In this document: positions 1 through 64,000 of the stretch, one piece after another
Position numbering within the stretch: position 1 is the first letter of the stretch
Layout of the letters: every line of letters begins with the position of its first letter
Source of the DNA: an uncultured Candidatus Saccharibacteria bacterium
Lineage (GTDB): Bacteria > Patescibacteriota > Minisyncoccia > Phycocordibacterales > JAKAEA01
Assembly (NCBI GenBank): GCA_964532205.1
Contig: CAZHGQ010000003.1
Span: 4,382 to 68,381 of the forward strand
DNA length: 64,000 nt
Reading direction: 5' to 3'
Made by a program: the position numbers and the translations under genes
Notes under the pieces: generated by a model
What the model was told of the DNA's origin: nothing
The model's database searches: none
The model's input: the letters and a program-made list of their open reading frames with translations, nothing else

Positions 1-972
1 GTTCGTTTCCGCAACGATAAAGGCTGGGGTGCTATAACTCACTTTAAAGTGCAGATTGATACGGTTCCACCAAGTCCGTTTAAGGTGACGTTTGCACCAA
101 ATCCTCACGATGATCCAACACCGATTGCTGTCTTTAATGCTACTGATAGCTTGTCGGGCATTGATCATTATGAAGTCAAAATTGACAATGGGGCATATAG
201 CAAGGCAGTGCCAGACAATACTGTTCAGCATGGCTATGTGTTAGGCGAACTTGAGCCAGGTGATCACTCATTGTTAGTCAAAGCAATTGACTTGGCAGGT
301 AATGAGACAATTCAAAGTGCTCAATTTACAGTAACTTCGATTAATCCACCACAAATCACTCATTATCCATCTGAAATTACCGAAGACGATTTACTAAAAG
401 TTGAAGGTACTTCATACCCGCAATCATCAGTTGAAGTTGTTGTCGAGGATGCAAACGGCCGGATTCAAAATCAGTCAGCTACCACGCTTTCGAATGGCAG
501 TTTTGCTGTAACCTGGGCTAAAAATTTAAATCGTGGCGCCTACACTCTTAAAGCTCGGGCAATTGATAGTCGAGGTGCCAAGAGTGTCTACACAAAACCG
601 GTTACCATTGTCGTGAAGCGCTCAGCACTTTCAAGTACTGGTCTGTTTGTCCTTAATTGGCTCTCTCTGATCTTTATTATTCTTCTGGCGCTTGGTGGTC
701 TGGTTCTGATGATGTTATATTTTGTATATAAGATTAAGAAAATGCGTCAGTCAGTTGATAAAAAAGTCCATAGCGCTGAACATTCTATGCACCATGCCTT
801 TAACTCACTTCGTGAAAATGTGGCAGACCAACTTAAGATTTTGGAAAAGGCACGCAATAAACGTGAATTGACTAAAGAGGAAGAAAAAATTCGCAAGACA
901 TTGCAGCAAAATCTCGATCGATCAGAAGCGTTCCTGGAGAAGCAATTATCAGAAATTGAAGATAGCATATAA
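1..972 (+). CDS. Partial (5' truncated by window edge) surface protein with Ig-like/BIG-type beta domains, a single C-terminal TM helix and a charged coiled-coil cytoplasmic tail
   Basis: The frame is open from nt 1 and the first annotated codon is GTG, so the true start is upstream. Paired motifs of the form GxDHYEVKIDNG followed by LxAxDxAGN are typical of Ig-like surface domains. A hydrophobic stretch LFVLNWLSLIFIILLALGGLVLMMLYFV is followed by a K/E-rich coiled coil. Confidence 0.5.
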   Translation, partial: VRFRNDKGWGAITHFKVQIDTVPPSPFKVTFAPNPHDDPTPIAVFNATDSLSGIDHYEVKIDNGAYSKAVPDNTVQHGYVLGELEPGDHSLLVKAIDLAGNETIQSAQFTVTSINPPQITHYPSEITEDDLLKVEGTSYPQSSVEVVVEDANGRIQNQSATTLSNGSFAVTWAKNLNRGAYTLKARAIDSRGAKSVYTKPVTIVVKRSALSSTGLFVLNWLSLIFIILLALGGLVLMMLYFVYKIKKMRQSVDKKVHSAEHSMHHAFNSLRENVADQLKILEKARNKRELTKEEEKIRKTLQQNLDRSEAFLEKQLSEIEDSI

Positions 973-975
973 TAC

Positions 976-1683
976 ATGAAACGTTTTACAGTTTTTGAAA
1001 CACTCATCGTCAGTTTACTTGTGGGTATTGTGGCTGCGGCGTACGTCGTTTTCCTCAAAGGTAACAATGCTTTTATCGGTTCGTTCCTTAGCTCAGCGAC
1101 ATTGTTGCCACTACTTCACTTGATTACGATCCCTGGTATTAATGAACTTGTCCTGACATTTATTTTTGTGATTATGGTATTTTTGGTTTACGGTTTAGTT
1201 GTATACGGACTTATTGCTTTGGGTAATAAAACTGCAATCACAGCCATGGTCATAATTTTTGCAGCTGTGTGTGGCATTGCTATTCAGCAGTACTACTATC
1301 CTCAAGAAGTTACTAGGCTCGACGATATTAATCCCGCCGCTTCAATAATGGTTGTCTCGCGGTCGCACACGCCTGAGCAGTATTTTGGTCAAGAAGCTCG
1401 CGGTGATCTCAATGGCGACAGTAAAGATGATGTAGCTTTTCTTATTCCACGTTTTGATGACGAAACAAACTCCACGATTTACTATGTCTCTGCTGCACTA
1501 AAAGAGGGAAAGGGTTACACTGGTACAAACCTCTTATTTCTAGGCCTAAAATCAGTGCCGGTGGCAATAACTATTGAACATGCTACAGTAACTATTGATT
1601 ATCGTGATCTGCGTGATGAGGAATCTACGACAACGAAAAAATTTAATGCTCATCTCGTAAACGGTAAGCTTCAAGAGATATAA
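976..1683 (+). CDS. Membrane protein with N-terminal TM helices and a C-terminal extracytoplasmic domain carrying an FG-GAP-like DLNGDSKDD motif
   Basis: The ATG lies 4 nt after the upstream stop. There are three or four hydrophobic helices, followed by a DxNGDxxDD calcium-binding-like motif. Confidence 0.45.
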   Translation: MKRFTVFETLIVSLLVGIVAAAYVVFLKGNNAFIGSFLSSATLLPLLHLITIPGINELVLTFIFVIMVFLVYGLVVYGLIALGNKTAITAMVIIFAAVCGIAIQQYYYPQEVTRLDDINPAASIMVVSRSHTPEQYFGQEARGDLNGDSKDDVAFLIPRFDDETNSTIYYVSAALKEGKGYTGTNLLFLGLKSVPVAITIEHATVTIDYRDLRDEESTTTKKFNAHLVNGKLQEI

Positions 1684-1684
1684 T

Positions 1685-2221
1685 ATGAAACTTATTCGTG
1701 ATGTCGGCATTGTTGTTATTAGTATTTTTGTAGCGATCATTTTGGTTCGTCTGCAGATCCTTGATGCAATACTATCCGCCGCGCGTAGTATTCAAATCAT
1801 TGGAGTTTTTGTTTCGGGTCTATTTTTCACTTCGGCATTTACCACGCCGATATCCATGGTTGCTCTTGGTGAACTTTCTTTGACGATGCCCGTCTGGACT
1901 GTGGCTGTCATTGGTGCGTTCGGGGCAGTGATCGGAGATCTTATTATTTTTTCTTTTATTCGCGATACCTTGCAAGAGGACTTGGTAGAATATTTGAAAA
2001 TTCACCCACATCATAAAATCCAGCACTTTTTCCGCCGCCGTATGTTTCGTTGGTTGACTCCATGTATCGGTGCCTTAATCATTGCCTCACCGTTGCCGGA
2101 TGAATTGGGTTTGGCTCTGATGGGTATGTCACGCATGAAGCGCCGTGACCTTATTGTTATTTCTTTCCTATTTAACTTTTTCGGTATCTTACTTATTGCT
2201 AGCCTAGCCCGAGCACTTTAG
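1685..2221 (+). CDS. Small polytopic membrane protein (uncharacterised family)
   Basis: Translationally coupled: the ATG is 2 nt after the previous stop. The 178 aa contain 4-5 hydrophobic helices. Confidence 0.5.
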   Translation: MKLIRDVGIVVISIFVAIILVRLQILDAILSAARSIQIIGVFVSGLFFTSAFTTPISMVALGELSLTMPVWTVAVIGAFGAVIGDLIIFSFIRDTLQEDLVEYLKIHPHHKIQHFFRRRMFRWLTPCIGALIIASPLPDELGLALMGMSRMKRRDLIVISFLFNFFGILLIASLARAL

Positions 2222-2292
2222 TTTTATTTTCTTTTTATCAGATATTCATCTCCAGTAGGGTATTCTGATTTCAGTTTTTTAAAGGAGAACCA

Positions 2293-2949
2293 ATGAAGGT
2301 TTGGTGTATTGTTCTTTTGATAGCTCTACCTGCGTCTGGTGACGGTGATATTATCACTGATCATTTAACACTGACGTACTCAGCTGATTCGTCTCGGGCA
2401 GTTGGGTATATTACCACTGATTATGTCATCACAAGTGTGGTGGCAGTGACCAGTTTCAATCAGCGTCACTGGGGTTTGCAATGGATTATTTCAGGTCAAT
2501 GTGAATTGGGAGTTTGTGGTGAGACTGAATCATGGCAACAGTATTCCACTGGCGATTTCAGTGTGGTGCAAACATACGGCACATTTCAGCATCCTTATAC
2601 CACAAATCAGGCATATTGGTTGGCTGAGTTTTCCTCCTCAGCCATTATCCAATCGTCCAGTTGGTTTGTGCTCGAAAAAGTTGAAGATTCGGATATGTAT
2701 GAATATAACGCTAGTGTATATGTAGAGGGAATTGTGCCGGAACCCGATTTGCTTTGGTTGTCGATAACACTTTTATTAAAAAGGAGAGTCCGCAAAACAC
2801 CCGTAAGGGTGTTTCTTTTTGCGAACAATACCGGCCCTAAAGTATATCCAATATGTGGGTGCCCAAAGCAGTTCCAGCTGAACGTCACGGCACGCCGGAC
2901 ACTCATTAGGAAACTAACAATATGGTGCTCCCGTGTAAAAGGGGTATAA
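2293..2949 (+). CDS. Secreted hypothetical protein; the 3' extent is uncertain
   Basis: An AGGAG RBS precedes the ATG and the N-terminus looks like a signal peptide. A motif VPEPD-LLWLSITLLL-KRRVRK is followed immediately by an intrinsic-terminator-like hairpin that lies inside the annotated ORF. Confidence 0.4.
   Translation: MKVWCIVLLIALPASGDGDIITDHLTLTYSADSSRAVGYITTDYVITSVVAVTSFNQRHWGLQWIISGQCELGVCGETESWQQYSTGDFSVVQTYGTFQHPYTTNQAYWLAEFSSSAIIQSSSWFVLEKVEDSDMYEYNASVYVEGIVPEPDLLWLSITLLLKRRVRKTPVRVFLFANNTGPKVYPICGCPKQFQLNVTARRTLIRKLTIWCSRVKGV
2795..2820 (+). terminator. Hairpin AAACACCC-GTAA-GGGTGTTT followed by CTTTTT, an intrinsic-terminator-like structure that sits inside ORF 2293..2949
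   Basis: An 8-bp perfect stem with a GNRA-like loop and a T-run was read directly from the sequence. Confidence 0.4.
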
Positions 2950-3021
2950 CAGGGGTGATATTGCTACTTATTATAAGTGGCAGGAAGGTAAAATTGTTAC
3001 ACCTGTATTAAAATAAGGTAT

Positions 3022-4050
3022 ATGAAAAAACTACACATGGTCTTAGCAGTTGTAACTGCTTTCGTCGTCCCGGTTTTTGTTTCAGCTCATGAAGTTTATG
3101 TTTTATCAAAAGAAAAAGTGGCCCAAGGATTACGATTAACTGGTTTTGATGTAATTGACCATTTACATAATCCGGAACACTTACAGTTTTTTATTACAGC
3201 AGCTCTAACGGTTTTGTGCGGTGTGATAATTTGGTTTTTTGTGCAGCGAACAGAAATTGTTAGAAATGTTGCTGCTTGGCTCGAACGTTTTTCGAGTGTC
3301 GGTAAAGTTTGTTTGCGATTGGCGGTAGCGACATCTTTTTTTCTGTCCGCATGGTCGGGTTCATTTCTTGGGCCGGAATTATCACTGTCTGCTTTGCCAT
3401 ATGCAAACGTGGTGAAAATTTTGATGTATGGATCCTCACTTATGATCGCCCTCGGTCTGTGTACTGAAATTGCCGCCATGGTCTGTCTGGTTGTATTTAC
3501 AGTTGGGTACACAGTGTTTGGTTTGTATCTTACAACCTATATCAGTTATGTAGGTGAGCTCCTTGTACTATTATTTATTGGGAGTCGCACAGTGTCACTC
3601 GATCGTTTGTTTTTCGGTGCCAATCAAAAATTTAAGGCTTTGGAAAAGTACGAAGGTATTCTGGTAAGAGTTTTTTATGCAACTGCGCTTATCTTCACCG
3701 CTATTACGGTGAAGTTTATGCATCCGCACCTGACTCTCGACGTGGTCAATGAGTATCAGCTGACCCAGTTTTGGTTACTGTTTCCAAATGATCCAGTCAT
3801 GATAGTAATTGGTGCTGCATTTGTTGAATTGGGAATCGGCCTCTTTGTTTTATTAGGCTTCGAACTTCGTTTGACGGTGTTAATTAGCCTCTTTTATTTA
3901 ACACTCTCACTCGTATTTTTCAAGGAATCGGTTTGGCCACACGCGATTCTGTTCGGTGCTTCGATATTTCTCTTAACTAATCCAAACAGAAATTCACTCG
4001 ATTCACTAGCTCATAGCGAACGAATTGTTCCGGCAGAGGGACAGTTTTAA
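3022..4050 (+). CDS. Polytopic integral membrane protein with an N-terminal signal-like helix
   Basis: The 342 aa contain about 8 hydrophobic segments. No catalytic motif was recognised. Confidence 0.45.
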   Translation: MKKLHMVLAVVTAFVVPVFVSAHEVYVLSKEKVAQGLRLTGFDVIDHLHNPEHLQFFITAALTVLCGVIIWFFVQRTEIVRNVAAWLERFSSVGKVCLRLAVATSFFLSAWSGSFLGPELSLSALPYANVVKILMYGSSLMIALGLCTEIAAMVCLVVFTVGYTVFGLYLTTYISYVGELLVLLFIGSRTVSLDRLFFGANQKFKALEKYEGILVRVFYATALIFTAITVKFMHPHLTLDVVNEYQLTQFWLLFPNDPVMIVIGAAFVELGIGLFVLLGFELRLTVLISLFYLTLSLVFFKESVWPHAILFGASIFLLTNPNRNSLDSLAHSERIVPAEGQF

Positions 4051-4709
4051 TTGTGCTCTTTGCGATAGAGCGCGTATGAATACAAGACCGAAATAATAGC
4101 GGCTAGAATTGTTGCACCAATTAAAACAACAAAACTTATAAAAGGTGTAAGCAGACATGACAGAATGATGAGAATACCAGCGACGGTAAAGAGTGTGCCG
4201 CCAAGCTTATGAGTCTTGTTCCAAACATTTTCAGAAGACAATGTCCACGGAGTTCGTATGCCAAAGAAAAAGTTTTTCTTAAGACCACTCAAACTAATAC
4301 CAATTACTATATATAAGATACCCAAAGCAATCGGTACGATTTTTTCTACGGCGATCGGATAGCCGAGGTTGGCAAACGACATTACAAAGTAGAGAAAACC
4401 AAGCAGAGCAATGATTGCCAACTTGATTAGGTGATAGGCTTTACCGAATTCTGCGTAGCGATTGCGATGCGGATCGATAATTGGCAGGAACAGAAACAGG
4501 AAGTAGGCGATAAGCATGATAATCGGCAAGCCAAATACCCCGAATTCTCTTGATGAATAACCGTCAGGTTGACCCTGAATGTTCCAATGACTTACAACCA
4601 AAAGCGGTAAGTATTGATAAAACACAAAACCAGCAAGGATACAGAGGACCACAATAGCGAGAGTAAGATACTCAAGTGGTCGATTGAGTTTAAATGGGTA
4701 GTTTTTCAT
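4047..4709 (-). CDS. SdpI/YhfL-family membrane protein (DUF1648-like)
   Basis: The motif GIRTPWTLSSENVWNKTHKLGG matches the conserved SdpI-family core. There are multiple TM helices. Confidence 0.6.
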   Translation of the reverse strand: MKNYPFKLNRPLEYLTLAIVVLCILAGFVFYQYLPLLVVSHWNIQGQPDGYSSREFGVFGLPIIMLIAYFLFLFLPIIDPHRNRYAEFGKAYHLIKLAIIALLGFLYFVMSFANLGYPIAVEKIVPIALGILYIVIGISLSGLKKNFFFGIRTPWTLSSENVWNKTHKLGGTLFTVAGILIILSCLLTPFISFVVLIGATILAAIISVLYSYALYRKEHN

Positions 4710-4791
4710 GTTTAAATTGTACGTCGTATAAATGTTAATGTCAAATTATTACGTGTAAGTAATTACTGAACTGAGCCGTCAAGGATAGGGT

Positions 4792-5166
4792 ATGGCATTA
4801 AGTACAAGTTTAAAAAAATATCAATCACAGATTCACATACCGTATTCAATAACTATTCCGCAGTTATTTCGAAGTGATGCTTATGCAACCAGCGCCATCA
4901 TACTGACGGCCATCTTCGGTATCTTTGTCGTTTTTTCTTTTGTCACAAGTGTGGTGGCATTTAAATTTGTTGCCCTCTTTTTGTTTTTGGTTCCGGCTGC
5001 AGCGTTCGTTTGTGCTGTCATTAGTATTAAAAAACATGCCATCGAAAGAAGTGTGGTTTTATCATATATTTCTTTGGTTATTACGACATTGTATTTCAGT
5101 ATGATTTTAGCTCTGCCAATCTTAGTACTCGGACTCTATATTATTTATAGCTATGTTTTAAGGTAG
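4792..5166 (+). CDS. Small membrane protein (3-4 TM), hypothetical
   Basis: An AAGGATAGGG RBS precedes the ATG. The protein is hydrophobic. Confidence 0.4.
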   Translation: MALSTSLKKYQSQIHIPYSITIPQLFRSDAYATSAIILTAIFGIFVVFSFVTSVVAFKFVALFLFLVPAAAFVCAVISIKKHAIERSVVLSYISLVITTLYFSMILALPILVLGLYIIYSYVLR

Positions 5167-5186
5167 GATGCTATACTATAGCCACA

Positions 5187-5858
5187 ATGTTCGCGTGGCT
5201 TAATCGATTTCGTACCAAAACTATTTATTTTGTCCGTCACGGAGAGACGGTGTTAAATGCAGCAAAGATTCGTCAGGGCCCTGACGGTGCTTTGAGTGAA
5301 AAGGGACGACAGCAGGTCGAGGCGCAAGCAAAACGACTGGAAATTTATCCAATCGATATTATTTTGGTTAGTCCGTTTGAGCGGACACAGGAAACAGCGG
5401 CTATTATCAACAGTCATTTACATAAACCACTTGAACTCGCACCACTGTTGGTCGAGCGCCGTAATCCAACAGAAATAATTGGTCGCAGTTCGGATGATCC
5501 CGAAGTACGAGCAATTGTGGATAAAATTGATAAAAGTTTTCATGAAGGAGGTCTTCGTTACTCTGATGAAGAAAATTTCGAGGATTTGAAAAAACGTGCT
5601 CACGATCTGTTGGAGTTTTTAGCTCAGCGATCGGAACGTCGAATTCTGTGTGTGACACACGGCATCTTTTTAACAATGGTTATTGCCTATATGCAGTTTG
5701 GTGAAGCTCTGACTGCCAAAGATTTTGTTGAGTTACGATATATGAATCCGGCAAATAACGCTTCGATTACTGTGTGCACATACAATCCTCGTAATAAAAA
5801 ATATCACAATGGTTGGGCGCTTCGGGCTTGGAATGATTATGCTCGGCTGATTGGCTAA
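5187..5858 (+). CDS. Histidine phosphatase family protein (phosphoglycerate-mutase-like fold)
   Basis: The N-terminal motif is YFVRHGET (RHG). Downstream are SPFERTQETA and a CVTHG second His. Confidence 0.7.
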   Translation: MFAWLNRFRTKTIYFVRHGETVLNAAKIRQGPDGALSEKGRQQVEAQAKRLEIYPIDIILVSPFERTQETAAIINSHLHKPLELAPLLVERRNPTEIIGRSSDDPEVRAIVDKIDKSFHEGGLRYSDEENFEDLKKRAHDLLEFLAQRSERRILCVTHGIFLTMVIAYMQFGEALTAKDFVELRYMNPANNASITVCTYNPRNKKYHNGWALRAWNDYARLIG

Positions 5859-5876
5859 CGTGATATACTTTTAGGT

Positions 5877-6647
5877 ATGACAGCAGTACAGGCACTCATA
5901 CTCGGTATTGTTGAAGGCTTAACTGAATTTTTACCCATTTCTTCAACAGCCCATCTTGAAATCGCGACACGTGTTTTAGGTATTGTTGATTCTGACTTTG
6001 TAAAAAGTTTCATTATTATTATTCAACTCGGCGCAATTTTAGCTGTTTTGGTTTTATTTGGTCGCCGTTTGTGGAGCCGAACTGAATTATGGAAAAGGGT
6101 AGTGGTGGCATTTATACCAACCGGCGTGATTGGTTTTGTGTTGTATAAAATTATTAAACATGTGTTGCTTGGTAATTTGTATATTGTTGTTTTGACTCTC
6201 GGTATCGGCGGCATCATTATTATTTTGTTTGAATACTCATTACGGAATAACGTTGGTACGGAGACTGAACTTGAACATATGCCGTACCTGACTGCGTTTT
6301 TGATCGGTATGGCCCAGTCCTTGGCGGTGGTGCCGGGCGTTTCGCGTTCAGCTGCGACGATTATCGCCGGCCGGGCCTTCGGCCTCGGCCGGCGAGCCAT
6401 TGTTGAGTTTTCATTCTTATTAGCCGTACCAACCATGCTGGCGGCCACCGGTTACGATTTGTTAAAAAATCAAACTTCATTCACGAGTGATCAAAACGCC
6501 GTGTTGGTAATTGGTTTTGTGGCGGCCTTTGTCAGTGCTTTGCTGGCTATTAAATATTTCTTGCGACTGGTTGAAAGATATTCGTTTACAGGATTCGGTG
6601 TTTATAGAATACTATTAGCAATCATTCTTATTATCTTTCTTCTATGA
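5877..6647 (+). CDS. uppP: Undecaprenyl-diphosphatase
   Basis: The N-terminus LILGIVEGLTEFLPISSTAHL is the UppP/BacA signature. Further matches are the SRSA motif region and 8 TM helices. Confidence 0.9.
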   Translation: MTAVQALILGIVEGLTEFLPISSTAHLEIATRVLGIVDSDFVKSFIIIIQLGAILAVLVLFGRRLWSRTELWKRVVVAFIPTGVIGFVLYKIIKHVLLGNLYIVVLTLGIGGIIIILFEYSLRNNVGTETELEHMPYLTAFLIGMAQSLAVVPGVSRSAATIIAGRAFGLGRRAIVEFSFLLAVPTMLAATGYDLLKNQTSFTSDQNAVLVIGFVAAFVSALLAIKYFLRLVERYSFTGFGVYRILLAIILIIFLL

Positions 6648-7087
6648 GTAAAACAACAAAACTTTCGCTCATTTTATTGCGAGTTGCTGTCGGTTGGTAT
6701 TTTTTGTATGAGGGCATTAAGGCAATTTTGAATCCAAATTGGTCCATTGAACCTCTGCTTAAGGGCGCGCAATCATTTCCGAATTTTTATGGCGCCTTAC
6801 TTGATCCAGCATTCTTACCGTATGTAAGTTATATGGTCAAAGGAACGTTATTATTGATAGGTGCACTGATTGTCATTGGTATATTTGTTCGAGTAGCGGC
6901 TTTACTGGGTATGATAGTAGTACTGTTGTTTTATTACTTTCCACACTTTTCATTTCCGTACGCCAGTGGCACGCACTATATTGTGGATCAAGCACTAATT
7001 CTGTTTCTCATTCTGGTGTATTTGTTTTTTGCTCGCGCTGGTGAATATTTTGGTTTGGGAACACTGTTTAAATTTTCACGTTATTAA
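6644..7087 (+). CDS. DoxX-family membrane protein
   Basis: LRVAVGWYFLYEGIKAIL is a DoxX-like first helix. The protein has 4 TM helices and overlaps the uppP stop. Confidence 0.55.
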   Translation: MSKTTKLSLILLRVAVGWYFLYEGIKAILNPNWSIEPLLKGAQSFPNFYGALLDPAFLPYVSYMVKGTLLLIGALIVIGIFVRVAALLGMIVVLLFYYFPHFSFPYASGTHYIVDQALILFLILVYLFFARAGEYFGLGTLFKFSRY

Positions 7088-7090
7088 TAT

Positions 7091-7936
7091 ATGAAAACAT
7101 GGCGCCATATCAAACGGATCTTAATTGATACGGCTTTGCATTGGTGGCGCCATGCACCGTCACAGATGGGAGCGGCGACAGCTTACTATGCCTTGTTTTC
7201 GATTGCTCCGCTGTTGTTTTTGGTCATGACCGTGGCCGGCATCTTAATTGGACGGGCTAATGTTGAACATTCACTATTTATTTCTGTTTCCCAGGTTGTG
7301 GGGCCTGGGCCGGCTGGCTTGATGCGGGAATTAGTCCGGGAAGTCTCTCGACCAAGTGTCACAAGTATTGGTGGTATTGTTGGAACCGCAGTATTGCTCA
7401 TTGGTGCTCTAGGGTTACTGAGTCAAATCCAATGGTCACTTGAACATTTATGGGGTCATGAACGAGGTCGGTTTCATTTTCTGACATTTATTAAAAAGAA
7501 ATTCATTGCTTTGGTGACCATTATTGTTTTAGGAATTGTTCTAGCATTATCACTTATAATAAATATTTCCTTTGCTGTTTTAGCCCCACTGTTGACACGG
7601 CTCCATGTTATAGGTTTTGTACCAATGACGACTGCTGTAGCTTCCTTTTTGATTGCTGTTTGTGTATTTATTTTGATCTTTAGATATTTGCCCCAAGTAA
7701 CGCTGCACTGGGGTGCTGTCTTAGCCGGTGCGTTATTTACTGGCATTATTTTTAGTTTTGGTAAATTAGCAATTGCGTATTACCTGAGTCACACTTCACT
7801 AGTCACTTCGTTTGGGGCATTTGGGGCAATTGTGGTTTTAATTGTGTGGGTGTATTATTCAGCCCAAGCTTTTTTCTTCGGAGCTGCTTTCGCTTATGTT
7901 ATTGATCGAAAGATTCGTTCCGGCATGATACGATAA
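7091..7936 (+). CDS. YihY/BrkB (virulence factor BrkB / RNase BN-like) family membrane protein
   Basis: The motif AATAYYALFSIAPLLFLV and 6 TM helices are typical of the YihY family. Confidence 0.7.
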   Translation: MKTWRHIKRILIDTALHWWRHAPSQMGAATAYYALFSIAPLLFLVMTVAGILIGRANVEHSLFISVSQVVGPGPAGLMRELVREVSRPSVTSIGGIVGTAVLLIGALGLLSQIQWSLEHLWGHERGRFHFLTFIKKKFIALVTIIVLGIVLALSLIINISFAVLAPLLTRLHVIGFVPMTTAVASFLIAVCVFILIFRYLPQVTLHWGAVLAGALFTGIIFSFGKLAIAYYLSHTSLVTSFGAFGAIVVLIVWVYYSAQAFFFGAAFAYVIDRKIRSGMIR

Positions 7937-7940
7937 TCAT

Positions 7941-8375
7941 ATGCCAATTCCGAAACCAAAGGATGATACCTGGATAGATCGCGTTGTAATTGCCTGCGGC
8001 GTACTTGTGGCTATTGCCATTTTGTATGGTTTATCTCAAACAGTACAACCTTTTTTGAGTGATCGGGGTGCACCAAAGGGAGCTATGCCAGCCTGCGATA
8101 ATTGTCTAACATTGAAGGATACTAATACCTCAATCGTCATGGCTGTAGGTGAAGAGCGGGAGCTTATTTTACCAAAGACTTATTTTAATCAGGATGGATT
8201 TACAGTTTTATCGAGTGCAGAGGGTGGGGTAGGACACCGTTTTGATAATTCCAGAAACACTCCAGACTATTGGGCAGTTATAATTCAGGGTTTAAAACCA
8301 GGTTTGGCCGATGTTATTGTCCGAAGTAATATTCAGACCGTGTCGGATTTTCACCTAAGTCTTACAATCCAATAA
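7941..8375 (+). CDS. Membrane-anchored hypothetical protein
   Basis: There is an N-terminal TM helix, with no recognisable domain after it. Confidence 0.4.
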   Translation: MPIPKPKDDTWIDRVVIACGVLVAIAILYGLSQTVQPFLSDRGAPKGAMPACDNCLTLKDTNTSIVMAVGEERELILPKTYFNQDGFTVLSSAEGGVGHRFDNSRNTPDYWAVIIQGLKPGLADVIVRSNIQTVSDFHLSLTIQ

Positions 8376-8376
8376 C

Positions 8377-9225
8377 ATGAATACCAATCGTAATATTGTG
8401 TTGCTGATTGTGCTGATTGTAGCCGCGGCTTTGATCTATGTATTTTATCCGGTGATTTCTTCAGCGGTCTCCGGTTTTTTGGGTTCTTCACGCATAGCTT
8501 TGCGTCAGGAAATTTTTTCGACACCTCTTAAGAGTTCGGAAAACAACGAACATGCTCAGCTTGAAGCAGCGGCGGTTATAGTTTTAACAAACGCTGAGCG
8601 AGCACACGCTGGGGGTAATGAATTGACCGAGAATGAAGAGTTAAATGCGGCGGCGGCGGCCAAGCTTCAGGACATGTTCGACCAACAGTATTTTGAGCAC
8701 ATTTCACCGCAAGGTCGCGGACCGGGCGCTGTAGCCGCCGCCGCCGGTTACAACTACCTCGTGGTTGGTGAAAATCTGGCTCTCGGTAATTTTAAAGACA
8801 ATGTGTCACTTGTGTCAGCCTGGATGGCTAGTCCTGGTCACCGAGAAAATATTCTCAATGCCAAATTTACACAGATCGGAGTGGCCGTGGGACAGGGTAT
8901 GTTCCAAGGTAAAAAAACATGGTTAGCTGTCCAAGAATTTGGTAAGCCGGCTAGTGATTGTCCGGAAATAGAGGTCAGTCTAAAAAATCAAATTGATCTT
9001 GATAAGCAAAATATTGCCGCTATTGAAAAAAGTTTGCAAAACAAAAAAGCCGAACTTGATTCTACGCCCAAAAACTCACAGCAAGAACAGGAGGTCTATA
9101 ATCAAAAAGTGAATGAATATAATGGTTTGGTGGGCGAGTACAATGCGCTTCAGAAAAAAATTCAGCAAGAGGTTAATGAGTATAATGCCCAGGTCCGTGC
9201 ATTCAATTCTTGTCTAAAGGCTTAA
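8377..9225 (+). CDS. CAP/SCP (PR-1-like) domain secreted protein with a C-terminal coiled-coil extension
   Basis: There is a signal-anchor followed by the motif HRENILNAKFTQIGVAV, typical of the CAP domain. The tail is Q/E/N-rich and looks like a coiled coil. Confidence 0.6.
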   Translation: MNTNRNIVLLIVLIVAAALIYVFYPVISSAVSGFLGSSRIALRQEIFSTPLKSSENNEHAQLEAAAVIVLTNAERAHAGGNELTENEELNAAAAAKLQDMFDQQYFEHISPQGRGPGAVAAAAGYNYLVVGENLALGNFKDNVSLVSAWMASPGHRENILNAKFTQIGVAVGQGMFQGKKTWLAVQEFGKPASDCPEIEVSLKNQIDLDKQNIAAIEKSLQNKKAELDSTPKNSQQEQEVYNQKVNEYNGLVGEYNALQKKIQQEVNEYNAQVRAFNSCLKA

Positions 9226-9245
9226 ATCCGGTAGAATACGATATT

Positions 9246-9644
9246 ATGGAAAATAAATTTGTCTTTGCATTTATTGGCGGTCTCATCGTCCTGATTGCGG
9301 CTATTGGTATCATTAATTTTATTTCTCAAGACAAGCAGGGAGGTAAGGAACTCATCCCTTTTGCTCAGTGTCTCAAACAAAAAGGCGTTGTCTTTTATGG
9401 CGCTTTTTGGTGTCCACATTGTCAGGCAACTAAAGTCATGTTCGGTGCGGCAAAATCGGAGTTGCCATATGTTGAATGTTCAACACCTGACGGTAAAGAC
9501 CAGACACAAATTTGTAAAGATAAAAGTGTGGCAGAATATCCGACTTGGATTTTTCCCGACGGCACTCGTTTAACAGGGGAGCAAACATTACAATCGTTGT
9601 CAGAGAAATCAGGTTGCGTATTACCAACAGCAACAACCACATAA
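9246..9644 (+). CDS. Thioredoxin-fold protein (BdbD/DsbA-like or VKOR-associated Trx), membrane anchored
   Basis: A CPHC active-site motif sits in the context FYGAFWCPHCQ. There is an N-terminal TM helix. The start was chosen at the ATG after the upstream stop. Confidence 0.65.
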   Translation: MENKFVFAFIGGLIVLIAAIGIINFISQDKQGGKELIPFAQCLKQKGVVFYGAFWCPHCQATKVMFGAAKSELPYVECSTPDGKDQTQICKDKSVAEYPTWIFPDGTRLTGEQTLQSLSEKSGCVLPTATTT

Positions 9645-9645
9645 T

Positions 9646-10218
9646 ATGACACCATTTGCTGAACAATTCGTTTATTTTAGTTCACTCGGTGTTGTGGTTT
9701 TGAATATTCTATTTGTTGTCGCTCTAGCTGTTTGGTTGGCGATTGGCTTAGGGAGTCGTCACTCGCTCGTGGCCAGTTTCTTTCGTTTCTTCACAGATTA
9801 TATTGAGCAGATTGGTTTTTTAGTCGCTCTAGCAGCTTTTGTTGGCAGTTTGATTTTTTCAAATATTATTGGCTTTGATCCATGCGAGCTGTGTTGGTGG
9901 CAGCGCGTGCTTATTTACCCACAGATCATTGTTTTTGGAGTCGCCTGGTATGAAAAGTGGCGACACAATAGGCGCAATGAAGGTTTGTTGCATGTTGCCT
10001 TGGTACTATCTTTACTTGGTCTCATTGTCGGAGGTATTCAGTCGTATAGCCAATTTTTTAATCCAGAATTATTGGCCGGTTGCGCAGCAGTGAGTGTGTC
10101 GTGTACAAAATTGTATTTCCAATCATTTGGCTATATTACTATCCCGGTTATGTCATTAAGCACATTCCTGTTTTTGTCTATTGTGCTCGGCATGAAAAAA
10201 TTGGTCCGACATGCATAA
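9646..10218 (+). CDS. Disulfide bond formation protein B family (DsbB/BdbC-like)
   Basis: PCELCWWQRVLIYP matches the BdbC/DsbB CxxC motif, and there is a second Cys pair (CAAVSVSC). The protein has 4 TM helices and is coupled to the upstream Trx gene. Confidence 0.7.
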   Translation: MTPFAEQFVYFSSLGVVVLNILFVVALAVWLAIGLGSRHSLVASFFRFFTDYIEQIGFLVALAAFVGSLIFSNIIGFDPCELCWWQRVLIYPQIIVFGVAWYEKWRHNRRNEGLLHVALVLSLLGLIVGGIQSYSQFFNPELLAGCAAVSVSCTKLYFQSFGYITIPVMSLSTFLFLSIVLGMKKLVRHA

Positions 10219-10792
10219 TTTACTCAACTACATTGTGGCCTTTGGTTACGTTGGTATAACGCTAACCGTATTTGCGGAGTCTGGTATTTTACTGGGCTTC
10301 TTTTTGCCAGGTGATTCGTTGTTGTTTACTGCGGGTATTTTAGCTGCCCAAGGTTACTTCAATATTTATTACCTGATTGGTCTATGTGTGGTAGCGGCTA
10401 TTGCCGGAGATAGTTTTGGTTATTATCTCGGTCATCGATTTGGTTCAAAACTCTTTGATCGTGAAGACTCACTGGTTTTTAAAAAGAAATATGTTGAGAC
10501 AACAGAACATTATTTTGCCAAATACGGTGTTCGTACAATTGTTTTGGCTCGCTTCATACCGATCGTGCGCACATTCGCGCCGGTCATGGCCGGTGTTGGT
10601 CAAATGAAATACCGAACATTTCTAACATTCAATATTGTTGGTGGTATCATTTGGGCGGGCGGCCTTTTGTCGGTCAGTTATATTCTCGGCCTTAAATTCA
10701 AAGGCATTGATGGTTACTTAAATTACATCATTATCGCAATTATTTTAATCTCGGTTGTACCGATGGTGTTCGAATATTTTCGACGAAAATAA
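10211..10792 (+). CDS. DedA-family (SNARE-associated/TVP38) membrane protein
   Basis: The motif GFFLPGDSLLFTAGILAA ... GDSFGYYLGHRFG is the DedA signature. Confidence 0.85.
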   Translation: MHNLLNYIVAFGYVGITLTVFAESGILLGFFLPGDSLLFTAGILAAQGYFNIYYLIGLCVVAAIAGDSFGYYLGHRFGSKLFDREDSLVFKKKYVETTEHYFAKYGVRTIVLARFIPIVRTFAPVMAGVGQMKYRTFLTFNIVGGIIWAGGLLSVSYILGLKFKGIDGYLNYIIIAIILISVVPMVFEYFRRK

Positions 10793-10793
10793 T

Positions 10794-11252
10794 ATGAAAT
10801 TTAATTCAACGGCTCGTTACACCCTTATTTTATGCTTGGTGTTGATCGTGTTAGTCGGTGCGGGTCGGTATTTCTTCAAACCAAAACCTCGTTCGCAATT
10901 GTCACAGCCGGTTAAACCAGTTGAACAGCCAGCTCAGCCAAAGCCACAACCCGTTGTTGAAGATCCAATTGTGTCTTGCGCTAAACGCTTGGCGGCTCAG
11001 ACCGAAAAAGATTCATATGTCCCTGGTAGTGTCTTGATCCGCTTCGCCGGCAGTGTTTCATATAATCAGGCCCAAGCCTTTTTGCAGAAAGCTAATCTCA
11101 CTTCAAATACCACTGAATCGGTCTATGCTGGCAGTCGTATCATGACCGTATCGACAAAACCTGGTAATGAATTTGCCGTTATTTGTGAATTTAAACAGAT
11201 GCCGTTAGTTAAAGGTGCAACACTTAATTACGTCTTTGAAATTCATCAGTAA
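10794..11252 (+). CDS. Secreted hypothetical protein with a Pro-rich linker
   Basis: Signal anchor, then PVKPVEQPAQPKPQPVVEDP, then a small globular domain with one Cys pair. Confidence 0.45.
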   Translation: MKFNSTARYTLILCLVLIVLVGAGRYFFKPKPRSQLSQPVKPVEQPAQPKPQPVVEDPIVSCAKRLAAQTEKDSYVPGSVLIRFAGSVSYNQAQAFLQKANLTSNTTESVYAGSRIMTVSTKPGNEFAVICEFKQMPLVKGATLNYVFEIHQ

Positions 11253-11350
11253 GATGACTGTTCTTGGTACGTCTATATCGATTATTCGTTAAAAATTAGT
11301 ATGTTGTAAAAAAGGGGGTTAGACACCTAAAATTGTGGTAGGATGGGCTT

Positions 11351-12238
11351 ATGAAAGGGAATGAACAGTCATTGGTCCAAATAACCGAACCGCAAGATCA
11401 GTATTGTCTGATTGATAGTGGTAATGGCGAAAAACTTGAAAAATATGGGGATTTCACAGTTTCGCGACCTGACCCACAGGCTTTGTGGCCAAAATCTCTG
11501 CCTGAATCAGAGTGGCACAAAGCTCAAGCGGTTTTTTCACGTTCAAGTGAAAAAGCTGGCTGGAAATTACATGAGGGTGTACCAGAGCGTTGGTCAATTG
11601 AGTTCGGAGGTTTAAAACTTTGGATTCGTCCAACTTCGTTCAAACATACCGGTTTATTTCCGGAACAACTTGAAAATTGGCAATGGTTACAAAAAGTAAT
11701 TCGAGCGCAGAGTATAACTGAACCAATTCGGATTCTTAATTTATTCGGGTATACCGGCGGCGCAAGCTTGGCTTGCGCCGCCGCCGGGGCGGAAGTTACT
11801 CACGTTGATGGCTCAAAATCAGCGACAACGTGGGCTAAAGAAAACGCTGAACGTTCCAATCTTCAAGATAAACCAATTCGCTGGATTCTCGATGACGCTC
11901 GGACATTTGTTGGTCGAGAAATCAAGCGCGGTAAAACATACCATGGAATTATCATGGATCCACCAGCTTTTGGTCACGGACCAGAAGGGCAGGTGTGGAA
12001 AGTTGAAGATGATTTTTTGCAACTCATTGAAGATTGTAAAAAGATTCTTGATCCTCAAGCTATTCTGGTTCTGCTCAATGGGTATGCGGCTGGTTACTCA
12101 GCGTTCTCATACGAATATAACTTACGAAATTTAGTCGGTGATCGCTCAGGAGTTGTTGAGCGTGGCGAATTAACAATTCGCGAATCAACCTCAGGCCGCC
12201 TCTTGCCTTCAGGGATTTACGCTCGTTGGTCAAAATAA
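11351..12238 (+). CDS. Class I SAM-dependent methyltransferase, RlmI/YccW-like (probable rRNA m5C methyltransferase)
   Basis: LNLFGYTGGASLACAAAGA is the GxGxG SAM motif, DDARTF is motif IV-like, and DPPAFGHG is present. Confidence 0.65.
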   Translation: MKGNEQSLVQITEPQDQYCLIDSGNGEKLEKYGDFTVSRPDPQALWPKSLPESEWHKAQAVFSRSSEKAGWKLHEGVPERWSIEFGGLKLWIRPTSFKHTGLFPEQLENWQWLQKVIRAQSITEPIRILNLFGYTGGASLACAAAGAEVTHVDGSKSATTWAKENAERSNLQDKPIRWILDDARTFVGREIKRGKTYHGIIMDPPAFGHGPEGQVWKVEDDFLQLIEDCKKILDPQAILVLLNGYAAGYSAFSYEYNLRNLVGDRSGVVERGELTIRESTSGRLLPSGIYARWSK

Positions 12239-12250
12239 TTATTGTTATAC

Positions 12251-12763
12251 ATGACAAACTCTCAAGACCTTCAAAAGGAGGATTTCATTCGTCTTTATGA
12301 TGAAATAGCTGACCAGTTGTTTCGTCATTGTTTTTATAAGCTTTCCAACCGTGAGATGGCTCTTGATCTGGCTCAGGAAACATTTACCAGAACGTGGCAA
12401 TATCTCAATGCTGGCAAAGAGGTGAAGAATGTTAAGGCATTCGTTTTCAAGGTGGCCAACAATTTAATTATTGATTATTACCGTAAGAAAAAATCAGCTT
12501 CCTTGGAAGTTATGCAAGAACAAACAGGTTTTGATGCACCGGTTAACGAACACCTTGAAACAGTTAAGAAAGCCGAGGTGGATACAGTCATGGTTCATAT
12601 TAATAAATTAGACGATCGATACCGTGACGTGATCATTATGAGGTATGTTGATGATCTTTCACCAAAAGAAATTGCTCACATTCTGGGTGAATCAGAAAAT
12701 GCAGTTTCTGTCAGAATTAATCGAGCCTTAAAAAAGGTTAAGTATATGCTAAAATTATCATAA
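12251..12763 (+). CDS. ECF-type RNA polymerase sigma-70 family factor
   Basis: Region 2 reads LAQETFTRTWQ ... NLIIDYYR and region 4 reads LSPKEIAHILGESENAVSVRINRALKK. The ATG at 12251 is preferred over the TTG at 12242. Confidence 0.75.
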   Translation: MTNSQDLQKEDFIRLYDEIADQLFRHCFYKLSNREMALDLAQETFTRTWQYLNAGKEVKNVKAFVFKVANNLIIDYYRKKKSASLEVMQEQTGFDAPVNEHLETVKKAEVDTVMVHINKLDDRYRDVIIMRYVDDLSPKEIAHILGESENAVSVRINRALKKVKYMLKLS

Positions 12764-12772
12764 TAGACTTCC

Positions 12773-12967
12773 ATGAAGCAGACCATTGAAACCATCCGTG
12801 CTCACACCAAGTCAACAGCGCTCAATGAAGAGGAGCGCAAGCAAATGCGTGATTTATTAATGGATTATATTCAAAAAAATCCAATCCAGACTTCTGCTGA
12901 TTTGCCCGATTTGGATGCACCCCAGAAGAAGTCTTTGTTTAAAAGACTTTTCTCAATTTTTACATGA
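12773..12967 (+). CDS. Small hypothetical protein downstream of the ECF sigma factor (possible anti-sigma or partner; no TM helix)
   Basis: A 64-aa ORF in operon position, overlapping the next gene's start by 4 nt. Confidence 0.3.
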   Translation: MKQTIETIRAHTKSTALNEEERKQMRDLLMDYIQKNPIQTSADLPDLDAPQKKSLFKRLFSIFT

Positions 12968-13653
12968 AACGCCACCAGAGAATGGTGCACACACTTATAG
13001 TCATTGGAGTCAGCTTGTTTTTGGGCTTCATGTTTTTGGCTGTAAATGTTGGCAGTGAAGAATACGGACCACATATTTCCAAGACAGACCATACAGTCCA
13101 AACTCTGGCTTCAGAGGTTGCACCACGTTCTGAAACATTTTCTTTTTTTAATACGATCACTCACTTGGCTAGTCCGAGTGCACTAATTATATTCTCAGTA
13201 ATTATTGCGGCGATATTATTTTTTGTGCAGCGTCGTCGGCTGGCCGCGCTGTTTATTGTTTTGTTAATGACCACTGGTTTGGTCAGTCAGATGTATAAGG
13301 TTTTGATTGCGCGCCAGCGGCCAGCCGACATCCTTTCCGATGTTACATATTTTGGTTACGCCTTTCCTAGTGGTCACGCTCTGGCGGCTACACTATTCTA
13401 TGGCTTCTTGGCCTTTTGTATAATTCACGCCACCAGACGTTGGTGGATTCAGGTTGCTATTTTTTGCTTCGCCGCACTGCTCATTGTATTAATTGGTTTG
13501 TCTCGAATTTTCATCGGTGCCCACTGGTTTTCTGATGTTATTGGCGGCTGGTTGCTTGGCGGCTCATTATTATCGTTCTTTATCGCGCTCTTCTACATTA
13601 CCAATCGGGTTGTTACCGATCGGGAACGAAAGCGTAGTATAATGAAAGCCTAA
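12964..13653 (+). CDS. PAP2-superfamily phosphatase (acid phosphatase / undecaprenyl-PP phosphatase-like)
   Basis: The motifs KVLIARQRP, FPSGH and SRIFIGAHWFSDVIGG match the PAP2 motifs KxxxxxxRP, PSGH and SRxxxxxHxxxD. Confidence 0.8.
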   Translation: MKRHQRMVHTLIVIGVSLFLGFMFLAVNVGSEEYGPHISKTDHTVQTLASEVAPRSETFSFFNTITHLASPSALIIFSVIIAAILFFVQRRRLAALFIVLLMTTGLVSQMYKVLIARQRPADILSDVTYFGYAFPSGHALAATLFYGFLAFCIIHATRRWWIQVAIFCFAALLIVLIGLSRIFIGAHWFSDVIGGWLLGGSLLSFFIALFYITNRVVTDRERKRSIMKA

Positions 13654-13663
13654 TATAATTAAT

Positions 13664-14434
13664 ATGGAACCAAACACACAACAAATCTTACAGCGCAATC
13701 GCGTGCTTACCATTGCGATGTTTGCAGTGCTTATTGCACTTTTTATTACTCTTGTTAATAAACCTCGTACGGGTGAGGTGAAGCCATCGATTTCAGTTAC
13801 CGGCTCAGCAGAAGTTACCGCCGTACCTGACACCGCTACAATTTCATTTTCAGTTATTGAAACAGCTAAAACTGTAGAGGTTGCCCAAAAGCAGGCAACA
13901 GAGCGAATGAATAAAGCTCTGACATATTTGAAGTCTGTCGGGGTTGATGAGAAGGATATAAAGACATCAAACTATAGCGTTAACCCTCAGTATGAATATA
14001 AAAATGTAACTTGTTTTCGTGCTCCATGCGAAAGCTCACAAGTCCTTGTAGGTTATCAGGCAGTTCAGGGTGTGGAAGTTAAAGTTCGTAAGACAGATCA
14101 GGCCGGAACAATAATCGGGGGATTGGGCACTGCTGGCGTGCAAAATATTTACGGCCCAAATTTTGGTTTTGACGATGATACAAAGATTCAGGACCAGGCC
14201 CGGGAAAAGGCCATTGCCAATGCCAAAGCTAAAGCTGAGGTATTAGCTAAGCAGCTCGGTGTTCGTCTCGGCAAGGTCTCATCATTCTCAGAAACATTGG
14301 GCGGATTCCCAATTGCCTATGCCGCAAAAATGGATGCAGTCTCAAGTCAGGGTTCAGCAGCTCCGGTTCCCGAGTTGCCAACCGGTCAAAACAAAGTTAC
14401 CTCGAGTGTGACAATTACCTACGAAATCTATTAA
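13664..14434 (+). CDS. SIMPL/DUF541-domain periplasmic or surface protein
   Basis: ISVTGSAEVTAVPDTATISFSV ... and a C-terminal LPTGQNKVTSSVTITYEI are typical of SIMPL. Confidence 0.7.
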   Translation: MEPNTQQILQRNRVLTIAMFAVLIALFITLVNKPRTGEVKPSISVTGSAEVTAVPDTATISFSVIETAKTVEVAQKQATERMNKALTYLKSVGVDEKDIKTSNYSVNPQYEYKNVTCFRAPCESSQVLVGYQAVQGVEVKVRKTDQAGTIIGGLGTAGVQNIYGPNFGFDDDTKIQDQAREKAIANAKAKAEVLAKQLGVRLGKVSSFSETLGGFPIAYAAKMDAVSSQGSAAPVPELPTGQNKVTSSVTITYEIY

Positions 14435-14473
14435 TTGACAATCCAGACTATAGCGAGTATAGTATTAAGAACT

Positions 14474-14494
14474 GGCCCCTCGGGGCGGTTTTTA
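14474..14494 (+). terminator. Intrinsic-terminator-like hairpin GGCCCC-TC-GGGGC followed by a T-run
   Basis: Read directly from the sequence. It follows the SIMPL gene and precedes secE. Confidence 0.4.
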
Positions 14495-14513
14495 ATACCT
14501 TTAGCAATTACAT

Positions 14514-14696
14514 ATGGCATTAGGTGAATACATCAAAGAAACACGCGCGGAACTTAAACATGTCTCATGGCCAACACGTCGTCAGGCAATTATTTTCACT
14601 GCGCTCGTTATCGTGCTTTCAATCGGCTTAGCCCTCGTCCTCGGTGTCTTTGACTATTTGTTCGCCGAGGGTATCAAACTCCTTATCAATCGCTAA
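14514..14696 (+). CDS. secE: Preprotein translocase subunit SecE
   Basis: 60 aa with the conserved region ETRAELKHVSWPTRRQ and a single TM helix. It lies immediately upstream of nusG. Confidence 0.8.
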   Translation: MALGEYIKETRAELKHVSWPTRRQAIIFTALVIVLSIGLALVLGVFDYLFAEGIKLLINR

Positions 14697-14715
14697 TTAA
14701 TTTATTACGTAATAT

Positions 14716-15261
14716 ATGTCAAAACAAAAACTTGACGAAGGTCGAAATTGGTACGTGATCCACACCTACGCTGGTTACGAAAACGCCGTGGCCCGTAACT
14801 TACGACAACGCATTGAATCACTCGGCATGGAAAACAAAATTTTCCAAGTCATTGTGCCAACTGAAAAGAAAATCAAAGTTAAAGGCGGCAAGCGCGTTGA
14901 GGAAGAAGAAAAAATATATCCAGGCTACATTCTGGTAGACATGATTGTGACCGATGATTCGTGGTACGTGGTCCGTAACACGCCACGTGTAACTGGTTTC
15001 GTTGGTTCAGGTGTTTATCCGGTACCAATTGCTAAAGAAGAAATTGATTACTTGATGGGTCGTATGTCGAGTGAAAATGTTAAACACACAATCAATCTCG
15101 ATATCAATGACCATGTCATGATTGCTGACGGTCCATTCAAGGACTTGGAAGGCAAGGTGAGTGAAGTTGATGAAGAGCGGGGCAAGGTTAAGGTCCTAGT
15201 CAACATGTTCGGTCGCGAAACTCCCGTTGAACTCGATTTCCTTCAGGTCAAAAAGATCTAA
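14716..15261 (+). CDS. nusG: Transcription termination/antitermination factor NusG
   Basis: WYVIHTYAGYENAV marks the NGN domain and a C-terminal KOW domain GKVSEVDEERGKVKVLVNMFGRETPVELDF is present. The secE-nusG-rplK synteny supports the call. Confidence 0.9.
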   Translation: MSKQKLDEGRNWYVIHTYAGYENAVARNLRQRIESLGMENKIFQVIVPTEKKIKVKGGKRVEEEEKIYPGYILVDMIVTDDSWYVVRNTPRVTGFVGSGVYPVPIAKEEIDYLMGRMSSENVKHTINLDINDHVMIADGPFKDLEGKVSEVDEERGKVKVLVNMFGRETPVELDFLQVKKI

Positions 15262-15367
15262 ATTCTACTCTTGATTTTTCCCAAATAATCAGTATTATAG
15301 GGGAACTGTTACGCGTATTTAGTAGCCATTGAGCTTCAGACAAGGGCTACAGACAATAACATTTACT

Positions 15368-15790
15368 ATGGCAAAGAAAGTCGTAAAAATCTTAAAAATG
15401 CAGATCCCGGGTGGTAAGGCTGTACCAGGTCAGCAACTCGGTCCAGTACTTGGTGGTGCTGGTATCAACATTGGTGAATTCGTAAAACGATTCAATGATG
15501 AAACAAAGACTCGAGTCGGTGAGACTGTTCCAACAATTGTGGAAGTCTACGATGATCGATCGTACAAGATGATCTACAAACTTGAACCAGTTGCTGCGAT
15601 GATTATGAAATCAATTGGCATCGAAAAAGGTTCAGGTAAACCAAACACTTCAAAGGTTGGCACAATCACCAAAGCAAAAATTAAAGAAATTGCTGAAAAG
15701 AAAATGCCGGACCTCAACGCTGCTTCAGTCGAAGCCGCAATGCGAATTGTTGAGGGTCAGTGCCGTTCAATGGGTGTTGACGTCAAATAA
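15368..15790 (+). CDS. rplK: 50S ribosomal protein L11
   Basis: The sequence KVVKILKMQIPGGKAVPGQQLGPVLGGAGINIGEFVKRFN is canonical L11. Confidence 0.95.
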   Translation: MAKKVVKILKMQIPGGKAVPGQQLGPVLGGAGINIGEFVKRFNDETKTRVGETVPTIVEVYDDRSYKMIYKLEPVAAMIMKSIGIEKGSGKPNTSKVGTITKAKIKEIAEKKMPDLNAASVEAAMRIVEGQCRSMGVDVK

Positions 15791-15800
15791 AAATTGTTCA

Positions 15801-15836
15801 ATAACAAAGGCCGCGCGTACGCGCGGCCTTTGTTAT
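15801..15836 (+). terminator. Long perfect hairpin ATAACAAAGGCCGCGCG-TAC-CGCGCGGCCTTTGTTAT immediately after rplK
   Basis: A 16-17-bp GC-rich stem read directly. It terminates the secE-nusG-rplK unit in the place where rplA would normally continue. Confidence 0.6.
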
Positions 15837-15942
15837 CCACAAGATACCCACAAATCAATTTTCTTTTGCACGTAATAGTTCTATAATGAGTCAGTATTAA
15901 AACATACCCAAATCTTGTCTCAATTTGGTGTTCAAATATTTT

Positions 15943-16605
15943 ATGGCCTTGCACATTATTAAAAAGAATCTCAAGAGGTCAGTCACAGTATCACTCATTT
16001 TATCCTTGGTAATTTTGACAGGGTATGTCACCTACGAAGGATCGGTGGTCTATGCTGCCTCGGCAAATACGAACGTTGTGGTAACGTTGCAGGTTGATAC
16101 TGGTATTAGTATCACTGCAGACAGTGCTACAAAAGTAATGAGTAATAGTTTGGGCGTCAGTTCTCACACAGCTGTCGCAACTTCGACATTTACAGTGGCA
16201 ACTAACAACGCCATCGGTTATACCTTGGCATTAAATGCCTCGACAAATCCGGCTATGAAGTCGGGTTCAAACTATGTTAGCGATTATGCTACAACAACGA
16301 ACCCAAGTACGTGGTCGGTCGCTTCCGGTGATGCGCGGTTTGGTTTTTCTGCGTTCGGTAATGACGTGAATACTACAACCTGGGGAACTGGTAGTTTCTG
16401 TAACGGTGCTGCTACAAGTACTATTTCGACAACGTTGAAGTATTACGGTTTTTACACAAATGCTACAACTACAGCAACTCGTGCCTCAACAACCACACCC
16501 TCTGGTGTAACAACAACCGTTTGCTACGCTGTACAGCAAAACAACACATATATTCCATCTGGCACATATACAGCCACAATTACTGGTACGGCAACAACGC
16601 TCTAA
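15943..16605 (+). CDS. Secreted Thr-rich beta-rich surface protein, paralog A (WxL-like or pilin-like; family uncertain)
   Basis: Signal anchor, then a TWSVASGD motif. The C-terminus TYTATITGTATTL is shared with the protein at 17611..18363. The ATG at 15943 is preferred over the TTG at 15925. Confidence 0.5.
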   Translation: MALHIIKKNLKRSVTVSLILSLVILTGYVTYEGSVVYAASANTNVVVTLQVDTGISITADSATKVMSNSLGVSSHTAVATSTFTVATNNAIGYTLALNASTNPAMKSGSNYVSDYATTTNPSTWSVASGDARFGFSAFGNDVNTTTWGTGSFCNGAATSTISTTLKYYGFYTNATTTATRASTTTPSGVTTTVCYAVQQNNTYIPSGTYTATITGTATTL

Positions 16606-16615
16606 CACTTACCAT

Positions 16616-17596
16616 ATGAAAAAAACCTTGACCTTGGGCCTGATATGTTCAATCCTGGTCATCCCTCAGGTTGCGGTTTTTGCGCAGGCTCAGAATTCTC
16701 CAAAGTTACGTATTGATACAATTAACGTTGAGGCCAAAAATGACTTCGTGCTTGAACCAGGTAAGGCCCAAATCTTCGTTAATCCAGGCGATACGATTAC
16801 AAAGGAAATTTATATTACAAACCGCGTACCTGGCCAAACCACATTTCGAGTTGAAATTCAGGATATTAAAGGTAGTTCTGATCCAAATCAACCCGTGGTT
16901 ATCTTGGACGGTGAGCGAGGTCCATACTCAGCCAAAGATTTTATTACTGCTAACCCAGGACTATTTACATTGTCATTTGGCCAGCGTCTGACGATTCCGG
17001 TTACAATTACGATTCCTAAAGATACACCACCGGGGGATTACGACTCATCGGTGTTAATTTCGAATTCACCGACTGTGTTAGGTACGTCAACTGACAACAC
17101 AACCACTCAGGGTCAAACACGAATTATTTCTCGACTCGGTACTCTGTTTTTAATCCGAGTTAATGGCGATGCGAATGAAAGTGGTCAGCTTGAAGAATTC
17201 AAATTAGCTGGGCCAAAAAAACTTTTCTATACAAAGGGTCCGTTTACATTCGAAGCGCTTTTCAACAACACTGGTAATGTTCACTTGGTACCGTACGGTA
17301 TGATTACGATTCGAAATATTTTTGGCAAAACTGTGGCTCAAGTACCGGTTGATGCGTATTATTCGTTGCCAAGTTCACTGCGTCATCGTTCTGTTACGTG
17401 GGATGTGTCTATGCTTTTGGGCAGATACAAAGCCACGCTTGAACTGCATCGAGGATACGGCACGGCAGTTGATACAATGGCTGTTTCATTTTGGGTAATT
17501 CCATGGAAGATTCTCTTGGCTGTCTTTGCTGCGGTATTTGTTCTAGCACTTCTGCTTATCATTTTCTTAAACATGTTCGAGTTGCGTCGTAGGTAA
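16616..17596 (+). CDS. Secreted protein with a C-terminal TM anchor and a short basic tail (architecture like DUF916/DUF3324 cell-surface proteins)
   Basis: A cleavable signal peptide (VAVFAQAQN), a beta-rich body, and a C-terminus WKILLAVFAAVFVLALLLIIFLNMFELRRR. Confidence 0.5.
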   Translation: MKKTLTLGLICSILVIPQVAVFAQAQNSPKLRIDTINVEAKNDFVLEPGKAQIFVNPGDTITKEIYITNRVPGQTTFRVEIQDIKGSSDPNQPVVILDGERGPYSAKDFITANPGLFTLSFGQRLTIPVTITIPKDTPPGDYDSSVLISNSPTVLGTSTDNTTTQGQTRIISRLGTLFLIRVNGDANESGQLEEFKLAGPKKLFYTKGPFTFEALFNNTGNVHLVPYGMITIRNIFGKTVAQVPVDAYYSLPSSLRHRSVTWDVSMLLGRYKATLELHRGYGTAVDTMAVSFWVIPWKILLAVFAAVFVLALLLIIFLNMFELRRR

Positions 17597-17610
17597 AAGG
17601 GATTAGGACT

Positions 17611-18363
17611 ATGAATCTTTCTCCCCGAATGATAATTGGAGTTCTCATCTTGCTATTTTGTTTGCCACTTTCGATGATGGCTGCGGTTATGTCGAGCTCA
17701 AATTATAAAATTCAGTCTGACAGCATCAACTTTGGCGGTGGTAGTTCGGCTTCGACAAACTATCTCGGTCAAGATACTTTGGGTGAAATTGGTACTGGTG
17801 ATTCATCGAGTGAAAATTATCGTATGCATGCGGGTTATCAGCAAATGCAGGAAAGTTTTATTTCGCTTTCCGTAACTGGTAATCCAAATTTGGGTAATAT
17901 GGGTGGTATTTCTGGGGGTTCGACGATTGGTTCGACAACCTGGAAAGTTATTACTGATAGTCCGAGCGGTTATCAAATGACTACTCAAGCGGCCACCAGT
18001 CCGGCCATGCAAGGAACGCTCGGAGCCTATTTCTCAGATTACAATCCAGCCGGTGCGCCAACTCCTGATTACACTATGACTGTTGGTTCTGGAGAGTCGG
18101 CTTTCGGTTTTTCACCTGAAGGTACAGACATAATTGCTACGTATCGCGATAATGGTAGCGCTTGCAATACTGGCAGTTCTGATAATACAGATCGATGTTG
18201 GGATGGTTTTAGTACGTCACCAAAAGTAATTTCACAAGGCACAGGCGCCACACTTACCGGTACAGATACCGTGCTTAAGTTTCAAGCCAAGATTGGAAAT
18301 GATAAGATTCAAGATGCACAGTCATATTCTGCGACAATCACTGTGACCGCTGTAACACTTTAG
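17611..18363 (+). CDS. Secreted beta-rich surface protein, paralog C (homologous to 15943..16605)
   Basis: Signal anchor, then a TTWKVITDSP motif. The C-terminus SYSATITVTAVTL aligns with paralog A. Confidence 0.5.
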   Translation: MNLSPRMIIGVLILLFCLPLSMMAAVMSSSNYKIQSDSINFGGGSSASTNYLGQDTLGEIGTGDSSSENYRMHAGYQQMQESFISLSVTGNPNLGNMGGISGGSTIGSTTWKVITDSPSGYQMTTQAATSPAMQGTLGAYFSDYNPAGAPTPDYTMTVGSGESAFGFSPEGTDIIATYRDNGSACNTGSSDNTDRCWDGFSTSPKVISQGTGATLTGTDTVLKFQAKIGNDKIQDAQSYSATITVTAVTL

Positions 18364-18368
18364 TTAGT

Positions 18369-19703
18369 ATGCGAACAATGAGCACAATTCTCACGGTGCT
18401 ACTCCCAGTATTTTTTGGGCTCAGTTTAGCCGTGACACACGCACAGATTCAATCCTCGACAAACCCTGAGGTTATTTTGAGTGTGAAAGGTTGTAACAAT
18501 AACGGTATTTGTGAAGCCGGACTCGGCGAGGATTACTTGATTTGTCCGTTGGATTGTAGCGCACCCGCTACAACGACACCGCCAACCATACCACCACCGA
18601 CAGGGCATGGTGGTAATGGTCAGTTGTTGCCGGCGTTGTACATCACGTCTATCAATCTTGAACAGCATCAGACAAGTGTGAAGGTGACGTGGGAAACATC
18701 AAATACAACCATCTCAAGTATTTTTTGGGGTGCCTTGCCAGATTATGAAATTGGTTCAATTGGTGGCACAGTCTATACCAAAAAACACAGCGTGACCATT
18801 GATGATTTGTCACCAAACACTCGCTACTATCTGCGTATTGACGCCAAAGATTTATATGGACAGGTCATGCAATATTCAGCTTCTTTTTTGACTCTGCCAC
18901 TTTCAACTGATCAAGCACCAGCCAATCCAACATCTGTGACTGTTGCTCCAACTCATGACGGGTTGTTAATCACCTGGGTTAATCCAAGCTCACCAGGTTT
19001 TGATGGCGTGGTCGTTGTTCGCTCGCCGTACAATTTCCCACACGATCCAGCCGACGGCAAAGTTATTTATCAGGGTAGGGGAAGTTACACAACTGATCCA
19101 GAAGGTGTGAGCGATAAAAAATATTTTTATACCATTTTCAGTTACGATGCTCAGGGCCGCTTCTCATCCGGTGTAGTTTTCACAAATCAATTAGCTAGCA
19201 CGACTCCTGACGTGGGCACGCAGTTCGCATTCGATAATTTATTATTCATTCAAGATGGTAAACCACTTAAAATCGTCGACACCTCAGTTACTGCACTCAA
19301 CAGTAGCGACCTCGTTGTGCTCTTGCCAATTGAAAAAATTAATGTTCGAGTGCGAAATGCATTTTTGAGCGTTGAGACACCAACTGGCGTAAATCGCTAC
19401 CTGATGCGATATGTCGAACAGGATGGAGCCTACGAAACTAAGATTAATGCCTACCAATATCCGGTAATGCGATATCCGATTTCGGTACTTATTCAGAGTA
19501 TCAATGACACCTATTACAAGACCTCTGGAAACCTCTATATAGCCAATAGTGAGGTCATTAGGGTGGGTTATGGTCATTATCCAGTCATGGTATTTTACGG
19601 TCTCCTATTACTCATTCTCTTCCTCGGACTATTGGCGCTTTTCACCTGGATTATTAGACGAATCGCTCGTTTAATTGCCTGGTTTAGGAGGTCAAAATCA
19701 TAG
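18369..19703 (+). CDS. Secreted Cys-rich and FN3-like domain protein with a C-terminal TM anchor
   Basis: Signal peptide, then a CNNNGICEAG ... CPLDCS module, a Pro/Thr linker, an FN3-like segment VTVAPTHDGLLITWVNP, and the C-terminal anchor YGLLLLILFLGLLALFTWIIRRIARLIAWFRR. Confidence 0.5.
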   Translation: MRTMSTILTVLLPVFFGLSLAVTHAQIQSSTNPEVILSVKGCNNNGICEAGLGEDYLICPLDCSAPATTTPPTIPPPTGHGGNGQLLPALYITSINLEQHQTSVKVTWETSNTTISSIFWGALPDYEIGSIGGTVYTKKHSVTIDDLSPNTRYYLRIDAKDLYGQVMQYSASFLTLPLSTDQAPANPTSVTVAPTHDGLLITWVNPSSPGFDGVVVVRSPYNFPHDPADGKVIYQGRGSYTTDPEGVSDKKYFYTIFSYDAQGRFSSGVVFTNQLASTTPDVGTQFAFDNLLFIQDGKPLKIVDTSVTALNSSDLVVLLPIEKINVRVRNAFLSVETPTGVNRYLMRYVEQDGAYETKINAYQYPVMRYPISVLIQSINDTYYKTSGNLYIANSEVIRVGYGHYPVMVFYGLLLLILFLGLLALFTWIIRRIARLIAWFRRSKS

Positions 19704-19735
19704 TCTAAAATAGGTCAATTTTTTGCTCAAAAGCT

Positions 19736-19759
19736 TATCCACAGTGGATAGGTTTTTTT
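19736..19759 (+). terminator. Intrinsic terminator TATCCA-CAG-TGGATA followed by a 7-T run
   Basis: Read directly from the sequence, immediately after the 18369..19703 stop. Confidence 0.55.
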
Positions 19760-19863
19760 GAACGTAATTTTATGCCTCACATGATAAAATTAGGGCATAA
19801 AATAAGAGTATCTCGGATGAACGAGGCGGTCGAAAAAACCTCGGTAAACCGATATTTGTATAT

Positions 19864-20235
19864 ATGGAACACCTACATAAATTAATTTCACTTCGTGAGG
19901 CTTCAAACATCTCAGGTTATAACCCTGACTACCTTAGCTCACTCATTCGTTCAGGCAAAATCTACGGTAAAAAGATCGGCAAAAGCTGGTTAACTACCGA
20001 AGACGATATTAGAAAATATTTAAAGGCAAATGGCAACCAAGGTCGAATCTTCCGGGCTAAGTTTCCACGGGTGGCTAAAGTCGGGGCATTACTCCTAGCT
20101 GTGGCAGCATTCGTCGCTGTGACTGTACTGGGTTTTTATGCTGCGGTTTATCAGCGTGGGTATGACCAGGCCAAAAATACCGCTAATGCAAATCAACCAT
20201 TTCAAACATTAGACACCGATCCACTTCGTTATTAA
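19864..20235 (+). CDS. Small helix-turn-helix (excisionase/MerR-like HTH) protein with a C-terminal TM helix
   Basis: ISLREASNISGYNPDYLSSLIRSGKIYGKKIGKSWL is an HTH_17-like motif. It is followed by the hydrophobic segment VGALLLAVAAFVAVTVLGFYAAV. The gene lies 7 nt upstream of the giant gene. Confidence 0.5.
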   Translation: MEHLHKLISLREASNISGYNPDYLSSLIRSGKIYGKKIGKSWLTTEDDIRKYLKANGNQGRIFRAKFPRVAKVGALLLAVAAFVAVTVLGFYAAVYQRGYDQAKNTANANQPFQTLDTDPLRY

Positions 20236-20241
20236 TTTAGG

Positions 20242-23200
20242 ATGAGCGTTTTTCTTGTAAAAAAATCATATTCCCAAAAAATTGCTGCCATTCTGATCAC
20301 GTCAATCTTCACCCAACTCATTTCAGGTTTTTTGGCGCCTTCATACGCTCAGGCGGCTATTAACAAACAAATTAATTATCAGGGTAAACTCACTAACACT
20401 TCAAATGTTGCGGTTACTGATGGTAGCTACAACATGCGATTCAAACTCTACACCTCACTCACTGGTGGTGTGGCAATTTGGACAGAAGATAATTTGGTTA
20501 CAAACGGTCAGGGTGTTCCAGTTACAAACGGTCTCTTCAGTATCATGCTTGGTTCGACAACTGCACTCACGGGTGTTGATTTCAATCAAACACTGTATCT
20601 CGGTGTGACTATCGGTGGCACAAGTGGTACACCGAGCTGGGATAGTGAAATGTCACCACGCAAAATTTTGGGTGCTGTGCCTGCGGCTATGATCGCCGAT
20701 ACATTGCAGGGCTATAATGCGACACAATTCATTCGTTCAGATGCGGCCAACTCAACCTCGACTTCAAACACCTATCTTTCAATTGCTAATACCGGTGCTG
20801 GTAAAGTGGCTGAATTCTTTGGGGCGAGCTCAAATTCTGTTCTGAGTATTTTATCTGGTGGTAATGTGGGTATCGGAACTACAACGCCGGGGTCAAAGTT
20901 ACAAATTGCTGCTGATCAGGCGGGGTTGGCCGACCGCATGCAGGTTACGATCACTGGCGCCACAAATCCTCTAAAAGGGTTAACACTTGGATACGACACG
21001 ACAAATAATATTGGCCACATATATTCTCGTATTGCAGGTTCTGGTCCTTCGGCACTGAGTTTCAACAACGGTCAATTGTACGTAGCTTCTGGAGGAAATG
21101 TGAGCATTGGTACTACATCTCCTTCTACAAAATTACACGTGGTTGGCACAAGCGAGCAGCTCCGACTTGGTTACGATCTGACTAACTACGGAAGCTTCAC
21201 CGTTGCAAGCAACGGTATCATGACTATTCAACCAACGTCCTCACTTTTATTACGTGCAGCCGGCGGTAACTCAGTTCAGCTTGGTATCGCTTCAACAAAC
21301 TATTTTTCATTGAGTAGTTTATATGCCACCTTCTCAACCGTTAGTGTCGGTATTGGTAGTACAACACCAGCTGCACTACTTTCAGTTGCTGGTAACACAT
21401 ACCTCACCGGTGGCTTAGGTGTTGGTACACTGAACACTTCAGCTGGCACACTTGTTACAAGTGGCGGCGCAACAATTGGCGGTTACACTTCAATTTCAAT
21501 CAATGCTGATGCCACATCTGCTAATCAGCAAGTTTTGACAGTGGCGAATAATTTTACAGGTCAAAATGTTGCTTATAATTTTGCGCTTGATAGTTCAAAA
21601 CGTCTTCACTTAAATGGTCAGTCAGGCGGTTCTGCTTTTATGTTCGATAGTAGTGGTGGTGTGAACCGTTTCATTATCCAAAACAATGGTTACGTGGGTA
21701 TTGGTAATAGTGGGCCAGGATATCCATTGGATATTGGTATCGGTGCTGACGCAACAGCTAAGACAGCTGACTTCAGAACATTAAATATTTCTAACACCGC
21801 TACTTCATCATCAAGTTTTACAAAATCGGGCATTCAAATTTCTTCAACTGGTTCATGGACTGGTTCAAATATCGGTTTGTATATCTCCTCAGTTACTGGT
21901 GGTACAAATAATTACGATGCAATTTTTAACGGTGGTGGTAATGTCGGTATTGGTACCACATCACCAGCCACAACTCTCAGTGTCACAGGTAGTGGTTATT
22001 TTACAGGTGGTCTAGGTGTTGGTGTACTCAATACAACGACGGGTACATTACAAACCGCTTCTACTGCAACGTTTGGCGGGCGAGTAATTATAAACACAAC
22101 ACTTACAGATGCGGATTCGGGCAGTCCTGCGATCGATGTAAATGGTGCTCTTTTAAGGATTGGTGATGGTGCTGGTGGTCAGGTATTTGCCAATGGAGTT
22201 GGTATTAAATTTCATGATGGTGGTGTATCTCATGCAAGCATTAAGTATATTTCTGGTTCAAATAACGCAGAGCGCATTGATTTTTGTGGTTCGTCGTCAA
22301 GTGCAAACTTGGCATGTAGTTCAGTGCCAATTTTAAGCATCAGTAATCTTAATAGTGCGGGGGGTGGGAAAATAAGTGTTGGTACAACGAGTGTTTCAAC
22401 ACGTTTCTCTGTTGCTGTAACCGATGACACTGTTGGTATTCAGCAAATCAATAATGCTGGTAACACCACATTCCGCATTCGTAATGCTGGCACTCAAGCT
22501 CGCGGTGAATTGTATTTGGATGATAACGGTTCAAATAAAATTTTCTTCACCGCCAATGGCAGTTCATATTTTAATGGTGGTAGTTTGGGTATTGGCACCA
22601 CCTCACCTTGGAAAGCTCTCTCTGTCTCAGGTGACATGGTCCTCACCGGTGGTCTCTTCGACTCACTCTCGTCGGCTGGTTCAAATGGTATGGTGCTCCA
22701 GTCGACAGGTTCAGCTACAAAATGGGTGGCCACATCAACGTTAGGTTTTGCTTCTGCTACACAAATCGGTTCAGGTCTTCAGGGTCAGATACCGTTCTAC
22801 AACGCTAATGGTTCCAACTTAACCGCAACCTCATCTCTGTTTATTGCGCAGAGTAGTTTTGTTGGGATCGGCACCACTTCACCAGCTTCACTCCTTGCCC
22901 TCGAAGGTACGGGTCAATATTTATTTGATGCCAAAACAACAACTTCAGGTTTCAACGGTCACGTCCGAGTCGAATCTGGTGGTAATGGTACGTACTACAC
23001 TACCGCCTCAGCAGTTTTAACTCTTTCAAATTACACCGACACGCTAAAGTATCGACAATATGTTACTAATGGTAGTAACTTTGTTCTCGAAAATCCTTAT
23101 GGTGGTGCAGTATTGGCAAACGGTGGTTCTTCAAACAATTACACCAGTATTGGTACTTCAACCATCAGTGCTACCACCGCACGTTTGTGGGTAGTGGGCA

Positions 23201-26200
23201 TTGGTAACACGGCAACAACACCAGTTTTTCAAACAAGTGGTGTGAACGGTACGGTTAACTTTACTGTTCAGGGTGATGGTACAGTGGGTATTGGCACAAC
23301 ATCACCATATGCCAAACTTTCAATTGAAAACTCAAATGCAGGCGCAACAGTTGGTGAAGTCATTCATTTAACAACCGGTCACACTGGTTCTACCGTTCTT
23401 GAGCTTCGAACTGCTGGTACTGACAGTGGTAGAAATTTGTTAACTGGTTTTCGTTCAAGCACGGTTAAGACCGTACAAATAGATGCCATGGGTGGTATTA
23501 CGCAATATGACGCTTCAAGTAATATTCGAACATCGTTAAACGGTGGGGAAATAGGAGTTAATTATTTTTTGGATAAAGTTGGCATTGGCACCACATCACC
23601 AACTCATAAATTATTAGTGAGTTCAACTTCGCATAATGATATTTTTGCTCTAGAGCGTATTAGTGCGACACAAGGTAATCGATTTGATTTTAGAATTACC
23701 GCCGATCCAAATGGTGCTAATAATTTAGCCGCACGCTCACTGACAATTATGGCCAACACCTCTGCGGCAGATATTGCTTTGTTGGCTGATCCGGCGGTAA
23801 CAAGTCCACAGTTTGTTTTGAAGGCGAGCGGCAACGTTGGTATCGGCACCACAACTCCAGGCGCAAAACTTTCAATTGCTGGATCAGCTGGTGGCACAAC
23901 ACCGTTGTTTGCAATTTCGACTTCAACATCAGGTTTTGCCACAAACACTGCTTTTTATGTAAACTCAAATGGTTATGTTGGTATCAATGCCACAAACTTG
24001 TCTGATATCTTCACGGTCGGTGGCACAATTTCAAACTTTAGTATTGGCACAAACGGTGGGGTAAAGATTGGTTTCTTATCACAGTTGGTTAATGCCAACA
24101 GTCAGCGATTTACGAACTTTGCCGGCTCAGCCGCAGCTCCTGCGCTCAGTGCCAATGATTCTGGAAACAACACTGGTATTTTCTTTAATACATCATCAGA
24201 TACAATTGGTTTTTCAATCAATGGTAGTGAGGCTGGGCGATTTGATTCAACTGGATACTTTGGAATTGGTACTACATCACCATTTAGTACGCTTTCGGTT
24301 ACTGGCAACGCGTATATTGCAGGTAATCTTACTGCCACTGGCACATTGGCCATAACAAGCAGTGCTACATTCGCCGGCGGCACAATTGTTCTTAATGCTG
24401 ACGGAAGTGCGTCGTTCGCAAATGGTGGTGTTGTGTTAAATACCGATGGTACGATACAAGGATCAAATCTAGATCTTGGAGATGTGGGCTCAATGATTAC
24501 TGCAGCGGGTGCACAATTTGCTTATGGCACTGATCCGACCACACTCGATTACGGTATCAAACTGCTCGATACGGGTGCAATATATGTTTCAAATCAAATC
24601 GAGTTTAATGAATCTGCGGGGTATACCTATATCCGTGCTTCAGGTAGTTCTGTAAGCAATACAGATATACTTACTCTTGGAACTGGACACGGAGGACTTA
24701 ACATTTCAGATGGCGATTTAAACACAGAATATTTTTCAGTTCTCGGTTCTGGTAAAAGTAATCCCGGGTTTATAGGTATTGGCACCACAACCCCATGGAA
24801 AAAATTGTCTATAAGTGGCGACATGGTCCTCACCGGTGGTCTCTTTGACTCACTCTCATCAGCTGGTTCAAATGGTATGGTGCTCCAGTCGACAGGTTCA
24901 GCGACAAGGTGGGTGGCGACATCGACACTTGGTCTCAATGCAAGTCTCGTGGGTACAACAGGTCAAGTTGCATATTTTGATGGTACAAACTCAACGGTTG
25001 GTACATCCTCTATATATATAGGTACATCTGGCCGTGTAGCAATTGGTACAACAACTTTGACTGCAACCGGTTTAACTGTTGTTGGTACCGTGGGCACAGT
25101 CTTTGGTACATATTCAACTGCCAATGTGCCCATCATTACTATTTCAAATGGCAACAGTGAAGCTACACCAGTTGCAAGTATTAACGGCACCAACAGCGGT
25201 GTGACGCTTTACTCAAACTCAGCAACCGCGATGTCATTTAATGTGGGTTCGGCCGCTTCAACGGCTGGTTGGGTTTTCACCAACATGCAGCACGCATTAG
25301 TAAACCGCAGCGTAACCTCAATCACTAATAATGGTTATATTGGTATTGGTACGACAACCCCATATGCTCGTTTAGCAATTTCTGGTAATTCTGCATATAC
25401 ATACACACCAACACTTTTTGCGATTTCATCTTCAACAGCGGCTTTTGCTACAACAACGCATTTTGTAGTGAATGCTGATGGTAAGGTTGGCATTGGTAAC
25501 GATGCGCCATTTTACGCATTAGATGCACGATCGGCGGTAAGTGGTGGCACAATGCTTGTTTGGTCACGCGCTTCGGGATCAACAAACAATAGTGGTATTT
25601 TGATCTCAGCGGCTGACAATTCAGTGACTACAAACAATTATCACAAAGGTGGTATTTTCTTCCAGGGTGATAATACTGGTTTTGGACGTGGTAGTTTGTA
25701 TTTGGTAAATAACGGTACAGGTGATAGTTCCGTGGCAACAGTGGCTGATGCCAAGTTAACAATAAATAGTAGTGGATATGTCGGTATCGGCACCACAACT
25801 CCCGCAACTCGTTTGCAAATAGGGGATCTCAATGGTCAGTATGTGCAGGAGGATAATTCCGATGCTGGTTTCACAATTGGCTACAATAGTGCTGCCAGAA
25901 TACAACTTGCCCGCAATGCCTCAAGTATTTTCGGTGCTGCTTACGCTGCGGTAAACGGTGACGCTGGTATTAAGATCGGTCGAAATGGTGCATACAGTTA
26001 TATTGTCGGTGGTTCAAATCTTTTACTTAACCCTGTAGCCGGCAATGTCGGTATCGGCACCACCTCACCATTTGCTCAATTATCTATCGGCGGAGCAGTG
26101 GGCGGCACAGCAAATTTATTTGCCATCTCAACATCATCTGCGGCATACGCCACCTCAACGGTGTTTGTAATTAATTCTGCTGGTAATGTAACTCTACCTG

Positions 26201-29200
26201 TATCAACACAAACATTTGGTATTGGTGGGGGTACATTGACACAAGGTTCACAATCTAACTCACTAAAAATAAATAACCGCGCAGAAATTGGCGGCTCACT
26301 GGCAATTGGTACCACACTCAACAGTGATTATATGGTCAACATTCTGAATGCTAACTCTGGCAACAAAGTTGCTTTGAGAATTATGGGTATTAGTGGTACG
26401 GCTGATGGTGATTTCATCAAGATATATAGTCAGAACGGTTATACTGCCGGTAAAAATGTATTCAATGTCGACAATCGCGGTAATTTAATAATCGGTGCCT
26501 ATGATGCGATTGATGATCACTCAACTGTACGTAAGGCATTGGTAGATTTGCGACCAATTCTTTCAAGTGATGTTGGACTTACTATCACTGCAACATCGAC
26601 GCAAAATGCTCCACTGTTTGCTTTGTTAAGTTCTGCCGGAGCAACCACTTCTGTCTTTACATCAGCTGGCTGGCTTGGTATTGGTACTACAAGTCCGGCC
26701 GCAAAAATTCACTTAACAACCGCTCTATCGGGTGTAACACCAAATGCAGATGCCGATGAATTCTTTATTGAAAATTCTGGAAACACAGGTTTGACTATTG
26801 GTTCTGGTGTAACTGGTACAGGGAATATTTATTTTGGAGATAGTGGCGCTGCTACTCAGGGCCGAATAACCTACAATCATACAGATGACTATCTTTCTAC
26901 ATATGTAAATAACACTGAAATAACTCGCCAAACTGGTACCGGAGTTTTTAATGTTTTAACAAAACTTACTGTTGGTGTTGGTCTGGGTTCTGGTACTGGT
27001 GTTACAACAATGTATGTAAGTAACGCTGCTTTAGGTGATGTTATTGGTATAACCCTAAAAGGATATGCCGGCCAAACTGTTAATTTACAGGAGTGGCAGA
27101 ATTCATCCGGAACCGCATTGGCTGCAGTAACAGCAAACGGTTCAATCGTTGTTGGTTCAAACAAGATTTTTCTTACGGCCAGTGGCGATTCTTTCTTTGA
27201 TGGTGGTAGTGTGGGTGTTGGCACAACAACGCCTGGTGGAAAATTACACATTCTTGGAACCACAGAGCAACTCAGACTAGGTTACGATGCTTCAAATTAT
27301 TTCTCAACAACCCTTGGTTCAAGTGGTAATGTGACCTGGGATGCTGTCGGAGCTGGTGCATCGTTTACTCTCAATGATGCATTAACTATTAACGCCAATG
27401 CTGGACTAAGCATTAAATATGCTGGTGTTGAAGTTTTGAAAACGACTAAAGGCACGGTGGGTAGTAGGAGTGTTGGTTTGTTTTTGGATAATAAATGGGA
27501 TCAGTCTTGGACACCAATGGTAGTGCGTGGCCATGCCGCTCAGACTGCAGATTTACTTGATTTTATGGATGGTAGTAACAATATTTTGACAAGTATTACC
27601 TCAGCTGGCTGGCTTGGTATTGGTACCAGCTCGCCATATCAAAATCTTTCTGTTGTTGGAAATTCAATGGTTACAGGTACGTCATACTTTATTACTAGTG
27701 GTACATACCTTACCAACTCAGGAAGTGGTCCGCAATTAATGTTGGACAGCGCACGAAATGCATATGTTATGGCTGAAACTTCAGGTAGTTCACTTGAGCT
27801 TAATGCTAACGGTGGCATAACATTTAAAGATAGTGGTACTGTTGGTATGCGTTTGGGTCCTACAAGTGGTGGTATTTCTATTGGTAGCGGTTATGCTTCA
27901 ACAGATCCAGGAAATGGTAGTTTGATATTGTCTGGTAGTTTGGGGATCGGCACCACCTCACCTTGGAAAACTCTCTCAGTCTCAGGTGACATGGTCCTCA
28001 CCGGTGGCCTCTTCGACTCACTCTCATCAGCTGGTTCAAATGGCTATGTTCTTCAGTCAACGGGCTCAGCTACAAAGTGGGTAGCAACTTCGACACTTGG
28101 CTTTGCTTCTGCTACACAGATTGGCTCAGGTCTTCAGGGTCAGATACCGTTCTACAACGCTAATGGTACAGATCTTACAGCAACCTCATCTCTCTTTATT
28201 TCACAAAGTGGCAAAATTGGAATTGGTACAACATCACCAACAGAACTTCTGAGTCTTTCTGGTGGCAATATGAATCTTCAAATTCATAATACCAATGCCA
28301 CACTTAACACCTCTGGTTGGTTCTTGTCTGAAGGGCGTCCTGGTTGTTTCGACGGTTACTTCATGATTGCCACAAGCTCGGCATGTACTGCTACTCCAGC
28401 GTTTTCAATCAGCAACAGCGGTGCTGTGAACTTTGGACTTGGCGTAAGTGTTACAGATGGTCAGGGTTTTAACTCAGGTTCGAGTGGTTCGTTGGCATTC
28501 TACAAACCATTTACAGGTACAACAGAAGGTCAGTTGTATTTCCGTGGTGCAACAAGTGCTGATGCAATCTTTACGGTCCGTGGTTACTATCATAACGGTT
28601 CATGGAATCAGCAGGATATTATGACGTGGCGTGGTGGTACAGCTGGTGCTCGTGTTGGTATCGCTTCGTCAACACCGTGGGGTATGTTGTCTGTGAATCC
28701 CAACGGTATTTCCGGTCCGGCATTTGTAGTCGGTTCTTCTACAGCAACTAATTTAATTGTCACAAATGGTGGAAAGGTTGGTGTCGGTCTTACCAACCCA
28801 ACATCACTCCTAGAAGTCAACGGTTCATTCTCAGCTGTAACGTCAAACATCGGTACGGCACAGGGTACTGTTATCACTGCAAACACAAACTTCCGTGTCT
28901 ATTCATCATACGAAGGCACTGAAACAGCTAACATTGCAGAATACTCAGGCTACTTTGCTTCAGCATACTCGAAAAGGTTTGAGTACAATGCTACCGGTAT
29001 TGGTTTTTATGGTGCTACTCCGATTGCAAAACCAAGTTCAACAACTGATCTTCGACAGGCGCTGATTAACCTTGGACTCTACACCACAGGCGGTGCTACT
29101 CCTCTTAACTTAAATGGGGGAACGTTGTTGTCGGGTACTGCTGGGGTGGGTACATCGACTCCATGGAAAACTCTCTCAGTCTCAGGTGACATGGTCCTCA

Positions 29201-32200
29201 CCGGTGGTCTCTTCGACTCACTCTCATCAGCTGGTTCAAATGGTATGGTGCTCCAGTCGACAGGTTCAGCGACAAAGTGGGTAGCGACTTCAACGCTGGG
29301 TCTTGCTTCTACGCTTGTTGGTACAACTGGTCAAGTTGCATATTTTAACGGCACAAATTCAACAATCGGCACCTCATCAATCTCCATTGGTACTAATGGA
29401 TATGTTGGTGTCGGCACAAGCACGCCACTTTTCAAATTACATATTTCAGATGAAACATCTGCACCAATAGTTGCGATTCAGGGTGTATTCAATAGTGATG
29501 CAATTAGTCCAAAATTGTTTTTGGGTGAAAATTCGAATACAGGTTTCGGTATTCAATATCTCGGTTCAGCAAATCGATTCGACATCTTTAGTATGAATAA
29601 TGGCGCGTGGGCTGTGAACGAAACACCACGTCTATCTATTGCTCGAGATTCTGGCTATGTTGGTATTGGTACAACATCGCCGGGGTATATGCTCTCAGTT
29701 ACTGGCAGTATGTCAGCAGATAATGTTATTGCTTCATACTTCACCTCAACCTCAACAAATGCCACATCAACATTTAAAGGAAATATTATTGGCGGCTATA
29801 CAAATAACGTCTACGCAAGTAATTACTCTATCGCTGTCGGTGATGCCTCAACGGGCGCTGGTTACACATTAGCGGCATCAGGCAATGGTTCGGCCGCCTT
29901 CGGTCGTGTGGTGCCTGTTATTGGATCAGGTGGTGTAATTAGGGCTTCGGGTTCAGGTTCATTTGCAACAGGTGATATAGTTTCTATTACTGGTACTCCA
30001 ACAATCTTGGCTTCAGGTGGTGGTGCTGTTGCTCACGGTCACAACGAAGGTAGTGGTGCGATCACTGCCTCAGGTTCAGGTTCATTTGCAATTGGTTATT
30101 TAAATACTAATAGCATTACCGCTTCAAACACCGGCTCATTTGCCGGCGGTACTGGCGCAAGTGGTAATGTGGTATCGTCTGGCGCTGGCTCATTTGCTTG
30201 GGGTACAAATATTACCGCTTCAAATAGTTATAGTATTGCCTTTGGTTCAGGTTATACCAACGGTACTGCTAGTACGTTCCAGGTTGGCTTCTCATCAACA
30301 CCAACACTGACTGTTAATAGTACATCCGTTGGTATCGGTACTACCACACCATGGAAAAATCTTTCAGTTACAGGTGATATGGTTTTAACTGGTCGCTACT
30401 ATGACTCACTCTCATCAGCTGGTTCAAATGGCTATGTTCTTCAGTCAACGGGCTCAGCTACAAAATGGGTAGCAACATCGACGTTAGGTTTTCTATCATC
30501 GAGTGTGGTCTCAGGTCTTGGCACAAACTATATACCTAAGTGGAATGGTTCAGCATTTGCCGAAAGTCAGTTTTATGACAACGGTTCAAGTGTGGGTCTG
30601 CAAATGACTTCGCCACTACACACCCTAGATATCGGTTACTCTGGATCATATGGTGGATATATGCAGGGTGAAGCAGGTATCTTGGCTATGGGTGAGAGTC
30701 AGATGTCGCTCGGCGCATACGACCCCTTTTCTTCTCCAGTTAACCTGTTAACCCTCAACGGAACCGGCTTGGTCAGCGTAGTTAATGCTGATATGGAACT
30801 CGATGCTGGCCGACGAATGTATTACCGTGGTACCGATCATAATGGCTCTCTGTATTATGCTGGGGAAGGTCCATTTGCCGGCGCTCTTATTTTTGAATCA
30901 TATCCAAGTAATAACGATGGTTGGTTGTTCAAGAATCAAAATGGTGTAAGCATTTTGACACTTAGTGCCGGTGATACAGGTCAGACATTATACACTCCAG
31001 CAAATGTTGGTTTGGGTACCACAACTCCATGGAAAAAACTGTCTATAAGTGGCGACATGGTCCTTACTGGCGGTCTCTTCGATTCACTCTCATCAGCTGG
31101 TTCAAATGGCTATGTTCTTCAGTCAACGGGCTCAGCTACAAAATGGGTAGCAACATCAACGCTAGGTATTACCGCAAGTCTCACCGGTACAACAGGTCAG
31201 GTGGCCTACTTTAATGGTACCAACTCAGCTATTGGTACTTCATCTTTGTTCTTGGCAACGAGTGGTAACGTTGGGGTCGGCACAACATCACCATACGCCA
31301 CACTCTCAATAAACAAATCATCCGCCGCAAACTATGACCGTGTTATTAGTGCAAATATTGCTGGTAAAGAAGTCTTTGGTGTTGGACAGTATGATGCCTC
31401 GTCAAATTCTGCCTTTTACTTTGGTTCATCTGACGGTGTTTCAAATCCATATGTCCGTCTATTTGCTGGTCCAGCTGGCGGTGGAACACTAAGTTTCAAC
31501 GCGTATTTCACCTACTTTAACAGCTCGGCTGGCACGCAGTTTACTGGTGGCCCTGCACAATGGCAGGAAACGGGAACACCGACATCTGCTGCAACTCAGA
31601 AATCATCAAACATAATTGAGTTCAGGTCTGGTGTGTGGAATGGTTCAACAAATGGAAATCATATTCATCAAATTTACAACGCTGTTTCAACAACGGTGAA
31701 CTTACAGGACCGAATAGCGTTTAACTTAAACCGAGCAAATCAGATGGGCGGTACTTCATACGAGGCAATGTCTATCATGTATGACGGTGTAGCAAGTGGT
31801 CGAGTAGGAATTGGATCAACTACGCCATGGGCAAAGTTGTCGGTGAGCGCAATTGCTGCTGATGGTTCAGCGCCGTTGTTTGCGATTGGTTCTTCAACCG
31901 CAACGCAATTTATGATTGACAATACTGGCAAAGTTGGCATCGGTACAACATCGCCATACGCTACACTTTCACTCGGTGCGCCAGCAGGAAGTGAAATGTT
32001 TGCAATAGGTTCTTCAACAACGCCATTTAAGATAGATAAACAGGGAAAGGTAATTATTCGAGCATTGGCGGCGACGGACGGTGTTGGAACTAACGCTCCA
32101 TTCCAAGTACAAAACGAAGGTGGTACGGTCATTGCCTATATCCGTCAAGATGGCGGTATGTATAGTACCTTTATGTCTACAGCGGACAATGCTACGGCTG

Positions 32201-34482
32201 CGTTCAACCAGTCTGGGAATAATACAACCGGTCTTGGACTGGGGTCAGGCTCACTTATTCAGTGGTCAAGTACTGGTCAGTGGTGGGGCTCGAAAGACGC
32301 TGGACTCTCTCGAATATCAGCAGGAAAAATTGGAGTAGGAAATGGAACCGCTGCAGATGCTTCAGCAACCCTGATCGCAGGTACTATTGGTATCGGTACA
32401 ACATCACCTTCAACAACTAATAAACTGTCTGTAAATGGAAATGCTTATATAACTGGAACATTGACGGTTGGTACGACAACGGCCTTTCAACAAACAACAG
32501 GTGAAAGTATTCTTATTGGTGGCGCGGGAGGTATAGGCTCACACGCTGGTGCACTCAACCTGTCTTTGGGTAAGAGATCTGCATTAAATCTAAGTACTGG
32601 TGCGTACAACGTTTCAACAGGTTATGAAGCAGGTCAACTTATAACAACAGGTAGTTACAATGTTTCTATGGGCTTTTGTTCATCTACTGGTACAAGTACT
32701 AATTCGTCGGTGGCAATAGGTTACTGTGCGGGTACTGCAGGAGCAAATTCAATTGCCATTGGTAATTTTGCTGGTGGCGGTGTGATTACACATACAAATG
32801 CCACCGAAAACATATTCCTGGGTGCATTTGCCGGTTATATTGATGGTACTGGAAATCCAAACACAGAAAATGTTTCAGGCTCTGTGGCAATAGGTCGCTA
32901 CGCTATTGTTAATAAGTCTAATGCCATTGTGCTTGGATCGACTGGAACATATAAAGTAGATGTTGGTATTGGTACCTCAACACCGTGGGGTCAATTATCT
33001 ATTCATCCTCAAGTGCAAAATGGCACAGCGCCATCTTTTGTCATCGGCTCTACAACAACAAAATTCATTGTTGATAATGCGGGAAAAGTTGGTATTGGTA
33101 CAACAACCCCATGGAAAACTTTTTCATCATCTGGCACTGTAAGTCTTGCTGGTCTTACTACTGCTGCTTCTTCAGCAAACGCGCTTTGTCTTTCATCTAC
33201 TAATGAAGTCTTGGTAAACAGTGGCTCACAAACATGTACGGTGTCATCTGCTCGATTCAAGGATAATATTGTCTCAATTTCTTCTGGTCTCGATACGATT
33301 CTAAAATTAAATCCAGTTACATTTACATATAAGGACACCACAGATACTCGTATTGGTTTGATTGCTGAACAGGTACAAAATGTGGAACCACGCCTGGTAT
33401 TCAACGAAGCTGATGGTGTGACACCACGCGGTGTGCGATATGAAGATTTGGCAGCGTTAACAGTTTCGGCAGTTAAAAGTTTGTCTGACATTTTGGAACT
33501 GAGCACTGAGGGTGGTACAGGATTATATGTTTCAAAGCGTTTGAAATCAATTGAAGACCGACTAACTCTTTTGGAAGGTGAAGCTGGCGCAAGTGGTGCT
33601 ACACTCGGTGCTACTATTGTGGGTGGTCAGTTTGCAGTCGCCGATACTTCAATCGAAGGCGGTGATATTGTCGCGATTGATACGACACATTCATCAGCGG
33701 TGACAAAGGCTCAAGCTTATAGTGATGCCTTTGGTGTGGTGGCCTTCGACTCAACTATATTCACCTCAGCATCTTTGGACGCCACGACTACACGTTCAGT
33801 TGTTTCAACAGGACAGACTCCAGTAAAATTCTCTAATGCCAATGGTCCAATTCGGGCAGGTGACTATATTACTATGTCATCAACAACTCCAGGTGTAGCG
33901 GTCAAAGCAACTGAAACTGGCACAGTGATCGGTACGGCATTGGAAAACGCTACAGGTACATCAGGCCGCGTAATGGTGGCGGTAAAAGTTGGTTTCCAGC
34001 AAATTGAAGTTTCAAATGATCAGATAAATACCGATGAATTATCATTATTAGATAGCTTCAATGCTTTCATTAATGGTGCAAAGAAATGGATGTTTGGTTC
34101 TGTCTCAGTTGCCAATGGTTTCTTTAAAAATATCTTTGCCGAAAGAGTTCGTACAAAGACATTGTGTTTGGAAGATGTGTGTGTGGATAAGAATCAGTTA
34201 CAACAGTTGTTGCAGCAGGGTGGTGTTTCAAATGTAATGGGATCAACTGGTAATACAAGTGGTGGCACTGGTGGCACAAGTACAACAACCCCTCCAACAA
34301 GTGGTGGTACTGGTACAACAACACCGCCGGCAGATGGTGGTACAAGTACAATAATTCCACCAACAGGTGGCCAGGTAGAAATTACAAATAGTGATGGTGG
34401 TCCAACGACTTCACCGGCACCGACCGTGAGTGAAAATCCAAGTCCGGCACCAGCGCCTGTAGAAGCGCCTGTTGCTCAATAA
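20242..34482 (+). CDS. Giant (4746 aa) secreted tail-fiber-like repeat protein with a C-proximal intramolecular-chaperone (peptidase S74-like) domain, a coiled coil and a Pro/Thr/Gly-rich tail
   Basis: An AGGA RBS precedes the ATG and the ORF is uninterrupted for 14.2 kb. The signal peptide ends in SYAQA. There are about 30 repeats of the (V/I)GIGTTSPxxKL(S/H)V unit and 6 cassettes of SPWKxLSVSGDMVLTGGLFDSLSSAGSNG(M/Y)VLQSTGSATKWVATSTLG. The motif SSARFKDNI ... ILKLNPVTFTYK ... GLIAEQVQNVEPRLV ... RYEDLAALTVSAVKSL matches the endosialidase/tail-spike chaperone domain. Confidence 0.85.
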   Translation: MSVFLVKKSYSQKIAAILITSIFTQLISGFLAPSYAQAAINKQINYQGKLTNTSNVAVTDGSYNMRFKLYTSLTGGVAIWTEDNLVTNGQGVPVTNGLFSIMLGSTTALTGVDFNQTLYLGVTIGGTSGTPSWDSEMSPRKILGAVPAAMIADTLQGYNATQFIRSDAANSTSTSNTYLSIANTGAGKVAEFFGASSNSVLSILSGGNVGIGTTTPGSKLQIAADQAGLADRMQVTITGATNPLKGLTLGYDTTNNIGHIYSRIAGSGPSALSFNNGQLYVASGGNVSIGTTSPSTKLHVVGTSEQLRLGYDLTNYGSFTVASNGIMTIQPTSSLLLRAAGGNSVQLGIASTNYFSLSSLYATFSTVSVGIGSTTPAALLSVAGNTYLTGGLGVGTLNTSAGTLVTSGGATIGGYTSISINADATSANQQVLTVANNFTGQNVAYNFALDSSKRLHLNGQSGGSAFMFDSSGGVNRFIIQNNGYVGIGNSGPGYPLDIGIGADATAKTADFRTLNISNTATSSSSFTKSGIQISSTGSWTGSNIGLYISSVTGGTNNYDAIFNGGGNVGIGTTSPATTLSVTGSGYFTGGLGVGVLNTTTGTLQTASTATFGGRVIINTTLTDADSGSPAIDVNGALLRIGDGAGGQVFANGVGIKFHDGGVSHASIKYISGSNNAERIDFCGSSSSANLACSSVPILSISNLNSAGGGKISVGTTSVSTRFSVAVTDDTVGIQQINNAGNTTFRIRNAGTQARGELYLDDNGSNKIFFTANGSSYFNGGSLGIGTTSPWKALSVSGDMVLTGGLFDSLSSAGSNGMVLQSTGSATKWVATSTLGFASATQIGSGLQGQIPFYNANGSNLTATSSLFIAQSSFVGIGTTSPASLLALEGTGQYLFDAKTTTSGFNGHVRVESGGNGTYYTTASAVLTLSNYTDTLKYRQYVTNGSNFVLENPYGGAVLANGGSSNNYTSIGTSTISATTARLWVVGIGNTATTPVFQTSGVNGTVNFTVQGDGTVGIGTTSPYAKLSIENSNAGATVGEVIHLTTGHTGSTVLELRTAGTDSGRNLLTGFRSSTVKTVQIDAMGGITQYDASSNIRTSLNGGEIGVNYFLDKVGIGTTSPTHKLLVSSTSHNDIFALERISATQGNRFDFRITADPNGANNLAARSLTIMANTSAADIALLADPAVTSPQFVLKASGNVGIGTTTPGAKLSIAGSAGGTTPLFAISTSTSGFATNTAFYVNSNGYVGINATNLSDIFTVGGTISNFSIGTNGGVKIGFLSQLVNANSQRFTNFAGSAAAPALSANDSGNNTGIFFNTSSDTIGFSINGSEAGRFDSTGYFGIGTTSPFSTLSVTGNAYIAGNLTATGTLAITSSATFAGGTIVLNADGSASFANGGVVLNTDGTIQGSNLDLGDVGSMITAAGAQFAYGTDPTTLDYGIKLLDTGAIYVSNQIEFNESAGYTYIRASGSSVSNTDILTLGTGHGGLNISDGDLNTEYFSVLGSGKSNPGFIGIGTTTPWKKLSISGDMVLTGGLFDSLSSAGSNGMVLQSTGSATRWVATSTLGLNASLVGTTGQVAYFDGTNSTVGTSSIYIGTSGRVAIGTTTLTATGLTVVGTVGTVFGTYSTANVPIITISNGNSEATPVASINGTNSGVTLYSNSATAMSFNVGSAASTAGWVFTNMQHALVNRSVTSITNNGYIGIGTTTPYARLAISGNSAYTYTPTLFAISSSTAAFATTTHFVVNADGKVGIGNDAPFYALDARSAVSGGTMLVWSRASGSTNNSGILISAADNSVTTNNYHKGGIFFQGDNTGFGRGSLYLVNNGTGDSSVATVADAKLTINSSGYVGIGTTTPATRLQIGDLNGQYVQEDNSDAGFTIGYNSAARIQLARNASSIFGAAYAAVNGDAGIKIGRNGAYSYIVGGSNLLLNPVAGNVGIGTTSPFAQLSIGGAVGGTANLFAISTSSAAYATSTVFVINSAGNVTLPVSTQTFGIGGGTLTQGSQSNSLKINNRAEIGGSLAIGTTLNSDYMVNILNANSGNKVALRIMGISGTADGDFIKIYSQNGYTAGKNVFNVDNRGNLIIGAYDAIDDHSTVRKALVDLRPILSSDVGLTITATSTQNAPLFALLSSAGATTSVFTSAGWLGIGTTSPAAKIHLTTALSGVTPNADADEFFIENSGNTGLTIGSGVTGTGNIYFGDSGAATQGRITYNHTDDYLSTYVNNTEITRQTGTGVFNVLTKLTVGVGLGSGTGVTTMYVSNAALGDVIGITLKGYAGQTVNLQEWQNSSGTALAAVTANGSIVVGSNKIFLTASGDSFFDGGSVGVGTTTPGGKLHILGTTEQLRLGYDASNYFSTTLGSSGNVTWDAVGAGASFTLNDALTINANAGLSIKYAGVEVLKTTKGTVGSRSVGLFLDNKWDQSWTPMVVRGHAAQTADLLDFMDGSNNILTSITSAGWLGIGTSSPYQNLSVVGNSMVTGTSYFITSGTYLTNSGSGPQLMLDSARNAYVMAETSGSSLELNANGGITFKDSGTVGMRLGPTSGGISIGSGYASTDPGNGSLILSGSLGIGTTSPWKTLSVSGDMVLTGGLFDSLSSAGSNGYVLQSTGSATKWVATSTLGFASATQIGSGLQGQIPFYNANGTDLTATSSLFISQSGKIGIGTTSPTELLSLSGGNMNLQIHNTNATLNTSGWFLSEGRPGCFDGYFMIATSSACTATPAFSISNSGAVNFGLGVSVTDGQGFNSGSSGSLAFYKPFTGTTEGQLYFRGATSADAIFTVRGYYHNGSWNQQDIMTWRGGTAGARVGIASSTPWGMLSVNPNGISGPAFVVGSSTATNLIVTNGGKVGVGLTNPTSLLEVNGSFSAVTSNIGTAQGTVITANTNFRVYSSYEGTETANIAEYSGYFASAYSKRFEYNATGIGFYGATPIAKPSSTTDLRQALINLGLYTTGGATPLNLNGGTLLSGTAGVGTSTPWKTLSVSGDMVLTGGLFDSLSSAGSNGMVLQSTGSATKWVATSTLGLASTLVGTTGQVAYFNGTNSTIGTSSISIGTNGYVGVGTSTPLFKLHISDETSAPIVAIQGVFNSDAISPKLFLGENSNTGFGIQYLGSANRFDIFSMNNGAWAVNETPRLSIARDSGYVGIGTTSPGYMLSVTGSMSADNVIASYFTSTSTNATSTFKGNIIGGYTNNVYASNYSIAVGDASTGAGYTLAASGNGSAAFGRVVPVIGSGGVIRASGSGSFATGDIVSITGTPTILASGGGAVAHGHNEGSGAITASGSGSFAIGYLNTNSITASNTGSFAGGTGASGNVVSSGAGSFAWGTNITASNSYSIAFGSGYTNGTASTFQVGFSSTPTLTVNSTSVGIGTTTPWKNLSVTGDMVLTGRYYDSLSSAGSNGYVLQSTGSATKWVATSTLGFLSSSVVSGLGTNYIPKWNGSAFAESQFYDNGSSVGLQMTSPLHTLDIGYSGSYGGYMQGEAGILAMGESQMSLGAYDPFSSPVNLLTLNGTGLVSVVNADMELDAGRRMYYRGTDHNGSLYYAGEGPFAGALIFESYPSNNDGWLFKNQNGVSILTLSAGDTGQTLYTPANVGLGTTTPWKKLSISGDMVLTGGLFDSLSSAGSNGYVLQSTGSATKWVATSTLGITASLTGTTGQVAYFNGTNSAIGTSSLFLATSGNVGVGTTSPYATLSINKSSAANYDRVISANIAGKEVFGVGQYDASSNSAFYFGSSDGVSNPYVRLFAGPAGGGTLSFNAYFTYFNSSAGTQFTGGPAQWQETGTPTSAATQKSSNIIEFRSGVWNGSTNGNHIHQIYNAVSTTVNLQDRIAFNLNRANQMGGTSYEAMSIMYDGVASGRVGIGSTTPWAKLSVSAIAADGSAPLFAIGSSTATQFMIDNTGKVGIGTTSPYATLSLGAPAGSEMFAIGSSTTPFKIDKQGKVIIRALAATDGVGTNAPFQVQNEGGTVIAYIRQDGGMYSTFMSTADNATAAFNQSGNNTTGLGLGSGSLIQWSSTGQWWGSKDAGLSRISAGKIGVGNGTAADASATLIAGTIGIGTTSPSTTNKLSVNGNAYITGTLTVGTTTAFQQTTGESILIGGAGGIGSHAGALNLSLGKRSALNLSTGAYNVSTGYEAGQLITTGSYNVSMGFCSSTGTSTNSSVAIGYCAGTAGANSIAIGNFAGGGVITHTNATENIFLGAFAGYIDGTGNPNTENVSGSVAIGRYAIVNKSNAIVLGSTGTYKVDVGIGTSTPWGQLSIHPQVQNGTAPSFVIGSTTTKFIVDNAGKVGIGTTTPWKTFSSSGTVSLAGLTTAASSANALCLSSTNEVLVNSGSQTCTVSSARFKDNIVSISSGLDTILKLNPVTFTYKDTTDTRIGLIAEQVQNVEPRLVFNEADGVTPRGVRYEDLAALTVSAVKSLSDILELSTEGGTGLYVSKRLKSIEDRLTLLEGEAGASGATLGATIVGGQFAVADTSIEGGDIVAIDTTHSSAVTKAQAYSDAFGVVAFDSTIFTSASLDATTTRSVVSTGQTPVKFSNANGPIRAGDYITMSSTTPGVAVKATETGTVIGTALENATGTSGRVMVAVKVGFQQIEVSNDQINTDELSLLDSFNAFINGAKKWMFGSVSVANGFFKNIFAERVRTKTLCLEDVCVDKNQLQQLLQQGGVSNVMGSTGNTSGGTGGTSTTTPPTSGGTGTTTPPADGGTSTIIPPTGGQVEITNSDGGPTTSPAPTVSENPSPAPAPVEAPVAQ
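22596..22810 (+). repeat. Intragenic cassette copy 1 (SPWKALSVSGDMVLTGG ... KWVATSTLGFASATQIGSGLQGQIPFYNANG)
   Basis: About 90 percent nucleotide identity to 27959..28175, compared by eye. Confidence 0.7.
24790..24940 (+). repeat. Intragenic cassette copy 2 (TPWKKLSISGDMVLTGG ... RWVATSTLG)
   Basis: Near-identical at nucleotide level to 31023..31170. Confidence 0.7.
27959..28175 (+). repeat. Intragenic cassette copy 3, including the FASATQIGSGLQGQIPFYNANG extension
   Basis: Nucleotide-level match to copy 1. Confidence 0.7.
29160..29300 (+). repeat. Intragenic cassette copy 4
   Basis: TPWKTLSVSGDMVLTGGLFDSLSSAGSNGMVLQSTGSATKWVATSTLG with near-identical DNA. Confidence 0.7.
30346..30490 (+). 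repeat. Intragenic cassette copy 5 (variant TGRYYDSLSS)
   Basis: Nucleotide-level match with small substitutions. Confidence 0.65.
31023..31170 (+). repeat. Intragenic cassette copy 6
   Basis: TPWKKLSISGDMVLTGGLFDSLSSAGSNGYVLQSTGSATKWVATSTLG. Confidence 0.7.
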
Positions 34483-34526
34483 TAATCCATATTGCTTTTT
34501 GAGTGTGGCTCACGTATCATCTAGCC

Positions 34527-35138
34527 ATGAAAAAACAACCCCTGATTAATGGCAGCGCAATTTTTACTAATAGTGTTAATACCGCCGCTCGCACTACTAC
34601 TGACTATGGCCTGGTAGCTGATTTTGCGGCTCATTGTCGGGGTTTGGGTTTAAAAATTGTTTTAACACAAGGTACATTTGATCTGATCCACATTGGACAT
34701 GCGCGTTATATGGAGGAGGCAAAACGACATGGTGACCTTTTGATTGTAGGTGTTGACAGTGATGCTAAGGTGCGGGCCAGAAAAGGTCCGGATCGTCCTG
34801 TTGTGCCGCAAAGTGAACGTATCGAAATGCTTACGCATTTGCGCTCGGTCGACCTCGTAGTTTTGAAAGAACTTAATGCCCCAAAGTGGGCTTTGATTAA
34901 AGCGGTGCGACCCGATGTTCTTATTGCTACCAAAGAAACGTATAATGCAGCGGAGATTAAGGCATTGGAAAAAATTTGTGGCAAAGTGGTTGTGTTAAAC
35001 CCAATGGCCACAACCTCAACAAGTGCAAAAATTCGCCTGTTGCAAATCAATACGGCTAAAAAACTCGAAAAAGCTTTAACGCCACGCCTCATTCAAGCTA
35101 TTGAAGAAACGTTGCGTGGGGTAAAGGGGGATAAATAA
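34527..35138 (+). CDS. Cytidylyl-/adenylyltransferase-like nucleotidyltransferase (HldE domain II / TagD-like)
   Basis: GTFDLIHIGHARYMEEAKRHGDLLIVGVDSDAKVRARKGPDRPV is the (H/T)xGH nucleotidyltransferase motif. The ATG at 34527 is preferred over the GTG at 34503. Confidence 0.6.
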   Translation: MKKQPLINGSAIFTNSVNTAARTTTDYGLVADFAAHCRGLGLKIVLTQGTFDLIHIGHARYMEEAKRHGDLLIVGVDSDAKVRARKGPDRPVVPQSERIEMLTHLRSVDLVVLKELNAPKWALIKAVRPDVLIATKETYNAAEIKALEKICGKVVVLNPMATTSTSAKIRLLQINTAKKLEKALTPRLIQAIEETLRGVKGDK

Positions 35139-35971
35139 TGAAAAAAACTATTATTGCCTACATACCGGTTGTGCATGAAGGCTACCGGACTTTTTTGCAG
35201 AAGCATTCTGATGCGGATACACTTTATATTCTAGGCAAAGATATAATCACTGAATTCAAATCTTTGACCAAGAACATCAACGCTTTAGAGCCGCGACTCA
35301 TTAAAAAATCTCTCGAGGTTTTAGTGGATATTCCCGTTATCGAAATTTTATCTAAGAATGATTTAAAAAAAATCTCAAGACAAAAAGGTTTTCTTGTAAT
35401 GCCGAAAGAGAATGTGTCCATGGAGCTCAAAGAAAAATATTTTAAGACACGGCAGATAATATTTGATTCAATTTTTTTGCGTTGGGATAAACACAAATCT
35501 GTTGGTGAAAATCCAGTTACCGCTGATGGTAAAATCAGCCGCTCATCATTTGATAAGAAAATCATGAATATAGCTTTTAGAACAGCTGAGCAGAGTTCTG
35601 ATTTTTGGCGGCATGTTGGTGCGGTAATTGTGAAAAATGGCCGAGTGGTGATTGCTACGCACAATAAACATGTACCTTCGGAACAGGCGCCGTATGTAAA
35701 CGGCGATCCACGTAATAATTTTAGTAAGGGTGAATATATAGAGTTATCGACAGCAATTCATGGTGAGGCGGGCGCTATAGCTCAAGCTGCTCAACGGGGC
35801 ATCTCACTTAAGGGTGCTTCTATATATGTGACCACATTTCCGTGTCCGCCATGTGCTAAACTCATTGCCTATTCGGGAATTAAAAAACTCTATTATAGCA
35901 GCGGGTATAGCGTTTTGGATGGACAGGATATCCTTAAAAGTCAGGGTGTGGAAATTATCTTTGTTGAGTAA
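35138..35971 (+). CDS. dCMP/cytidine deaminase family protein with an unrecognised ~165-aa N-terminal domain
   Basis: The C-terminal half contains HGEAGAI (the HxE zinc motif) and TFPCPPCAKLI (PCxxC). The start overlaps the upstream stop as TAATG. Confidence 0.7.
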   Translation: MKKTIIAYIPVVHEGYRTFLQKHSDADTLYILGKDIITEFKSLTKNINALEPRLIKKSLEVLVDIPVIEILSKNDLKKISRQKGFLVMPKENVSMELKEKYFKTRQIIFDSIFLRWDKHKSVGENPVTADGKISRSSFDKKIMNIAFRTAEQSSDFWRHVGAVIVKNGRVVIATHNKHVPSEQAPYVNGDPRNNFSKGEYIELSTAIHGEAGAIAQAAQRGISLKGASIYVTTFPCPPCAKLIAYSGIKKLYYSSGYSVLDGQDILKSQGVEIIFVE

Positions 35972-36469
35972 CTACTTTTTTGAGTGGCCAATTTTAAAGC
36001 GAACCGGTTCATAGTCTGTGGCCTCAATATCAGGTTGAATAAATTGGGCGTGGATGTGAGCAACTGTGCCTGCGGAATAATCTAAATCTCCAAAACGCAT
36101 GGCAAAAGCTCCACCCGGAACACTGAATCTTTTTTGTGACCATTTAAAGAGTTGCAAGAGCTCGGCGCCGGCTTCATCGGGTAATTCTTCAAGACTCTCA
36201 GCGTGAAATTTGCAGATTGCCACGAGGTGCACTTTGGTGTGCTCATATGGCCACTGGTTTGTGGTGAGTAGCCACTGTGATGTTTCTTTAAGTATGGGCA
36301 GTTTGTGGTACTTGGTGAGGTTTTCTGGGCAGAAAGGGCAGTGGGCAGCATCAGCAATAGTTTCCATAACTTGACGCTGGTGTTCGACGCGGACATTTTT
36401 GAGGGCAATAAATTTCTTAGGTTTTTCTTTCATATTCTTCAAATGTGTAGTCGTATTGGTTTTTTTCAT
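35972..36469 (-). CDS. HIT-family hydrolase/nucleotidyltransferase-like protein; the start is uncertain (possibly the internal Met at 36433 or 36367)
   Basis: A HCPFCP motif and a histidine triad VAHIHAQFI. The 5' end overlaps the folA 3' end as annotated. Confidence 0.55.
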   Translation of the reverse strand: MKKTNTTTHLKNMKEKPKKFIALKNVRVEHQRQVMETIADAAHCPFCPENLTKYHKLPILKETSQWLLTTNQWPYEHTKVHLVAICKFHAESLEELPDEAGAELLQLFKWSQKRFSVPGGAFAMRFGDLDYSAGTVAHIHAQFIQPDIEATDYEPVRFKIGHSKK

Positions 36470-36911
36470 CAGCTATATGGTCTTCAAATGCAACTCTTTG
36501 CCATTCTGTGGCTTTGAGTTCGGGAAATGTAATATCACCCTCAATCATCGCGTGGACACGTGTTAGAAAAATTTTATTAGTAATAGGTAGAGTGGTGCGA
36601 TAGAGTTCACCCCCGCCGATAATAAAAATTGGTTTAGTGGCTTTGGCCAAGGCTTCATCTAATGATGTGGTTACCACAACGCCCTCTGGTGCATGCAGGT
36701 TGGGTTGACGTGTGATCACAATATTTTCCCGATCCGGGAGTGGTTGGCCGAGTTTTGAAATAATCGATTCATACGTTTTTCGGCCCATAAGCACTGAGTT
36801 TCCTTTTGTAATTACGGCAAAATGCTTAAGGTCAGCAGGTAAATACCATGGTATTTGTTGGTTACTGCCTATTACATCGTTTTCTGAAACTGCAACAATG
36901 ATTGAAATCAT
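36417..36911 (-). CDS. folA: Dihydrofolate reductase
   Basis: MISIIVAVSENDVIGSNQQIPWYLPADLKHFAVITKGNSVLMGRKTYESI is canonical DHFR. The start is 1 nt after the thyA stop. Confidence 0.85.
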   Translation of the reverse strand: MISIIVAVSENDVIGSNQQIPWYLPADLKHFAVITKGNSVLMGRKTYESIISKLGQPLPDRENIVITRQPNLHAPEGVVVTTSLDEALAKATKPIFIIGGGELYRTTLPITNKIFLTRVHAMIEGDITFPELKATEWQRVAFEDHIADEKNQYDYTFEEYERKT

Positions 36912-36912
36912 A

Positions 36913-37842
36913 TTAGATAGCGACTGGAATACCTTTGATGCCGGGGTGAGGGTTATAATCGGTGAGTGCAAAGTCTTCGTGACGGAATGTAAATAAGTCT
37001 GTTTTGTCTGTGTTTAATGAGACAGTGGCAAGCGGACGCGGTTCACGCGCGAGCATTGTTTCAACGGCTGGCACCTGATCAACAAAAATATGGGCGTCAG
37101 AAAAACTATGTATAAATTCGTAGGGGATTGTGCCGGTTGTTTTGGCTAACATAAGAGTTAGGGCTCCGTATTGAACCATGTTGGAAGGGACGCCGACGGG
37201 CACGTCCGCAGAACGTTGGAACATGTGCAATGTCAGTTTATTGTCGATGATGCGAATGTGTACCCAGCCATGACACGGCGCCACAACTACTTTTTGTTGT
37301 TTGCCTTTGCCTCGGCCAATATACTGTGGTATCCAGGGTGTGACAAAGTGGGTGCGGAGCTGCGGTTCTTCTTTGATTTGTTCAACGATATGCTTAAATT
37401 GATTGAACAAACTGCCATCAATAGTTGGAAAGTCGTGGAACGCTGCGCCATAGGAACCTGGTCCAAGATCGCCAGGCTCAAGACCACGTTTTTTGCATTT
37501 CTCAGGAGTACCCCAAGCACTCCACCAATAACAGCCAAAACTTTCAAGTTGTTCTAGTGTGCGAGCTCCATTTATAAATCCACAAATTTCGCCAATAGCC
37601 TGTTTCCAAATGGTTACTGGTAGACGCTCAGAAACAGCCGGATTCATATTGCGTTCATTAATAATAGGGAAACCATTTTCCAATTTAAAATGCATCGGAT
37701 TTGGACCCATGAGGGTGAGGGCGTCTGTACCTTGCTGGCTTGGTGTACGCACACCTTTTTCTAAAATATCCCGTAATAGCCGCTGATATTGACTATCAAC
37801 AATCCGTTCGTTTAGAGGTTTATACATACGCCTATTGTACAA
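36913..37842 (-). CDS. thyA: Thymidylate synthase (ThyA type)
   Basis: LAPCHGWVHIRII ... HMFQRSADVPVGVPSNMVQYGALTLMLA with conserved catalytic Cys and DVPxGxPFN-like motifs. Confidence 0.9.
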   Translation of the reverse strand: MYNRRMYKPLNERIVDSQYQRLLRDILEKGVRTPSQQGTDALTLMGPNPMHFKLENGFPIINERNMNPAVSERLPVTIWKQAIGEICGFINGARTLEQLESFGCYWWSAWGTPEKCKKRGLEPGDLGPGSYGAAFHDFPTIDGSLFNQFKHIVEQIKEEPQLRTHFVTPWIPQYIGRGKGKQQKVVVAPCHGWVHIRIIDNKLTLHMFQRSADVPVGVPSNMVQYGALTLMLAKTTGTIPYEFIHSFSDAHIFVDQVPAVETMLAREPRPLATVSLNTDKTDLFTFRHEDFALTDYNPHPGIKGIPVAI

Positions 37843-37946
37843 ATATTAAAAAGGACCTGCCAGTTGCCATCTTTATTACTGTATGTTCTCACAGAAAACA
37901 TTATCTGATTTTGATCAATATTTTAACTTTATTTTGGCAGCGTATA

Positions 37947-38207
37947 ATGATGAAATATAAACCCAAAAAGATGACTGTTGACGAATTAGTCACAATCACT
38001 CTCAACGCTTTTAATCAGCTTCAGAAAGATATGCAGAATGGTTTTGCTGAGGTTCGAGTTGAAATACAAGAAGCTACTCAAAGGTTGGATGAAAAGTTGA
38101 GTCGAAAGATTGATGAGCTTAAGGCGATTGTAACGGTGAACCACGAAAATCGGATTTCTATACTTGAAGATGATGTTCGGCAGATTAAAACAAAGCGCGA
38201 AAAATAA
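37947..38207 (+). CDS. Small coiled-coil hypothetical protein
   Basis: MMKYKPKK ... QLQKDMQNGFAEVRVEIQEATQRLDEKL. A TATAAT hexamer directly abuts the ATG, so the mRNA may be leaderless. Confidence 0.3.
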   Translation: MMKYKPKKMTVDELVTITLNAFNQLQKDMQNGFAEVRVEIQEATQRLDEKLSRKIDELKAIVTVNHENRISILEDDVRQIKTKREK

Positions 38208-38288
38208 GTCGTATTTTTAATATTAGTCAATGTGCGAGTGGGTAGTGGGGTATGGTAAACTGACATCAACTATTAATCACACACACCC

Positions 38289-39464
38289 ATGAAAGACAAA
38301 CAAATTGAGAAGTTGATTTCGTCGGAAAAGGCTCGTCAAAAGAAGGTTATAAACCTCATCGCTTCGGAAAATTATGTTTCTGACGATGTGCTTAAGGCAT
38401 TGGGTTCGGAGCTCACCAATAAGTACGCTGAAGGCTATCCTACCAAGCGATACTACGGTGGCCAGACATTTATCGACAAGATTGAACAATTGGCTCAAGA
38501 GCGAGCGCTTAAACTTTTCAAGCTTTCCCCAAATAAATGGCATGTGAATGTGCAACCGCTCTCGGGTTCACCAGCTAATGTTGCTGTTTACACTGCTCTT
38601 GTACCACCGGGCGGCAAAATCATGGGTATGTCGCTCGATAACGGTGGTCACTTAACGCACGGTCACAAAGTTTCTATTACCGGCAAATTCTGGGTGCAGG
38701 TACCATACGGCGTTCATAAACAAACTGAACAAATTGATTATGATGAAATCATGGCTATTGCCACTGAGCAAAAACCAAATCTCATCGTAGCCGGTTTTAC
38801 CGCGTACCCGCGCCGGATTGATTTTAAGAAATTTAGAACCATCGCTGATGCGGCCGGCGCGGTCCTCATGGTTGACATGTCACACTTTGCTGGCTTAGTA
38901 GCTGGTGAAGCTTACCCAAGTCCATTCCAATACGCTGACGTAGTTACCACGACGGTCCACAAAACACTTCGCGGCCCACGCAGCGCTCTGATTTTTGCTA
39001 AAAAAGATGCTCGAGAATTGGACAAGAAAGTCGACAAGGCGGTGTTTCCTGGCATGCAGGGCGGCCCGCATATGAATCAGATTGCTTCTGTGGCTGTGGC
39101 ACTTAAAGAAGCAGCCACTCCAGCCTTCAAAAAATATGCGCAGCAGATCGTGAAAAATGCCAAAACACTTTCAGATGAACTCACTAAGCGAGGTTGGAAA
39201 ATTGTCTCAGGTGGTACAGATAGCCATTTAATTCTTGTTGATACGTGGATGAACGGTGCTGGTGTTTCAGGTAAAGAAGCTGGCGACCTACTCGAAAAAG
39301 CTAATATTATTGTGAATAAAAACACAATTCCAGGCGAGACTCGTTCACCAATGGATCCGTCGGGTATTCGTCTTGGTACAGCCGCCGAAACAACTCGCGG
39401 TAAGAAAGAAAAAGACATGAAGAAAATTGCTGAACTCATTGACAAAGCTTTGCGTAAAAAATAA
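38289..39464 (+). CDS. glyA: Serine hydroxymethyltransferase
   Basis: The SENYVSDDVLKALGSELTNKYAEGYP ... GGHLTHGH ... TTTVHKTLRGPR motifs are present. Confidence 0.95.
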   Translation: MKDKQIEKLISSEKARQKKVINLIASENYVSDDVLKALGSELTNKYAEGYPTKRYYGGQTFIDKIEQLAQERALKLFKLSPNKWHVNVQPLSGSPANVAVYTALVPPGGKIMGMSLDNGGHLTHGHKVSITGKFWVQVPYGVHKQTEQIDYDEIMAIATEQKPNLIVAGFTAYPRRIDFKKFRTIADAAGAVLMVDMSHFAGLVAGEAYPSPFQYADVVTTTVHKTLRGPRSALIFAKKDARELDKKVDKAVFPGMQGGPHMNQIASVAVALKEAATPAFKKYAQQIVKNAKTLSDELTKRGWKIVSGGTDSHLILVDTWMNGAGVSGKEAGDLLEKANIIVNKNTIPGETRSPMDPSGIRLGTAAETTRGKKEKDMKKIAELIDKALRKK

Positions 39465-39886
39465 TGAAACTGCTCATTAAAAAAGTTCACGCTGACGCAA
39501 CGGTGCCGCACTATGCACACTCAGGTGATGCAGCGTTCGATCTCTTCACGCCGGAAAAAATCGAAATCAAACCCAGTGAGCGAGTCCAAGTGCCGACTGG
39601 TATTGCTATGGAAATACCATTTGGCTTTGCCGGACTCATTTGGGACAAAAGCGGCCTATCACACAAAAATGGCCTCAAGACACTTGGTGGTGTCATTGAC
39701 GCTGGCTATCGCGGCGAGGTAAAAGTTGGTATGATAAATCTCGCCACTGAAACCTATGTTTTTGAAAAAGGACATAAGGTTGCTCAAATGATCATTCAGA
39801 AAATTGAATCACCAGAAATCGAAGAGGTGACGGAATTATCTGATACATCACGCGGTGTCGGTGGTTTTGGTAGCACTGGCAAATAA
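39464..39886 (+). CDS. dut: dUTP diphosphatase
   Basis: The sequence SGDAAFDLF ... GLIWDKSGLS ... GVIDAGYRGEV matches dUTPase motifs I-V. Confidence 0.9.
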   Translation: MKLLIKKVHADATVPHYAHSGDAAFDLFTPEKIEIKPSERVQVPTGIAMEIPFGFAGLIWDKSGLSHKNGLKTLGGVIDAGYRGEVKVGMINLATETYVFEKGHKVAQMIIQKIESPEIEEVTELSDTSRGVGGFGSTGK

Positions 39887-39887
39887 T

Positions 39888-41636
39888 ATGAATATTCACG
39901 ACACAATTAAAGACTCAATCGACAAAGCGCTCAGTACACTGGGTGTGCCTAAAGATATGGTGGATATTGTGCTCGATCATCCAGCCGAAGAAAAGTTTGG
40001 TGATTATTCGACAAACGTGGCTTTGCTCATGTCACGCCAGCTTGGTGCTTCACATAAAAATCCAGTTGAATTGGCCAATAAAATCTCAGCCACAATCAAT
40101 GAGTCGGTAAAGACGGCTGAACATACATATATAGAGAAGACTGAGGTGGCCGGCCCGGGCTTCATCAATTTCTTTTTAAGTCAGGAATTTTTTACCGACG
40201 CCCTTTCAGAAATTTTGGAAAAAACAATTTGGTACGGTAAAACCACCAAGCTGTGGAATAAAAAAATCATTATTGAGCATACCAATATGAATCCGTTCAA
40301 GCCATTTCATATTGGTCACTTGGTTAACAATGCGATTGGCGAATCAATTACCCGTACGCTTGAATTTCAAGATGCCAAAGTCAGCCGCGCTACGTACGGT
40401 GGTGACGTCGGCTTGCATGTGGCCAAAACAGTCTGGGGTGTAATGCAGAAAAAAGCTGAATTGCCAGCTCAGGGCGACACTAAGCAAAAAATTGAATTCA
40501 TCGGCATGGCCTACGCCTTTGGTTCAAATGCTTATGATACTGACGAAACCGCTCAGCAGGAAATTCAGAATATCAATAAGAAAATTTTTGAACACTCTGA
40601 CGCGGAAATAAATGAAATATATGATTGGGGTCGCGATATTAGCCTCAAGTATTTCCAGTTGATTTATAAAAAACTCGATACCCGTTTTGATTATTCATTT
40701 TATGAAAGCGAAGTTTCTGAGGAGGGGGTAAATATTGTTACCGCCTTTCTGGAGCGTGGTATTTTTGAACAAAGTCAGGGTGCGATTATTTTCCCGGGTG
40801 AAAAATATGGTTTGCATAATCGTGTCTTTATCAATTCGCTTGGTTTGCCAACATATGAAGCTAAAGAACTTGGCCTGACCAAGAAAAAGTTTGAGTTGCA
40901 TGATTATAGTCACTCAATCGTTATTACCGCTAATGAGCAGAATGATTATTTCAAGGTTATCTTAAAAGTCCTGAGCCTCATCTATCCAGAAATTGCTGAT
41001 CGCACCAGACACATTGGTCACGGCATGATGCGCCTTTCAACGGGCAAGATGAGTTCACGAAAGGGTAATGTCGTTACCGGTGAGTCACTCATTGCTGAAA
41101 TGGAAGATATGGTGACAGAAAAAGTTAAAGACCGTGAATTGCCTGAATCACAGAAGAAAGAAATTATTGAAGCGGTAGCACTTGGAGCAATTAAATATTC
41201 AATTTTGAAACAATCACTTGGCAAAGACATTGTCTTTGATCCAGAAAAGTCTATTTCGTTTGAAGGTGATTCGGGTCCGTATTTGCAATACACGTTTGTC
41301 CGTACCCAATCTATTCTTCACAAAGCCGAAGAAGAGGGAATTAGGGGCAAGATTACCAAAACCGCTGCCAATAAACTTGGTGTAACGCCGCTGCATCGTT
41401 TGCTGTATAAATTCCCAGAAGTCGTGGAGCGTTCAGCGACAGAATTTGCGCCGCATCACATCACTACATATCTGACAATGTTGGCTTCTGAGTTTAATGC
41501 CTACTACGCTAATAATAAAATTGTTGATGCTAAAGACGAAACATCAGCGTATAAAATCGCTCTCACCGAAGCGGTGGGCTGGGTCTTGAAGGATGGTTTG
41601 CACCTACTTGGTATTCATGCGCCGGAGAGGATGTAA
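39888..41636 (+). CDS. argS: Arginine--tRNA ligase
   Basis: HTNMNPFKPFHIGHL is the HIGH motif. The N-terminal Arg_tRNA_synt_N-like domain and the C-terminal DALR region are present. The ATG lies 2 nt after the dut stop. Confidence 0.9.
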   Translation: MNIHDTIKDSIDKALSTLGVPKDMVDIVLDHPAEEKFGDYSTNVALLMSRQLGASHKNPVELANKISATINESVKTAEHTYIEKTEVAGPGFINFFLSQEFFTDALSEILEKTIWYGKTTKLWNKKIIIEHTNMNPFKPFHIGHLVNNAIGESITRTLEFQDAKVSRATYGGDVGLHVAKTVWGVMQKKAELPAQGDTKQKIEFIGMAYAFGSNAYDTDETAQQEIQNINKKIFEHSDAEINEIYDWGRDISLKYFQLIYKKLDTRFDYSFYESEVSEEGVNIVTAFLERGIFEQSQGAIIFPGEKYGLHNRVFINSLGLPTYEAKELGLTKKKFELHDYSHSIVITANEQNDYFKVILKVLSLIYPEIADRTRHIGHGMMRLSTGKMSSRKGNVVTGESLIAEMEDMVTEKVKDRELPESQKKEIIEAVALGAIKYSILKQSLGKDIVFDPEKSISFEGDSGPYLQYTFVRTQSILHKAEEEGIRGKITKTAANKLGVTPLHRLLYKFPEVVERSATEFAPHHITTYLTMLASEFNAYYANNKIVDAKDETSAYKIALTEAVGWVLKDGLHLLGIHAPERM

Positions 41637-41673
41637 AGTTTGGAAAACCCTAAAAAAATGCTAGTATTCGGGC

Positions 41674-44600
41674 ATGGCCGAGCACAAATCCGAACGAGCG
41701 TTGCGCGAAGAAGCTATCCAAGAATTCTGGCGCGAACACGATATTTTCAAAAAAACACTGCGGAAACCTTCACCGAAGGGTGAATTTGTCTTTTATGATG
41801 GTCCACCATTCGCTACCGGTCAGCCGCACTATGGTCATATTTTGGCTGGTACGATGAAGGACGCCATTCCGCGCTATAAAACCATGCAGGGCTACCATGT
41901 GCCGCGGGTGTGGGGCTGGGATTGCCACGGTTTACCGATCGAAAATCTGGTTGAAAAAGAATTGGGCTTGAAATCTAAAAAAGATATTGAGGATTTTGGT
42001 ATTCAAAAATTTAATGAAGCGGCCCGGGCGGCGGTGCTGCGTTATGACGCTGACTGGAAGAAAATCGTGCCGCGCACGGGCCGCTTCATCGACATGGATT
42101 TGGCATACCTCACGATGCAGCCCTCATATTCTGAATCAATTTGGTGGTCATTTAAAACACTGCATGACAAAGGTTTGATCTATCAGGGTTTTAAATCGAT
42201 GCATTTGTGTCCGCATTGTGGTACGACACTTTCAAACTTCGAAGTCGCTCAGGGCTACAAAGACATCACTGATATTTCAGTGTATGTAAAATTTGAACTG
42301 GTTGATGAACCAGGTATATTTGTGCTGGCATGGACAACAACGCCGTGGACATTGCCCGGTAATGTGGCGTTGGCTGTAAAATCTGACATTCAATATGTAC
42401 AGGTTGAAGTAAAAGGCGAACAGATAATTTTAGCTAAGGACAGACTGTCAGTAATTAAAGATGAATACACAGTTATTAAAGAATTTTCTGGCGCTGAACT
42501 TGTTGGCAAAACATATAAACCAGTGTTTCCATACTACAAAGACGCCGAACTCAAACACAAAGAAAATATCTGGAAGATCGTGGCGGCAGATTTTGTGACG
42601 ACACAGGATGGTGTGGGTGTGGTCCACATTGCTCCGGGCTACGGTGAAGATGACTACGTGTTGTCATTAAAAGAAAAATTACCATTCATTCAGCATGTTG
42701 GCACTGACGGTGCCTTCAAAAAAGAGGTCACGGACTTTGCCGGCGAACAGGTAAAACCAAAAGATGATCACCAAAAAGCTGACGTCGAAATCATTAAATA
42801 TTTGGCGCATCATAATTCACTATTTGCTAAAGAAAAATTAGTTCACTCATATCCGCATTGTTGGCGCTGTGATACACCGCTGCTTAACTACGCCACAAGC
42901 TCATGGTTTGTGGAGGTCACAAAACTTAAAGACCGCCTCGTAGCAGAAAACAAAAAAGTTCATTGGGTACCGGCAGAAATTGGCGAAGGTCGCTTCGGTA
43001 AATGGCTTGAAGGCGCTCGTGACTGGGCAATTTCACGTTCACGCTACTGGGGTGCGCCATTGCCTGTCTGGATCTGTGCCGATTGTAATCAAACTGAAGT
43101 TATTGGCACGGTGGCTGATTTGAAAAAGAAAACCAAGCGCAATAACTATTTCGTTATGCGTCACGGTGAAGCTGATCACAATGTAGCCAACATTTTAAGT
43201 TCCAAGGCGACAAATCCGCATCATTTGACTGAGCGAGGGCAGGAAACAGTGGCGACGATGGCCAAAGCGCTTGTCGATAAAAATATCGACATCATTATTG
43301 CTTCACCATTTGTGCGTACCAAAGAAACGGCAGATATCGTCGTTGAAGAAATTGCCTTCAAAGGCCAGGTGCAAACAGATGAACGTCTGGCTGAATATGA
43401 TTTCGGTGATTTGGATGGCCAGAGCATTGAAAAATATCACAGCTATTATTCATCGGTGACTGAACGTTTTGAAAAACGTTTACCAAACGGCGAAAATTTG
43501 CGTGATGTTAAACAGCGCATCGGCAATTTCTTGTATGACATTGATCAGAAATACGAAGGTAAAAATATTTTGTTCGTGACACATGATGGTCCAGCCAGCA
43601 TGATTTTTGCCGTGGCTGAAGGTGCTGATGATAAAGGTATGCTTGAACTCTGGGGCATGGATCGTGACTTTCTCTCGCCGGGACAAGAGGCGGTTTTGGA
43701 ATTTTCACAGTTGCCTCATAACGGTGATTACAGTCTCGATTTGCACCGACCGTATATAGATGAGGTGACATTTTCTTGTAGCTGCGGCGGCACAATGAAG
43801 CGCGTGCCGGAAGTCTTTGATACCTGGTATGAATCAGGTTCAATGCCGTACAGTCAGATTCATTATCCATTTGAAAATAAAGATAAGATCGACAATAAGC
43901 TGCAATTTCCAGCCAACTTTATTGCCGAAGGTCAGGATCAGACTCGTGGCTGGTTCTACTCATTACTTGTGCTCTCCGTCGGTCTCTTTGATCAAACTCC
44001 ATATCAGAATGTAATTGTTAACGGTATTGTTTTGGCTGAAGATGGTCAGAAAATGTCGAAGCGCTTAAAGAATTACCCTGATGTCTCGTATGTACTCGAC
44101 AAGTATGGCGCCGATGCTATGCGTTACTACATGCTTTCTTCACCGGTTGTGAAGGCTGAAGATTTGGCTTTTTCGGAGCGGGGATTGGATGAAGTTGTGA
44201 AAAAACTTTTGATGCGCTTGCAGAATGTCTACACATTCTACGAAACATACAAAGCTGAACAAAAGCCGCATCATGTTGATTCAAAAAATGTTTTGGATCG
44301 TTGGATTTTGGCGCGCTTAGCAGAACTTACAAAAACAGTGACGGAAAGTTTGGAAAACTATGAGCTCGACCGCGCCGCAAAACCGTTTATGCTTTTTGTC
44401 GACGATCTTTCAACCTGGTATTTGCGCCGCTCACGCGATCGTTTTAAGGGTGAAGATGAAAATGATAAGCAGTCAGCGTTAAAAACTATTGAGCATGTGT
44501 TACGTGAATTGGCAAAACTTATGGCGCCATTCATGCCATTTGTCGCTGAAGATTTGTACCAAAAATTGAAGACAGAGAAATCAGAATTGAGCGTACACCT

Positions 44601-45108
44601 CGAACAGTGGCCGACACATATGCAGTTTGATGAAAACATCCTGACAGATATGAATAACGTTCGGGCATTGGTCACCAAGGCTTTGGAATTACGGGCTTCA
44701 GCAGGCCTTAAAATCCGTCAGCCATTGGCCACATTAAAACTGAACCAAAATCTCGACACTGATTTACTCAATATTATTGCTGACGAATTGAATGTTAAAG
44801 AGGTTGTTTTTGATGTCAAAACGGAAGATGTCTGGCTTGATACGACAATTTCTGAAGAATTAAAGCGTGAGGGACAGGCACGAGAGCTCCAGCGCGCAAT
44901 TCAGGATATGCGTAAAGCTGAAAAACTCAATCCAAGTGATTCGATTGTATTGAATGTGCACAGTACTCAGGCGGGTTTGGATCTAGTACATACGTTTAAA
45001 GCAGATCTGATGAAAACCTGTCGCATTACTGAAATAAAAACTGGTGCTTCTGGTCAAAAGGTGGTGATCGATGATTTGGAATTTGATCTGAGCATAGAAC
45101 GTGCCTAA
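41674..45108 (+). CDS. ileS: Isoleucine--tRNA ligase (type 2, eukaryote-like) carrying an in-frame inserted histidine-phosphatase domain at about aa 488-686
   Basis: PPFATGQPHYGHIL is the HIGH motif and WAISRSRYWGAPLPVW and KMSKRLKNYPD (KMSKS) are present. The inserted segment has YFVMRHGE ... LTERGQE ... SPFVRTKETA ... FVTHDG, flanked by canonical IleS sequence (VIGTVADL | DLHRPYIDE..FDTWYESGSMPY). Confidence 0.9.
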   Translation: MAEHKSERALREEAIQEFWREHDIFKKTLRKPSPKGEFVFYDGPPFATGQPHYGHILAGTMKDAIPRYKTMQGYHVPRVWGWDCHGLPIENLVEKELGLKSKKDIEDFGIQKFNEAARAAVLRYDADWKKIVPRTGRFIDMDLAYLTMQPSYSESIWWSFKTLHDKGLIYQGFKSMHLCPHCGTTLSNFEVAQGYKDITDISVYVKFELVDEPGIFVLAWTTTPWTLPGNVALAVKSDIQYVQVEVKGEQIILAKDRLSVIKDEYTVIKEFSGAELVGKTYKPVFPYYKDAELKHKENIWKIVAADFVTTQDGVGVVHIAPGYGEDDYVLSLKEKLPFIQHVGTDGAFKKEVTDFAGEQVKPKDDHQKADVEIIKYLAHHNSLFAKEKLVHSYPHCWRCDTPLLNYATSSWFVEVTKLKDRLVAENKKVHWVPAEIGEGRFGKWLEGARDWAISRSRYWGAPLPVWICADCNQTEVIGTVADLKKKTKRNNYFVMRHGEADHNVANILSSKATNPHHLTERGQETVATMAKALVDKNIDIIIASPFVRTKETADIVVEEIAFKGQVQTDERLAEYDFGDLDGQSIEKYHSYYSSVTERFEKRLPNGENLRDVKQRIGNFLYDIDQKYEGKNILFVTHDGPASMIFAVAEGADDKGMLELWGMDRDFLSPGQEAVLEFSQLPHNGDYSLDLHRPYIDEVTFSCSCGGTMKRVPEVFDTWYESGSMPYSQIHYPFENKDKIDNKLQFPANFIAEGQDQTRGWFYSLLVLSVGLFDQTPYQNVIVNGIVLAEDGQKMSKRLKNYPDVSYVLDKYGADAMRYYMLSSPVVKAEDLAFSERGLDEVVKKLLMRLQNVYTFYETYKAEQKPHHVDSKNVLDRWILARLAELTKTVTESLENYELDRAAKPFMLFVDDLSTWYLRRSRDRFKGEDENDKQSALKTIEHVLRELAKLMAPFMPFVAEDLYQKLKTEKSELSVHLEQWPTHMQFDENILTDMNNVRALVTKALELRASAGLKIRQPLATLKLNQNLDTDLLNIIADELNVKEVVFDVKTEDVWLDTTISEELKREGQARELQRAIQDMRKAEKLNPSDSIVLNVHSTQAGLDLVHTFKADLMKTCRITEIKTGASGQKVVIDDLEFDLSIERA
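43135..43731 (+). other. Histidine-phosphatase (RHG/phosphoglycerate-mutase-fold) domain inserted inside ileS
   Basis: Motifs RHG, a second Arg, a Glu, and His in THDG are all present. There are no intein splice motifs. Confidence 0.7.
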
Positions 45109-45698
45109 TGGCTCATCATATCTACAACACCAAAGGTTTTGTCTTAGAAAGCAGTAATACCGGCGAGGCTAATAAAATGTACTCGCTGCTTACGGCTGAC
45201 GTGGGCTTAGTGCGAGCTATGGCTCAAGGGGTGCGTTTGCAAAAATCGAAACTGCGCTACAGCTTGCAAGACTTTTCGGCGGGCACAATTTCACTTGTCC
45301 GAGGCAAAGAAATTTGGCGCATTACTAGTGCTAAAATTGATCACAATCTCTACTACGATTTTAAATCACAGCCGGCCACGCGTTTGGTTGTAGCTAATAT
45401 TTTTAATTTGTTAAAGCGCCTGATTGTTGGTGAAGAAATAAATAAAAAATTATTCGAGCTTGTTTCAAATGCACTGGATTTTTTATACGCAGAAAAACTT
45501 TCAGCTGAGGAGGTCGGACTGTTTGAACGCATTGTGGTAGTACAGATTTTGCACAATCTTGGCTATATTGGCCATAAAACTGCCCTCGGTGACTTTTTAG
45601 AAGGGCAGTGGAGTCGGGAATTACTCGTCGCATTTGAGCCAAAAAAGAAGCTGGCACTGGAGGAAATTAATAACGCTCTAAGGGCTTCACAGCTATAG
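45108..45698 (+). CDS. recO: DNA repair protein RecO (short form)
   Basis: The N-terminal OB-fold reads TKGFVLESSNTGEANKMYSLLTADVGLVRAMAQGVRLQKSKLRYSLQDFS, typical of RecO. The gene is TAATG-coupled to ileS. Confidence 0.6.
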   Translation: MAHHIYNTKGFVLESSNTGEANKMYSLLTADVGLVRAMAQGVRLQKSKLRYSLQDFSAGTISLVRGKEIWRITSAKIDHNLYYDFKSQPATRLVVANIFNLLKRLIVGEEINKKLFELVSNALDFLYAEKLSAEEVGLFERIVVVQILHNLGYIGHKTALGDFLEGQWSRELLVAFEPKKKLALEEINNALRASQL

Positions 45699-45717
45699 CC
45701 TGTGTTATAATAATTGG

Positions 45718-47604
45718 GTGAATTTCAAGAATTCTCATAACATTGAGGATCTTCAGGATAAAATTAATGCCCGCTCTTTTGAAGCGCCAGATTTGCCACG
45801 TACCGAACTGCACAAGGATAAACAACACATTTTTAATGAGTGGCAGCATCCTGATTTGCAGGCTAAAATCAATCAGCAACAACAAAATCGCTCCAGTTCA
45901 GTTTTTAAGAAAATTTTTATTGGTTCGATTATCTTTTTCGTAGTCTGCTCGGCCCTGGCTCTGGTTATTATCTTCGGTGGCTTTAATATCATATCAACCA
46001 ATAAAGTTGATGTGGCTTTTCTGGGTCCTGTTACCATAGCAGCCGGTGAGCAGTTGTCTGTGGATGTGGATGTTAAAAACAATAACAGTACCGCTTTGGA
46101 AAATGTGGTGATGTATGTTGATTATCCTGATGGTACTAAGAACGATCAGAATAGCGCGCAGTTATCACATCAAAAAATCGAACTCGGTTCTTTGGCTGTT
46201 GGACAGAATTATCGACAAAATTTGAAAGCCATATTATTTGGTAATCAGAAAGATATTAAACAGATTAAGATTTCTGTTCAGTACAATATCAAGAATTCAA
46301 ACGACGAATTTAAAAAGGAAAAAACATACGAGGTTACACTGAGCTCGACACCACTTGTGATGACGGTTGCCCATGCCCCGCAGGTAACATCTGGTCAGGA
46401 AGTTACGTTTGATGTTGATATTGTCTCAAATGCGGCGATTGAACTGCACAATTTGCTGGTTCGAGCACAATTTCCATTCGGTTTTGAATTCAAGAGCTCT
46501 GACCCAAAGCCTTCTATTGGTCAGAATCCAATTTGGAGTATTGAGACCTTGCCGCCTGGCCAGAAAAAAACTATTCATATCACTGGTATTCTTAATGGCC
46601 AGGAAAACGATGAACGGATTTTTAGATTTGTTGTTGGGGAGCAGAGTCAAACCGATCCGACAGCCATTGCCACAACATATTTATCACAAGCTGAATCGGT
46701 AGCGGTAAAACGTCCAGCACTTCAAGCCGATGTTTTATTGAGTGATTCAGCAAGTTCAACAGTGGTTGTTGAAAAAAATAGACTGGTGAATGGTTCGTTG
46801 GCGATTACAAACAATTTAAATGTCAGCATCTCTAATGTTGAGGTTTCAGCCGTCTTTTCGGGCGCTGCTCTTGATCCAGCAAGTCCAAATCCAGCTGGTG
46901 GCGGTTACTATCAGTCACTCAATCGCACGGTAATTTGGAACAAGCAGGGTGATAAAAAATTGGCTTTGCTAGCTCCAGGAGATTCTGAGTATTTGTCATT
47001 CACGTTTAGTGCATTACCCACTGCGGCCGTTGGCAGCACGATGACTGTTAAGTTGAATGTTACCGGTACTGTGCCAAATTCTGATGGTTCATTGCAAAAA
47101 ATTACTAACACTCAGACTCGATTGGTGAAACTTCAGTCAAATGTTGGTTTGCAAGCTCGTACATTCTATTCTTCCGGTCCGTTTAAAAACACCGGCCCAA
47201 TTCCGCCTACTGTTGATAAAAAGACGACATACACCGTGACCTGGAATGTTCAGAATTCAAGTGCAATATACAATACAATTGTAAAAGGTAGATTGCCACA
47301 GGGTGTTGAGTGGGTAGGTGCGACATCGCCAGCCACAGAAAAGATTTCGTTTGATGCTGATACAAAACAGATTACCTGGAATGTGGGCGATGTTTCAACG
47401 GGCGCCCGACAGGCTTCGTTCCAAGTCAGTATCGTGCCAAGTATCAATCAGTTGGGTTTTGAACCAACCCTGGTTGAGGCCCAGACTATTACCGCTATCG
47501 ATGTCTTTACTGGTAGCAATCTTTCAACTACAATCGAAGATCTCGGCACAGATCTAAGCGCCGACTCGACAATTAAAGGTTCAGTTGGTAGTGTCATTAA
47601 ATAA
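45718..47604 (+). CDS. Large N-terminally membrane-anchored beta-sandwich repeat protein (DUF11/CARDB-like), hypothetical
   Basis: A TM helix IFIGSIIFFVVCSALALVIIFGG is followed by about 550 aa of beta-rich sequence with no catalytic motif. Confidence 0.4.
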   Translation: MNFKNSHNIEDLQDKINARSFEAPDLPRTELHKDKQHIFNEWQHPDLQAKINQQQQNRSSSVFKKIFIGSIIFFVVCSALALVIIFGGFNIISTNKVDVAFLGPVTIAAGEQLSVDVDVKNNNSTALENVVMYVDYPDGTKNDQNSAQLSHQKIELGSLAVGQNYRQNLKAILFGNQKDIKQIKISVQYNIKNSNDEFKKEKTYEVTLSSTPLVMTVAHAPQVTSGQEVTFDVDIVSNAAIELHNLLVRAQFPFGFEFKSSDPKPSIGQNPIWSIETLPPGQKKTIHITGILNGQENDERIFRFVVGEQSQTDPTAIATTYLSQAESVAVKRPALQADVLLSDSASSTVVVEKNRLVNGSLAITNNLNVSISNVEVSAVFSGAALDPASPNPAGGGYYQSLNRTVIWNKQGDKKLALLAPGDSEYLSFTFSALPTAAVGSTMTVKLNVTGTVPNSDGSLQKITNTQTRLVKLQSNVGLQARTFYSSGPFKNTGPIPPTVDKKTTYTVTWNVQNSSAIYNTIVKGRLPQGVEWVGATSPATEKISFDADTKQITWNVGDVSTGARQASFQVSIVPSINQLGFEPTLVEAQTITAIDVFTGSNLSTTIEDLGTDLSADSTIKGSVGSVIK

Positions 47605-47605
47605 T

Positions 47606-48961
47606 ATGAAAGAACAGACAACAATGGAAAAGATCATTTCGCTGGCAAAGCGACGTGGTTTTATATATCAGGGTTCGGAAGTGTATGGTGGTTTGGCCGG
47701 TACCTGGGATTATGGCCCACTTGGTGTGGCTTTAAAAAATCGAATTAAACAGCTCTGGTGGCAGCGTTTTGTGGAAGATCGCGATGATATTTTTGGCGTT
47801 GATGCGGCAATTTTAATGAATCAAAATGTCTGGAAGGCTTCCGGGCATGTGGCTGGTTTTGCTGATCCGTTGGTGGAGGATGTAAAGACAAAAAAGCGCT
47901 ATCGGGCCGATCATTTACTCGAAGAAGCTGGTGTTGATGTTCATGGTTTGAGTTTGGCGCAGATGGACAGTCTTATTAAAGAGAAGGGAATTAAAAGTCC
48001 TGATGGCAACGCTTTGGGTGATGTGCGTCAATTTAATATGATGTTCAAGACAAATGTCGGCGCTATGGAAGATGAGGGTTCGGTTTCATATTTGCGACCC
48101 GAAACCGCGCAGGGTATGTTTGTAAACTTCAAGAATGTTGTCGACTCTTTTCATCCAAAGTTACCATTTGGTCTTGGTCAAATTGGTAAAGCATTCCGTA
48201 ATGAAATTGCACCGCGTGATTTCATTTTCCGCACGCGTGAATTTGAACAAATGGAAATTGAATACTTTGTACATCCTGACAATTGGGAACAATCTTTTGA
48301 AGCCTTTCGTAAAGAGATGATCGCTTGGACACGCGATATTGGTTTGAATGCCGCTCATGTGCATGAGTTGGAAGTTGAAACAGCTGATCGAGCCCATTAT
48401 TCAAAACGTACAATTGATTTTGAATTTGACTATCCATTTGGTCGCAAAGAGTTGTACGGTTTGGCGTATCGAACCGACTATGATTTGAAAGCCCATGCGG
48501 CTGCTAGTGGCGCTAATCTGGCCTACTTTGATGAAGAAACAAAACAGGAATTTGTGCCACATGTGATTGAACCGTCATTTGGTGTTGATCGCACAGTGCT
48601 CGCGATTCTCGCCGACGCCTATACCGAAGACCAGCTCGGTGGCGAGAATCGCGCCTTCCTGCGTCTCGAAAAAACAGTTGCTCCCGTTCGCGCGGCAGTC
48701 TTTCCATTGCTTAAAAACAAACCTGCGCTCGTTGAAAAAGCGCGTGAGGTGCATGCAATGCTTAAGAAACAATTTTCAAATATTGCTTTCGATGACAATG
48801 GCAATATCGGTAAGCGTTATCGCCGTCAGGATGAAATTGGTACACCGTCATGTATTACCATCGACTTTGATACATTAGAAAATGACACTGTGACTGTGCG
48901 TAACCGTGATACGGGCGAACAGGAGCGCGTCGCTATCAGCGAGCTTGCGTCAAAAATCTAG
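47606..48961 (+). CDS. glyQS: Glycine--tRNA ligase (dimeric class II GlyRS)
   Basis: MEKIISLAKRRGFIYQGSEVYGGLAGTWDYGPLG is the canonical N-terminus. Class II motifs FRNEIAPRDFIFRTREFEQME are present. Confidence 0.9.
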   Translation: MKEQTTMEKIISLAKRRGFIYQGSEVYGGLAGTWDYGPLGVALKNRIKQLWWQRFVEDRDDIFGVDAAILMNQNVWKASGHVAGFADPLVEDVKTKKRYRADHLLEEAGVDVHGLSLAQMDSLIKEKGIKSPDGNALGDVRQFNMMFKTNVGAMEDEGSVSYLRPETAQGMFVNFKNVVDSFHPKLPFGLGQIGKAFRNEIAPRDFIFRTREFEQMEIEYFVHPDNWEQSFEAFRKEMIAWTRDIGLNAAHVHELEVETADRAHYSKRTIDFEFDYPFGRKELYGLAYRTDYDLKAHAAASGANLAYFDEETKQEFVPHVIEPSFGVDRTVLAILADAYTEDQLGGENRAFLRLEKTVAPVRAAVFPLLKNKPALVEKAREVHAMLKKQFSNIAFDDNGNIGKRYRRQDEIGTPSCITIDFDTLENDTVTVRNRDTGEQERVAISELASKI

Positions 48962-48978
48962 TCCTGTATATTCATAGG

Positions 48979-50247
48979 ATGAAATACAAGCGAAAAATCC
49001 TCAAAAACGGCCTGCGATTGATTACCGTTCACATGGAAGATAGCCCGACTGTTACCGTCCTGGTCATGGTAGAAGCTGGCTCAAAATACGAAACAAAGCG
49101 CATAAACGGCATCTCACACTTTTTGGAGCACATGTGCTTTAAGGGTACTAAAGAGCGCCCAACAGCTCTCGATATTTCCAAAGAGCTTGATGCTATCGGT
49201 TCACAGTACAATGCCTTCACCTCTGAAGAGTTTACAGGTTACTACGCTAAAGCGGCGCCAAAACACGTGTCAAAAATTCTGGACGTGGTGGCTGATCTCT
49301 ACTTAAATCCGACCTTTGATACTAAAGAAATGGAAAAAGAAAAAGGTGTCATCATTGAAGAAATAAATATGTACCGTGATTTGCCGCATCGTCACGTGCA
49401 AGAATTATTTACTGAATTATTGTATGGTGATCAGCCGGCTGGATGGAGTATTGCTGGCACTAAAGAAACTGTGCAATTGCTCAATCGTAATGATATGGTT
49501 CAGTACCGCGATCAGCACTATGTTGGTGCGGCAACTACAGTAATTGTGGCTGGTAATTTTAATGAACAAAAAATTCAAAAAGAAATTGAACAGAAATTTG
49601 GTGTTCTGCCAAAGGGTCCAAAGACAGGGAAGGTGAAGGTTGTAGAGATTCAGGAAAAATCTCAACTCTATGTTGAGTCGCGAACTACTGATCAGTCGCA
49701 TATTGTGATTGGTGTACGCGGCTATCCGTTGGCTCACAAGAGTACACCAGCCTTGAAAGTTTTGAATGCAGTGCTCGGTGGCGGCATGAGCTCGCGCTTG
49801 TTTCAAAAACTCCGCGAAGAAATGGGGGTGGGGTATTATGTGCGATCGTCATATGATGTCTTGAGCGATCACGGTATTTTGTCTGTGGCGGTGGGCGTCG
49901 ACGTGAAGCGCGTTGAAGAAGTTACTAAAGCTGTTCTCGCCGAATTCAAACGCTTAACCAAAGAATTGGTTTCCGAAGATGAATTGCAAAAAACCAAAGA
50001 ATATTTAATCGGTAACATGGCTTTGAGTCTTGAATCATCAGATGAAATTGCCGAATTTTATGCCTTTCAGGAAATTATGAATCGCCCAATCCGAATGCCG
50101 CAAACTCTGGCTCAAGAAATTAAAGCTGTTACTGCCACTGAAATTCGGGCTGTTGCTAAAAAGATTTTTACCGATAAACGGCTTAATATGGCCGTAATTG
50201 GGCCAATTTCGGACCGTAAATCTCTCGAATCAATCCTGACAATTTAA
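48979..50247 (+). CDS. M16-family zinc peptidase (pitrilysin/insulinase-like)
   Basis: The inverted zinc motif HFLEHMCFKGT (HxxEH) is present, and the size and layout match M16B. Confidence 0.8.
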   Translation: MKYKRKILKNGLRLITVHMEDSPTVTVLVMVEAGSKYETKRINGISHFLEHMCFKGTKERPTALDISKELDAIGSQYNAFTSEEFTGYYAKAAPKHVSKILDVVADLYLNPTFDTKEMEKEKGVIIEEINMYRDLPHRHVQELFTELLYGDQPAGWSIAGTKETVQLLNRNDMVQYRDQHYVGAATTVIVAGNFNEQKIQKEIEQKFGVLPKGPKTGKVKVVEIQEKSQLYVESRTTDQSHIVIGVRGYPLAHKSTPALKVLNAVLGGGMSSRLFQKLREEMGVGYYVRSSYDVLSDHGILSVAVGVDVKRVEEVTKAVLAEFKRLTKELVSEDELQKTKEYLIGNMALSLESSDEIAEFYAFQEIMNRPIRMPQTLAQEIKAVTATEIRAVAKKIFTDKRLNMAVIGPISDRKSLESILTI

Positions 50248-50277
50248 TTTACTGCTCTCGAGTGTTATTATAGGATC

Positions 50278-51357
50278 ATGACCGAACACAAGCATGTGAC
50301 TGTTTCAATCAGTGTAATGTCTATCATCCGGATCTTATTGCTCGGCTTGTTAGCACTATTTCTCTATTATATTCGTGATATTATTTTGGTCGTGTTGGTT
50401 GCGGTTGTTATAGCTTCGGCCATTGAACCAGGCACTAAACTCCTCGTTAAACGCAAATTTCCTCGAGTTTTGGCAGTAATTACGATATATTCCATCATTA
50501 TTATTCTCGTTGTGGCTTTATCGTACCTCGTCTTACCAACGTTGATCAAAGATGTTGCAAACTTTGCCAACATGCTGCCGCAATATATTACGACACTAAA
50601 TGTGAACGACAGTTCAAGTACTTTGGGTTTGCAGACAATGAAGGGTTTATCAAATGGTGAATCGTTGGGTCAGGCTGTGCAGAACATTACTACAACATTG
50701 GCCACCAACTCAGCTAGTACATTAACATTGCTAACCACGGTCTTCGGTGGCGCTTTGAGTTTATTTGCAGTGATTATTTTGTCATTCTATTTAGCCGTTA
50801 AAGAAAATGGTGTGGAAGAATTTTTGCGACTTGTCATTCCGCTTCATCGTGAAGAGTATATTATTAATTTATGGCATCGCACCCAGCACAAAATTGGTCG
50901 CTGGATGCAAGGTCAAATGATTTTGGCCGCCATTGTCGGTGTTTTGGTTTTTGTAACTCTGACTCTGCTCGGTGTACCAAACGCCTTCTTCTTGGCTATT
51001 ATTTCGACAGTCTTTGAAATTATTCCGGTCTTTGGACCGTTTATTGGTTCGGTGCCAGGCGTACTGATAGGATTTATCGATGGTGGAATTACGTTTGCCT
51101 TGTTGTTGGCTTTGGTGTATCTCATCATTCAGCAAATTGAAAGTAATGTGATTTATCCACTGGTGATGCGCAAGGTTCTTGATATTCAGCCAATACTCGT
51201 TATCATTGCACTTATTGTTGGTGCCAAGCTTGGCGGTCTGCTCGGTATCTTAGTTTCGGTGCCAATGGCCGTCGCTTTAACAGAGTTCATGAATGATATG
51301 GGTAAAAATCGCTCAGCCGCTCGTGAACGTTTTTCAAATCGTCATGCCGAATCATAA
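50278..51357 (+). CDS. AI-2E family transporter (PerM/UPF0118)
   Basis: 8 TM helices. The conserved C-terminal region reads FIGSVPGVLIGFIDGG ... YPLVMRKVLDIQPI. Confidence 0.75.
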   Translation: MTEHKHVTVSISVMSIIRILLLGLLALFLYYIRDIILVVLVAVVIASAIEPGTKLLVKRKFPRVLAVITIYSIIIILVVALSYLVLPTLIKDVANFANMLPQYITTLNVNDSSSTLGLQTMKGLSNGESLGQAVQNITTTLATNSASTLTLLTTVFGGALSLFAVIILSFYLAVKENGVEEFLRLVIPLHREEYIINLWHRTQHKIGRWMQGQMILAAIVGVLVFVTLTLLGVPNAFFLAIISTVFEIIPVFGPFIGSVPGVLIGFIDGGITFALLLALVYLIIQQIESNVIYPLVMRKVLDIQPILVIIALIVGAKLGGLLGILVSVPMAVALTEFMNDMGKNRSAARERFSNRHAES

Positions 51358-52780
51358 ATTTTACATTACCAGTCCAATTTTTTACCCAAATGCCAAATTA
51401 CATTTGGGTCATGCCTACACCATGACGGTTTGTGATATTTTAGCGCGCTATCATCGGCTGGTGGGCGACGCAACATATTTTTTGACAGGCACAGATGAAA
51501 ACACTGGTAAGGTTATTAAGGTTGCCGCTGAACAGAATGTGAGTACGCATGAATATCTCGAGGGTATCAGCGCCAATTTTCAAAAATTATATTCAGACTT
51601 GGACATCCAGTACGATCAATTCATCCGTACCACAGATCAGGGTGTGCATTGGCCGGGCGCAGTGAAAATGTGGCAGAAACTGGTTGAAGCCGGTGATATT
51701 TACAAAGGAACATATACGGGCTTGTATTGTTTGAGTTGCGAAACATTCTATACCGAAAAAGATTTGGTTGATGGTAAATGTCCGGTTCATGGCACAGAAC
51801 CAGAACGTATTACGGAGGATAATTATTTTTTCAAACTTTCCAAATACACCAAGACGATTAAAGAAAAAATTGAAAGTGGGGAAATGAATATTTTGCCTGA
51901 GACGCGCAAGAATGAAATTGTGGCGTTGCTTGATCGTGGCTTGGAAGATATTAGTTTTTCACGACCAATTAAAAATGTGCCGCACGGAATTCCGGTGCCC
52001 GGTGATGAGGCTCAGGTGATCTATGTCTGGTGCGATGCTTTGGTGAATTATATTTCGGCTTTAGGCTATGGCACTGATGAGAAAAAGTTGACTGAGTTTT
52101 GGCCGGCCGAGGTGCATGTCATTGGCAAGGACATTTTGCGCTTTCATGCCGCAATTTGGCCAGCTATGTTACTGTCGGCCGGCCTACCATTACCCAAGAA
52201 TCTCTTTGTCCACGGCCTGATTATGTCTGGTGGTCGTAAGATGTCCAAATCACTCGGTAATGTCATTGACCCCGAAGAATTGATAGCTGAATATGGTAAA
52301 GATGCGGTGCGTTACTATTTGGCTAAAGAAATTAGCCCATTTGAAGATGGTGATTTAACGCGTGAAAGTTTTAAGGCAGTTTATAATGCTCAATTGGCCA
52401 ATGGTCTTGGTAATCTAGTCTCCCGAGTGATGAGAATGGCTACAAGCTACGATGTGACTAAACCAACATTGCTGTCAGAACAAGAAATAGTTAAAACATC
52501 TGAAGCCTATATTAAGCATTTCAAGGCCTTCGAATTTCATAAGGCCGCAGAATTCGTAGCCCAAGAGGTAACCCGACTCGATCAACACATTCAAAAAACA
52601 GAACCATTTAAATTGGTTAAAACTGATCCAGAGCAAGCCAAAAACATTGTTACTGAACTTGTTGAGGGTGTGTGGCGTATTGCTACACTCCTCACACCGT
52701 TTATTCCTGATACGGCGGGTAAAATTAAAGAATCAATTAAACATTGGCAAATGCCACAAGCTTTATTCTTGAGAAAATAA
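51344..52780 (+). CDS. metG: Methionine--tRNA ligase
   Basis: FYITSPIFYPNAKLHLGHAYT is the HIGH region and KMSKSLGN is present. There are no zinc-knuckle Cys. The ATG at 51344 overlaps the upstream gene end. Confidence 0.9.
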   Translation: MPNHKFYITSPIFYPNAKLHLGHAYTMTVCDILARYHRLVGDATYFLTGTDENTGKVIKVAAEQNVSTHEYLEGISANFQKLYSDLDIQYDQFIRTTDQGVHWPGAVKMWQKLVEAGDIYKGTYTGLYCLSCETFYTEKDLVDGKCPVHGTEPERITEDNYFFKLSKYTKTIKEKIESGEMNILPETRKNEIVALLDRGLEDISFSRPIKNVPHGIPVPGDEAQVIYVWCDALVNYISALGYGTDEKKLTEFWPAEVHVIGKDILRFHAAIWPAMLLSAGLPLPKNLFVHGLIMSGGRKMSKSLGNVIDPEELIAEYGKDAVRYYLAKEISPFEDGDLTRESFKAVYNAQLANGLGNLVSRVMRMATSYDVTKPTLLSEQEIVKTSEAYIKHFKAFEFHKAAEFVAQEVTRLDQHIQKTEPFKLVKTDPEQAKNIVTELVEGVWRIATLLTPFIPDTAGKIKESIKHWQMPQALFLRK

Positions 52781-52781
52781 C

Positions 52782-53570
52782 ATGCTAAATTATTTCGACA
52801 TTCATTCACACCTCAATTTCTTTCAGTTCGATGAGGATCGAGAGCAGATTATTGCCGAAATGAAAAAGCGGGGATTCGGTACAATTACTGTCGGCACTGA
52901 TCTTACAACTTCGGGTGAAGCCATTGCTTTGGCAGAAAAGCATGAAAACTTTTATGCGGCTATTGGTCTGCATCCCATGGACACCATTCAGGGATTCTCG
53001 CCGACCGCCTTTGAGGCGCTTATCAGTCATCCGAAAGTGGTGGCGGTCGGCGAGTGTGGTCTCGATTACAACCGTTTGGCCGGCGACACTGAAGCCAGCA
53101 AATTGGTTCAGAAGGGAATTTTTGAGCAGCAAATTGAGCTAGCTGTGACTCACCAGAAACCATTGATGATTCATTGCCGTGAAGCCTACGTTGATACGCT
53201 CGAAATTCTCAAATCTCGTAAAGCAATTCATGGTGATAAGCTTCGTGGCAACTTCCATTTCTTCGTCCATTCAATTGAGGTGGCTCGTCAGTGTTTTGAC
53301 CTTGGCTTTACTATTTCATTTACCGGTCCGATTACATTCTCAAATGATTATGACGATGTGGTGGACTTTGCTCCAATCGAGAAAATCATGACCGAGACGG
53401 ATGCGCCGTTTGCTGCGCCTGAGCCATACCGCGGGAAGCGCAATTCACCACTGTACGTCGAAGAAGTAGTCAAAAAAGTCGCCGCCGTTAAGAAACTAGA
53501 CCTTGACACAGTTAAGAAAAAGATGGTTGATAACGTTTTTGATCATTTTTTGAAAAAGCCTTCAGCTTAA
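52782..53570 (+). CDS. TatD-family metal-dependent hydrolase/DNase
   Basis: MLNYFDIHSHLNF ... VAVGECGLDY ... HCREAY match the TatD motifs. Confidence 0.85.
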   Translation: MLNYFDIHSHLNFFQFDEDREQIIAEMKKRGFGTITVGTDLTTSGEAIALAEKHENFYAAIGLHPMDTIQGFSPTAFEALISHPKVVAVGECGLDYNRLAGDTEASKLVQKGIFEQQIELAVTHQKPLMIHCREAYVDTLEILKSRKAIHGDKLRGNFHFFVHSIEVARQCFDLGFTISFTGPITFSNDYDDVVDFAPIEKIMTETDAPFAAPEPYRGKRNSPLYVEEVVKKVAAVKKLDLDTVKKKMVDNVFDHFLKKPSA

Positions 53571-53633
53571 AGGGCTATACTGGGCCTAGGCTGTTGCATA
53601 AGTCGTCTCTATGTGATAGTCTTCTGCTTATCT

Positions 53634-54098
53634 ATGGAAAAACGAGAACAACTGGATAACAAGCCAAAAGTCTATGAAATAGGCTACCTTCTGGTACCTT
53701 CAATCGCTGAAGAGCAGGTTGCGGCCGAAGTGCAGCAAATTAAAAATGTCTTGGAAAAGCATAATTCTTCATTTATTACCGAAGATTTTCCAAAACTTCA
53801 GCAATTGGCCTACACAATGCGCAAAGTAACTGGTGCTAATAGCCAGAAGCATGACAAAGCCTACTTTGGCTGGGTTAAGTTCGAAACTATGGCTTCTCAG
53901 ATCCCTCAGATCAAGTCAGAATTGGAAAAGAATGACAACATTCTCCGATACATGATCATTAACACAGTACGAGAAAACACCATGATCTCGTCTAAGCTCG
54001 CCTTCAAGCCAGAAGCTGAGGCAAAATCTGACAAAGAAGAGCCAAAGATGTCAGAAGAAGAGATGGATAAGACTATTGAAAATCTCGTCGTAGAGTAA
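53634..54098 (+). CDS. rpsF: 30S ribosomal protein S6
   Basis: YEIGYLLVPSIAEEQVAAEVQQIKNVLEK ... is the S6 fold pattern, followed by an acidic C-terminus. rpsF-ssb-rpsR synteny supports the call. Confidence 0.8.
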   Translation: MEKREQLDNKPKVYEIGYLLVPSIAEEQVAAEVQQIKNVLEKHNSSFITEDFPKLQQLAYTMRKVTGANSQKHDKAYFGWVKFETMASQIPQIKSELEKNDNILRYMIINTVRENTMISSKLAFKPEAEAKSDKEEPKMSEEEMDKTIENLVVE

Positions 54099-54099
54099 T

Positions 54100-54552
54100 A
54101 TGTATTTAAATAAAGCAATTATTGTAGGAAATCTCACGCGTGACCCCGAACTCAAGGCATTGCCTTCAGGTATTCAGGTGGCCACAATGTCAGTCGCTAC
54201 GAATCGGGTTTGGAAGGATAAGAATGGTGCTCGCCAGGAATCAGCTGATTATCACAATGTGGTAGTCTTCGGCCGACAGGCTGAAACAACCACCCAGTAC
54301 CTTAAAAAGGGTGCTTCAGTCATGGTTGAAGGTCGAATGCAAACACGTTCGTGGGACGGGGCTGACGGTCAGAAGCGCTATCGTACCGAGATTGTAGCCG
54401 ACCGAGTGCAGTTTGGTAACCGTTCAAGTGGCGCACCGGCCACGAGCTCAGCTGCTCCAGCTGGTCAGTCAGCCAAAGTTGACAAAAACGAAGGAGTTGA
54501 TACTATCGAGTATCCAGAGGAAGAAATTAATCCAGAGGACATTCCATTTTAA
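54100..54552 (+). CDS. ssb: Single-stranded DNA-binding protein
   Basis: NKAIIVGNLTRDPELKALPSGIQVATMSVATNRVWKD ... with an acidic C-terminal DIPF tail. Confidence 0.9.
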   Translation: MYLNKAIIVGNLTRDPELKALPSGIQVATMSVATNRVWKDKNGARQESADYHNVVVFGRQAETTTQYLKKGASVMVEGRMQTRSWDGADGQKRYRTEIVADRVQFGNRSSGAPATSSAAPAGQSAKVDKNEGVDTIEYPEEEINPEDIPF

Positions 54553-54557
54553 ACACT

Positions 54558-54761
54558 ATGAATCAGGGATCATATTTTAAGCAGAATAATATCAAACACG
54601 TCGATTATAAGGATATCGAGGTTCTTAAGAAGTTCTTGAATCCACACGCTCGATTGATGTCAGGTAAGCGTACCGGCGTAAATGCCAAGGACCAGCGCAA
54701 GTTGGCTGAAGCTATCAAGCGCGCTCGCTACATGGGTTTGCTACCATTCGTTTCTCGCTAA
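54558..54761 (+). CDS. rpsR: 30S ribosomal protein S18
   Basis: The sequence IKHVDYKDIEVLKKFLNPHARLMSGKRTGVNAKDQRKLAEAIKRARYMGLLPFV matches S18. Confidence 0.9.
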   Translation: MNQGSYFKQNNIKHVDYKDIEVLKKFLNPHARLMSGKRTGVNAKDQRKLAEAIKRARYMGLLPFVSR

Positions 54762-54763
54762 TA

Positions 54764-54806
54764 AGCAAACAAAAAAACCGCCTCTCGGCGGTTTTTTTGT
54801 TTGCTT
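54764..54806. terminator. Bidirectional intrinsic terminator (A-run, ACCGCC-TCTC-GGCGGT, T-run) between convergent rpsR and efp
   Basis: Read directly from the sequence. Confidence 0.6.
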
Positions 54807-55386
54807 AGAACTTACTTGTCCCAGCGCGTTCTACATACTCACCAGTCTCTGTATTGATACGGATAATTTCACCTTCTTCAATAAAAAGTGGGCCATTGAT
54901 AACTGCGCCAGTTTCGAGTTTGATCTGCTTGGTACCACCTTTGGCTGTATCACCCTTAACAGCTGGCGGAGCCTCTGTAACCTTGAGTTCTACCTTAATA
55001 GGTACATCTACGCCGATTGGTCGTTCACCGAACATTTTTACGGTAATGAGGCTATTAGGCTTAATAAAGCGGATTTGCTGACCAAGAATGGCTTCAGGTA
55101 ATTCAAAACGCTTTGAAGGGTCATTGGCTTCGCAGAACCAGTATTGACCACGGTTGTTGTAGAGGTATTTAACCTGTTTCTTTTCAATTTCCGCTTCTTC
55201 AACCTTTTCTGAGACGTGGAAAGAGATTTCCTTAACGTTACCGGTAATCAGGTTCTTGAGCTTGGTAGCATTCACTGGCTTGCGCTGTTGTTTGCGAAAG
55301 ACGTGGGCGTCCAAAACTTCATATGGTTCACCTTCGAAAAGGATCACTTTACGAACGGTGATTTCGTTATATTCGAGCATGCTCAT
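54805..55386 (-). CDS. efp: Elongation factor P
   Basis: ITVRKVILFEGEPYEVLDAHVFRKQQRKPVNATKLKNLITGNV ... The three-domain length of 193 aa fits EF-P. Confidence 0.9.
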   Translation of the reverse strand: MSMLEYNEITVRKVILFEGEPYEVLDAHVFRKQQRKPVNATKLKNLITGNVKEISFHVSEKVEEAEIEKKQVKYLYNNRGQYWFCEANDPSKRFELPEAILGQQIRFIKPNSLITVKMFGERPIGVDVPIKVELKVTEAPPAVKGDTAKGGTKQIKLETGAVINGPLFIEEGEIIRINTETGEYVERAGTSKF

Positions 55387-55448
55387 ACAATTGCAAAATT
55401 AATGTGTTGCTCGATTTTAGCCTAAGTCTTTGAAAAAGTCTATGGAGA

Positions 55449-56495
55449 CTATTCGTCGCTGCTACCAGATTTTATAGCTAACGTACTATCTTTTTTGAGG
55501 TTCTCGCGAATTTCAGATAGGATTTTTTCCTTAATTTTTGGATTTTCACGGAGGAAGGTACGAGTGGCATCGTAGCCGCGACCCAATTTCTCTTCGCCGT
55601 ATGAGTATGAGGTACCGGCTTTTTGCATAATGCCCATTTTTTCACCAAGAGCGATAATTTCACCCTCTTGCGAAATACCCTCGTTGTAGATGAGGTCAAA
55701 TTCTGTTTGACGGAATGGGGCAGCCACTTTATTCTTTACTACCTTTACACGGACACGACCACCAACAACTTCTTCGCCTTTCTTAATTTGGGCAATGCGG
55801 CGGATGTCGATGCGAACAGATGCATAGAATTTCAAAGCTTTACCGCCAGGTGTAGTTTCAGGATTACCAAACATCACACCGATTTGCATACGAATCTGGT
55901 TGATGAAGATGACCATGGTACGTGACTTGGCCACGATTGCGGTAAGTTTACGGAGAGCTTGGGACATGAGGCGGGCCTGCTTACCAACATGGTGTGCGCC
56001 CATATCACCTTCAATTTCATCTTTTGGTGTGAGGGCCGCAACTGAGTCAACAACGACCACAGCTAATTTTCCGGAACGCACGAGACTTTCAGCAATTTCC
56101 AGACCCTGTTCGCCTGTGTCTGGTTGAGAAATGAGTAGGTCATTAATATTTACGCCAAGTTTTTGAGCATATTCGGGATCCATGGCATGTTCAGCATCGA
56201 TGTAGGCACAAATACCACCTTTTTTCTGAGCTTCAGCTACGACGTGGAGAGCCAAGGTGGTTTTACCTGATGATTCTGGACCGTAGATTTCGATAATGCG
56301 ACCTTGAGGTAGACCACCAACGCCCAAAGCGGCATCGAGGCCGATAGAGCCGGTGTGAATAACATCCACATCAACATGAGGTTTGTCGCCCAATTTCATG
56401 ATTGATTCGTCACCGAATTTCGTCTTGATCTGTGCTATTGCATCTTCAATCGCACTGTTATTTGCCCGAGGTGCTGGTTTTTCTTTTTTAGCCAT
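55449..56495 (-). CDS. recA: Recombinase RecA
   Basis: [46 protein letters not shown] ... with the canonical Walker A motif and L1/L2 loops. Confidence 0.95.
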
Positions 56496-56547
56496 GGTTA
56501 TGCATTAGTTAATGGTTAGAGGATATCACTTCGGGATGAAAATTTCA

Positions 56548-56901
56548 TTAAGATTTATTAAATACCAACTCTATCTTTTTAGAGACGACTCGGCCAAATT
56601 TGTCTTTCGCCTCGATTTTCCACAGGTTGTAGCCGTTTGTGAGTAATAATTTCTCTTTAAATGCACCATCCTTATCAACATAGATTTGGCGATTGTTCAA
56701 GGTGATGAATGAGATGTTTTTGGCGTAACCTTCGAGAACAATGAGTGGTTCAGATTGGGTCGAACCATTTTGTGGTGAAGTGATGGTAATTCGAGGTCCG
56801 GTGATAATGTTGCGAGCTTGAAATACACTGTAGCCAACGATAGACAAGACTACGAGACAGATGAGAATGATTTTATAGACAGTTTTTCCTTGGTGCGGCA
56901 T
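56548..56901 (-). CDS. Small membrane-anchored beta-rich protein co-transcribed downstream of ftsK, hypothetical
   Basis: The Met at MPHQGK lies immediately after the ftsK stop. A TM helix IILICLVVLSIVGYSVF is present. Confidence 0.4.
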   Translation of the reverse strand: MPHQGKTVYKIILICLVVLSIVGYSVFQARNIITGPRITITSPQNGSTQSEPLIVLEGYAKNISFITLNNRQIYVDKDGAFKEKLLLTNGYNLWKIEAKDKFGRVVSKKIELVFNKS

Positions 56902-56902
56902 G

Positions 56903-59149
56903 TTACATCGGTTGATCTTCAGCAGTTTCGTCTTGAACTGGAGCGCCACCCTGGAGCACTTCGCGAGGTTTAGCACCTTCGCCCGGGCCGATTACGCCTC
57001 GCTCTTCAAGCATGTCGATCAGACGGGCGGCCCGGGCGTACCCAACGCGCAATTTTCGTTGCAAATATGACGTTGAAGCTTTACCGGCACTAATTACTAT
57101 TTCGCGAGCTTCTTCGTACAAATCATCTTCATCATCACCACCTTCATCATCAAACGATGAAGAGAAAATACTTTTATCACCAACAGAATTTTCACTCAAG
57201 TTGATCTCGTTCGGTAATTCGTCAGCATAATTATCGATCAAATATTTTACTACACTCTTAAGTTCTGGTTCAGAAATATAGGCCGACTGAATACGCTGCG
57301 GCTTAGCCATGTCGCCAGACATAAAGAGCATGTCGCCGGCACCGAGTAGTTTTTCTGCACCTGCCGCATCGAGAATTGTTCGAGAGTCAATTTGTGAAGT
57401 TACCTGCAACGCAATTCGTGATGGGATATTGGCTTTAATAAGACCGGTAATAACATTAACGCTTGGACGCTGCGTTGAAAGGATGAGGTGAATACCAACC
57501 GCACGGCTCATTTGGGCCAAGCGAACAATGGCTGACTCTAATTCACGCGGATACATCTGCATCAGGTCGGCCAATTCGTCGATAATAACCACAATATATG
57601 GCATGGTTTCTGGCATTTCTGCAGCCTCTTCTTCGCTGAGGTCACGGCCATTCATTTTCTTGAGAGCCGGAGCAACAACGTTGCGATGGTACGACTCAAT
57701 ATCTCGGACCTTATTATTTTCCAAGACATCGTATCGGCGATCCATTTCTTTAGCCGCCCATTTCAATGACAAAATTGCTTTCTTGGCATCGGTAATAACA
57801 GGTGTAAGCAAATGCGGAATTTTATTGTACATAGTCAATTCTACGCGTTTCGGGTCAATCATAATGAACTTCAGGTTTTCGGGTGAATTTCGGTACAATA
57901 ATGAAGTCAAAATAGCGTGGATAGTAACAGATTTACCTGAACCAGTCGCGCCAGCAATCAATAGGTGGGGCATTTTAACCAAGTTGGCAAAATGTGATTT
58001 ACCAGAGATACCTTTACCCAGTGAGATAAGCAACGGTTTGTCTGATTGCTTAAATTCTTCTGAACCAAAGAGGGTAGCCAAACCAACAGTTGTTTTTGTA
58101 GTATTTGGTATTTCAACACCGACAAGTGATTTGCCCGGAATTGGCGCTTCGATACGGATAGGATGAGCAGCCAAGGCTAATGACAAATCATTCTGTAAAG
58201 CTACAATTTTTGATAACTTTACACCCTCGGCTGGTTTCAGGGCGTAGCGAGTAACAGATGGACCGATTGAGATTTCATCCATTTCTACATTAATACCGAA
58301 GTTCTGAAGCGTGCGCTTGATAATATTGGCGTTAGCTTTGATGTCGCCGACACCAGGCTTACCCTTATCTTGTTCAAGAAGTGTTAGTGGCGGTGGATTA
58401 TAGATCTTGCCAGTCAGGCGACTTTGACTTAAATCAAAGCCCTCTTCTTCAACTGGTTTCTTTTCGTCAAAGCCCAACATCTTTTTAAATCCGCCCTTTG
58501 GTTGTTCATCTTCCACTGCCCCTGCTTCAACTTCTTTTGGTGCTGGTTCGGTTGCTTCGAGTTCTTCAGGAATTTCGATATCAGCGTCACCCTCTTCCAG
58601 ATCTTCAGCTTTGCGTGTCCAACGTCGCCAGAAAGCCAGAGTGTCTTGATTGATGTGGTTGTCCATAATAACCACTGTGCTGATTAATATAAGTGTGGTC
58701 AGGAAAATTAGGCTGACCCAAAAATCAAACAAGTTGATGAGGGGGGTGGCGATTAAGTTGCCAATAAAGCCACCTTCACCGGTACTACTTGGTTCACGGG
58801 ATACAACACTAATGACACCCAAGGCTGCGAAATAAAAGAAGCCAGCCGCCACAAGTTTTGGCCAGGGAACTTTCTTTTTGAGTGATCGCAAAAAGATGAT
58901 GGCGATCAATAAAAACATTACTGGCAAAAGATAGTAACCGATACCCAAAAGGAAACTTAGAGCATTATATGTTGCTGCGCCAACAACACCAGCTTTTTCA
59001 AGAGCGGCAAAGATTAAAAATAGTGCCAAAACAAAGAAGGCGAGGGCATAGATTACTCGTAACGCCGCTTCCTGAATTAAGGGTTTCTCATCAAGTTCCT
59101 CTTCATCGATATCTAATTCCTTCTGTTTCCTCTTTTGTTTTTTGGCCAT
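56903..59149 (-). CDS. ftsK: DNA translocase FtsK/SpoIIIE
   Basis: N-terminal TM helices, then HLLIAGATGSGKS (Walker A), then the C-terminal gamma wHTH YLQRKLRVGYARAARLIDMLEERGVIG. Confidence 0.9.
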   Translation of the reverse strand: MAKKQKRKQKELDIDEEELDEKPLIQEAALRVIYALAFFVLALFLIFAALEKAGVVGAATYNALSFLLGIGYYLLPVMFLLIAIIFLRSLKKKVPWPKLVAAGFFYFAALGVISVVSREPSSTGEGGFIGNLIATPLINLFDFWVSLIFLTTLILISTVVIMDNHINQDTLAFWRRWTRKAEDLEEGDADIEIPEELEATEPAPKEVEAGAVEDEQPKGGFKKMLGFDEKKPVEEEGFDLSQSRLTGKIYNPPPLTLLEQDKGKPGVGDIKANANIIKRTLQNFGINVEMDEISIGPSVTRYALKPAEGVKLSKIVALQNDLSLALAAHPIRIEAPIPGKSLVGVEIPNTTKTTVGLATLFGSEEFKQSDKPLLISLGKGISGKSHFANLVKMPHLLIAGATGSGKSVTIHAILTSLLYRNSPENLKFIMIDPKRVELTMYNKIPHLLTPVITDAKKAILSLKWAAKEMDRRYDVLENNKVRDIESYHRNVVAPALKKMNGRDLSEEEAAEMPETMPYIVVIIDELADLMQMYPRELESAIVRLAQMSRAVGIHLILSTQRPSVNVITGLIKANIPSRIALQVTSQIDSRTILDAAGAEKLLGAGDMLFMSGDMAKPQRIQSAYISEPELKSVVKYLIDNYADELPNEINLSENSVGDKSIFSSSFDDEGGDDEDDLYEEAREIVISAGKASTSYLQRKLRVGYARAARLIDMLEERGVIGPGEGAKPREVLQGGAPVQDETAEDQPM

Positions 59150-59264
59150 GAAAATTAAACCTAGTTTTTATATATTGTATCACAACTATATCTAAAATTA
59201 TCAAGGACTCATTATAATTTTATGGCTAGAAATTTGGCCAGAATGATTTTTTGACAAAAAGGAC

Positions 59265-60038
59265 ATGAGGCATATAATGGACACCATCAGACTGAATAAA
59301 AGTCATATGGAATTTAAAAAAGACAATCAAAAAGACAAGGCTTTATCGGTCATTCACTACAACCCCGACCTATTCCAAGGGGAACCTGACCTTTATGTAC
59401 TATACAAAAAGCTCGAGAATATTTCTGCTGCACTATTCCTCGTCTCTCAGTCGCTACCCGAGACAGAAATTTTGAAGAATGAGCTCCGCACCTCATCATT
59501 GCATGGTCTAAAAAGTGTCTTGGCTCTAATAGCTCAAAAGGTTCTTCGAGTAGATGATTTGCAACAGGTTTCGGTACCATTGTTTCAACTCGCATCGGTG
59601 CTGGATGTGGCGGTGTGGTCGGGCTTAGTAAGTCATATGAATGCCACGTTGTTACAGAATGAAATTGGTAATTGTGTAAAGATCATTGAAAACCTCTACG
59701 ACAAATATAAGACAAACTACTTCTTAGATAGTTCATTCTTTAAGACAGATGAAGTTCAGATCAAACCAACAGAAGTTAAGACACCCAAAGTTATAAAGGA
59801 CATATCTAAAGGACAGAATGTAAAGGACAAGTTTGTCTTTCATTCTAAATCAGATCGTCGGGAAAAAATCATGGCTTTGTTGAAAACTAAACCATCAATA
59901 ACCGTCAAAGATGCCGTACTCCTTATGCCAGAATTCAGTGAAAAAACACTTCAACGGGAACTCTTGGCTTTAGTCCAAGAAGGAGTGTTGGCTAAGCAGG
60001 GGGACAGACGCTGGAGTACCTATTCTATAGCACTTTAG
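59265..60038 (+). CDS. Hypothetical cytoplasmic protein with a C-terminal winged-HTH-like segment
   Basis: An AAGGA RBS precedes the ATG. The C-terminal ITVKDAVLLMPEFSEKTLQRELLALVQEGVLAKQGDRRWSTYSI resembles a wHTH domain. Confidence 0.4.
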   Translation: MRHIMDTIRLNKSHMEFKKDNQKDKALSVIHYNPDLFQGEPDLYVLYKKLENISAALFLVSQSLPETEILKNELRTSSLHGLKSVLALIAQKVLRVDDLQQVSVPLFQLASVLDVAVWSGLVSHMNATLLQNEIGNCVKIIENLYDKYKTNYFLDSSFFKTDEVQIKPTEVKTPKVIKDISKGQNVKDKFVFHSKSDRREKIMALLKTKPSITVKDAVLLMPEFSEKTLQRELLALVQEGVLAKQGDRRWSTYSIAL

Positions 60039-60493
60039 GTCGATGACACTCTATAAGTGTCATACGATTACTAGGTTGACTTTATGGTCTAAATATGCGA
60101 ATATTGCTGCCTGTGGGCTATCGCTAAAAAAGTCCACAAAATAAGGGTTTTAACCGCTTTGTAAAGGGGTTAGGGCACTTATCCCCATGTAGTTAGCCAT
60201 ATTCTAAATATGTCTATGGTATACTAACGGGAACCATATAGACGGGTGTTTATATGGTGAACTTTGACAATTTAATAGCGAGTTATATTACTGAATTTCC
60301 TCTTTCAGACACGATTGCTTTTCTGTCATTCAGACCAACACTTATTAGCTACTTTCTATCTGTTAATAACAGGTAGAAATTAGTGATCAGTTAAACACAA
60401 CATTTATTGTAACTTTCAGTTGTGTCTAACGTAGTAGTTCTGAGTCATGCATTTGTCGAGAATTGCGTGAACTTAAGAAAAAAGCAAAGTTAC

Positions 60494-60540
60494 TATAATT
60501 TCTACTCAATTTATCAAAATTATTATTAATAGAGTAGAAA
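60494..60540 (+). promoter_or_regulatory. Candidate promoter -10 (TATAAT) immediately followed by a 9-bp inverted repeat TTTCTACTC ... GAGTAGAAA (possible operator), about 70 nt upstream of 60572
   Basis: Read directly from the sequence in an AT-rich 530-bp intergenic region. Confidence 0.3.
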
Positions 60541-60571
60541 TATCGGTTAACGTTAACAATATTATAAACGT

Positions 60572-62374
60572 ATGTCATCATCAAAAAAGATCGTTGCAGG
60601 CCTTCTCGGTGTTGCAATGGTATTAACTTTGGTAGTCGGCGTTGCAGTTTCTACTGCATCAGCTCAGACATCAACATACACTCGTAACCTTACAATTGGT
60701 TCACGTGGTGCTGATGTTACAGCTCTCCAGACTACTCTCGTTGCAGGTGGTTACCTCAAGGTAGCTCCTACAGGTTATTTCGGTTCATTAACAAAAGCAG
60801 CTTTGGCCGCATGGCAGGCAGCAGTTGGTATTTCACCAGCTTCTGGTTACTTCGGTCCAATCACACGAGCTTACCTCGCTACAGCTCCAGTAACAAATCC
60901 TGGCACACCAAATCCTGGTACAGGCACAGGTACAGTTATGGACGGTACTGACGGTTCAATCACAGTTTCTTCATCACCATTCGTAAGTTCTGGTCAGCAG
61001 ATCAAGAAGGGTGAAACAAAGAACGTGGTTGCTGTTCGCCTCCAGGCTACATCAGGTAAGGTTTCAGTAAACCGCTTCGATGTACATTTCAGCGTTCGAC
61101 CATGGTTGTACTTCAGCCAGGTACAGTTGAAAGATGCTAACGGTACAGTTCTCGCTACAAAGAGCCTCACAAGCGCAGCAGATGCAACAGAAATCACTGT
61201 TGGTTCTGACTACCTTGTTCGCTTCGAAAACGTGAACTACACAGTTACACCTGGTACAGATGGTACTCTCGTAGTAGCAGCTGGTGTTCTTAGCTCAACT
61301 GATAAGCTCACTCAGAACACTTCAGTTACAGTAAGTATTCCATCAGGTGCAATCCGAACATTAAATGGTAAGGGTTACACTGACTCATCACAGCCATCAA
61401 CAACAATCTCAAGCTCAGCAACATTGCTCGCTTCAGGTTCAGTTGGTAATGTGTTGACACGTATCAGTCCAAACAGCCCATCAACTCGAATCCAGCAGAC
61501 ATCTACATCTCAGGTTACATCTAATGTAGTGCTCGGCGTATTCGGTTTGAAGTCTGAAAACAACAATTCAACTATCAACAGTTTGAATTTCAACATCAAT
61601 AACAGCACATCTGCTGCTACATCATCGATCTTCAGCAATGTTCGCTTGGTTGTTGGTGGTACAACTTACGGTGCAAACTCAATCGTTGCAGGTGGTACAA
61701 CATTCACAAACTTGAATATTGCACTCCCTCAGGATCAGTGGGTTGACCTTACTCTCCAGGCTGATGTAGCTCAGAACACAACAAGTGTTTCAGCTTCATC
61801 AACATTGGTAGCTGCAGGTATCAACGGTGTTGACTCAAATTACAACACTGTTACTATCTCAAGTGCTTCAAACGTTTCAAGCTCTGATGTTTCATTCAAC
61901 ACAGCAGCTATTGCGCTCACAAGCTCTTCAGCTAGCTACACATTGTCTGGCGGTACAAACGGTTCAAAGTCAGCAAACGTTGTATTCACATTCACATTGT
62001 CTAACACAGGCAATCAGGATGTATACATCAGCAAGGTTCCTGGCGTAGCTCTCGGTACCTCAACAACAGGTTCAGTAGGCTCACCAGTAGCAGCTTCATC
62101 AACACTCACCTACGTTACAGCTAACCCATCAGAAGGCAACTTGTCAGCTGATACAGGTACAGCTCCTACATCAGGTGTATTCGTTATCCCAACTGGTTCA
62201 TCACGAACATTTACCTACTCAGGTACAGTTGATAACACTAACGGTTCAAACGGTCTCCGAGTATTCAAGATTACTCAGATCAACTTCGGTACTACAACAT
62301 CAAACACAACCGCAGCTAATATTAACTTCGGTTTGAGTAACCTTGTTGTAACACCTTCATTGGTTGGTCAATAA
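60572..62374 (+). CDS. Secreted peptidoglycan-binding-domain protein with long Ser/Thr-rich beta-repeat region
   Basis: Signal peptide, then a PG_binding_1-like domain (RGADVTALQTTLVAGGYL ... GYFGSLTKAALAAWQAAVGI ... GYFGPITRAYL), then about 450 aa of S/T/N-rich low-complexity beta domains. Confidence 0.6.
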   Translation: MSSSKKIVAGLLGVAMVLTLVVGVAVSTASAQTSTYTRNLTIGSRGADVTALQTTLVAGGYLKVAPTGYFGSLTKAALAAWQAAVGISPASGYFGPITRAYLATAPVTNPGTPNPGTGTGTVMDGTDGSITVSSSPFVSSGQQIKKGETKNVVAVRLQATSGKVSVNRFDVHFSVRPWLYFSQVQLKDANGTVLATKSLTSAADATEITVGSDYLVRFENVNYTVTPGTDGTLVVAAGVLSSTDKLTQNTSVTVSIPSGAIRTLNGKGYTDSSQPSTTISSSATLLASGSVGNVLTRISPNSPSTRIQQTSTSQVTSNVVLGVFGLKSENNNSTINSLNFNINNSTSAATSSIFSNVRLVVGGTTYGANSIVAGGTTFTNLNIALPQDQWVDLTLQADVAQNTTSVSASSTLVAAGINGVDSNYNTVTISSASNVSSSDVSFNTAAIALTSSSASYTLSGGTNGSKSANVVFTFTLSNTGNQDVYISKVPGVALGTSTTGSVGSPVAASSTLTYVTANPSEGNLSADTGTAPTSGVFVIPTGSSRTFTYSGTVDNTNGSNGLRVFKITQINFGTTTSNTTAANINFGLSNLVVTPSLVGQ

Positions 62375-62422
62375 GATCGCTTGAGCATATAGCAACTTCG
62401 GTTACTATAGACTCAGTTAGCA

Positions 62423-62451
62423 AAAAGCCGCCCGCAAGGGCGGCTTTTTGT
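62423..62451 (+). terminator. Intrinsic terminator AAAAGCCGCCC-GCAA-GGGCGGCTTTTT
   Basis: An 11-bp stem, a GNRA loop and a T-run were read directly, after the 60572..62374 stop. Confidence 0.65.
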
Positions 62452-62517
62452 TGTCTGGGTTTTTTGCTTTATATATTCTTGATCAGAATTTGATGTTGAT
62501 CGTGCTCAAATGTCTGC

Positions 62518-64000
62518 ATGAAATCAATTAAAGTATTCGTCTGTGTTTTATTATTCATTACACCTAAATTATTATTGGCTGAAACAATTGTTTCTGAAAA
62601 TATTTCAACTGATACCTTTTGGTCGAAGGTACACAGTCCTTATATTATTGATACAACAATTTCAATCGCTCCACATACGAAATTGGTAATTGGTGCAGGT
62701 GTCGAGGTTGTTATGAATGGCACACTAACAAATCTAGGTGAACTGTATGTGGCGGGCACAGATCAGGAGCCGGTGACTATAACCTCGGATCAGAATCCCT
62801 GGTTGCTTAACACTGTTTACACGGCAACTACAACCCTTGAGCACGTGATGGTACACAACCTTAATACACTTTATGCACAGGATGCTTCGCTACATTTAAA
62901 TTCAGTACGTATTTCAGATTCGTTGGGTGGAATTACTGTCAATCATTCTCATTTAAATTTAATCGATAGTCAGATTGCTTCAACCACCGTTTCTTCAATT
63001 GTGGCTTACAATTTTTCAACTTCAACTCTGAAGAATGTGATATTACAGGGTGGAACAGAAAATGGTATTGAAAATTATCTTAATTCCACACTAACAGTTT
63101 CCAACTCGACTATTTCAGGTTTTGCTAAAAGTGGCCTGCTGACGTTTTTGGCCGCCTCTTCATCAGTAACAACTACAAACATTTCCAATAATACTATTGG
63201 TATATACGCCTATAATAATTCGCATGTTTCAATAGATGATTCCGAGGTTAGTAATAATGCTCAATGGGGTATTCAAACTCAATCGCCAGTAACTATTGAG
63301 GCTAAAGAAAATTGGTGGGGCGATACATCTGGTCCATATAATGCCAAACGAAATTCAGCGGGGCTGGGAAATGCTGTGGGTGACGATGTGATTTTTGTGC
63401 CCTGGCAAACACAGCGCGTTTCGGGTGGGACAACCTGCTGCTCAAATGTATTATTTATCCCTGGCTTAGAGGGTAGTCGCTTGTATGATTCAAACGCAAC
63501 GCTGTGGGAACCGGGGTCGAATGCCGATGTTGAGAAATTGTATTTAGATGAATCGGGTCAGAGTATTACTGCAAATATCTATACTAAAGATATTATTGAT
63601 CGGCCAAAACTTTTAGGTCTGTCAGTCGGGCAAAGTATTTATTCCGGCTTCATCTCATTTCTCAATCGTCTGATTACTCAAGGTAGCGTTACCAGTTGGC
63701 AAGCGTTTGCCTACGACTGGCGTCACGACCCCATGGCCATCGCCCGGTCAGGAACACTGACAGACACGAACGGCACACTTTCTACACTCGAACAAAATCT
63801 TCAAGGCCTCGCTCAAACATCTAAGACAGGTAAGGTGACGATTATTGCTCATAGTAATGGTGGTTTGATAGCCAAATCATTCATTAAATATTTAACTGAG
63901 GCTGGTAAGACCTCGTTATTAGATGTTATTGATACGTTAGTTTTAGTAGCAGTGCCCGAACTTGGTTCACCTTTGGCTGTGCCAGCATTGTTGCATGGTT
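62518..64000 (+). CDS. Partial (3' truncated by window edge) secreted protein: N-terminal right-handed beta-helix repeats fused to an LCAT/PGAP1-like alpha/beta-hydrolase (lipase/acyltransferase) domain
   Basis: Not in the ORF track because no stop occurs before the window end. Manual translation is open from the ATG at 62518 to 64000. The signal peptide is MKSIKVFVCVLLFITPKLLLAET. The beta-helix repeats read NNTIGIYAYNNSHVSIDDSEVSNNAQWGI. An AYDWRHDP motif is LCAT-like and IIAHSNGGLIAKSF is the lipase GxSxG-type nucleophile elbow. Confidence 0.55.
   Translation, partial: MKSIKVFVCVLLFITPKLLLAETIVSENISTDTFWSKVHSPYIIDTTISIAPHTKLVIGAGVEVVMNGTLTNLGELYVAGTDQEPVTITSDQNPWLLNTVYTATTTLEHVMVHNLNTLYAQDASLHLNSVRISDSLGGITVNHSHLNLIDSQIASTTVSSIVAYNFSTSTLKNVILQGGTENGIENYLNSTLTVSNSTISGFAKSGLLTFLAASSSVTTTNISNNTIGIYAYNNSHVSIDDSEVSNNAQWGIQTQSPVTIEAKENWWGDTSGPYNAKRNSAGLGNAVGDDVIFVPWQTQRVSGGTTCCSNVLFIPGLEGSRLYDSNATLWEPGSNADVEKLYLDESGQSITANIYTKDIIDRPKLLGLSVGQSIYSGFISFLNRLITQGSVTSWQAFAYDWRHDPMAIARSGTLTDTNGTLSTLEQNLQGLAQTSKTGKVTIIAHSNGGLIAKSFIKYLTEAGKTSLLDVIDTLVLVAVPELGSPLAVPALLHG

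Follow-up and report, generated by a model that had tools for sequence, protein, structure and literature searches.

The Pam pilus was described in 2026 by Troman et al. in Candidatus Mycosynbacter amalyticus, a member of the Saccharimonadia, and most of its homologues were reported in Saccharimonadia and Microgenomatia (bioRxiv 10.64898/2026.03.03.709456). In the same work an association of ATP synthase genes with pam operons was reported, as was a tail fibre-like protein that co-localises with these operons and is central in pam neighbourhoods. The WxL/Csc clusters of Firmicutes encode a WxL-interacting protein (WxLIP) made up of DUF916, DUF3324 and a membrane helix (PMC10599100; PDB 9i25, 9i1y), whose hairpin was predicted with AF2 to complete the WxL sandwich, while the WxL proteins have been described as wall-bound monomers and not as fibres (PMC10599100). 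Here we describe a locus of an ultra-small CPR bacterium whose four genes, with a probability that we put at about 0.6, form a minimal operon for a surface pilus of the Pam kind known from CPR, assembled with a chaperone and without an usher; its product is most likely a thin surface filament.

Results

Within the window (the whole 64-kb stretch of DNA that was analysed), positions 15943-19703 are occupied by four tightly packed ORFs, and the four-gene module that the first-pass annotation had placed there was recovered with the same limits. Genes A (15943-16605, 220 aa, with an alternative TTG start at 15925), B (16616-17596, 326 aa), C (17611-18363, 250 aa) and D (18369-19703, 444 aa) all lie on the + strand, are separated by 10, 14 and 5 nt, and encode products that each begin with a hydrophobic signal segment (4/4). 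The upstream boundary of the unit is a terminator-like hairpin 3' of rplK (15801-15836, + strand), for which RNA folding gave a 16-bp stem with a dG of -29.2 kcal/mol (z=-7.5 against shuffles). The downstream boundary is likewise terminator-like, a hairpin with a U7 tail 3' of D (19727-19761, + strand; dG -13.4 kcal/mol, z=-3.7) that no shuffle folded as well as; a consensus scan flagged neither this hairpin nor a TATAAT hexamer read by eye at 15882-15887. With strong hairpins at both ends, A-D is a separate unit.

Related loci of Patescibacteria retained the order A-B-C-D in 63-75 of 65-75 cases, which is beyond chance (80 related loci). A pilin gene lay upstream of B at all 75 of 75 loci and C downstream of B at 74 of 75, D was present in order at 63 of 65, and the A-type gene occurred in one to three copies per locus. 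All named relatives were Patescibacteria, of the Parcubacteria group (Nomurabacteria, Taylorbacteria, Paceibacterota). This conserved order bears out the earlier view of a dedicated surface-assembly module.

The module had also been placed directly upstream of a giant fibre gene. The giant gene is indeed nearby, but gene E (19864-20235, + strand) intervenes, lying between D and the giant gene F and ending 6 nt upstream of the latter. E encodes 123 aa with an excisionase-like HTH_17 domain (Pfam, E=5.6e-6) and one membrane helix (hydrophobic segment 73-91); it occurs at 26 of the 49 related loci and so counts as a conserved neighbour, whose membership in the pilus would be putative. Gene F (20242-34482, + strand) encodes a tail-fibre-like protein of 4746 aa with a signal peptide, a Peptidase_S74 intramolecular-chaperone domain near the C-terminus (E=6.6e-12) and an N-terminus weakly matching the Bdellovibrio fibre Bd2133 (8ond, E=0.0067). 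As had been proposed for checking, co-occurrence with giant fibre genes was sought in relatives, and in 40 of 49 loci the module was followed downstream by a homologue of the F N-terminus. F is a conserved neighbour, and any functional link to A-D is putative.

Such a link might mean that A-D are no independent pilus and instead hold F on the cell, as a basal platform or an aid to its export, as the conservation of the F N-terminus directly downstream and the central place of a tail fibre-like protein in pam neighbourhoods (bioRxiv 10.64898/2026.03.03.709456) would allow. We consider this very unlikely, since the terminator-like hairpins bound A-D, 160 nt separate A-D from E-F, and 9 of the 49 loci had no F downstream. 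Moreover, F brings a signal peptide and a self-chaperoning domain of its own, and it contains no segment resembling the donor strands of A and D or the pilin domain: the A and C queries matched only at the A and C genes and nowhere inside F. Under the Pam-type reading, F would probably be a second, co-regulated host-attachment device and not a pilus subunit.

Gene B (16616-17596) encodes a predicted membrane-anchored, two-domain chaperone-like protein with a PapD-like fold, related to WxLIP. A signal peptide is followed by a first beta-sandwich (32-150), a flexible Thr-rich loop (151-172), a second beta-sandwich (173-294), a membrane helix at 297-325 (hydrophobic stretch 299-317) and the terminal ELRRR. 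When its AF2 model (pLDDT 91) was compared with the PDB using Foldseek, the E. faecium WxLIP came first (9i25_C and 9i1y, E=5e-12), followed by RbmA (4e-10) and then by the chaperones CfaA, CsuC, Caf1M and FimC (3.5e-9 to 1e-6). The B-family profile matched EfmWxLIP1 among PDB sequences (E=6e-5), aligning the low-confidence loop 151-172 with the WxLIP hairpin; PF06030 was found in 4 of 82 family members (best 1.4e-8), and hhalign against eight genuine WxLIPs gave probabilities of 87-94% (E=4e-6 to 9e-8). The earlier description of B as a DUF916/DUF3324-like protein with a signal peptide, a TM helix and a terminal RRR agrees with the WxLIP at the top of the Foldseek matches and with the PF06030 hits, and by profile and model B can be regarded as a remote homologue of WxLIP.

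WxLIPs are currently read as 1:1 stabilisers of WxL proteins and not as assembly chaperones. The module might accordingly be a non-polymerising complex of the WxL-cluster kind, in which a membrane-bound, WxLIP-like B would stabilise A and C one-to-one by completing their beta-sandwich, as proposed for the WxLIP-WxL pairs of Firmicutes; no fibre would form and D would be a separate anchored adhesin. This explanation draws on B having its closest relatives, in structure and in sequence, among genuine WxLIPs, on a gene order as in the Firmicute clusters compared, where the WxLIP-like protein stands between a small subunit and a larger one, and on three co-linear motif resemblances between A/C and WxL domains, among them GYTL vs GWxL and, C-terminally, GxYxATIT vs GxYxxTLTW.

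The subunits themselves argue against it. A and C were 32% identical over 144 aa by BLASTP (E=3e-12), and their family profiles aligned with 99.9% probability (hhalign, E=1.3e-33), residues 53-220 of A on 82-250 of C; at sequence level a 165-aa C-terminal beta domain is thus common to both. The paralogy and the C-termini noted earlier (...YTATITGTATTL and ...YSATITVTAVTL) stand, and A is 21% Thr; in C the abundant residues are Ser, Gly and Thr. The pairing of TWSVASGD with TWKVITDSP as homologous motifs was rejected, as the alignments place TWKVITDSP of C opposite TFTVATNNA of A. Among 182 members of the A and C families none matched PF13731 (WxL) at E<=0.1, whereas real WxL proteins, as a positive control, scored 1e-10 to 1e-57 in the same test. 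Alignment of A/C with WxL by hhalign gave at most 1% probability, Trp-x-Leu is absent from A and from C, and no LPXTG partner is present at the module. A and C thus failed every statistical test applied for the WxL domain and are not detectable as such, and of the proposed likeness to a WxL locus the part on B is supported. A complex of this kind would also have to accommodate C as a PamT homologue (see below), would give no role to the N-terminal strands of A and D or to the lack of such a strand in C, and fits poorly with the multiple A copies per locus, which resemble multi-pilin operons. On balance we regard it as rather unlikely.

Returning to the Pam-type pilus, gene A (15943-16605) would encode its shaft subunit, a secreted, Thr-rich, single-domain pilin-like protein. 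Its signal peptide is followed by a mature N-terminal beta-strand, NVVVTLQVD, and by the pilin-like domain; PamA and PamB are defined by an N-terminal beta-sandwich domain, which A lacks. The strand is a putative donor strand: it is unpaired in the AF2 monomer model (pLDDT 93) and is among the most conserved parts of A, with V45, T48, L49, V51 and G54 invariant or nearly so in 101 homologues. A matched NCBIfam NF058581 (CPR_Pam_pilin_C) over its whole length, at residues 73-218, with E=1.2e-3 and 19 bits against a cut-off of 55, and 4 of 101 family members matched it, at best with 3.2e-6. The top PDB matches of the model by Foldseek were TasA (8aur), PapE (1n12), the pilin domain of PapG (3me0_B and 2wmp_B) and CsuA/B (6fqa_D), with PapA, FimF and FimG as further neighbours; the matches to pilins are weak (E>=5e-3, TM 0.3-0.55). 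All these neighbours, from TasA to the Pap, Csu and Fim proteins, are subunits of fibres that assemble through donor-strand exchange.

TasA was the single best of these matches (E=4.9e-3) and chaperone-usher chaperones match B, so that membership in a classical chaperone-usher/SCPU, sortase or TasA/SipW fibre system was also weighed; we hold it to be extremely unlikely. An usher gene is missing, and CPR cells lack an outer membrane; no family member matched PapD_N, PapD_C or SCPU in Pfam, and the A and C families in particular gave no match to PF05229. Neither a sortase, an LPXTG motif nor an isopeptide domain was found, the operon encodes no SipW-type peptidase, and a membrane chaperone of two domains plays no part in TasA fibres. 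The alternative once offered of a pilin-like, spore-coat-U-like family is closer to the truth than the WxL reading, in its pilin-like part (C is a PamT homologue and A matches fibre subunits) and not in its SCPU part.

Gene C (17611-18363) encodes a PamT-like putative tip subunit, in which the signal peptide is followed by 55 aa bearing three SxNY repeats and then by the pilin-like domain seen in A. The SxNY region stands where A has its donor strand, and C is without such a strand. C matched NCBIfam NF058579 (CPR_pilus_PamT) with E=8.1e-14 over residues 8-131, confined to its N-terminal half, at 51.6 bits where the equivalog cut-off is 240; the model matched 80 of 81 family members (best 2.6e-17), and C is distantly homologous to PamT, the tip pilin of CPR. 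Relatives of C carry Laminin_G_3 or DUF2341 domains either fused to the N-terminal region or inserted within it, as in tip adhesins, which points to a tip role for C. The scores of A and C lie far below the curated NCBIfam cut-offs, and A-D are therefore annotated as hypothetical by current pipelines.

Gene D (18369-19703) encodes a PamR-like putative terminator and membrane anchor. Its signal peptide is followed by a conserved strand (EVILSVKG), a 4-Cys knot (CNNNGICE...CPLDC), a Pro/Thr linker, two FN3 domains, a variable domain, a membrane segment (hydrophobic 399-417) and a basic tail. Pfam fn3 and Pur_ac_phosph_N matches were found (fn3 in 29 of 41 family members), and the family profile matched tandem-FN3 PDB chains such as neogenin (2e-14) in 2-3 stretches. 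The four Cys, the FN3 matches and the C-terminal hydrophobic segment confirm the anchored, Cys-rich FN3 protein described before. The mature N-terminus of the family is conserved as (I/V)x(V/I)xLxVxGCNNN, and the N-terminal strands of A and D have a (V/I)x(V/I)xLxV pattern in common.

Discussion

The analysis shows which genes A-D comprise, what they are homologous to, how their products are predicted to fold and that their synteny is conserved; from this we infer polymerisation, subunit order and strand exchange as follows. All four proteins would be exported by Sec, and B, held in the membrane by its C-terminal helix, might act like PapD/FimC or as a WxLIP-like chaperone, its loop and the strand at the end of domain 1 (about 151-182) filling the open groove that A and C, their beta-sandwich being incomplete, would expose on export. 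Since C has a groove, no donor strand and an N-terminal SxNY region (lectin-type domains in relatives), it would start the fibre as distal tip or adhesin. Copies of A would then join from the base, each inserting NVVVTLQVD into the groove of the preceding subunit and displacing B by donor-strand exchange, until D, which has a similar strand, no groove and a membrane anchor, would cap the last A and tie the fibre to the membrane.

Of the known systems, the chaperone-usher pili of Gram-negative bacteria (Pap, Fim, Csu, CFA/I, Caf1) differ from the module in having an usher and an outer membrane; here the chaperone is membrane-anchored, PapD_N, PapD_C or SCPU membership is absent at sequence level, and the putative terminator D is an FN3 membrane protein and not a pilin. 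They resemble it in the two-domain Ig-like fold of B, in the likeness of the A model to incomplete Ig-like pilins (PapE, the PapG pilin domain, CsuA/B) and in the logic of tip adhesin, shaft and terminator. The A/C subunits end exactly at the last strand, and a Gly that lies 14 residues before their C-terminus is conserved, which would parallel chaperone-usher pilins.

With WxL/Csc clusters the module has in common a B protein that matches WxLIP over both domains, with the same membrane-anchor topology and a flexible loop after domain 1 placed as the WxLIP hairpin, a similar succession of genes, from a small subunit through the WxLIP-like protein to a larger, modular subunit, and large variants that combine binding domains at the N-terminus with an assembly domain at the C-terminus. 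It differs in that A and C are not detectable as WxL and carry no Trp-x-Leu motifs, in having a membrane-anchored FN3 protein instead of an LPXTG protein, and in a CPR host instead of Firmicutes. The relation of a Pam-like assembly helper to Gram-positive WxL-interacting proteins is a lead.

The Pam comparison was made for A and C through NF058581 and NF058579, and for B and D through the published descriptions of PamC, PamD and PamR; B, D and their families matched no Pam-specific model. The module has four genes, with one chaperone against PamC and PamD, and one pilin type against PamA, PamB and PamE; A is single-domain with an N-terminal donor strand and lacks the nine-strand N-terminal domain of PamA/PamB, and the 64-kb window holds no ATP synthase genes. 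Its relatives belong to the Parcubacteria group and not to Saccharimonadia or Microgenomatia, which would place a Pam-like variant in Parcubacteria, where its genes are hypothetical in annotations everywhere. Both systems occur only in CPR bacteria, have Sec-exported components, do without an usher and have a tail-fibre-like neighbour; the putative tip protein C is homologous to PamT, A weakly matches the Pam pilin C-domain, B has the two beta-sandwiches and C-terminal membrane helix described for PamC/PamD, and D, like PamR as described, is FN3-rich and membrane-anchored and carries an extra N-terminal strand.

Organization of the locus

A four-gene cell-surface module had been proposed at 15943-19703 in the first-pass annotation, and this description was borne out, with three corrections, by the open reading frames and by the topology of their products. 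The four genes are packed on the + strand as A (15943-16605, 220 aa), B (16616-17596, 326 aa), C (17611-18363, 250 aa) and D (18369-19703, 444 aa), with intergenic gaps of 10, 14 and 5 nt (A/B, B/C and C/D). An N-terminal hydrophobic signal segment is common to all four proteins, and in B and D a C-terminal hydrophobic segment is followed by basic residues. The module is preceded by secE-nusG-rplK. Since a 16-bp hairpin lies directly 3' of rplK (15801-15836; RNA fold dG -29.2, z=-7.5) and a second hairpin, with a U7 tail, directly 3' of D (19727-19761; z=-3.7), A-D look like one transcription unit that is set apart transcriptionally from the genes E and F that follow. The unit boundaries were taken from direct sequence reading and RNA folding, as a sigma-70 and terminator consensus scan gave matches no better than shuffles.

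Gene E (19864-20235, +, 123 aa) begins after a gap of 160 nt and codes for an excisionase-like HTH_17 protein with a single membrane helix. It ends 6 nt upstream of gene F (20242-34482, +, 4746 aa), which codes for a giant tail-fiber-like protein with a Peptidase_S74 tail-fiber chaperone domain near its C-terminus. The module had been placed directly upstream of this giant gene; it does lie upstream, but E sits between D and F, and may regulate the fiber gene as a membrane-tethered protein. Approximately 360 residues of F extend beyond the Peptidase_S74 domain. The N-terminus is the part of F that is conserved among loci (35-65% identity), and its first 400 aa have a weak match to the Bdellovibrio fiber protein Bd2133 (8ond, E=0.0067).

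Elsewhere in the window, a histidine-phosphatase domain (His_Phos_1, E=1e-31) occupies residues 493-656 of an IleRS-like class I aminoacyl-tRNA synthetase (41674-45108, +, 1144 aa), an unusual fusion in which the insertion splits the tRNA-synt_1 catalytic match in two. Further predicted surface proteins are a Ser/Thr-rich protein (60572-62374, +, 600 aa), in which a peptidoglycan-binding-like repeat was seen by eye at the N-terminus, a DUF11/NPCBM_assoc protein (45718-47604, +, 628 aa) located between aminoacyl-tRNA synthetase genes, and a partial Ig-like protein with a membrane anchor (49-972, +).

A and C share a pilin-like domain

A and C were found to be 32% identical over 144 residues (BLASTP, E=3e-12), and the profiles of their families, based on alignments of 101 and 81 sequences (A3 and A2), aligned residues 53-220 of A onto 82-250 of C with an hhalign probability of 99.9% (E=1.3e-33). 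Judged by these comparisons, A and C are paralogs with differing N-termini and a common domain of 165 aa. The motifs TWSVASGD and TWKVITDSP, which had been paired between the two proteins, do not align by BLASTP or in the profile alignments and are not homologous. Upstream of the common domain A has a short mature segment, ASANTNVVVTLQVD, and only about 14 residues, a putative donor strand, lie between its signal peptide and that domain. Within this N-terminal strand V45, T48, L49 and V51 (alternating hydrophobic positions), together with G54, are invariant or nearly so, and in the AF2 monomer model (pLDDT 93) the conserved strand is unpaired.

When the model of A was compared with the PDB by Foldseek it had no strong neighbor; its best matches, which were weak, were mostly subunits of donor-strand fibers. 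The top match was the TasA fiber 8aur (E=4.9e-3, TM 0.30), and further matches were PapE 1n12, CsuA/B 6fqa_D, PapA, FimF, FimG and the pilin domain of PapG (3me0_B and 2wmp_B, probability 0.97-0.98). A also gave a match of 19 bits (E=1.2e-3, model positions 13-145 of 148), below the curated cut-off of 55 bits, to NF058581, 'Pam pilus system pilin subunit', which models the C-domain of the pilins of Pam, a pilus system of the CPR; the same model was matched by 4 of the 101 A-family members (best 3.2e-6). In its predicted fold A looks like an incomplete-Ig fiber subunit and not like a WxL domain.

The earlier suggestion that A and C are WxL proteins did not hold. PF13731 was matched at E<=0.1 by neither A nor C nor any of 182 family members, in a test that gives 1e-10 to 1e-57 for real WxL proteins. 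The A and C family profiles gave no WxL match among PDB sequences, hhalign gave probabilities of <=1% both for an alignment of 12 WxL sequences and for individual WxL proteins, and no WxL chain was present among the top 50 Foldseek matches of the A model. Direct reading of A and C likewise found no W-x-L motif. Membership of the WxL family was rejected on the failure of the Pfam, PDB-sequence and hhalign tests, and the likeness that is left consists of co-linear motifs only, such as GYTLALNAST of A and GYTITANAST of a CscB-like protein from Lactiplantibacillus plantarum. Membership of the SCPU family (PF05229) was rejected as well, as no match was found in A and C singly or in the 182 family members. 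The more general alternative of a pilin-like subunit fared better, with C matching the pilus protein PamT and the A model being nearest, if weakly, to donor-strand fiber subunits.

C as a putative tip and D as a putative anchor

In C the common domain is preceded by a stretch of 55 aa that contains three SxNY repeats. Residues 8-131 only of C matched NF058579, 'CPR-type pilus protein PamT' (E=8.1e-14, 51.6 bits), as did 80 of the 81 C-family members (best 2.6e-17). By sequence C is a clear remote homolog of PamT, far below the equivalog cut-off of 240 bits. Because their scores are far below 240 and 55 bits, respectively, C and A are distant relatives of the Pam proteins and not equivalogs. 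Large pilin-domain proteins (365-970 aa) from an exhaustive profile search are of the C type, with an N-terminal Laminin_G_3 (6/15) or DUF2341 (5/15) domain, which in terms of domain content is the architecture of tip adhesins.

C-type proteins with the concanavalin-like Laminin_G_3 or DUF2341 domain were found at L075:10914-12317, L056:1521-3044, L079:4337-5731 and L079:5899-7758 and in the listed proteins P0226 and P0406, the extra domain being either an N-terminal fusion or an insertion within the SxNY region; locus L079 carries a tandem array of several C-type genes. One of the 15 large proteins with a C-terminal pilin domain (alignment A5) also matches Pfam WxLIP_PGBD (DUF916) at E=4e-5; it may represent a fused chaperone and pilin, or else a gene call that merged two genes. 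The only match of the C-family profile among PDB sequences was a weak one to BtpiA (9jdi_C, E=0.54), in which WTINADRNLGYSLQLENPT lies opposite the conserved C-family motif WTVTTDNAAGYSLSIKAST; a literature search for BtpiA found no paper.

The mature N-terminus of D is a strand, (I/V)x(V/I)xLxV, that is conserved in 41-68 homologs from related loci and has the pattern of the A strand. After it come GCNNNGICE..GE..SCP.DC, a pair of FN3 domains, a variable domain and a membrane segment. Pfam fn3 was detected in 29 of 41 D-family members, and the D-family profile matches tandem-FN3 PDB chains at 2e-14.

B as a chaperone-like protein related to WxLIP

The AF2 model of B (pLDDT 91, pTM 0.79) has a signal helix, a beta-sandwich (32-150), a Thr-rich loop of low confidence (151-172), a second beta-sandwich (173-294) and a helix (297-325). 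Its top Foldseek match in the PDB was 9i25_C, 'WxLIP from Enterococcus faecium locus A bound to long WxL' (E=5.3e-12), with 9i1y second (E=7.5e-12). RbmA was next in rank (~4e-10), and then chaperone-usher chaperones at 3.5e-9 to 1e-6, among others CfaA (3.5e-9), CsuC (2e-8), Caf1M (1e-7) and FimC (2e-7). The proposal that the module contains a DUF916/DUF3324-like membrane protein was supported for B, as remote homology, by structure, profile, Pfam family and hhalign comparisons. Among PDB sequences the B-family profile matched EfmWxLIP1 (E=6e-5), and 4 of 82 B-family members matched PF06030, WxLIP_PGBD or DUF916 (best 1.4e-8), the window's own B being below Pfam detection for this family. Against eight genuine WxLIPs from Firmicute plasmids the B family aligned with an hhalign probability of 94% (E=9e-8), and, once signal peptides and membrane helices had been removed, of 87% (E=4e-6) with 218 co-linear columns covering both domains; overall the alignments had 87-94% probability across 151-218 columns. 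B is at least as close to the Firmicute WxLIP as to any other solved structure.

In WxLIP a disordered hairpin loop was predicted by AF2 to turn into a strand closing a gap in the WxL beta-sandwich, in a study that does not use the term 'chaperone' (PMC10599100). In the profile alignment to EfmWxLIP1, loop 151-172 of B aligns with this hairpin segment. As modeled, such strand filling is the behavior of a donor-strand-complementing chaperone.

The main rival to a fiber is that the module forms a 1:1 surface complex without polymerization, as in WxL clusters. Like the WxLIPs of WxL/Csc clusters, B has, remotely, the layout of DUF916 (PF06030), DUF3324 (PF11797) and a C-terminal membrane helix. 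In contrast to those clusters, A and C are without the WxL domain, which there provides two Trp-x-Leu motifs in small and large subunits, and A-E are without the small LPXTG-anchored partner; the partner was present in the Firmicute WxL clusters fetched for comparison, and no LPXTG motif was found in A-E. We consider such a complex unlikely.

Conservation of the module

When species-representative genomes were scanned with the B profile, 305 matches were confirmed, and 80 loci were kept. All 80 are on Patescibacteria contigs (Nomurabacteria, Taylorbacteria, Paceibacterota, Parcubacteria), a few of them with odd labels, and all named relatives of the module are Patescibacteria; Nomurabacteria fall within the Parcubacteria group by NCBI lineage. 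The odd record titles, on module-bearing contigs L031, L048, L062 and L074, are Burkholderiales, Bdellovibrionales, 'archaeon' and Nanoarchaeia MAGs and likely reflect mis-binning or mislabeling; if they were true, the module would have spread horizontally outside the CPR.

Counted in those loci whose flanks allow, a pilin-like gene is directly upstream of B in 75/75, a C-type gene is downstream in 74/75 and D is present in 63/65, so that the order A/B/C/D is kept in relatives and the module is conserved. Some loci have two or three copies of A; E occurs in 26 of 49 loci. Co-occurrence with giant fiber genes was also seen, the conserved N-terminus of F being present downstream in 40 of 49 loci. 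A role of A-D as an accessory to the giant fiber is judged less likely than a 1:1 complex, given the transcriptional separation of A-D from E-F and the lack of F in the other 9 loci. In an exhaustive profile search the pilin domain was found in 755 clusters at 50% identity, 527 of them at E<=1e-10, and in nearly all of the best 150 of the 755 matches it is at the extreme C-terminus.

A model for assembly

Most likely, A-D make up a chaperone-assisted scheme with C as tip, A as shaft and D as anchor. The scheme builds on the gene content, homologies, folds and synteny of A-D, which are established, and adds polymerization, subunit order and strand exchange, which we infer. All four proteins would be exported by Sec, and B, the membrane-tethered chaperone, would cap A and C at their open groove. 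C, which is without a donor strand and has adhesin domains in relatives, would nucleate the distal tip. A subunits would then join at the base, the N-terminal strand of each entering the groove of the preceding subunit, and D, having a donor strand and a membrane anchor and no groove, would terminate and tether the fiber.

Significance

A lifestyle of attachment to host cells is assumed for CPR bacteria (Patescibacteria), and to our knowledge the first CPR-specific filament described was the Pam pilus. The 305 genome matches and 755 pilin-domain clusters indicate that a much simpler relative of Pam is widespread in the Parcubacteria group. The module is invisible to current annotation, because every source calls its proteins hypothetical. 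Its four genes offer a compact test system for usher-less donor-strand assembly, and the lectin-bearing tip variants suggest possible determinants of host range. Furthermore, the homology of B to WxLIP ties the module to the WxL cluster of Gram-positive bacteria, a virulence-associated cluster present in enterococci, listeriae and lactobacilli whose mechanism is still debated.

Comparison with known systems

Several known fiber systems were rejected on gene content. For classical chaperone-usher pili the likeness is at the fold level only, with B resembling the chaperones and A the pilins by Foldseek; the operon has no usher-sized gene, and PapD_N, PapD_C and SCPU were not matched by any family member. 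Sortase-assembled pili were rejected since no LPXTG pilins, pilin-specific sortase or isopeptide domains were found in the operon or the conserved neighborhood. TasA/SipW fibers, in which a TasA/camelysin-fold subunit is processed by a dedicated SipW signal peptidase, are judged unlikely from the content of the operon, where no peptidase gene was seen, though TasA was the top structural match, a weak one, of A.

It is conceivable, if rather doubtful, that the B family bridges by sequence and structure the WxL/WxLIP (Csc) clusters of Firmicutes, the CPR Pam pili and the chaperone-usher pili of Gram-negative bacteria, which until now have been regarded as separate, the three sharing one strand-complementation mechanism, whether by descent or by convergence. 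A two-domain Ig-like chaperone would then lend a strand to an incomplete beta-sandwich subunit, and would be membrane-anchored where there is a single membrane. If this were true, the Parcubacterial operon of tip, shaft, chaperone and anchor would be the simplest known usher-less form, and WxL clusters might build short fibers and not only 1:1 complexes. The WxLIP-Pam connection is absent from both the 2023 WxLIP paper (PMC10599100) and the Pam preprint, which does not mention WxL (bioRxiv 10.64898/2026.03.03.709456). A literature search with the term WxLIP gave no other paper concerning the CPR.

The closest comparison is with Pam itself, for which cryo-EM structures of PamA and PamB filaments from Ca. 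Mycosynbacter amalyticus were described and PDB entries 25PZ and 25QA named (bioRxiv 10.64898/2026.03.03.709456). Neither entry was among the PDB matches of the A and C family profiles or of the A model. Pam pilins have two domains, a nine-strand N-terminal beta-sandwich and a C-terminal truncated Ig-like acceptor domain that is immediately preceded by a highly conserved linker donor strand, and are joined by donor-strand exchange (bioRxiv 10.64898/2026.03.03.709456). Unlike these, A has no nine-strand N-terminal domain and so is not a two-domain pilin, and the scores of A and C are below all curated NCBIfam cut-offs. Homologs of Pam were reported mainly from Saccharimonadia and Microgenomatia, and ATP synthase genes were found near pam operons (bioRxiv 10.64898/2026.03.03.709456); relatives of the present module belong to another CPR lineage, the Parcubacteria group, and there are no ATP synthase genes within the 64-kb window. 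PamC and PamD are PapD/FimC-like chaperones that a C-terminal helix keeps in the membrane, and PamT is a single-domain tip without a donor strand (bioRxiv 10.64898/2026.03.03.709456); B, compared by description, is PapD/FimC-like with a C-terminal membrane helix. PamR, the proposed terminator and anchor of the pilus, combines RbmA-like tandem FN3 domains with an additional N-terminal strand and a membrane helix at the C-terminus (bioRxiv 10.64898/2026.03.03.709456), and D has the same layout of tandem FN3, membrane segment and N-terminal strand, a match in architecture only. Pam also is without an usher, is restricted to the CPR and has a co-localized tail fiber-like protein (bioRxiv 10.64898/2026.03.03.709456); in the present case F is found downstream of the module in 40 of 49 loci, and the named relatives are all Patescibacteria. 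As known here from genes and predicted folds, the A-D locus probably works like the Pam pilus, to which it is distantly related.

What the first reader, a model, noticed from the sequence alone, without database searches (positions are those of the whole stretch)
20242..34482. 4746-aa giant secreted protein made of phage-tail-fiber-like repeats with a tail-spike intramolecular chaperone domain
A single uninterrupted 14.2-kb ORF covers 22 percent of the window. After the signal peptide it consists of about 30 repeats of the motif xVGIGTTSPxxKLxV(xG). That motif is characteristic of proteins annotated as tail-fiber-domain proteins. Near residue 4333 the sequence SSARFKDNI-(x)-ILKLNPVTFTYK-(x)-GLIAEQVQNVEPRLV-(x)-RYEDLAALTVSAVKSL matches the C-terminal intramolecular chaperone / auto-proteolytic (peptidase S74) domain of endosialidases and phage tail spikes. 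In those proteins the domain folds a trimeric beta-helix fiber and then cleaves itself off at the conserved Ser. In an ultra-small, probably episymbiotic bacterium such a fiber is a prime candidate for host-cell attachment.
Basis: partly seen in the sequence, partly recalled or inferred. Interest (0 to 1): 0.75.

Follow-up and report, generated by a model that had tools for sequence, protein, structure and literature searches.

The report
Giant self-chaperoned surface fibre of Patescibacteria
A 4,746-residue secreted protein of an ultra-small (Patescibacteria) bacterium is built like a phage tail fibre and like the prey-grabbing fibres of Bdellovibrio, sits in a conserved operon with probable cell-surface anchor proteins, and is a strong but untested candidate for how these bacteria hold on to other cells.

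Summary
ORF 20242..34482 (+) is uninterrupted and encodes 4,746 aa. It carries 30 copies of the xVGIGTTSPxxKLxV motif, against 0.05 expected by chance. It has a Peptidase_S74 domain at aa 4335-4386 (43.4 bits, cut-off 22) with an invariant Ser4335/Lys4340 pair.

The motif is the "capping loop" of the Bdellovibrio MAT trimeric fibres. A profile of the C-terminal region hits MAT crystal structures, phage tail-fibre chaperones and MyRF.

- A conserved N-terminal beta-sandwich domain is found in about 49,000 protein clusters and in no phage record.
- A second chaperone domain of the phi29-gp12 (G2) type lies after S74, and its cleavage motif is lost.
- In at least 55 of 80 related genomes the gene follows four genes: a WxLIP-like membrane protein, two pilin-fold proteins and an fn3/TM protein. 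The fn3/TM protein is sometimes fused to the fibre.
- The shaft is mosaic and varies in length. The closest relative found has 3,080 aa and no S74.

The gene is chromosomal, not prophage. The trimer state, the self-cleavage, the anchoring and host binding are inferred, not shown. I rate it a new variant of a known kind.

The parts
20242..34482 (+). Giant fibre gene, 4,746 aa
   Evidence: Uninterrupted ORF. Identical to public protein P0217.
20242..20355 (+). Signal peptide, aa 1-38 (…PSYAQA|A)
   Evidence: Read from the sequence. Homologues in A2 have the same hydrophobic leader before the conserved domain. Not run through a predictor.
20371..20691 (+). Conserved N-terminal beta-sandwich domain, aa 44-150 (INYQGKL…PRKxLGAVPAA); proposed surface-docking end
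20839..33243 (+). Mosaic shaft, aa ~200-4334, punctuated by 30 capping-loop motifs (xVGIGTTSPxxKLxV)
   Evidence: Motif counts are. The motif aligns to capping loops in Bd2133 (8OND), Bd3182 (8OJN) and MyRF, and to Supplementary Fig. 18 of PMC10769870. PHROG tail-fibre hits fall at aa 1730-2092.
22579..22908 (+). Tip-like ~110-aa module, copy 1 of 6 (PWKxLSVSGDMVLTGG…KWVATSTLG). The other copies are at 24763-25092, 27934-28263, 29143-29472, 30325-30654 and 31009-31338.
   Evidence: Self-BLAST gives 52-89% aa identity between copies and at most 83% DNA identity.
33088..33243 (+). Last capping loop and conserved fibre tip, aa 4283-4334, with invariant Cys4316 and Cys4332. It ends …GSQTCTV just before the predicted cleavage site.
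   Evidence: Alignment A1.
33244..33501 (+). Peptidase_S74 intramolecular chaperone, aa 4335-4420. Ser4335 is the predicted nucleophile and Lys4340 the predicted base. Predicted cleavage is Val4334|Ser4335.
   Evidence: Pfam 43.4 bits. S and K are invariant in 34 sequences. Profile hits: 6F45 at 4.8e-11, 8JOV at 1e-10, MyRF 7DC3 at 7e-6. 57 phage records hit by tblastn.
33592..34077 (+). Second auto-chaperone-like domain, aa 4451-4612, of the phi29 gp12 / Peptidase_G2 type. The D-x-A-E cleavage motif is replaced by I-V-G-G.
   Evidence: Profile A8 hits phi29 gp12 (6QZ9/3GQH) at 8e-5, at its own cleavage site, and the Dpo31 tailspike chaperone domain at 4e-4. PF11962 matches 5 of 16 homologues, but not the window's own copy. 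D9, A11 and E12 are nearly invariant in the family and differ in the window copy.
34099..34479 (+). Conserved C-terminal motif (…TKTLCLEDVCVDKNQLQQLL…) followed by a Ser/Thr/Pro/Gly-rich tail
   Evidence: Found near the C-terminus of many family members, with or without S74: 109 domain matches by local jackhmmer, window copies included. Function unknown.
15925..16605 (+). 226-aa secreted protein, paralogue of the 250-aa protein (pilin-fold, WxL-like position in the cluster)
   Evidence: 27% identical to the 250-aa protein and aligned end to end. Found upstream of the fibre gene in 25 of 80 loci.
16616..17596 (+). 326-aa WxLIP-like protein (signal peptide, two Ig-like domains, C-terminal TM helix)
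   Evidence: PF06030 WxLIP_PGBD matches 20 of 36 orthologues, best 1.1e-7. The family profile hits E. faecium EfmWxLIP1 (9I25/9I1Y) at 1.2e-7. The window's copy alone is not significant. Present in 61 of 80 loci by tblastn.
17611..18363 (+). 250-aa secreted protein with a pilin-like Ig fold and a flexible N-terminal 'SxNY…SDSINFGG' extension
18369..19703 (+). 444-aa fn3-containing protein with signal peptide and C-terminal TM helix; fused in frame to the fibre in some genomes
   Evidence: Weak fn3 / Pur_ac_phosph_N match. Present in 66 of 80 loci. In-frame fusions occur in L048, L022, L026 and L038; in P0296, P0301, P0318 and P0337 the N-domain begins near residue 552-572, as such a fusion would give.
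19864..20235 (+). 123-aa HTH_17 + TM small protein between the anchor genes and the fibre gene
   Evidence: PF12728 at 27 bits, equal to the cut-off. Found at the same position in about 9 loci and elsewhere upstream in others. Also present in L082 as a 124-aa gene.

Best explanation
The gene encodes a cell-surface fibre of the same construction as phage tail fibres and the Bdellovibrio MAT (mosaic adhesive trimer) fibres.

Proposed mechanism, with shown steps marked 'shown' and the rest inferred:
1. The precursor is exported by Sec through its N-terminal signal peptide.
2. Three chains are brought into register at the C-terminus by the S74 intramolecular chaperone (domain and catalytic Ser4335/Lys4340 shown). 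The shaft then folds from there as an interdigitated triple beta-helix. The 30 capping loops mark the edges of successive beta-helical segments (motif shown; the modal spacing of 83-98 aa matches the 96 aa between the two loops of Bd3182).
3. The chaperone cuts itself off at Val4334|Ser4335. This releases a 412-aa fragment that also contains a degenerate phi29-gp12-type chaperone domain. It exposes a conserved, Cys-containing tip.
4. The conserved N-terminal beta-sandwich holds the fibre on the cell. It does so by docking to the products of the four genes just upstream: a membrane-anchored WxLIP-like protein, two pilin-fold proteins and an fn3/TM protein. Operon conservation and gene fusions are shown; physical contact is inferred.
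5. The mature fibre has about 4,300 residues per chain. Scaling from the Bd2133 crystal fragment (about 150 Å for 370 residues) gives roughly 0.15-0.2 µm, comparable to the cell itself. It serves to contact and hold another cell or surface. Its fast-evolving mosaic shaft and tip set the specificity.
For: Domain content: S74; G2-like domain; PHROG tail-fibre shaft hits.

MAT likeness: the profile of aa 4235-4432 hits five MAT sequences in the PDB — Bd2133 (8OND, 3.9e-9), 8OJN/8ONB/8ONC (1.5e-6; the Bd3182 fragment, as I read it), 8OL4/8ONF, 8OML and 8ON4 — through the capping loops. The paper's own loop alignment lists NVGIGATSPSAKLQ and similar strings. The paper describes a signal peptide, a conserved ~130-aa beta-rich N-domain, S74 and non-S74 subgroups, surface location and S74 self-cleavage at the catalytic Ser.

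The same split is seen here. Of 21 complete relatives in GTDB genomes, 4 have S74 and 10 have the G2-type domain instead. Of 148 top representatives, 34 have S74.

Cellular rather than viral: the neighbours are NusG, L11, thymidylate synthase, SHMT, ArgRS, IleRS, MetRS and FtsK. GC is even across the gene. The N-domain is absent from 50,697 phage records.

Anchor operon: the gene order 226-326-250-444-fibre is kept in at least 55 of 80 loci and in the closest relative, L082. The WxLIP assignment rests, and the pilin fold.

Variable shaft: giants share only the N-terminal ~220 aa (43-59%) and, in those that carry it, the S74 region (27-42%). The closest relative's fibre is 3,080 aa and lacks S74.
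Against: No multimer model, structure or experiment shows a trimer, cleavage or surface location for this protein.

The S74 domain is not C-terminal as in canonical cases; about 325 aa follow it.

The motif has Ser-Ser-x-x-x-Lys rather than Ser-Asp-x-x-x-Lys.

Homology of the N-domain to the Bdellovibrio MAT N-domain could not be tested, because no MAT N-terminal sequence was reachable.

The two small operon proteins have no W-x-L motif and no Pfam WxL hit. The window's own 326-aa protein is assigned only through its family profile.

Some Parcubacteria are reported as free-living (title of PMC12625730), so a host is not certain.

Which end is attached to the cell is inferred from conservation alone. 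The conserved C-terminal Cys motif and its tail have no assigned role.
Confidence: 0.62

Rival explanations
1. The fibre is a general surface coat or spacer, not a specific host-recognition device. It would form a brush of long fibres that protects the tiny cell from phages, grazers or aggregation, or that mediates non-specific sticking to particles.
For: The family is extremely abundant: 48,904 cluster representatives and 544 stretches in GTDB species genomes. The operon sits next to core genes (NusG, L11), as expected of a housekeeping envelope component. Some Parcubacteria are described as free-living. No recognisable ligand-binding tip domain was found.
Against: The shaft and tip diverge far faster than the anchor end, and length varies by 1,666 aa between the two closest relatives found. 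That pattern is typical of receptor-binding proteins under diversifying pressure. The nearest characterised relatives, MAT fibres and phage fibres, are specific adhesins.
Confidence: 0.2
2. The protein is a tailspike-like enzyme. The beta-helical body would carry a polysaccharide depolymerase or lyase activity that digests the capsule or wall of a host cell, as in endosialidases and many S74- or G2-terminated tailspikes.
For: S74 and G2 chaperones were first described on enzymatic tailspikes (endosialidase K1F; phi29 gp12, which degrades teichoic acid; established knowledge). The G2-type profile also hits the chaperone domain of the tailspike Dpo31; its name suggests a depolymerase, but the entry does not say so. 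Bd3182 has a P22-tailspike-like cleft proposed to bind O-antigen.
Against: No glycosidase, lyase or pectate-lyase-type family was detected anywhere in 4,746 aa at E up to 1. The composition is that of a thin fibre: 14% Gly, 12.5% Thr and 12% Ser, with capping loops every ~90-200 aa. It is not that of a single large catalytic beta-helix.
Confidence: 0.1
3. The gene is a prophage or tailocin tail-fibre gene, or a recent phage-derived insertion, and is not a cellular organelle component.
For: Homologues are annotated 'tail fiber domain-containing protein'. There are PHROG tail-fibre hits. The S74 region hits 57 phage records.
Against: No other phage gene is present in 64 kb. The protein has a signal peptide. 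The N-domain is absent from phage records. The same five-gene arrangement recurs in at least 55 different species genomes. GC is even across the gene.
Confidence: 0.03
4. The 14.2-kb ORF is an assembly artefact (chimeric join or mis-expanded repeats) or a decaying pseudogene that merely stays open.
For: The gene family breaks assemblies. In 52 of the 76 loci where the N-domain motif was located, the ORF runs off the end of the fetched locus, mostly at a contig end; about 7 are cut by the 10-kb fetch limit instead. The internal modules are up to 89% identical at aa level.
Against: There is no stop in 4,746 codons. DNA identity between modules is at most 83%. The architecture is coherent from signal peptide to C-terminal tail. 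Independent relatives of 3,400-5,078 aa have the same N-domain and a C-terminal S74.
Confidence: 0.04

Closest known systems
Bdellovibrio bacteriovorus MAT (mosaic adhesive trimer) fibres, S74 subgroup, e.g. Bd3182 (Caulton et al. 2024, PMC10769870)
   Same: Both are cellular rather than viral. Both have a signal peptide, then a conserved beta-rich N-domain, then a long fibre with the same 14-residue capping loop (xVGIGxxxPxxxLx). Both end in a C-terminal S74 chaperone/protease with a Ser…Lys motif. Both families split into S74 and non-S74 members, show mosaic tips, and belong to organisms that live on other cells.
   Different: This protein is about 4-5 times longer than the ~920-1,030-aa MATs mentioned in the paper. 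It has 30 loops rather than a few. It has SSxxxK rather than SDxxxK. It carries a second, G2-type chaperone domain and a conserved Cys motif plus STP tail after S74. The host organism is a monoderm-type Patescibacteria member, not a Gram-negative. It lies in a conserved operon with WxLIP-like and pilin-fold proteins, which is not described for MATs. N-domain homology is untested.
Phage tail fibres and tailspikes with an S74 intramolecular chaperone (K1F endosialidase 3GW6, T5 pb1 4UW8, S16 long tail fibre 6F45)
   Same: The S74 domain, the catalytic Ser/Lys, and the triple-beta-helix/fibre upstream are shared. The profile E-value to 6F45 is 4.8e-11, and 57 phage records are hit.
   Different: This protein has no virion context. 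It has a signal peptide and a cellular N-domain instead of a baseplate- or tail-attachment domain. It is far longer. The chaperone is not the last domain.
phi29 gp12 pre-neck appendage auto-chaperone (Peptidase_G2, PF11962; 3GQH/6QZ9)
   Same: Domain aa 4451-4612 and its family align to gp12 starting exactly at gp12's cleavage motif S|DFAEY. Most non-S74 relatives keep D-x-A-E.
   Different: In the window's copy the D, A and E positions read I, G and G, so self-cleavage there is unlikely. The domain lies downstream of a live S74 domain, giving a tandem of the two chaperone types. I found that tandem in only a few homologues (e.g. P0031, P0021).
WxL / WxLIP surface-protein clusters of Firmicutes (Enterococcus, Lactobacillus; Hassan et al. 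2023, PMC10599100)
   Same: The cluster has one WxLIP-like protein (two Ig-like domains plus a C-terminal TM helix), two small paralogous secreted beta-sandwich proteins and a large surface protein. The commonest Firmicute cluster is one WxLIP plus two WxL.
   Different: The small proteins have no W-x-L motif and no Pfam WxL hit; their model resembles donor-strand pilins. The large protein carries its conserved domain at the N-terminus, not a WxL domain at the C-terminus. An extra fn3/TM protein is present. The phylum is different.
Myelin regulatory factor (MyRF) ICA domain
   Same: S74-type domain with an upstream beta-helical stalk and one capping loop (7DC3, E 7e-6).
   Different: MyRF is a eukaryotic membrane-bound transcription factor, and cleavage releases a nuclear fragment. 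Its function is unrelated.

Membership tests
Peptidase_S74 / chaperone of endosialidase (PF13884) | Profile match above the curated threshold | tested here: met
   43.4 bits against 22, aa 4335-4386. Profile hits to the solved S74 domains 6F45, 8JOV and 7DC3.
Peptidase_S74 / chaperone of endosialidase (PF13884) | Catalytic Ser and Lys five residues apart (S-D-x-x-x-K) | tested here: met
   S4335 and K4340 are invariant in 34 aligned sequences. The second position is Ser rather than Asp in this subfamily. The first Ser aligns to the phage nucleophile.
Peptidase_S74 / chaperone of endosialidase (PF13884) | Domain is the C-terminal end of the precursor and is released by self-cleavage | tested here: inconclusive
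   A further ~325 aa follow the domain. Cleavage itself cannot be tested in silico.
Peptidase_S74 / chaperone of endosialidase (PF13884) | Homotrimer; chaperones a triple beta-helix or fibre upstream | not testable with these tools
   Only monomer prediction was available.
MAT fibres (Bdellovibrio) | Capping-loop motif V-G-G/N-pi-x-x-P-x-x-x-L recurring along the fibre | tested here: met
   30 copies. They align to loops in 8OND, 8OJN, 8OL4, 8OML and 8ON4. They have the same form as the loops listed in the paper's Supplementary Fig. 18.
MAT fibres (Bdellovibrio) | Signal peptide followed directly by a conserved ~130-aa beta-rich domain | tested here: inconclusive
   A conserved ~110-aa beta-sandwich follows the leader. 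Like the MAT domain, it has no specific PDB homologue. No MAT N-terminal sequence could be obtained to test homology.
MAT fibres (Bdellovibrio) | Family split into S74-terminated members and members with other C-terminal domains | tested here: met
   4 of 21 complete relatives and 34 of 148 representatives have S74. At least 69 others in the local set carry the G2-type domain.
MAT fibres (Bdellovibrio) | Located on the cell surface and involved in handling another cell | not testable with these tools
   Needs microscopy or genetics.
Peptidase_G2 / phi29 gp12 auto-chaperone (PF11962) | Profile match | tested here: inconclusive
   The window's copy gives no Pfam hit. 5 of 16 homologues do, best 3.3e-5. 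The family profile hits gp12 at 7.9e-5.
Peptidase_G2 / phi29 gp12 auto-chaperone (PF11962) | Cleavage/catalytic motif D-x-A-E at the start of the domain | tested here: not met
   The family has D, A and E in at least 90% of sequences; the window has I-V-G-G. It resembles a G2 domain but is probably not an active one.
WxL cluster (WxLIP + two WxL proteins) | WxLIP: PGBD (DUF916) plus a second Ig-like domain plus a C-terminal TM helix | tested here: met
   PF06030 in 20 of 36 orthologues. EfmWxLIP1 hit at 1.2e-7. The TM helix is visible in the sequence. This holds at family level; the window copy alone is sub-threshold.
WxL cluster (WxLIP + two WxL proteins) | Two proteins with a WxL domain (dual Trp-x-Leu motif) | tested here: not met
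   Two small paralogues flank the WxLIP-like gene. They have no Pfam WxL hit at 0.05 and end …TVTAVTL without Trp. Their fold model matches donor-strand pilins.

The most novel reading that the evidence does not exclude
The five-gene unit is a previously undescribed, Patescibacteria-wide surface organelle. It comprises a WxLIP-like membrane anchor, two pilin-fold subunits, an fn3/TM protein and a phage-type self-chaperoned fibre. On this reading it is the main device by which Paceibacteria-type ultra-small bacteria recognise and hold their hosts. The hypervariable shaft and tip would encode host range. Fibres would grow to giant size by head-to-tail concatenation of fibre units. Two interchangeable phage-derived chaperone types (S74 and G2) would be swapped by recombination.
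Probability: 0.3. Interest if true: 0.85.

Novelty: new variant of a known kind. Interest (0 to 1): 0.66.

Why it matters
How ultra-small Patescibacteria outside the Saccharibacteria find and attach to hosts is largely unknown. Type IV pili are the only well-supported device, and the evidence comes from Saccharibacteria.

This gene gives a concrete, testable candidate with a characterised precedent, the Bdellovibrio MAT fibres. It also comes with a set of partner genes that could explain how such a fibre is fixed to a wall-bearing, outer-membrane-less cell.

The family is very large (tens of thousands of clusters), yet I found no paper in the searchable corpus that links it to these bacteria.

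There is a practical side. These genes end many metagenomic contigs, so they are systematically truncated and under-annotated in MAGs. Their variable shafts could serve as markers of host range.

The tandem of a live S74 domain and a dead G2 chaperone is a small but clear example of module exchange between phage-type folding devices.

Tried and rejected
- A whole-protein homology search timed out.
- Exact look-ups of the giant and of SHMT in the contig index found nothing. The cluster look-up did find the giant, SHMT and ArgRS, on one NCBI contig of 73,503 bp without a name. The organism is therefore named only through its homologues.
- There are no tRNA or Rfam hits in the window. NCBIfam gives nothing for the giant.
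- Single-sequence phmmer of the C-terminus against the PDB found only a low-complexity match. A profile was needed.
A trimmed 7-sequence alignment worked.
- The AFDB Foldseek library was not available. The planned test of the N-domain against Bdellovibrio AlphaFold models could therefore not be run.
- Promoter and terminator scans were at background level.
- A weak profile hit to the Aureispira grappling-hook protein GhpA (E 0.006-0.08 with no stretch significant on its own) was not relied on.
- The homology search tool lists only hits of roughly the query's length. Giant relatives were seen only through the exhaustive representative search.
- I considered and rejected a prophage origin and an assembly artefact (see the rival explanations).
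- The idea that the six tip-like modules are fossil S74 junctions was checked by eye. No Ser/Lys motif follows them, so it stays an untested idea.
Full report
**1. The observation**

The window has a single uninterrupted ORF at 20242..34482 on the + strand, 4,746 codons. GC content (0.42-0.46) does not differ from the flanks.

The N-terminus reads as a Sec leader ending PSYAQA|A. This is by eye; no predictor was available.

Shuffles of the same protein give a mean of 0.05. The copies are irregularly spaced, 42-312 aa apart, with a cluster of nine spacings at 83-98 aa. They are punctuation marks in a mosaic, not a tandem array.

Six longer modules of ~110 aa (PWKxLSVSGDMVLTGG…KWVATSTLG…) are 52-89% identical to one another at protein level and at most 83% at DNA level. 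Nothing suggests that identical repeats were collapsed or expanded. Raw reads could not be checked.

Pfam finds exactly one family in the whole protein: Peptidase_S74 at aa 4335-4386, 43.4 bits against a cut-off of 22.

**2. The S74 domain is real and looks active**

I aligned aa 4235-4432 with 33 homologues (A1). Eight columns are invariant. They include Ser4335 and Lys4340 (the S-x4-K pair), the G-x-I-A-E core, and two cysteines (4316, 4332) in the stretch just before the cleavage site.

A profile of this alignment hits several solved chains:
- the chaperone domain of the phage S16 long tail fibre (6F45, 4.8e-11);
- another phage fibre (8JOV, 1e-10);
- MyRF (7DC3, 7e-6).

In the 6F45 alignment the family's first Ser lies on the phage nucleophile. 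The subfamily has Ser-Ser-x-Arg-x-Lys where phages have Ser-Asp-x-x-x-Lys.

tblastn finds the region in 57 phage records annotated as tail fibre or chaperone of endosialidase.

**3. The repeated motif is the MAT capping loop**

The same profile also hits five Bdellovibrio sequences in the PDB: Bd2133 (8OND, 3.9e-9), 8OJN/8ONB/8ONC (1.5e-6; the Bd3182 fragment, as I read it), 8OL4/8ONF, 8OML and 8ON4. The hits go through the xVGIGTTxPxxxLxV stretches.

These are the MAT (mosaic adhesive trimer) fibres of Caulton et al. 2024 (PMC10769870). The paper reports:
- 21 proteins in B. bacteriovorus, 13 ending in S74 with an SDxxxK motif and 8 ending in other domains;
- location on the predator surface;
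- self-cleavage of Bd3182 at its catalytic Ser, blocked by a Ser-to-Ala change;
- 'capping loops' at the edges of the beta-helix, with consensus V-G-G/N-pi-x-x-P-x-x-x-L.

The paper's own list of loops (NVGIGATSPSAKLQ, AVGIGTTNPSGILH, MyRF RVGINTDRPDEALV) has the same form as the 30 copies here. The two loops of Bd3182 are 96 residues apart, which matches the modal spacing in the giant.

Shaft segments also hit two PHROG tail-fibre families at 3e-20 and 4e-16.

**4. A conserved N-terminal domain that is cellular, not viral**

Residues ~44-150 (INYQGKLT…VTNGLFSxMLGS…VDFNQTLYLGV…EMSPRKxLGAVPAA) are 50-74% identical in homologues from many Patescibacteria lineages: Paceibacterota, Parcubacteria, Kaiserbacteria, Nomurabacteria, Zambryskibacteria, Taylorbacteria and Falkowbacteria.

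An exhaustive profile search of 1.84 billion cluster representatives gives 48,904 proteins at E ≤ 1e-3 and 2,353 at ≤ 1e-30. The profile includes the first capping loop, so the weak end of this count may be inflated. Among the best 148 newly listed proteins, 22 are at least 3,000 aa and 7 at least 4,000 aa, up to 5,078. One of them, P0217, is the window's protein itself. So the protein is large for its family but not unique, and it is already in public data, unnamed.

**5. Family behaviour**

A scan of one genome per GTDB species found 544 stretches that encode the N-domain. The best 80 are all labelled as Patescibacteria lineages or carry uninformative labels; the single exception is one contig labelled Saccharofermentanales.

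In 52 of the 76 loci where the motif was located, the ORF runs off the end of the locus. In most cases that is because the contig ends inside the gene. These genes break short-read assemblies, which explains the many 'partial' 100-250-aa fragments in databases.

Complete relatives range from 221 to 2,830 aa. At least seven are still open after 3,470 aa at the fetch limit.

Giants share only the first ~220 aa (43-59%). Those that carry S74 also share that region (27-42%). The shafts align poorly and out of order.

The closest relative I could find is L082, whose 250-aa operon protein is 68% identical. It has the same operon but a fibre of 3,080 aa with no S74.

**6. A second, different chaperone domain**

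After S74 and a short coiled-coil-like stretch lies a domain at aa 4451-4612. It is common near the C-terminus of non-S74 relatives: at least 69 distinct sequences in my local set.

Its family profile (A8, 35 sequences) hits the phi29 pre-neck appendage protein gp12 (6QZ9/3GQH, 8e-5), starting exactly at gp12's self-cleavage motif W-S|D-F-A-E-Y. It also hits the 'chaperon domain D4' of tailspike Dpo31 at 4e-4. PF11962 (Peptidase_G2, IMC autoproteolytic cleavage domain) matches 5 of 16 members, best 3.3e-5.

The family keeps D-x-A-E in at least 90% of sequences. The window's copy has I-V-G-G at those positions.

My reading is that Patescibacteria fibres use two alternative phage-type auto-chaperones. 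This giant carries both in tandem, with S74 apparently live and the G2-type domain apparently dead. This is an inference from alignments.

Further downstream a conserved motif (…TKxLCxxDVCxTKxELxxLL…) and a Ser/Thr/Pro/Gly-rich tail recur in many relatives, with or without S74. I cannot assign them a role.

**7. Genomic context: a conserved operon**

The surroundings are chromosomal. NusG and L11 lie upstream. A cytidylyltransferase, dCMP deaminase, ThyA, SHMT, ArgRS, IleRS, RecO, MetRS, TatD and FtsK lie downstream. No phage genes are present.

Directly upstream, on the same strand, are five ORFs:
- 226 aa (15925-16605);
- 326 aa (16616-17596);
- 250 aa (17611-18363);
- 444 aa (18369-19703);
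- 123 aa, HTH plus TM (19864-20235).

tblastn places homologues of the 326-, 250- and 444-aa proteins immediately upstream of the fibre gene in 61, 68 and 66 of the 80 GTDB loci. The 226-aa protein is found in 25. The order is kept in at least 55 loci.

The 326-aa family is WxLIP-like. PF06030 (WxLIP_PGBD, formerly DUF916) matches 20 of 36 orthologues, best 1.1e-7. The family profile hits E. faecium EfmWxLIP1 (9I25/9I1Y) at 1.2e-7. The protein has a signal peptide and a C-terminal TM helix like WxLIPs. The window's own copy is sub-threshold when searched alone.

In Firmicutes the commonest WxL cluster is one WxLIP plus two WxL proteins with a large surface protein. WxLIP is predicted to insert a beta-hairpin into WxL (PMC10599100). 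The resemblance in gene content is close. However, the small proteins here lack the W-x-L motif, so I do not file the cluster as a WxL cluster.

In several genomes the 444-aa-type protein is fused in frame to the fibre, in the order ectodomain, TM helix, basic loop, the fibre's own leader, then INYQGKL… (L048, L022, L026, L038). In representatives P0296, P0301, P0318 and P0337 the N-domain begins near residue 552-572, as such a fusion would give. In two of these fusions (L022, L038) the 'SxNY…SDSVNFxG' extension of the 250-aa family sits at the N-terminus of the fused protein. Such fusions are classical evidence that the partners work together.

**8. Most likely mechanism**

Steps 1 to 5 of the best explanation follow from the above. 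Shown:
- the architecture;
- the conserved catalytic residues;
- the motif identity with solved fibre loops;
- the cellular context;
- the conserved operon and the fusions;
- the contrast between a conserved anchor end and a variable shaft.

Inferred:
- Sec export;
- trimerisation from the C-terminus;
- cleavage at Val4334|Ser4335, releasing 412 aa;
- docking of the N-domain to the operon-encoded surface complex;
- a mature length of roughly 0.15-0.2 µm, scaled from about 150 Å per 370 residues of Bd2133;
- binding to another cell.

The main rival is a non-specific surface coat. An enzymatic tailspike is possible but has no catalytic signature. A prophage origin and an assembly artefact are unlikely.

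**9. Comparison and novelty**

The protein works like a MAT fibre. It meets the testable MAT criteria: capping loops, S74 with Ser/Lys, and the S74/non-S74 family split. The N-domain homology is untested.

It is a bona fide S74 protein by sequence. It is atypical in that the chaperone is followed by a second, G2-type module.

I found no paper in the searchable corpus that links S74, 'chaperone of endosialidase', WxL or DUF916 with Patescibacteria or CPR. Database names such as 'tail fiber domain-containing protein' show that the S74 part has been auto-annotated.

I therefore rate the giant itself as a new variant of a known kind. The conserved five-gene unit is the part most likely to be new.

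Noticed in passing
window 41674-45108 (+): The 1,144-aa class I tRNA synthetase, probably IleRS, carries a complete histidine-phosphatase domain (His_Phos_1, aa 493-656, E 9.8e-32). The domain is inserted between the two halves of the tRNA-synt_1 match. This is an unusual insertion in an aminoacyl-tRNA synthetase.
   Followed up: no
window 15925-19703 (+) and loci L002-L082: Four genes lie upstream of the fibre gene: two pilin-fold paralogues, a WxLIP-like TM protein and an fn3/TM protein. They form a conserved unit with the fibre gene in at least 55 of 80 Patescibacteria genomes. They have no Pfam annotation of their own, except through family-level matches.
   Followed up: partly
L048:8537-20347, L022:8195-20314, L026:8264-11938, L038:1036-3204: In-frame fusions of the fn3/TM protein with the fibre protein keep both hydrophobic segments (TM helix, basic loop, fibre leader). 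This would give a helical-hairpin membrane anchor if the leader is not cleaved.
   Followed up: partly
window 17611-18363 (aa 28-80 of the 250-aa protein); L022 and L038 N-termini: A ~50-aa module of three 'SxNY'-type strands (…SSNYKIQSDSINFGG…STNYLGQDTLGE…SENYRMHAGYQQ) sits at the N-terminus of the 250-aa family. It also sits at the N-terminus of some fn3/TM-fibre fusions. It could be a portable donor-strand or docking peptide.
   Followed up: no
loci L002-L081: In 52 of the 76 loci where the N-domain motif was located, the ORF runs off the end of the fetched locus. This is mostly because the contig ends inside the gene. The family is a systematic assembly breakpoint and is mostly deposited as 'partial' fragments.
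   Followed up: yes
window 34099-34479 (aa 4620-4746): A conserved C-terminal motif (T-K-x-L-C-x-x-D-V-C-x-T-K-x-E-L-x-x-L-L) is followed by a Ser/Thr/Pro/Gly-rich tail. Local jackhmmer gives 109 domain matches for it, in family members with and without S74. There is no TM helix or known sorting signal after it, and its function is unknown.
   Followed up: partly
window 19864-20235 (+): A small 123-aa ORF with an HTH_17 (excisionase-like) N-terminus and a predicted TM segment lies between the anchor genes and the fibre gene. It recurs at that position in about 9 loci and in L082. It may be a membrane-tethered regulator.
   Followed up: partly
window 45718-47604 (+) and 60572-62374 (+): Two further probable envelope proteins are present: a 628-aa DUF11-repeat protein between RecO and a class II tRNA synthetase, and a 600-aa protein with an N-terminal PG_binding_1 domain.
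   Followed up: no
window 30760-31270 and 33500-33930 region of the giant (about aa 3170-3340 and 4085-4230): By eye, two stretches of short degenerate repeats (…SGSGSFATGD…SGSGSFAIGY…, …SVAIGYCAG…NSIAIGNFAGG…GSVAIGRYA…) resemble the YadA-head-type left-handed beta-roll repeats of trimeric autotransporter adhesins. Pfam gave no hit.
   Followed up: no
PDB 9FLP (Aureispira GhpA) versus aa ~4520-4555: The G2-type domain profile gives a weak hit (E 0.006-0.08) to the 5,898-aa grappling-hook protein of the predatory bacterium Aureispira. This may be chance, and it is noted only as a lead.
   Followed up: no
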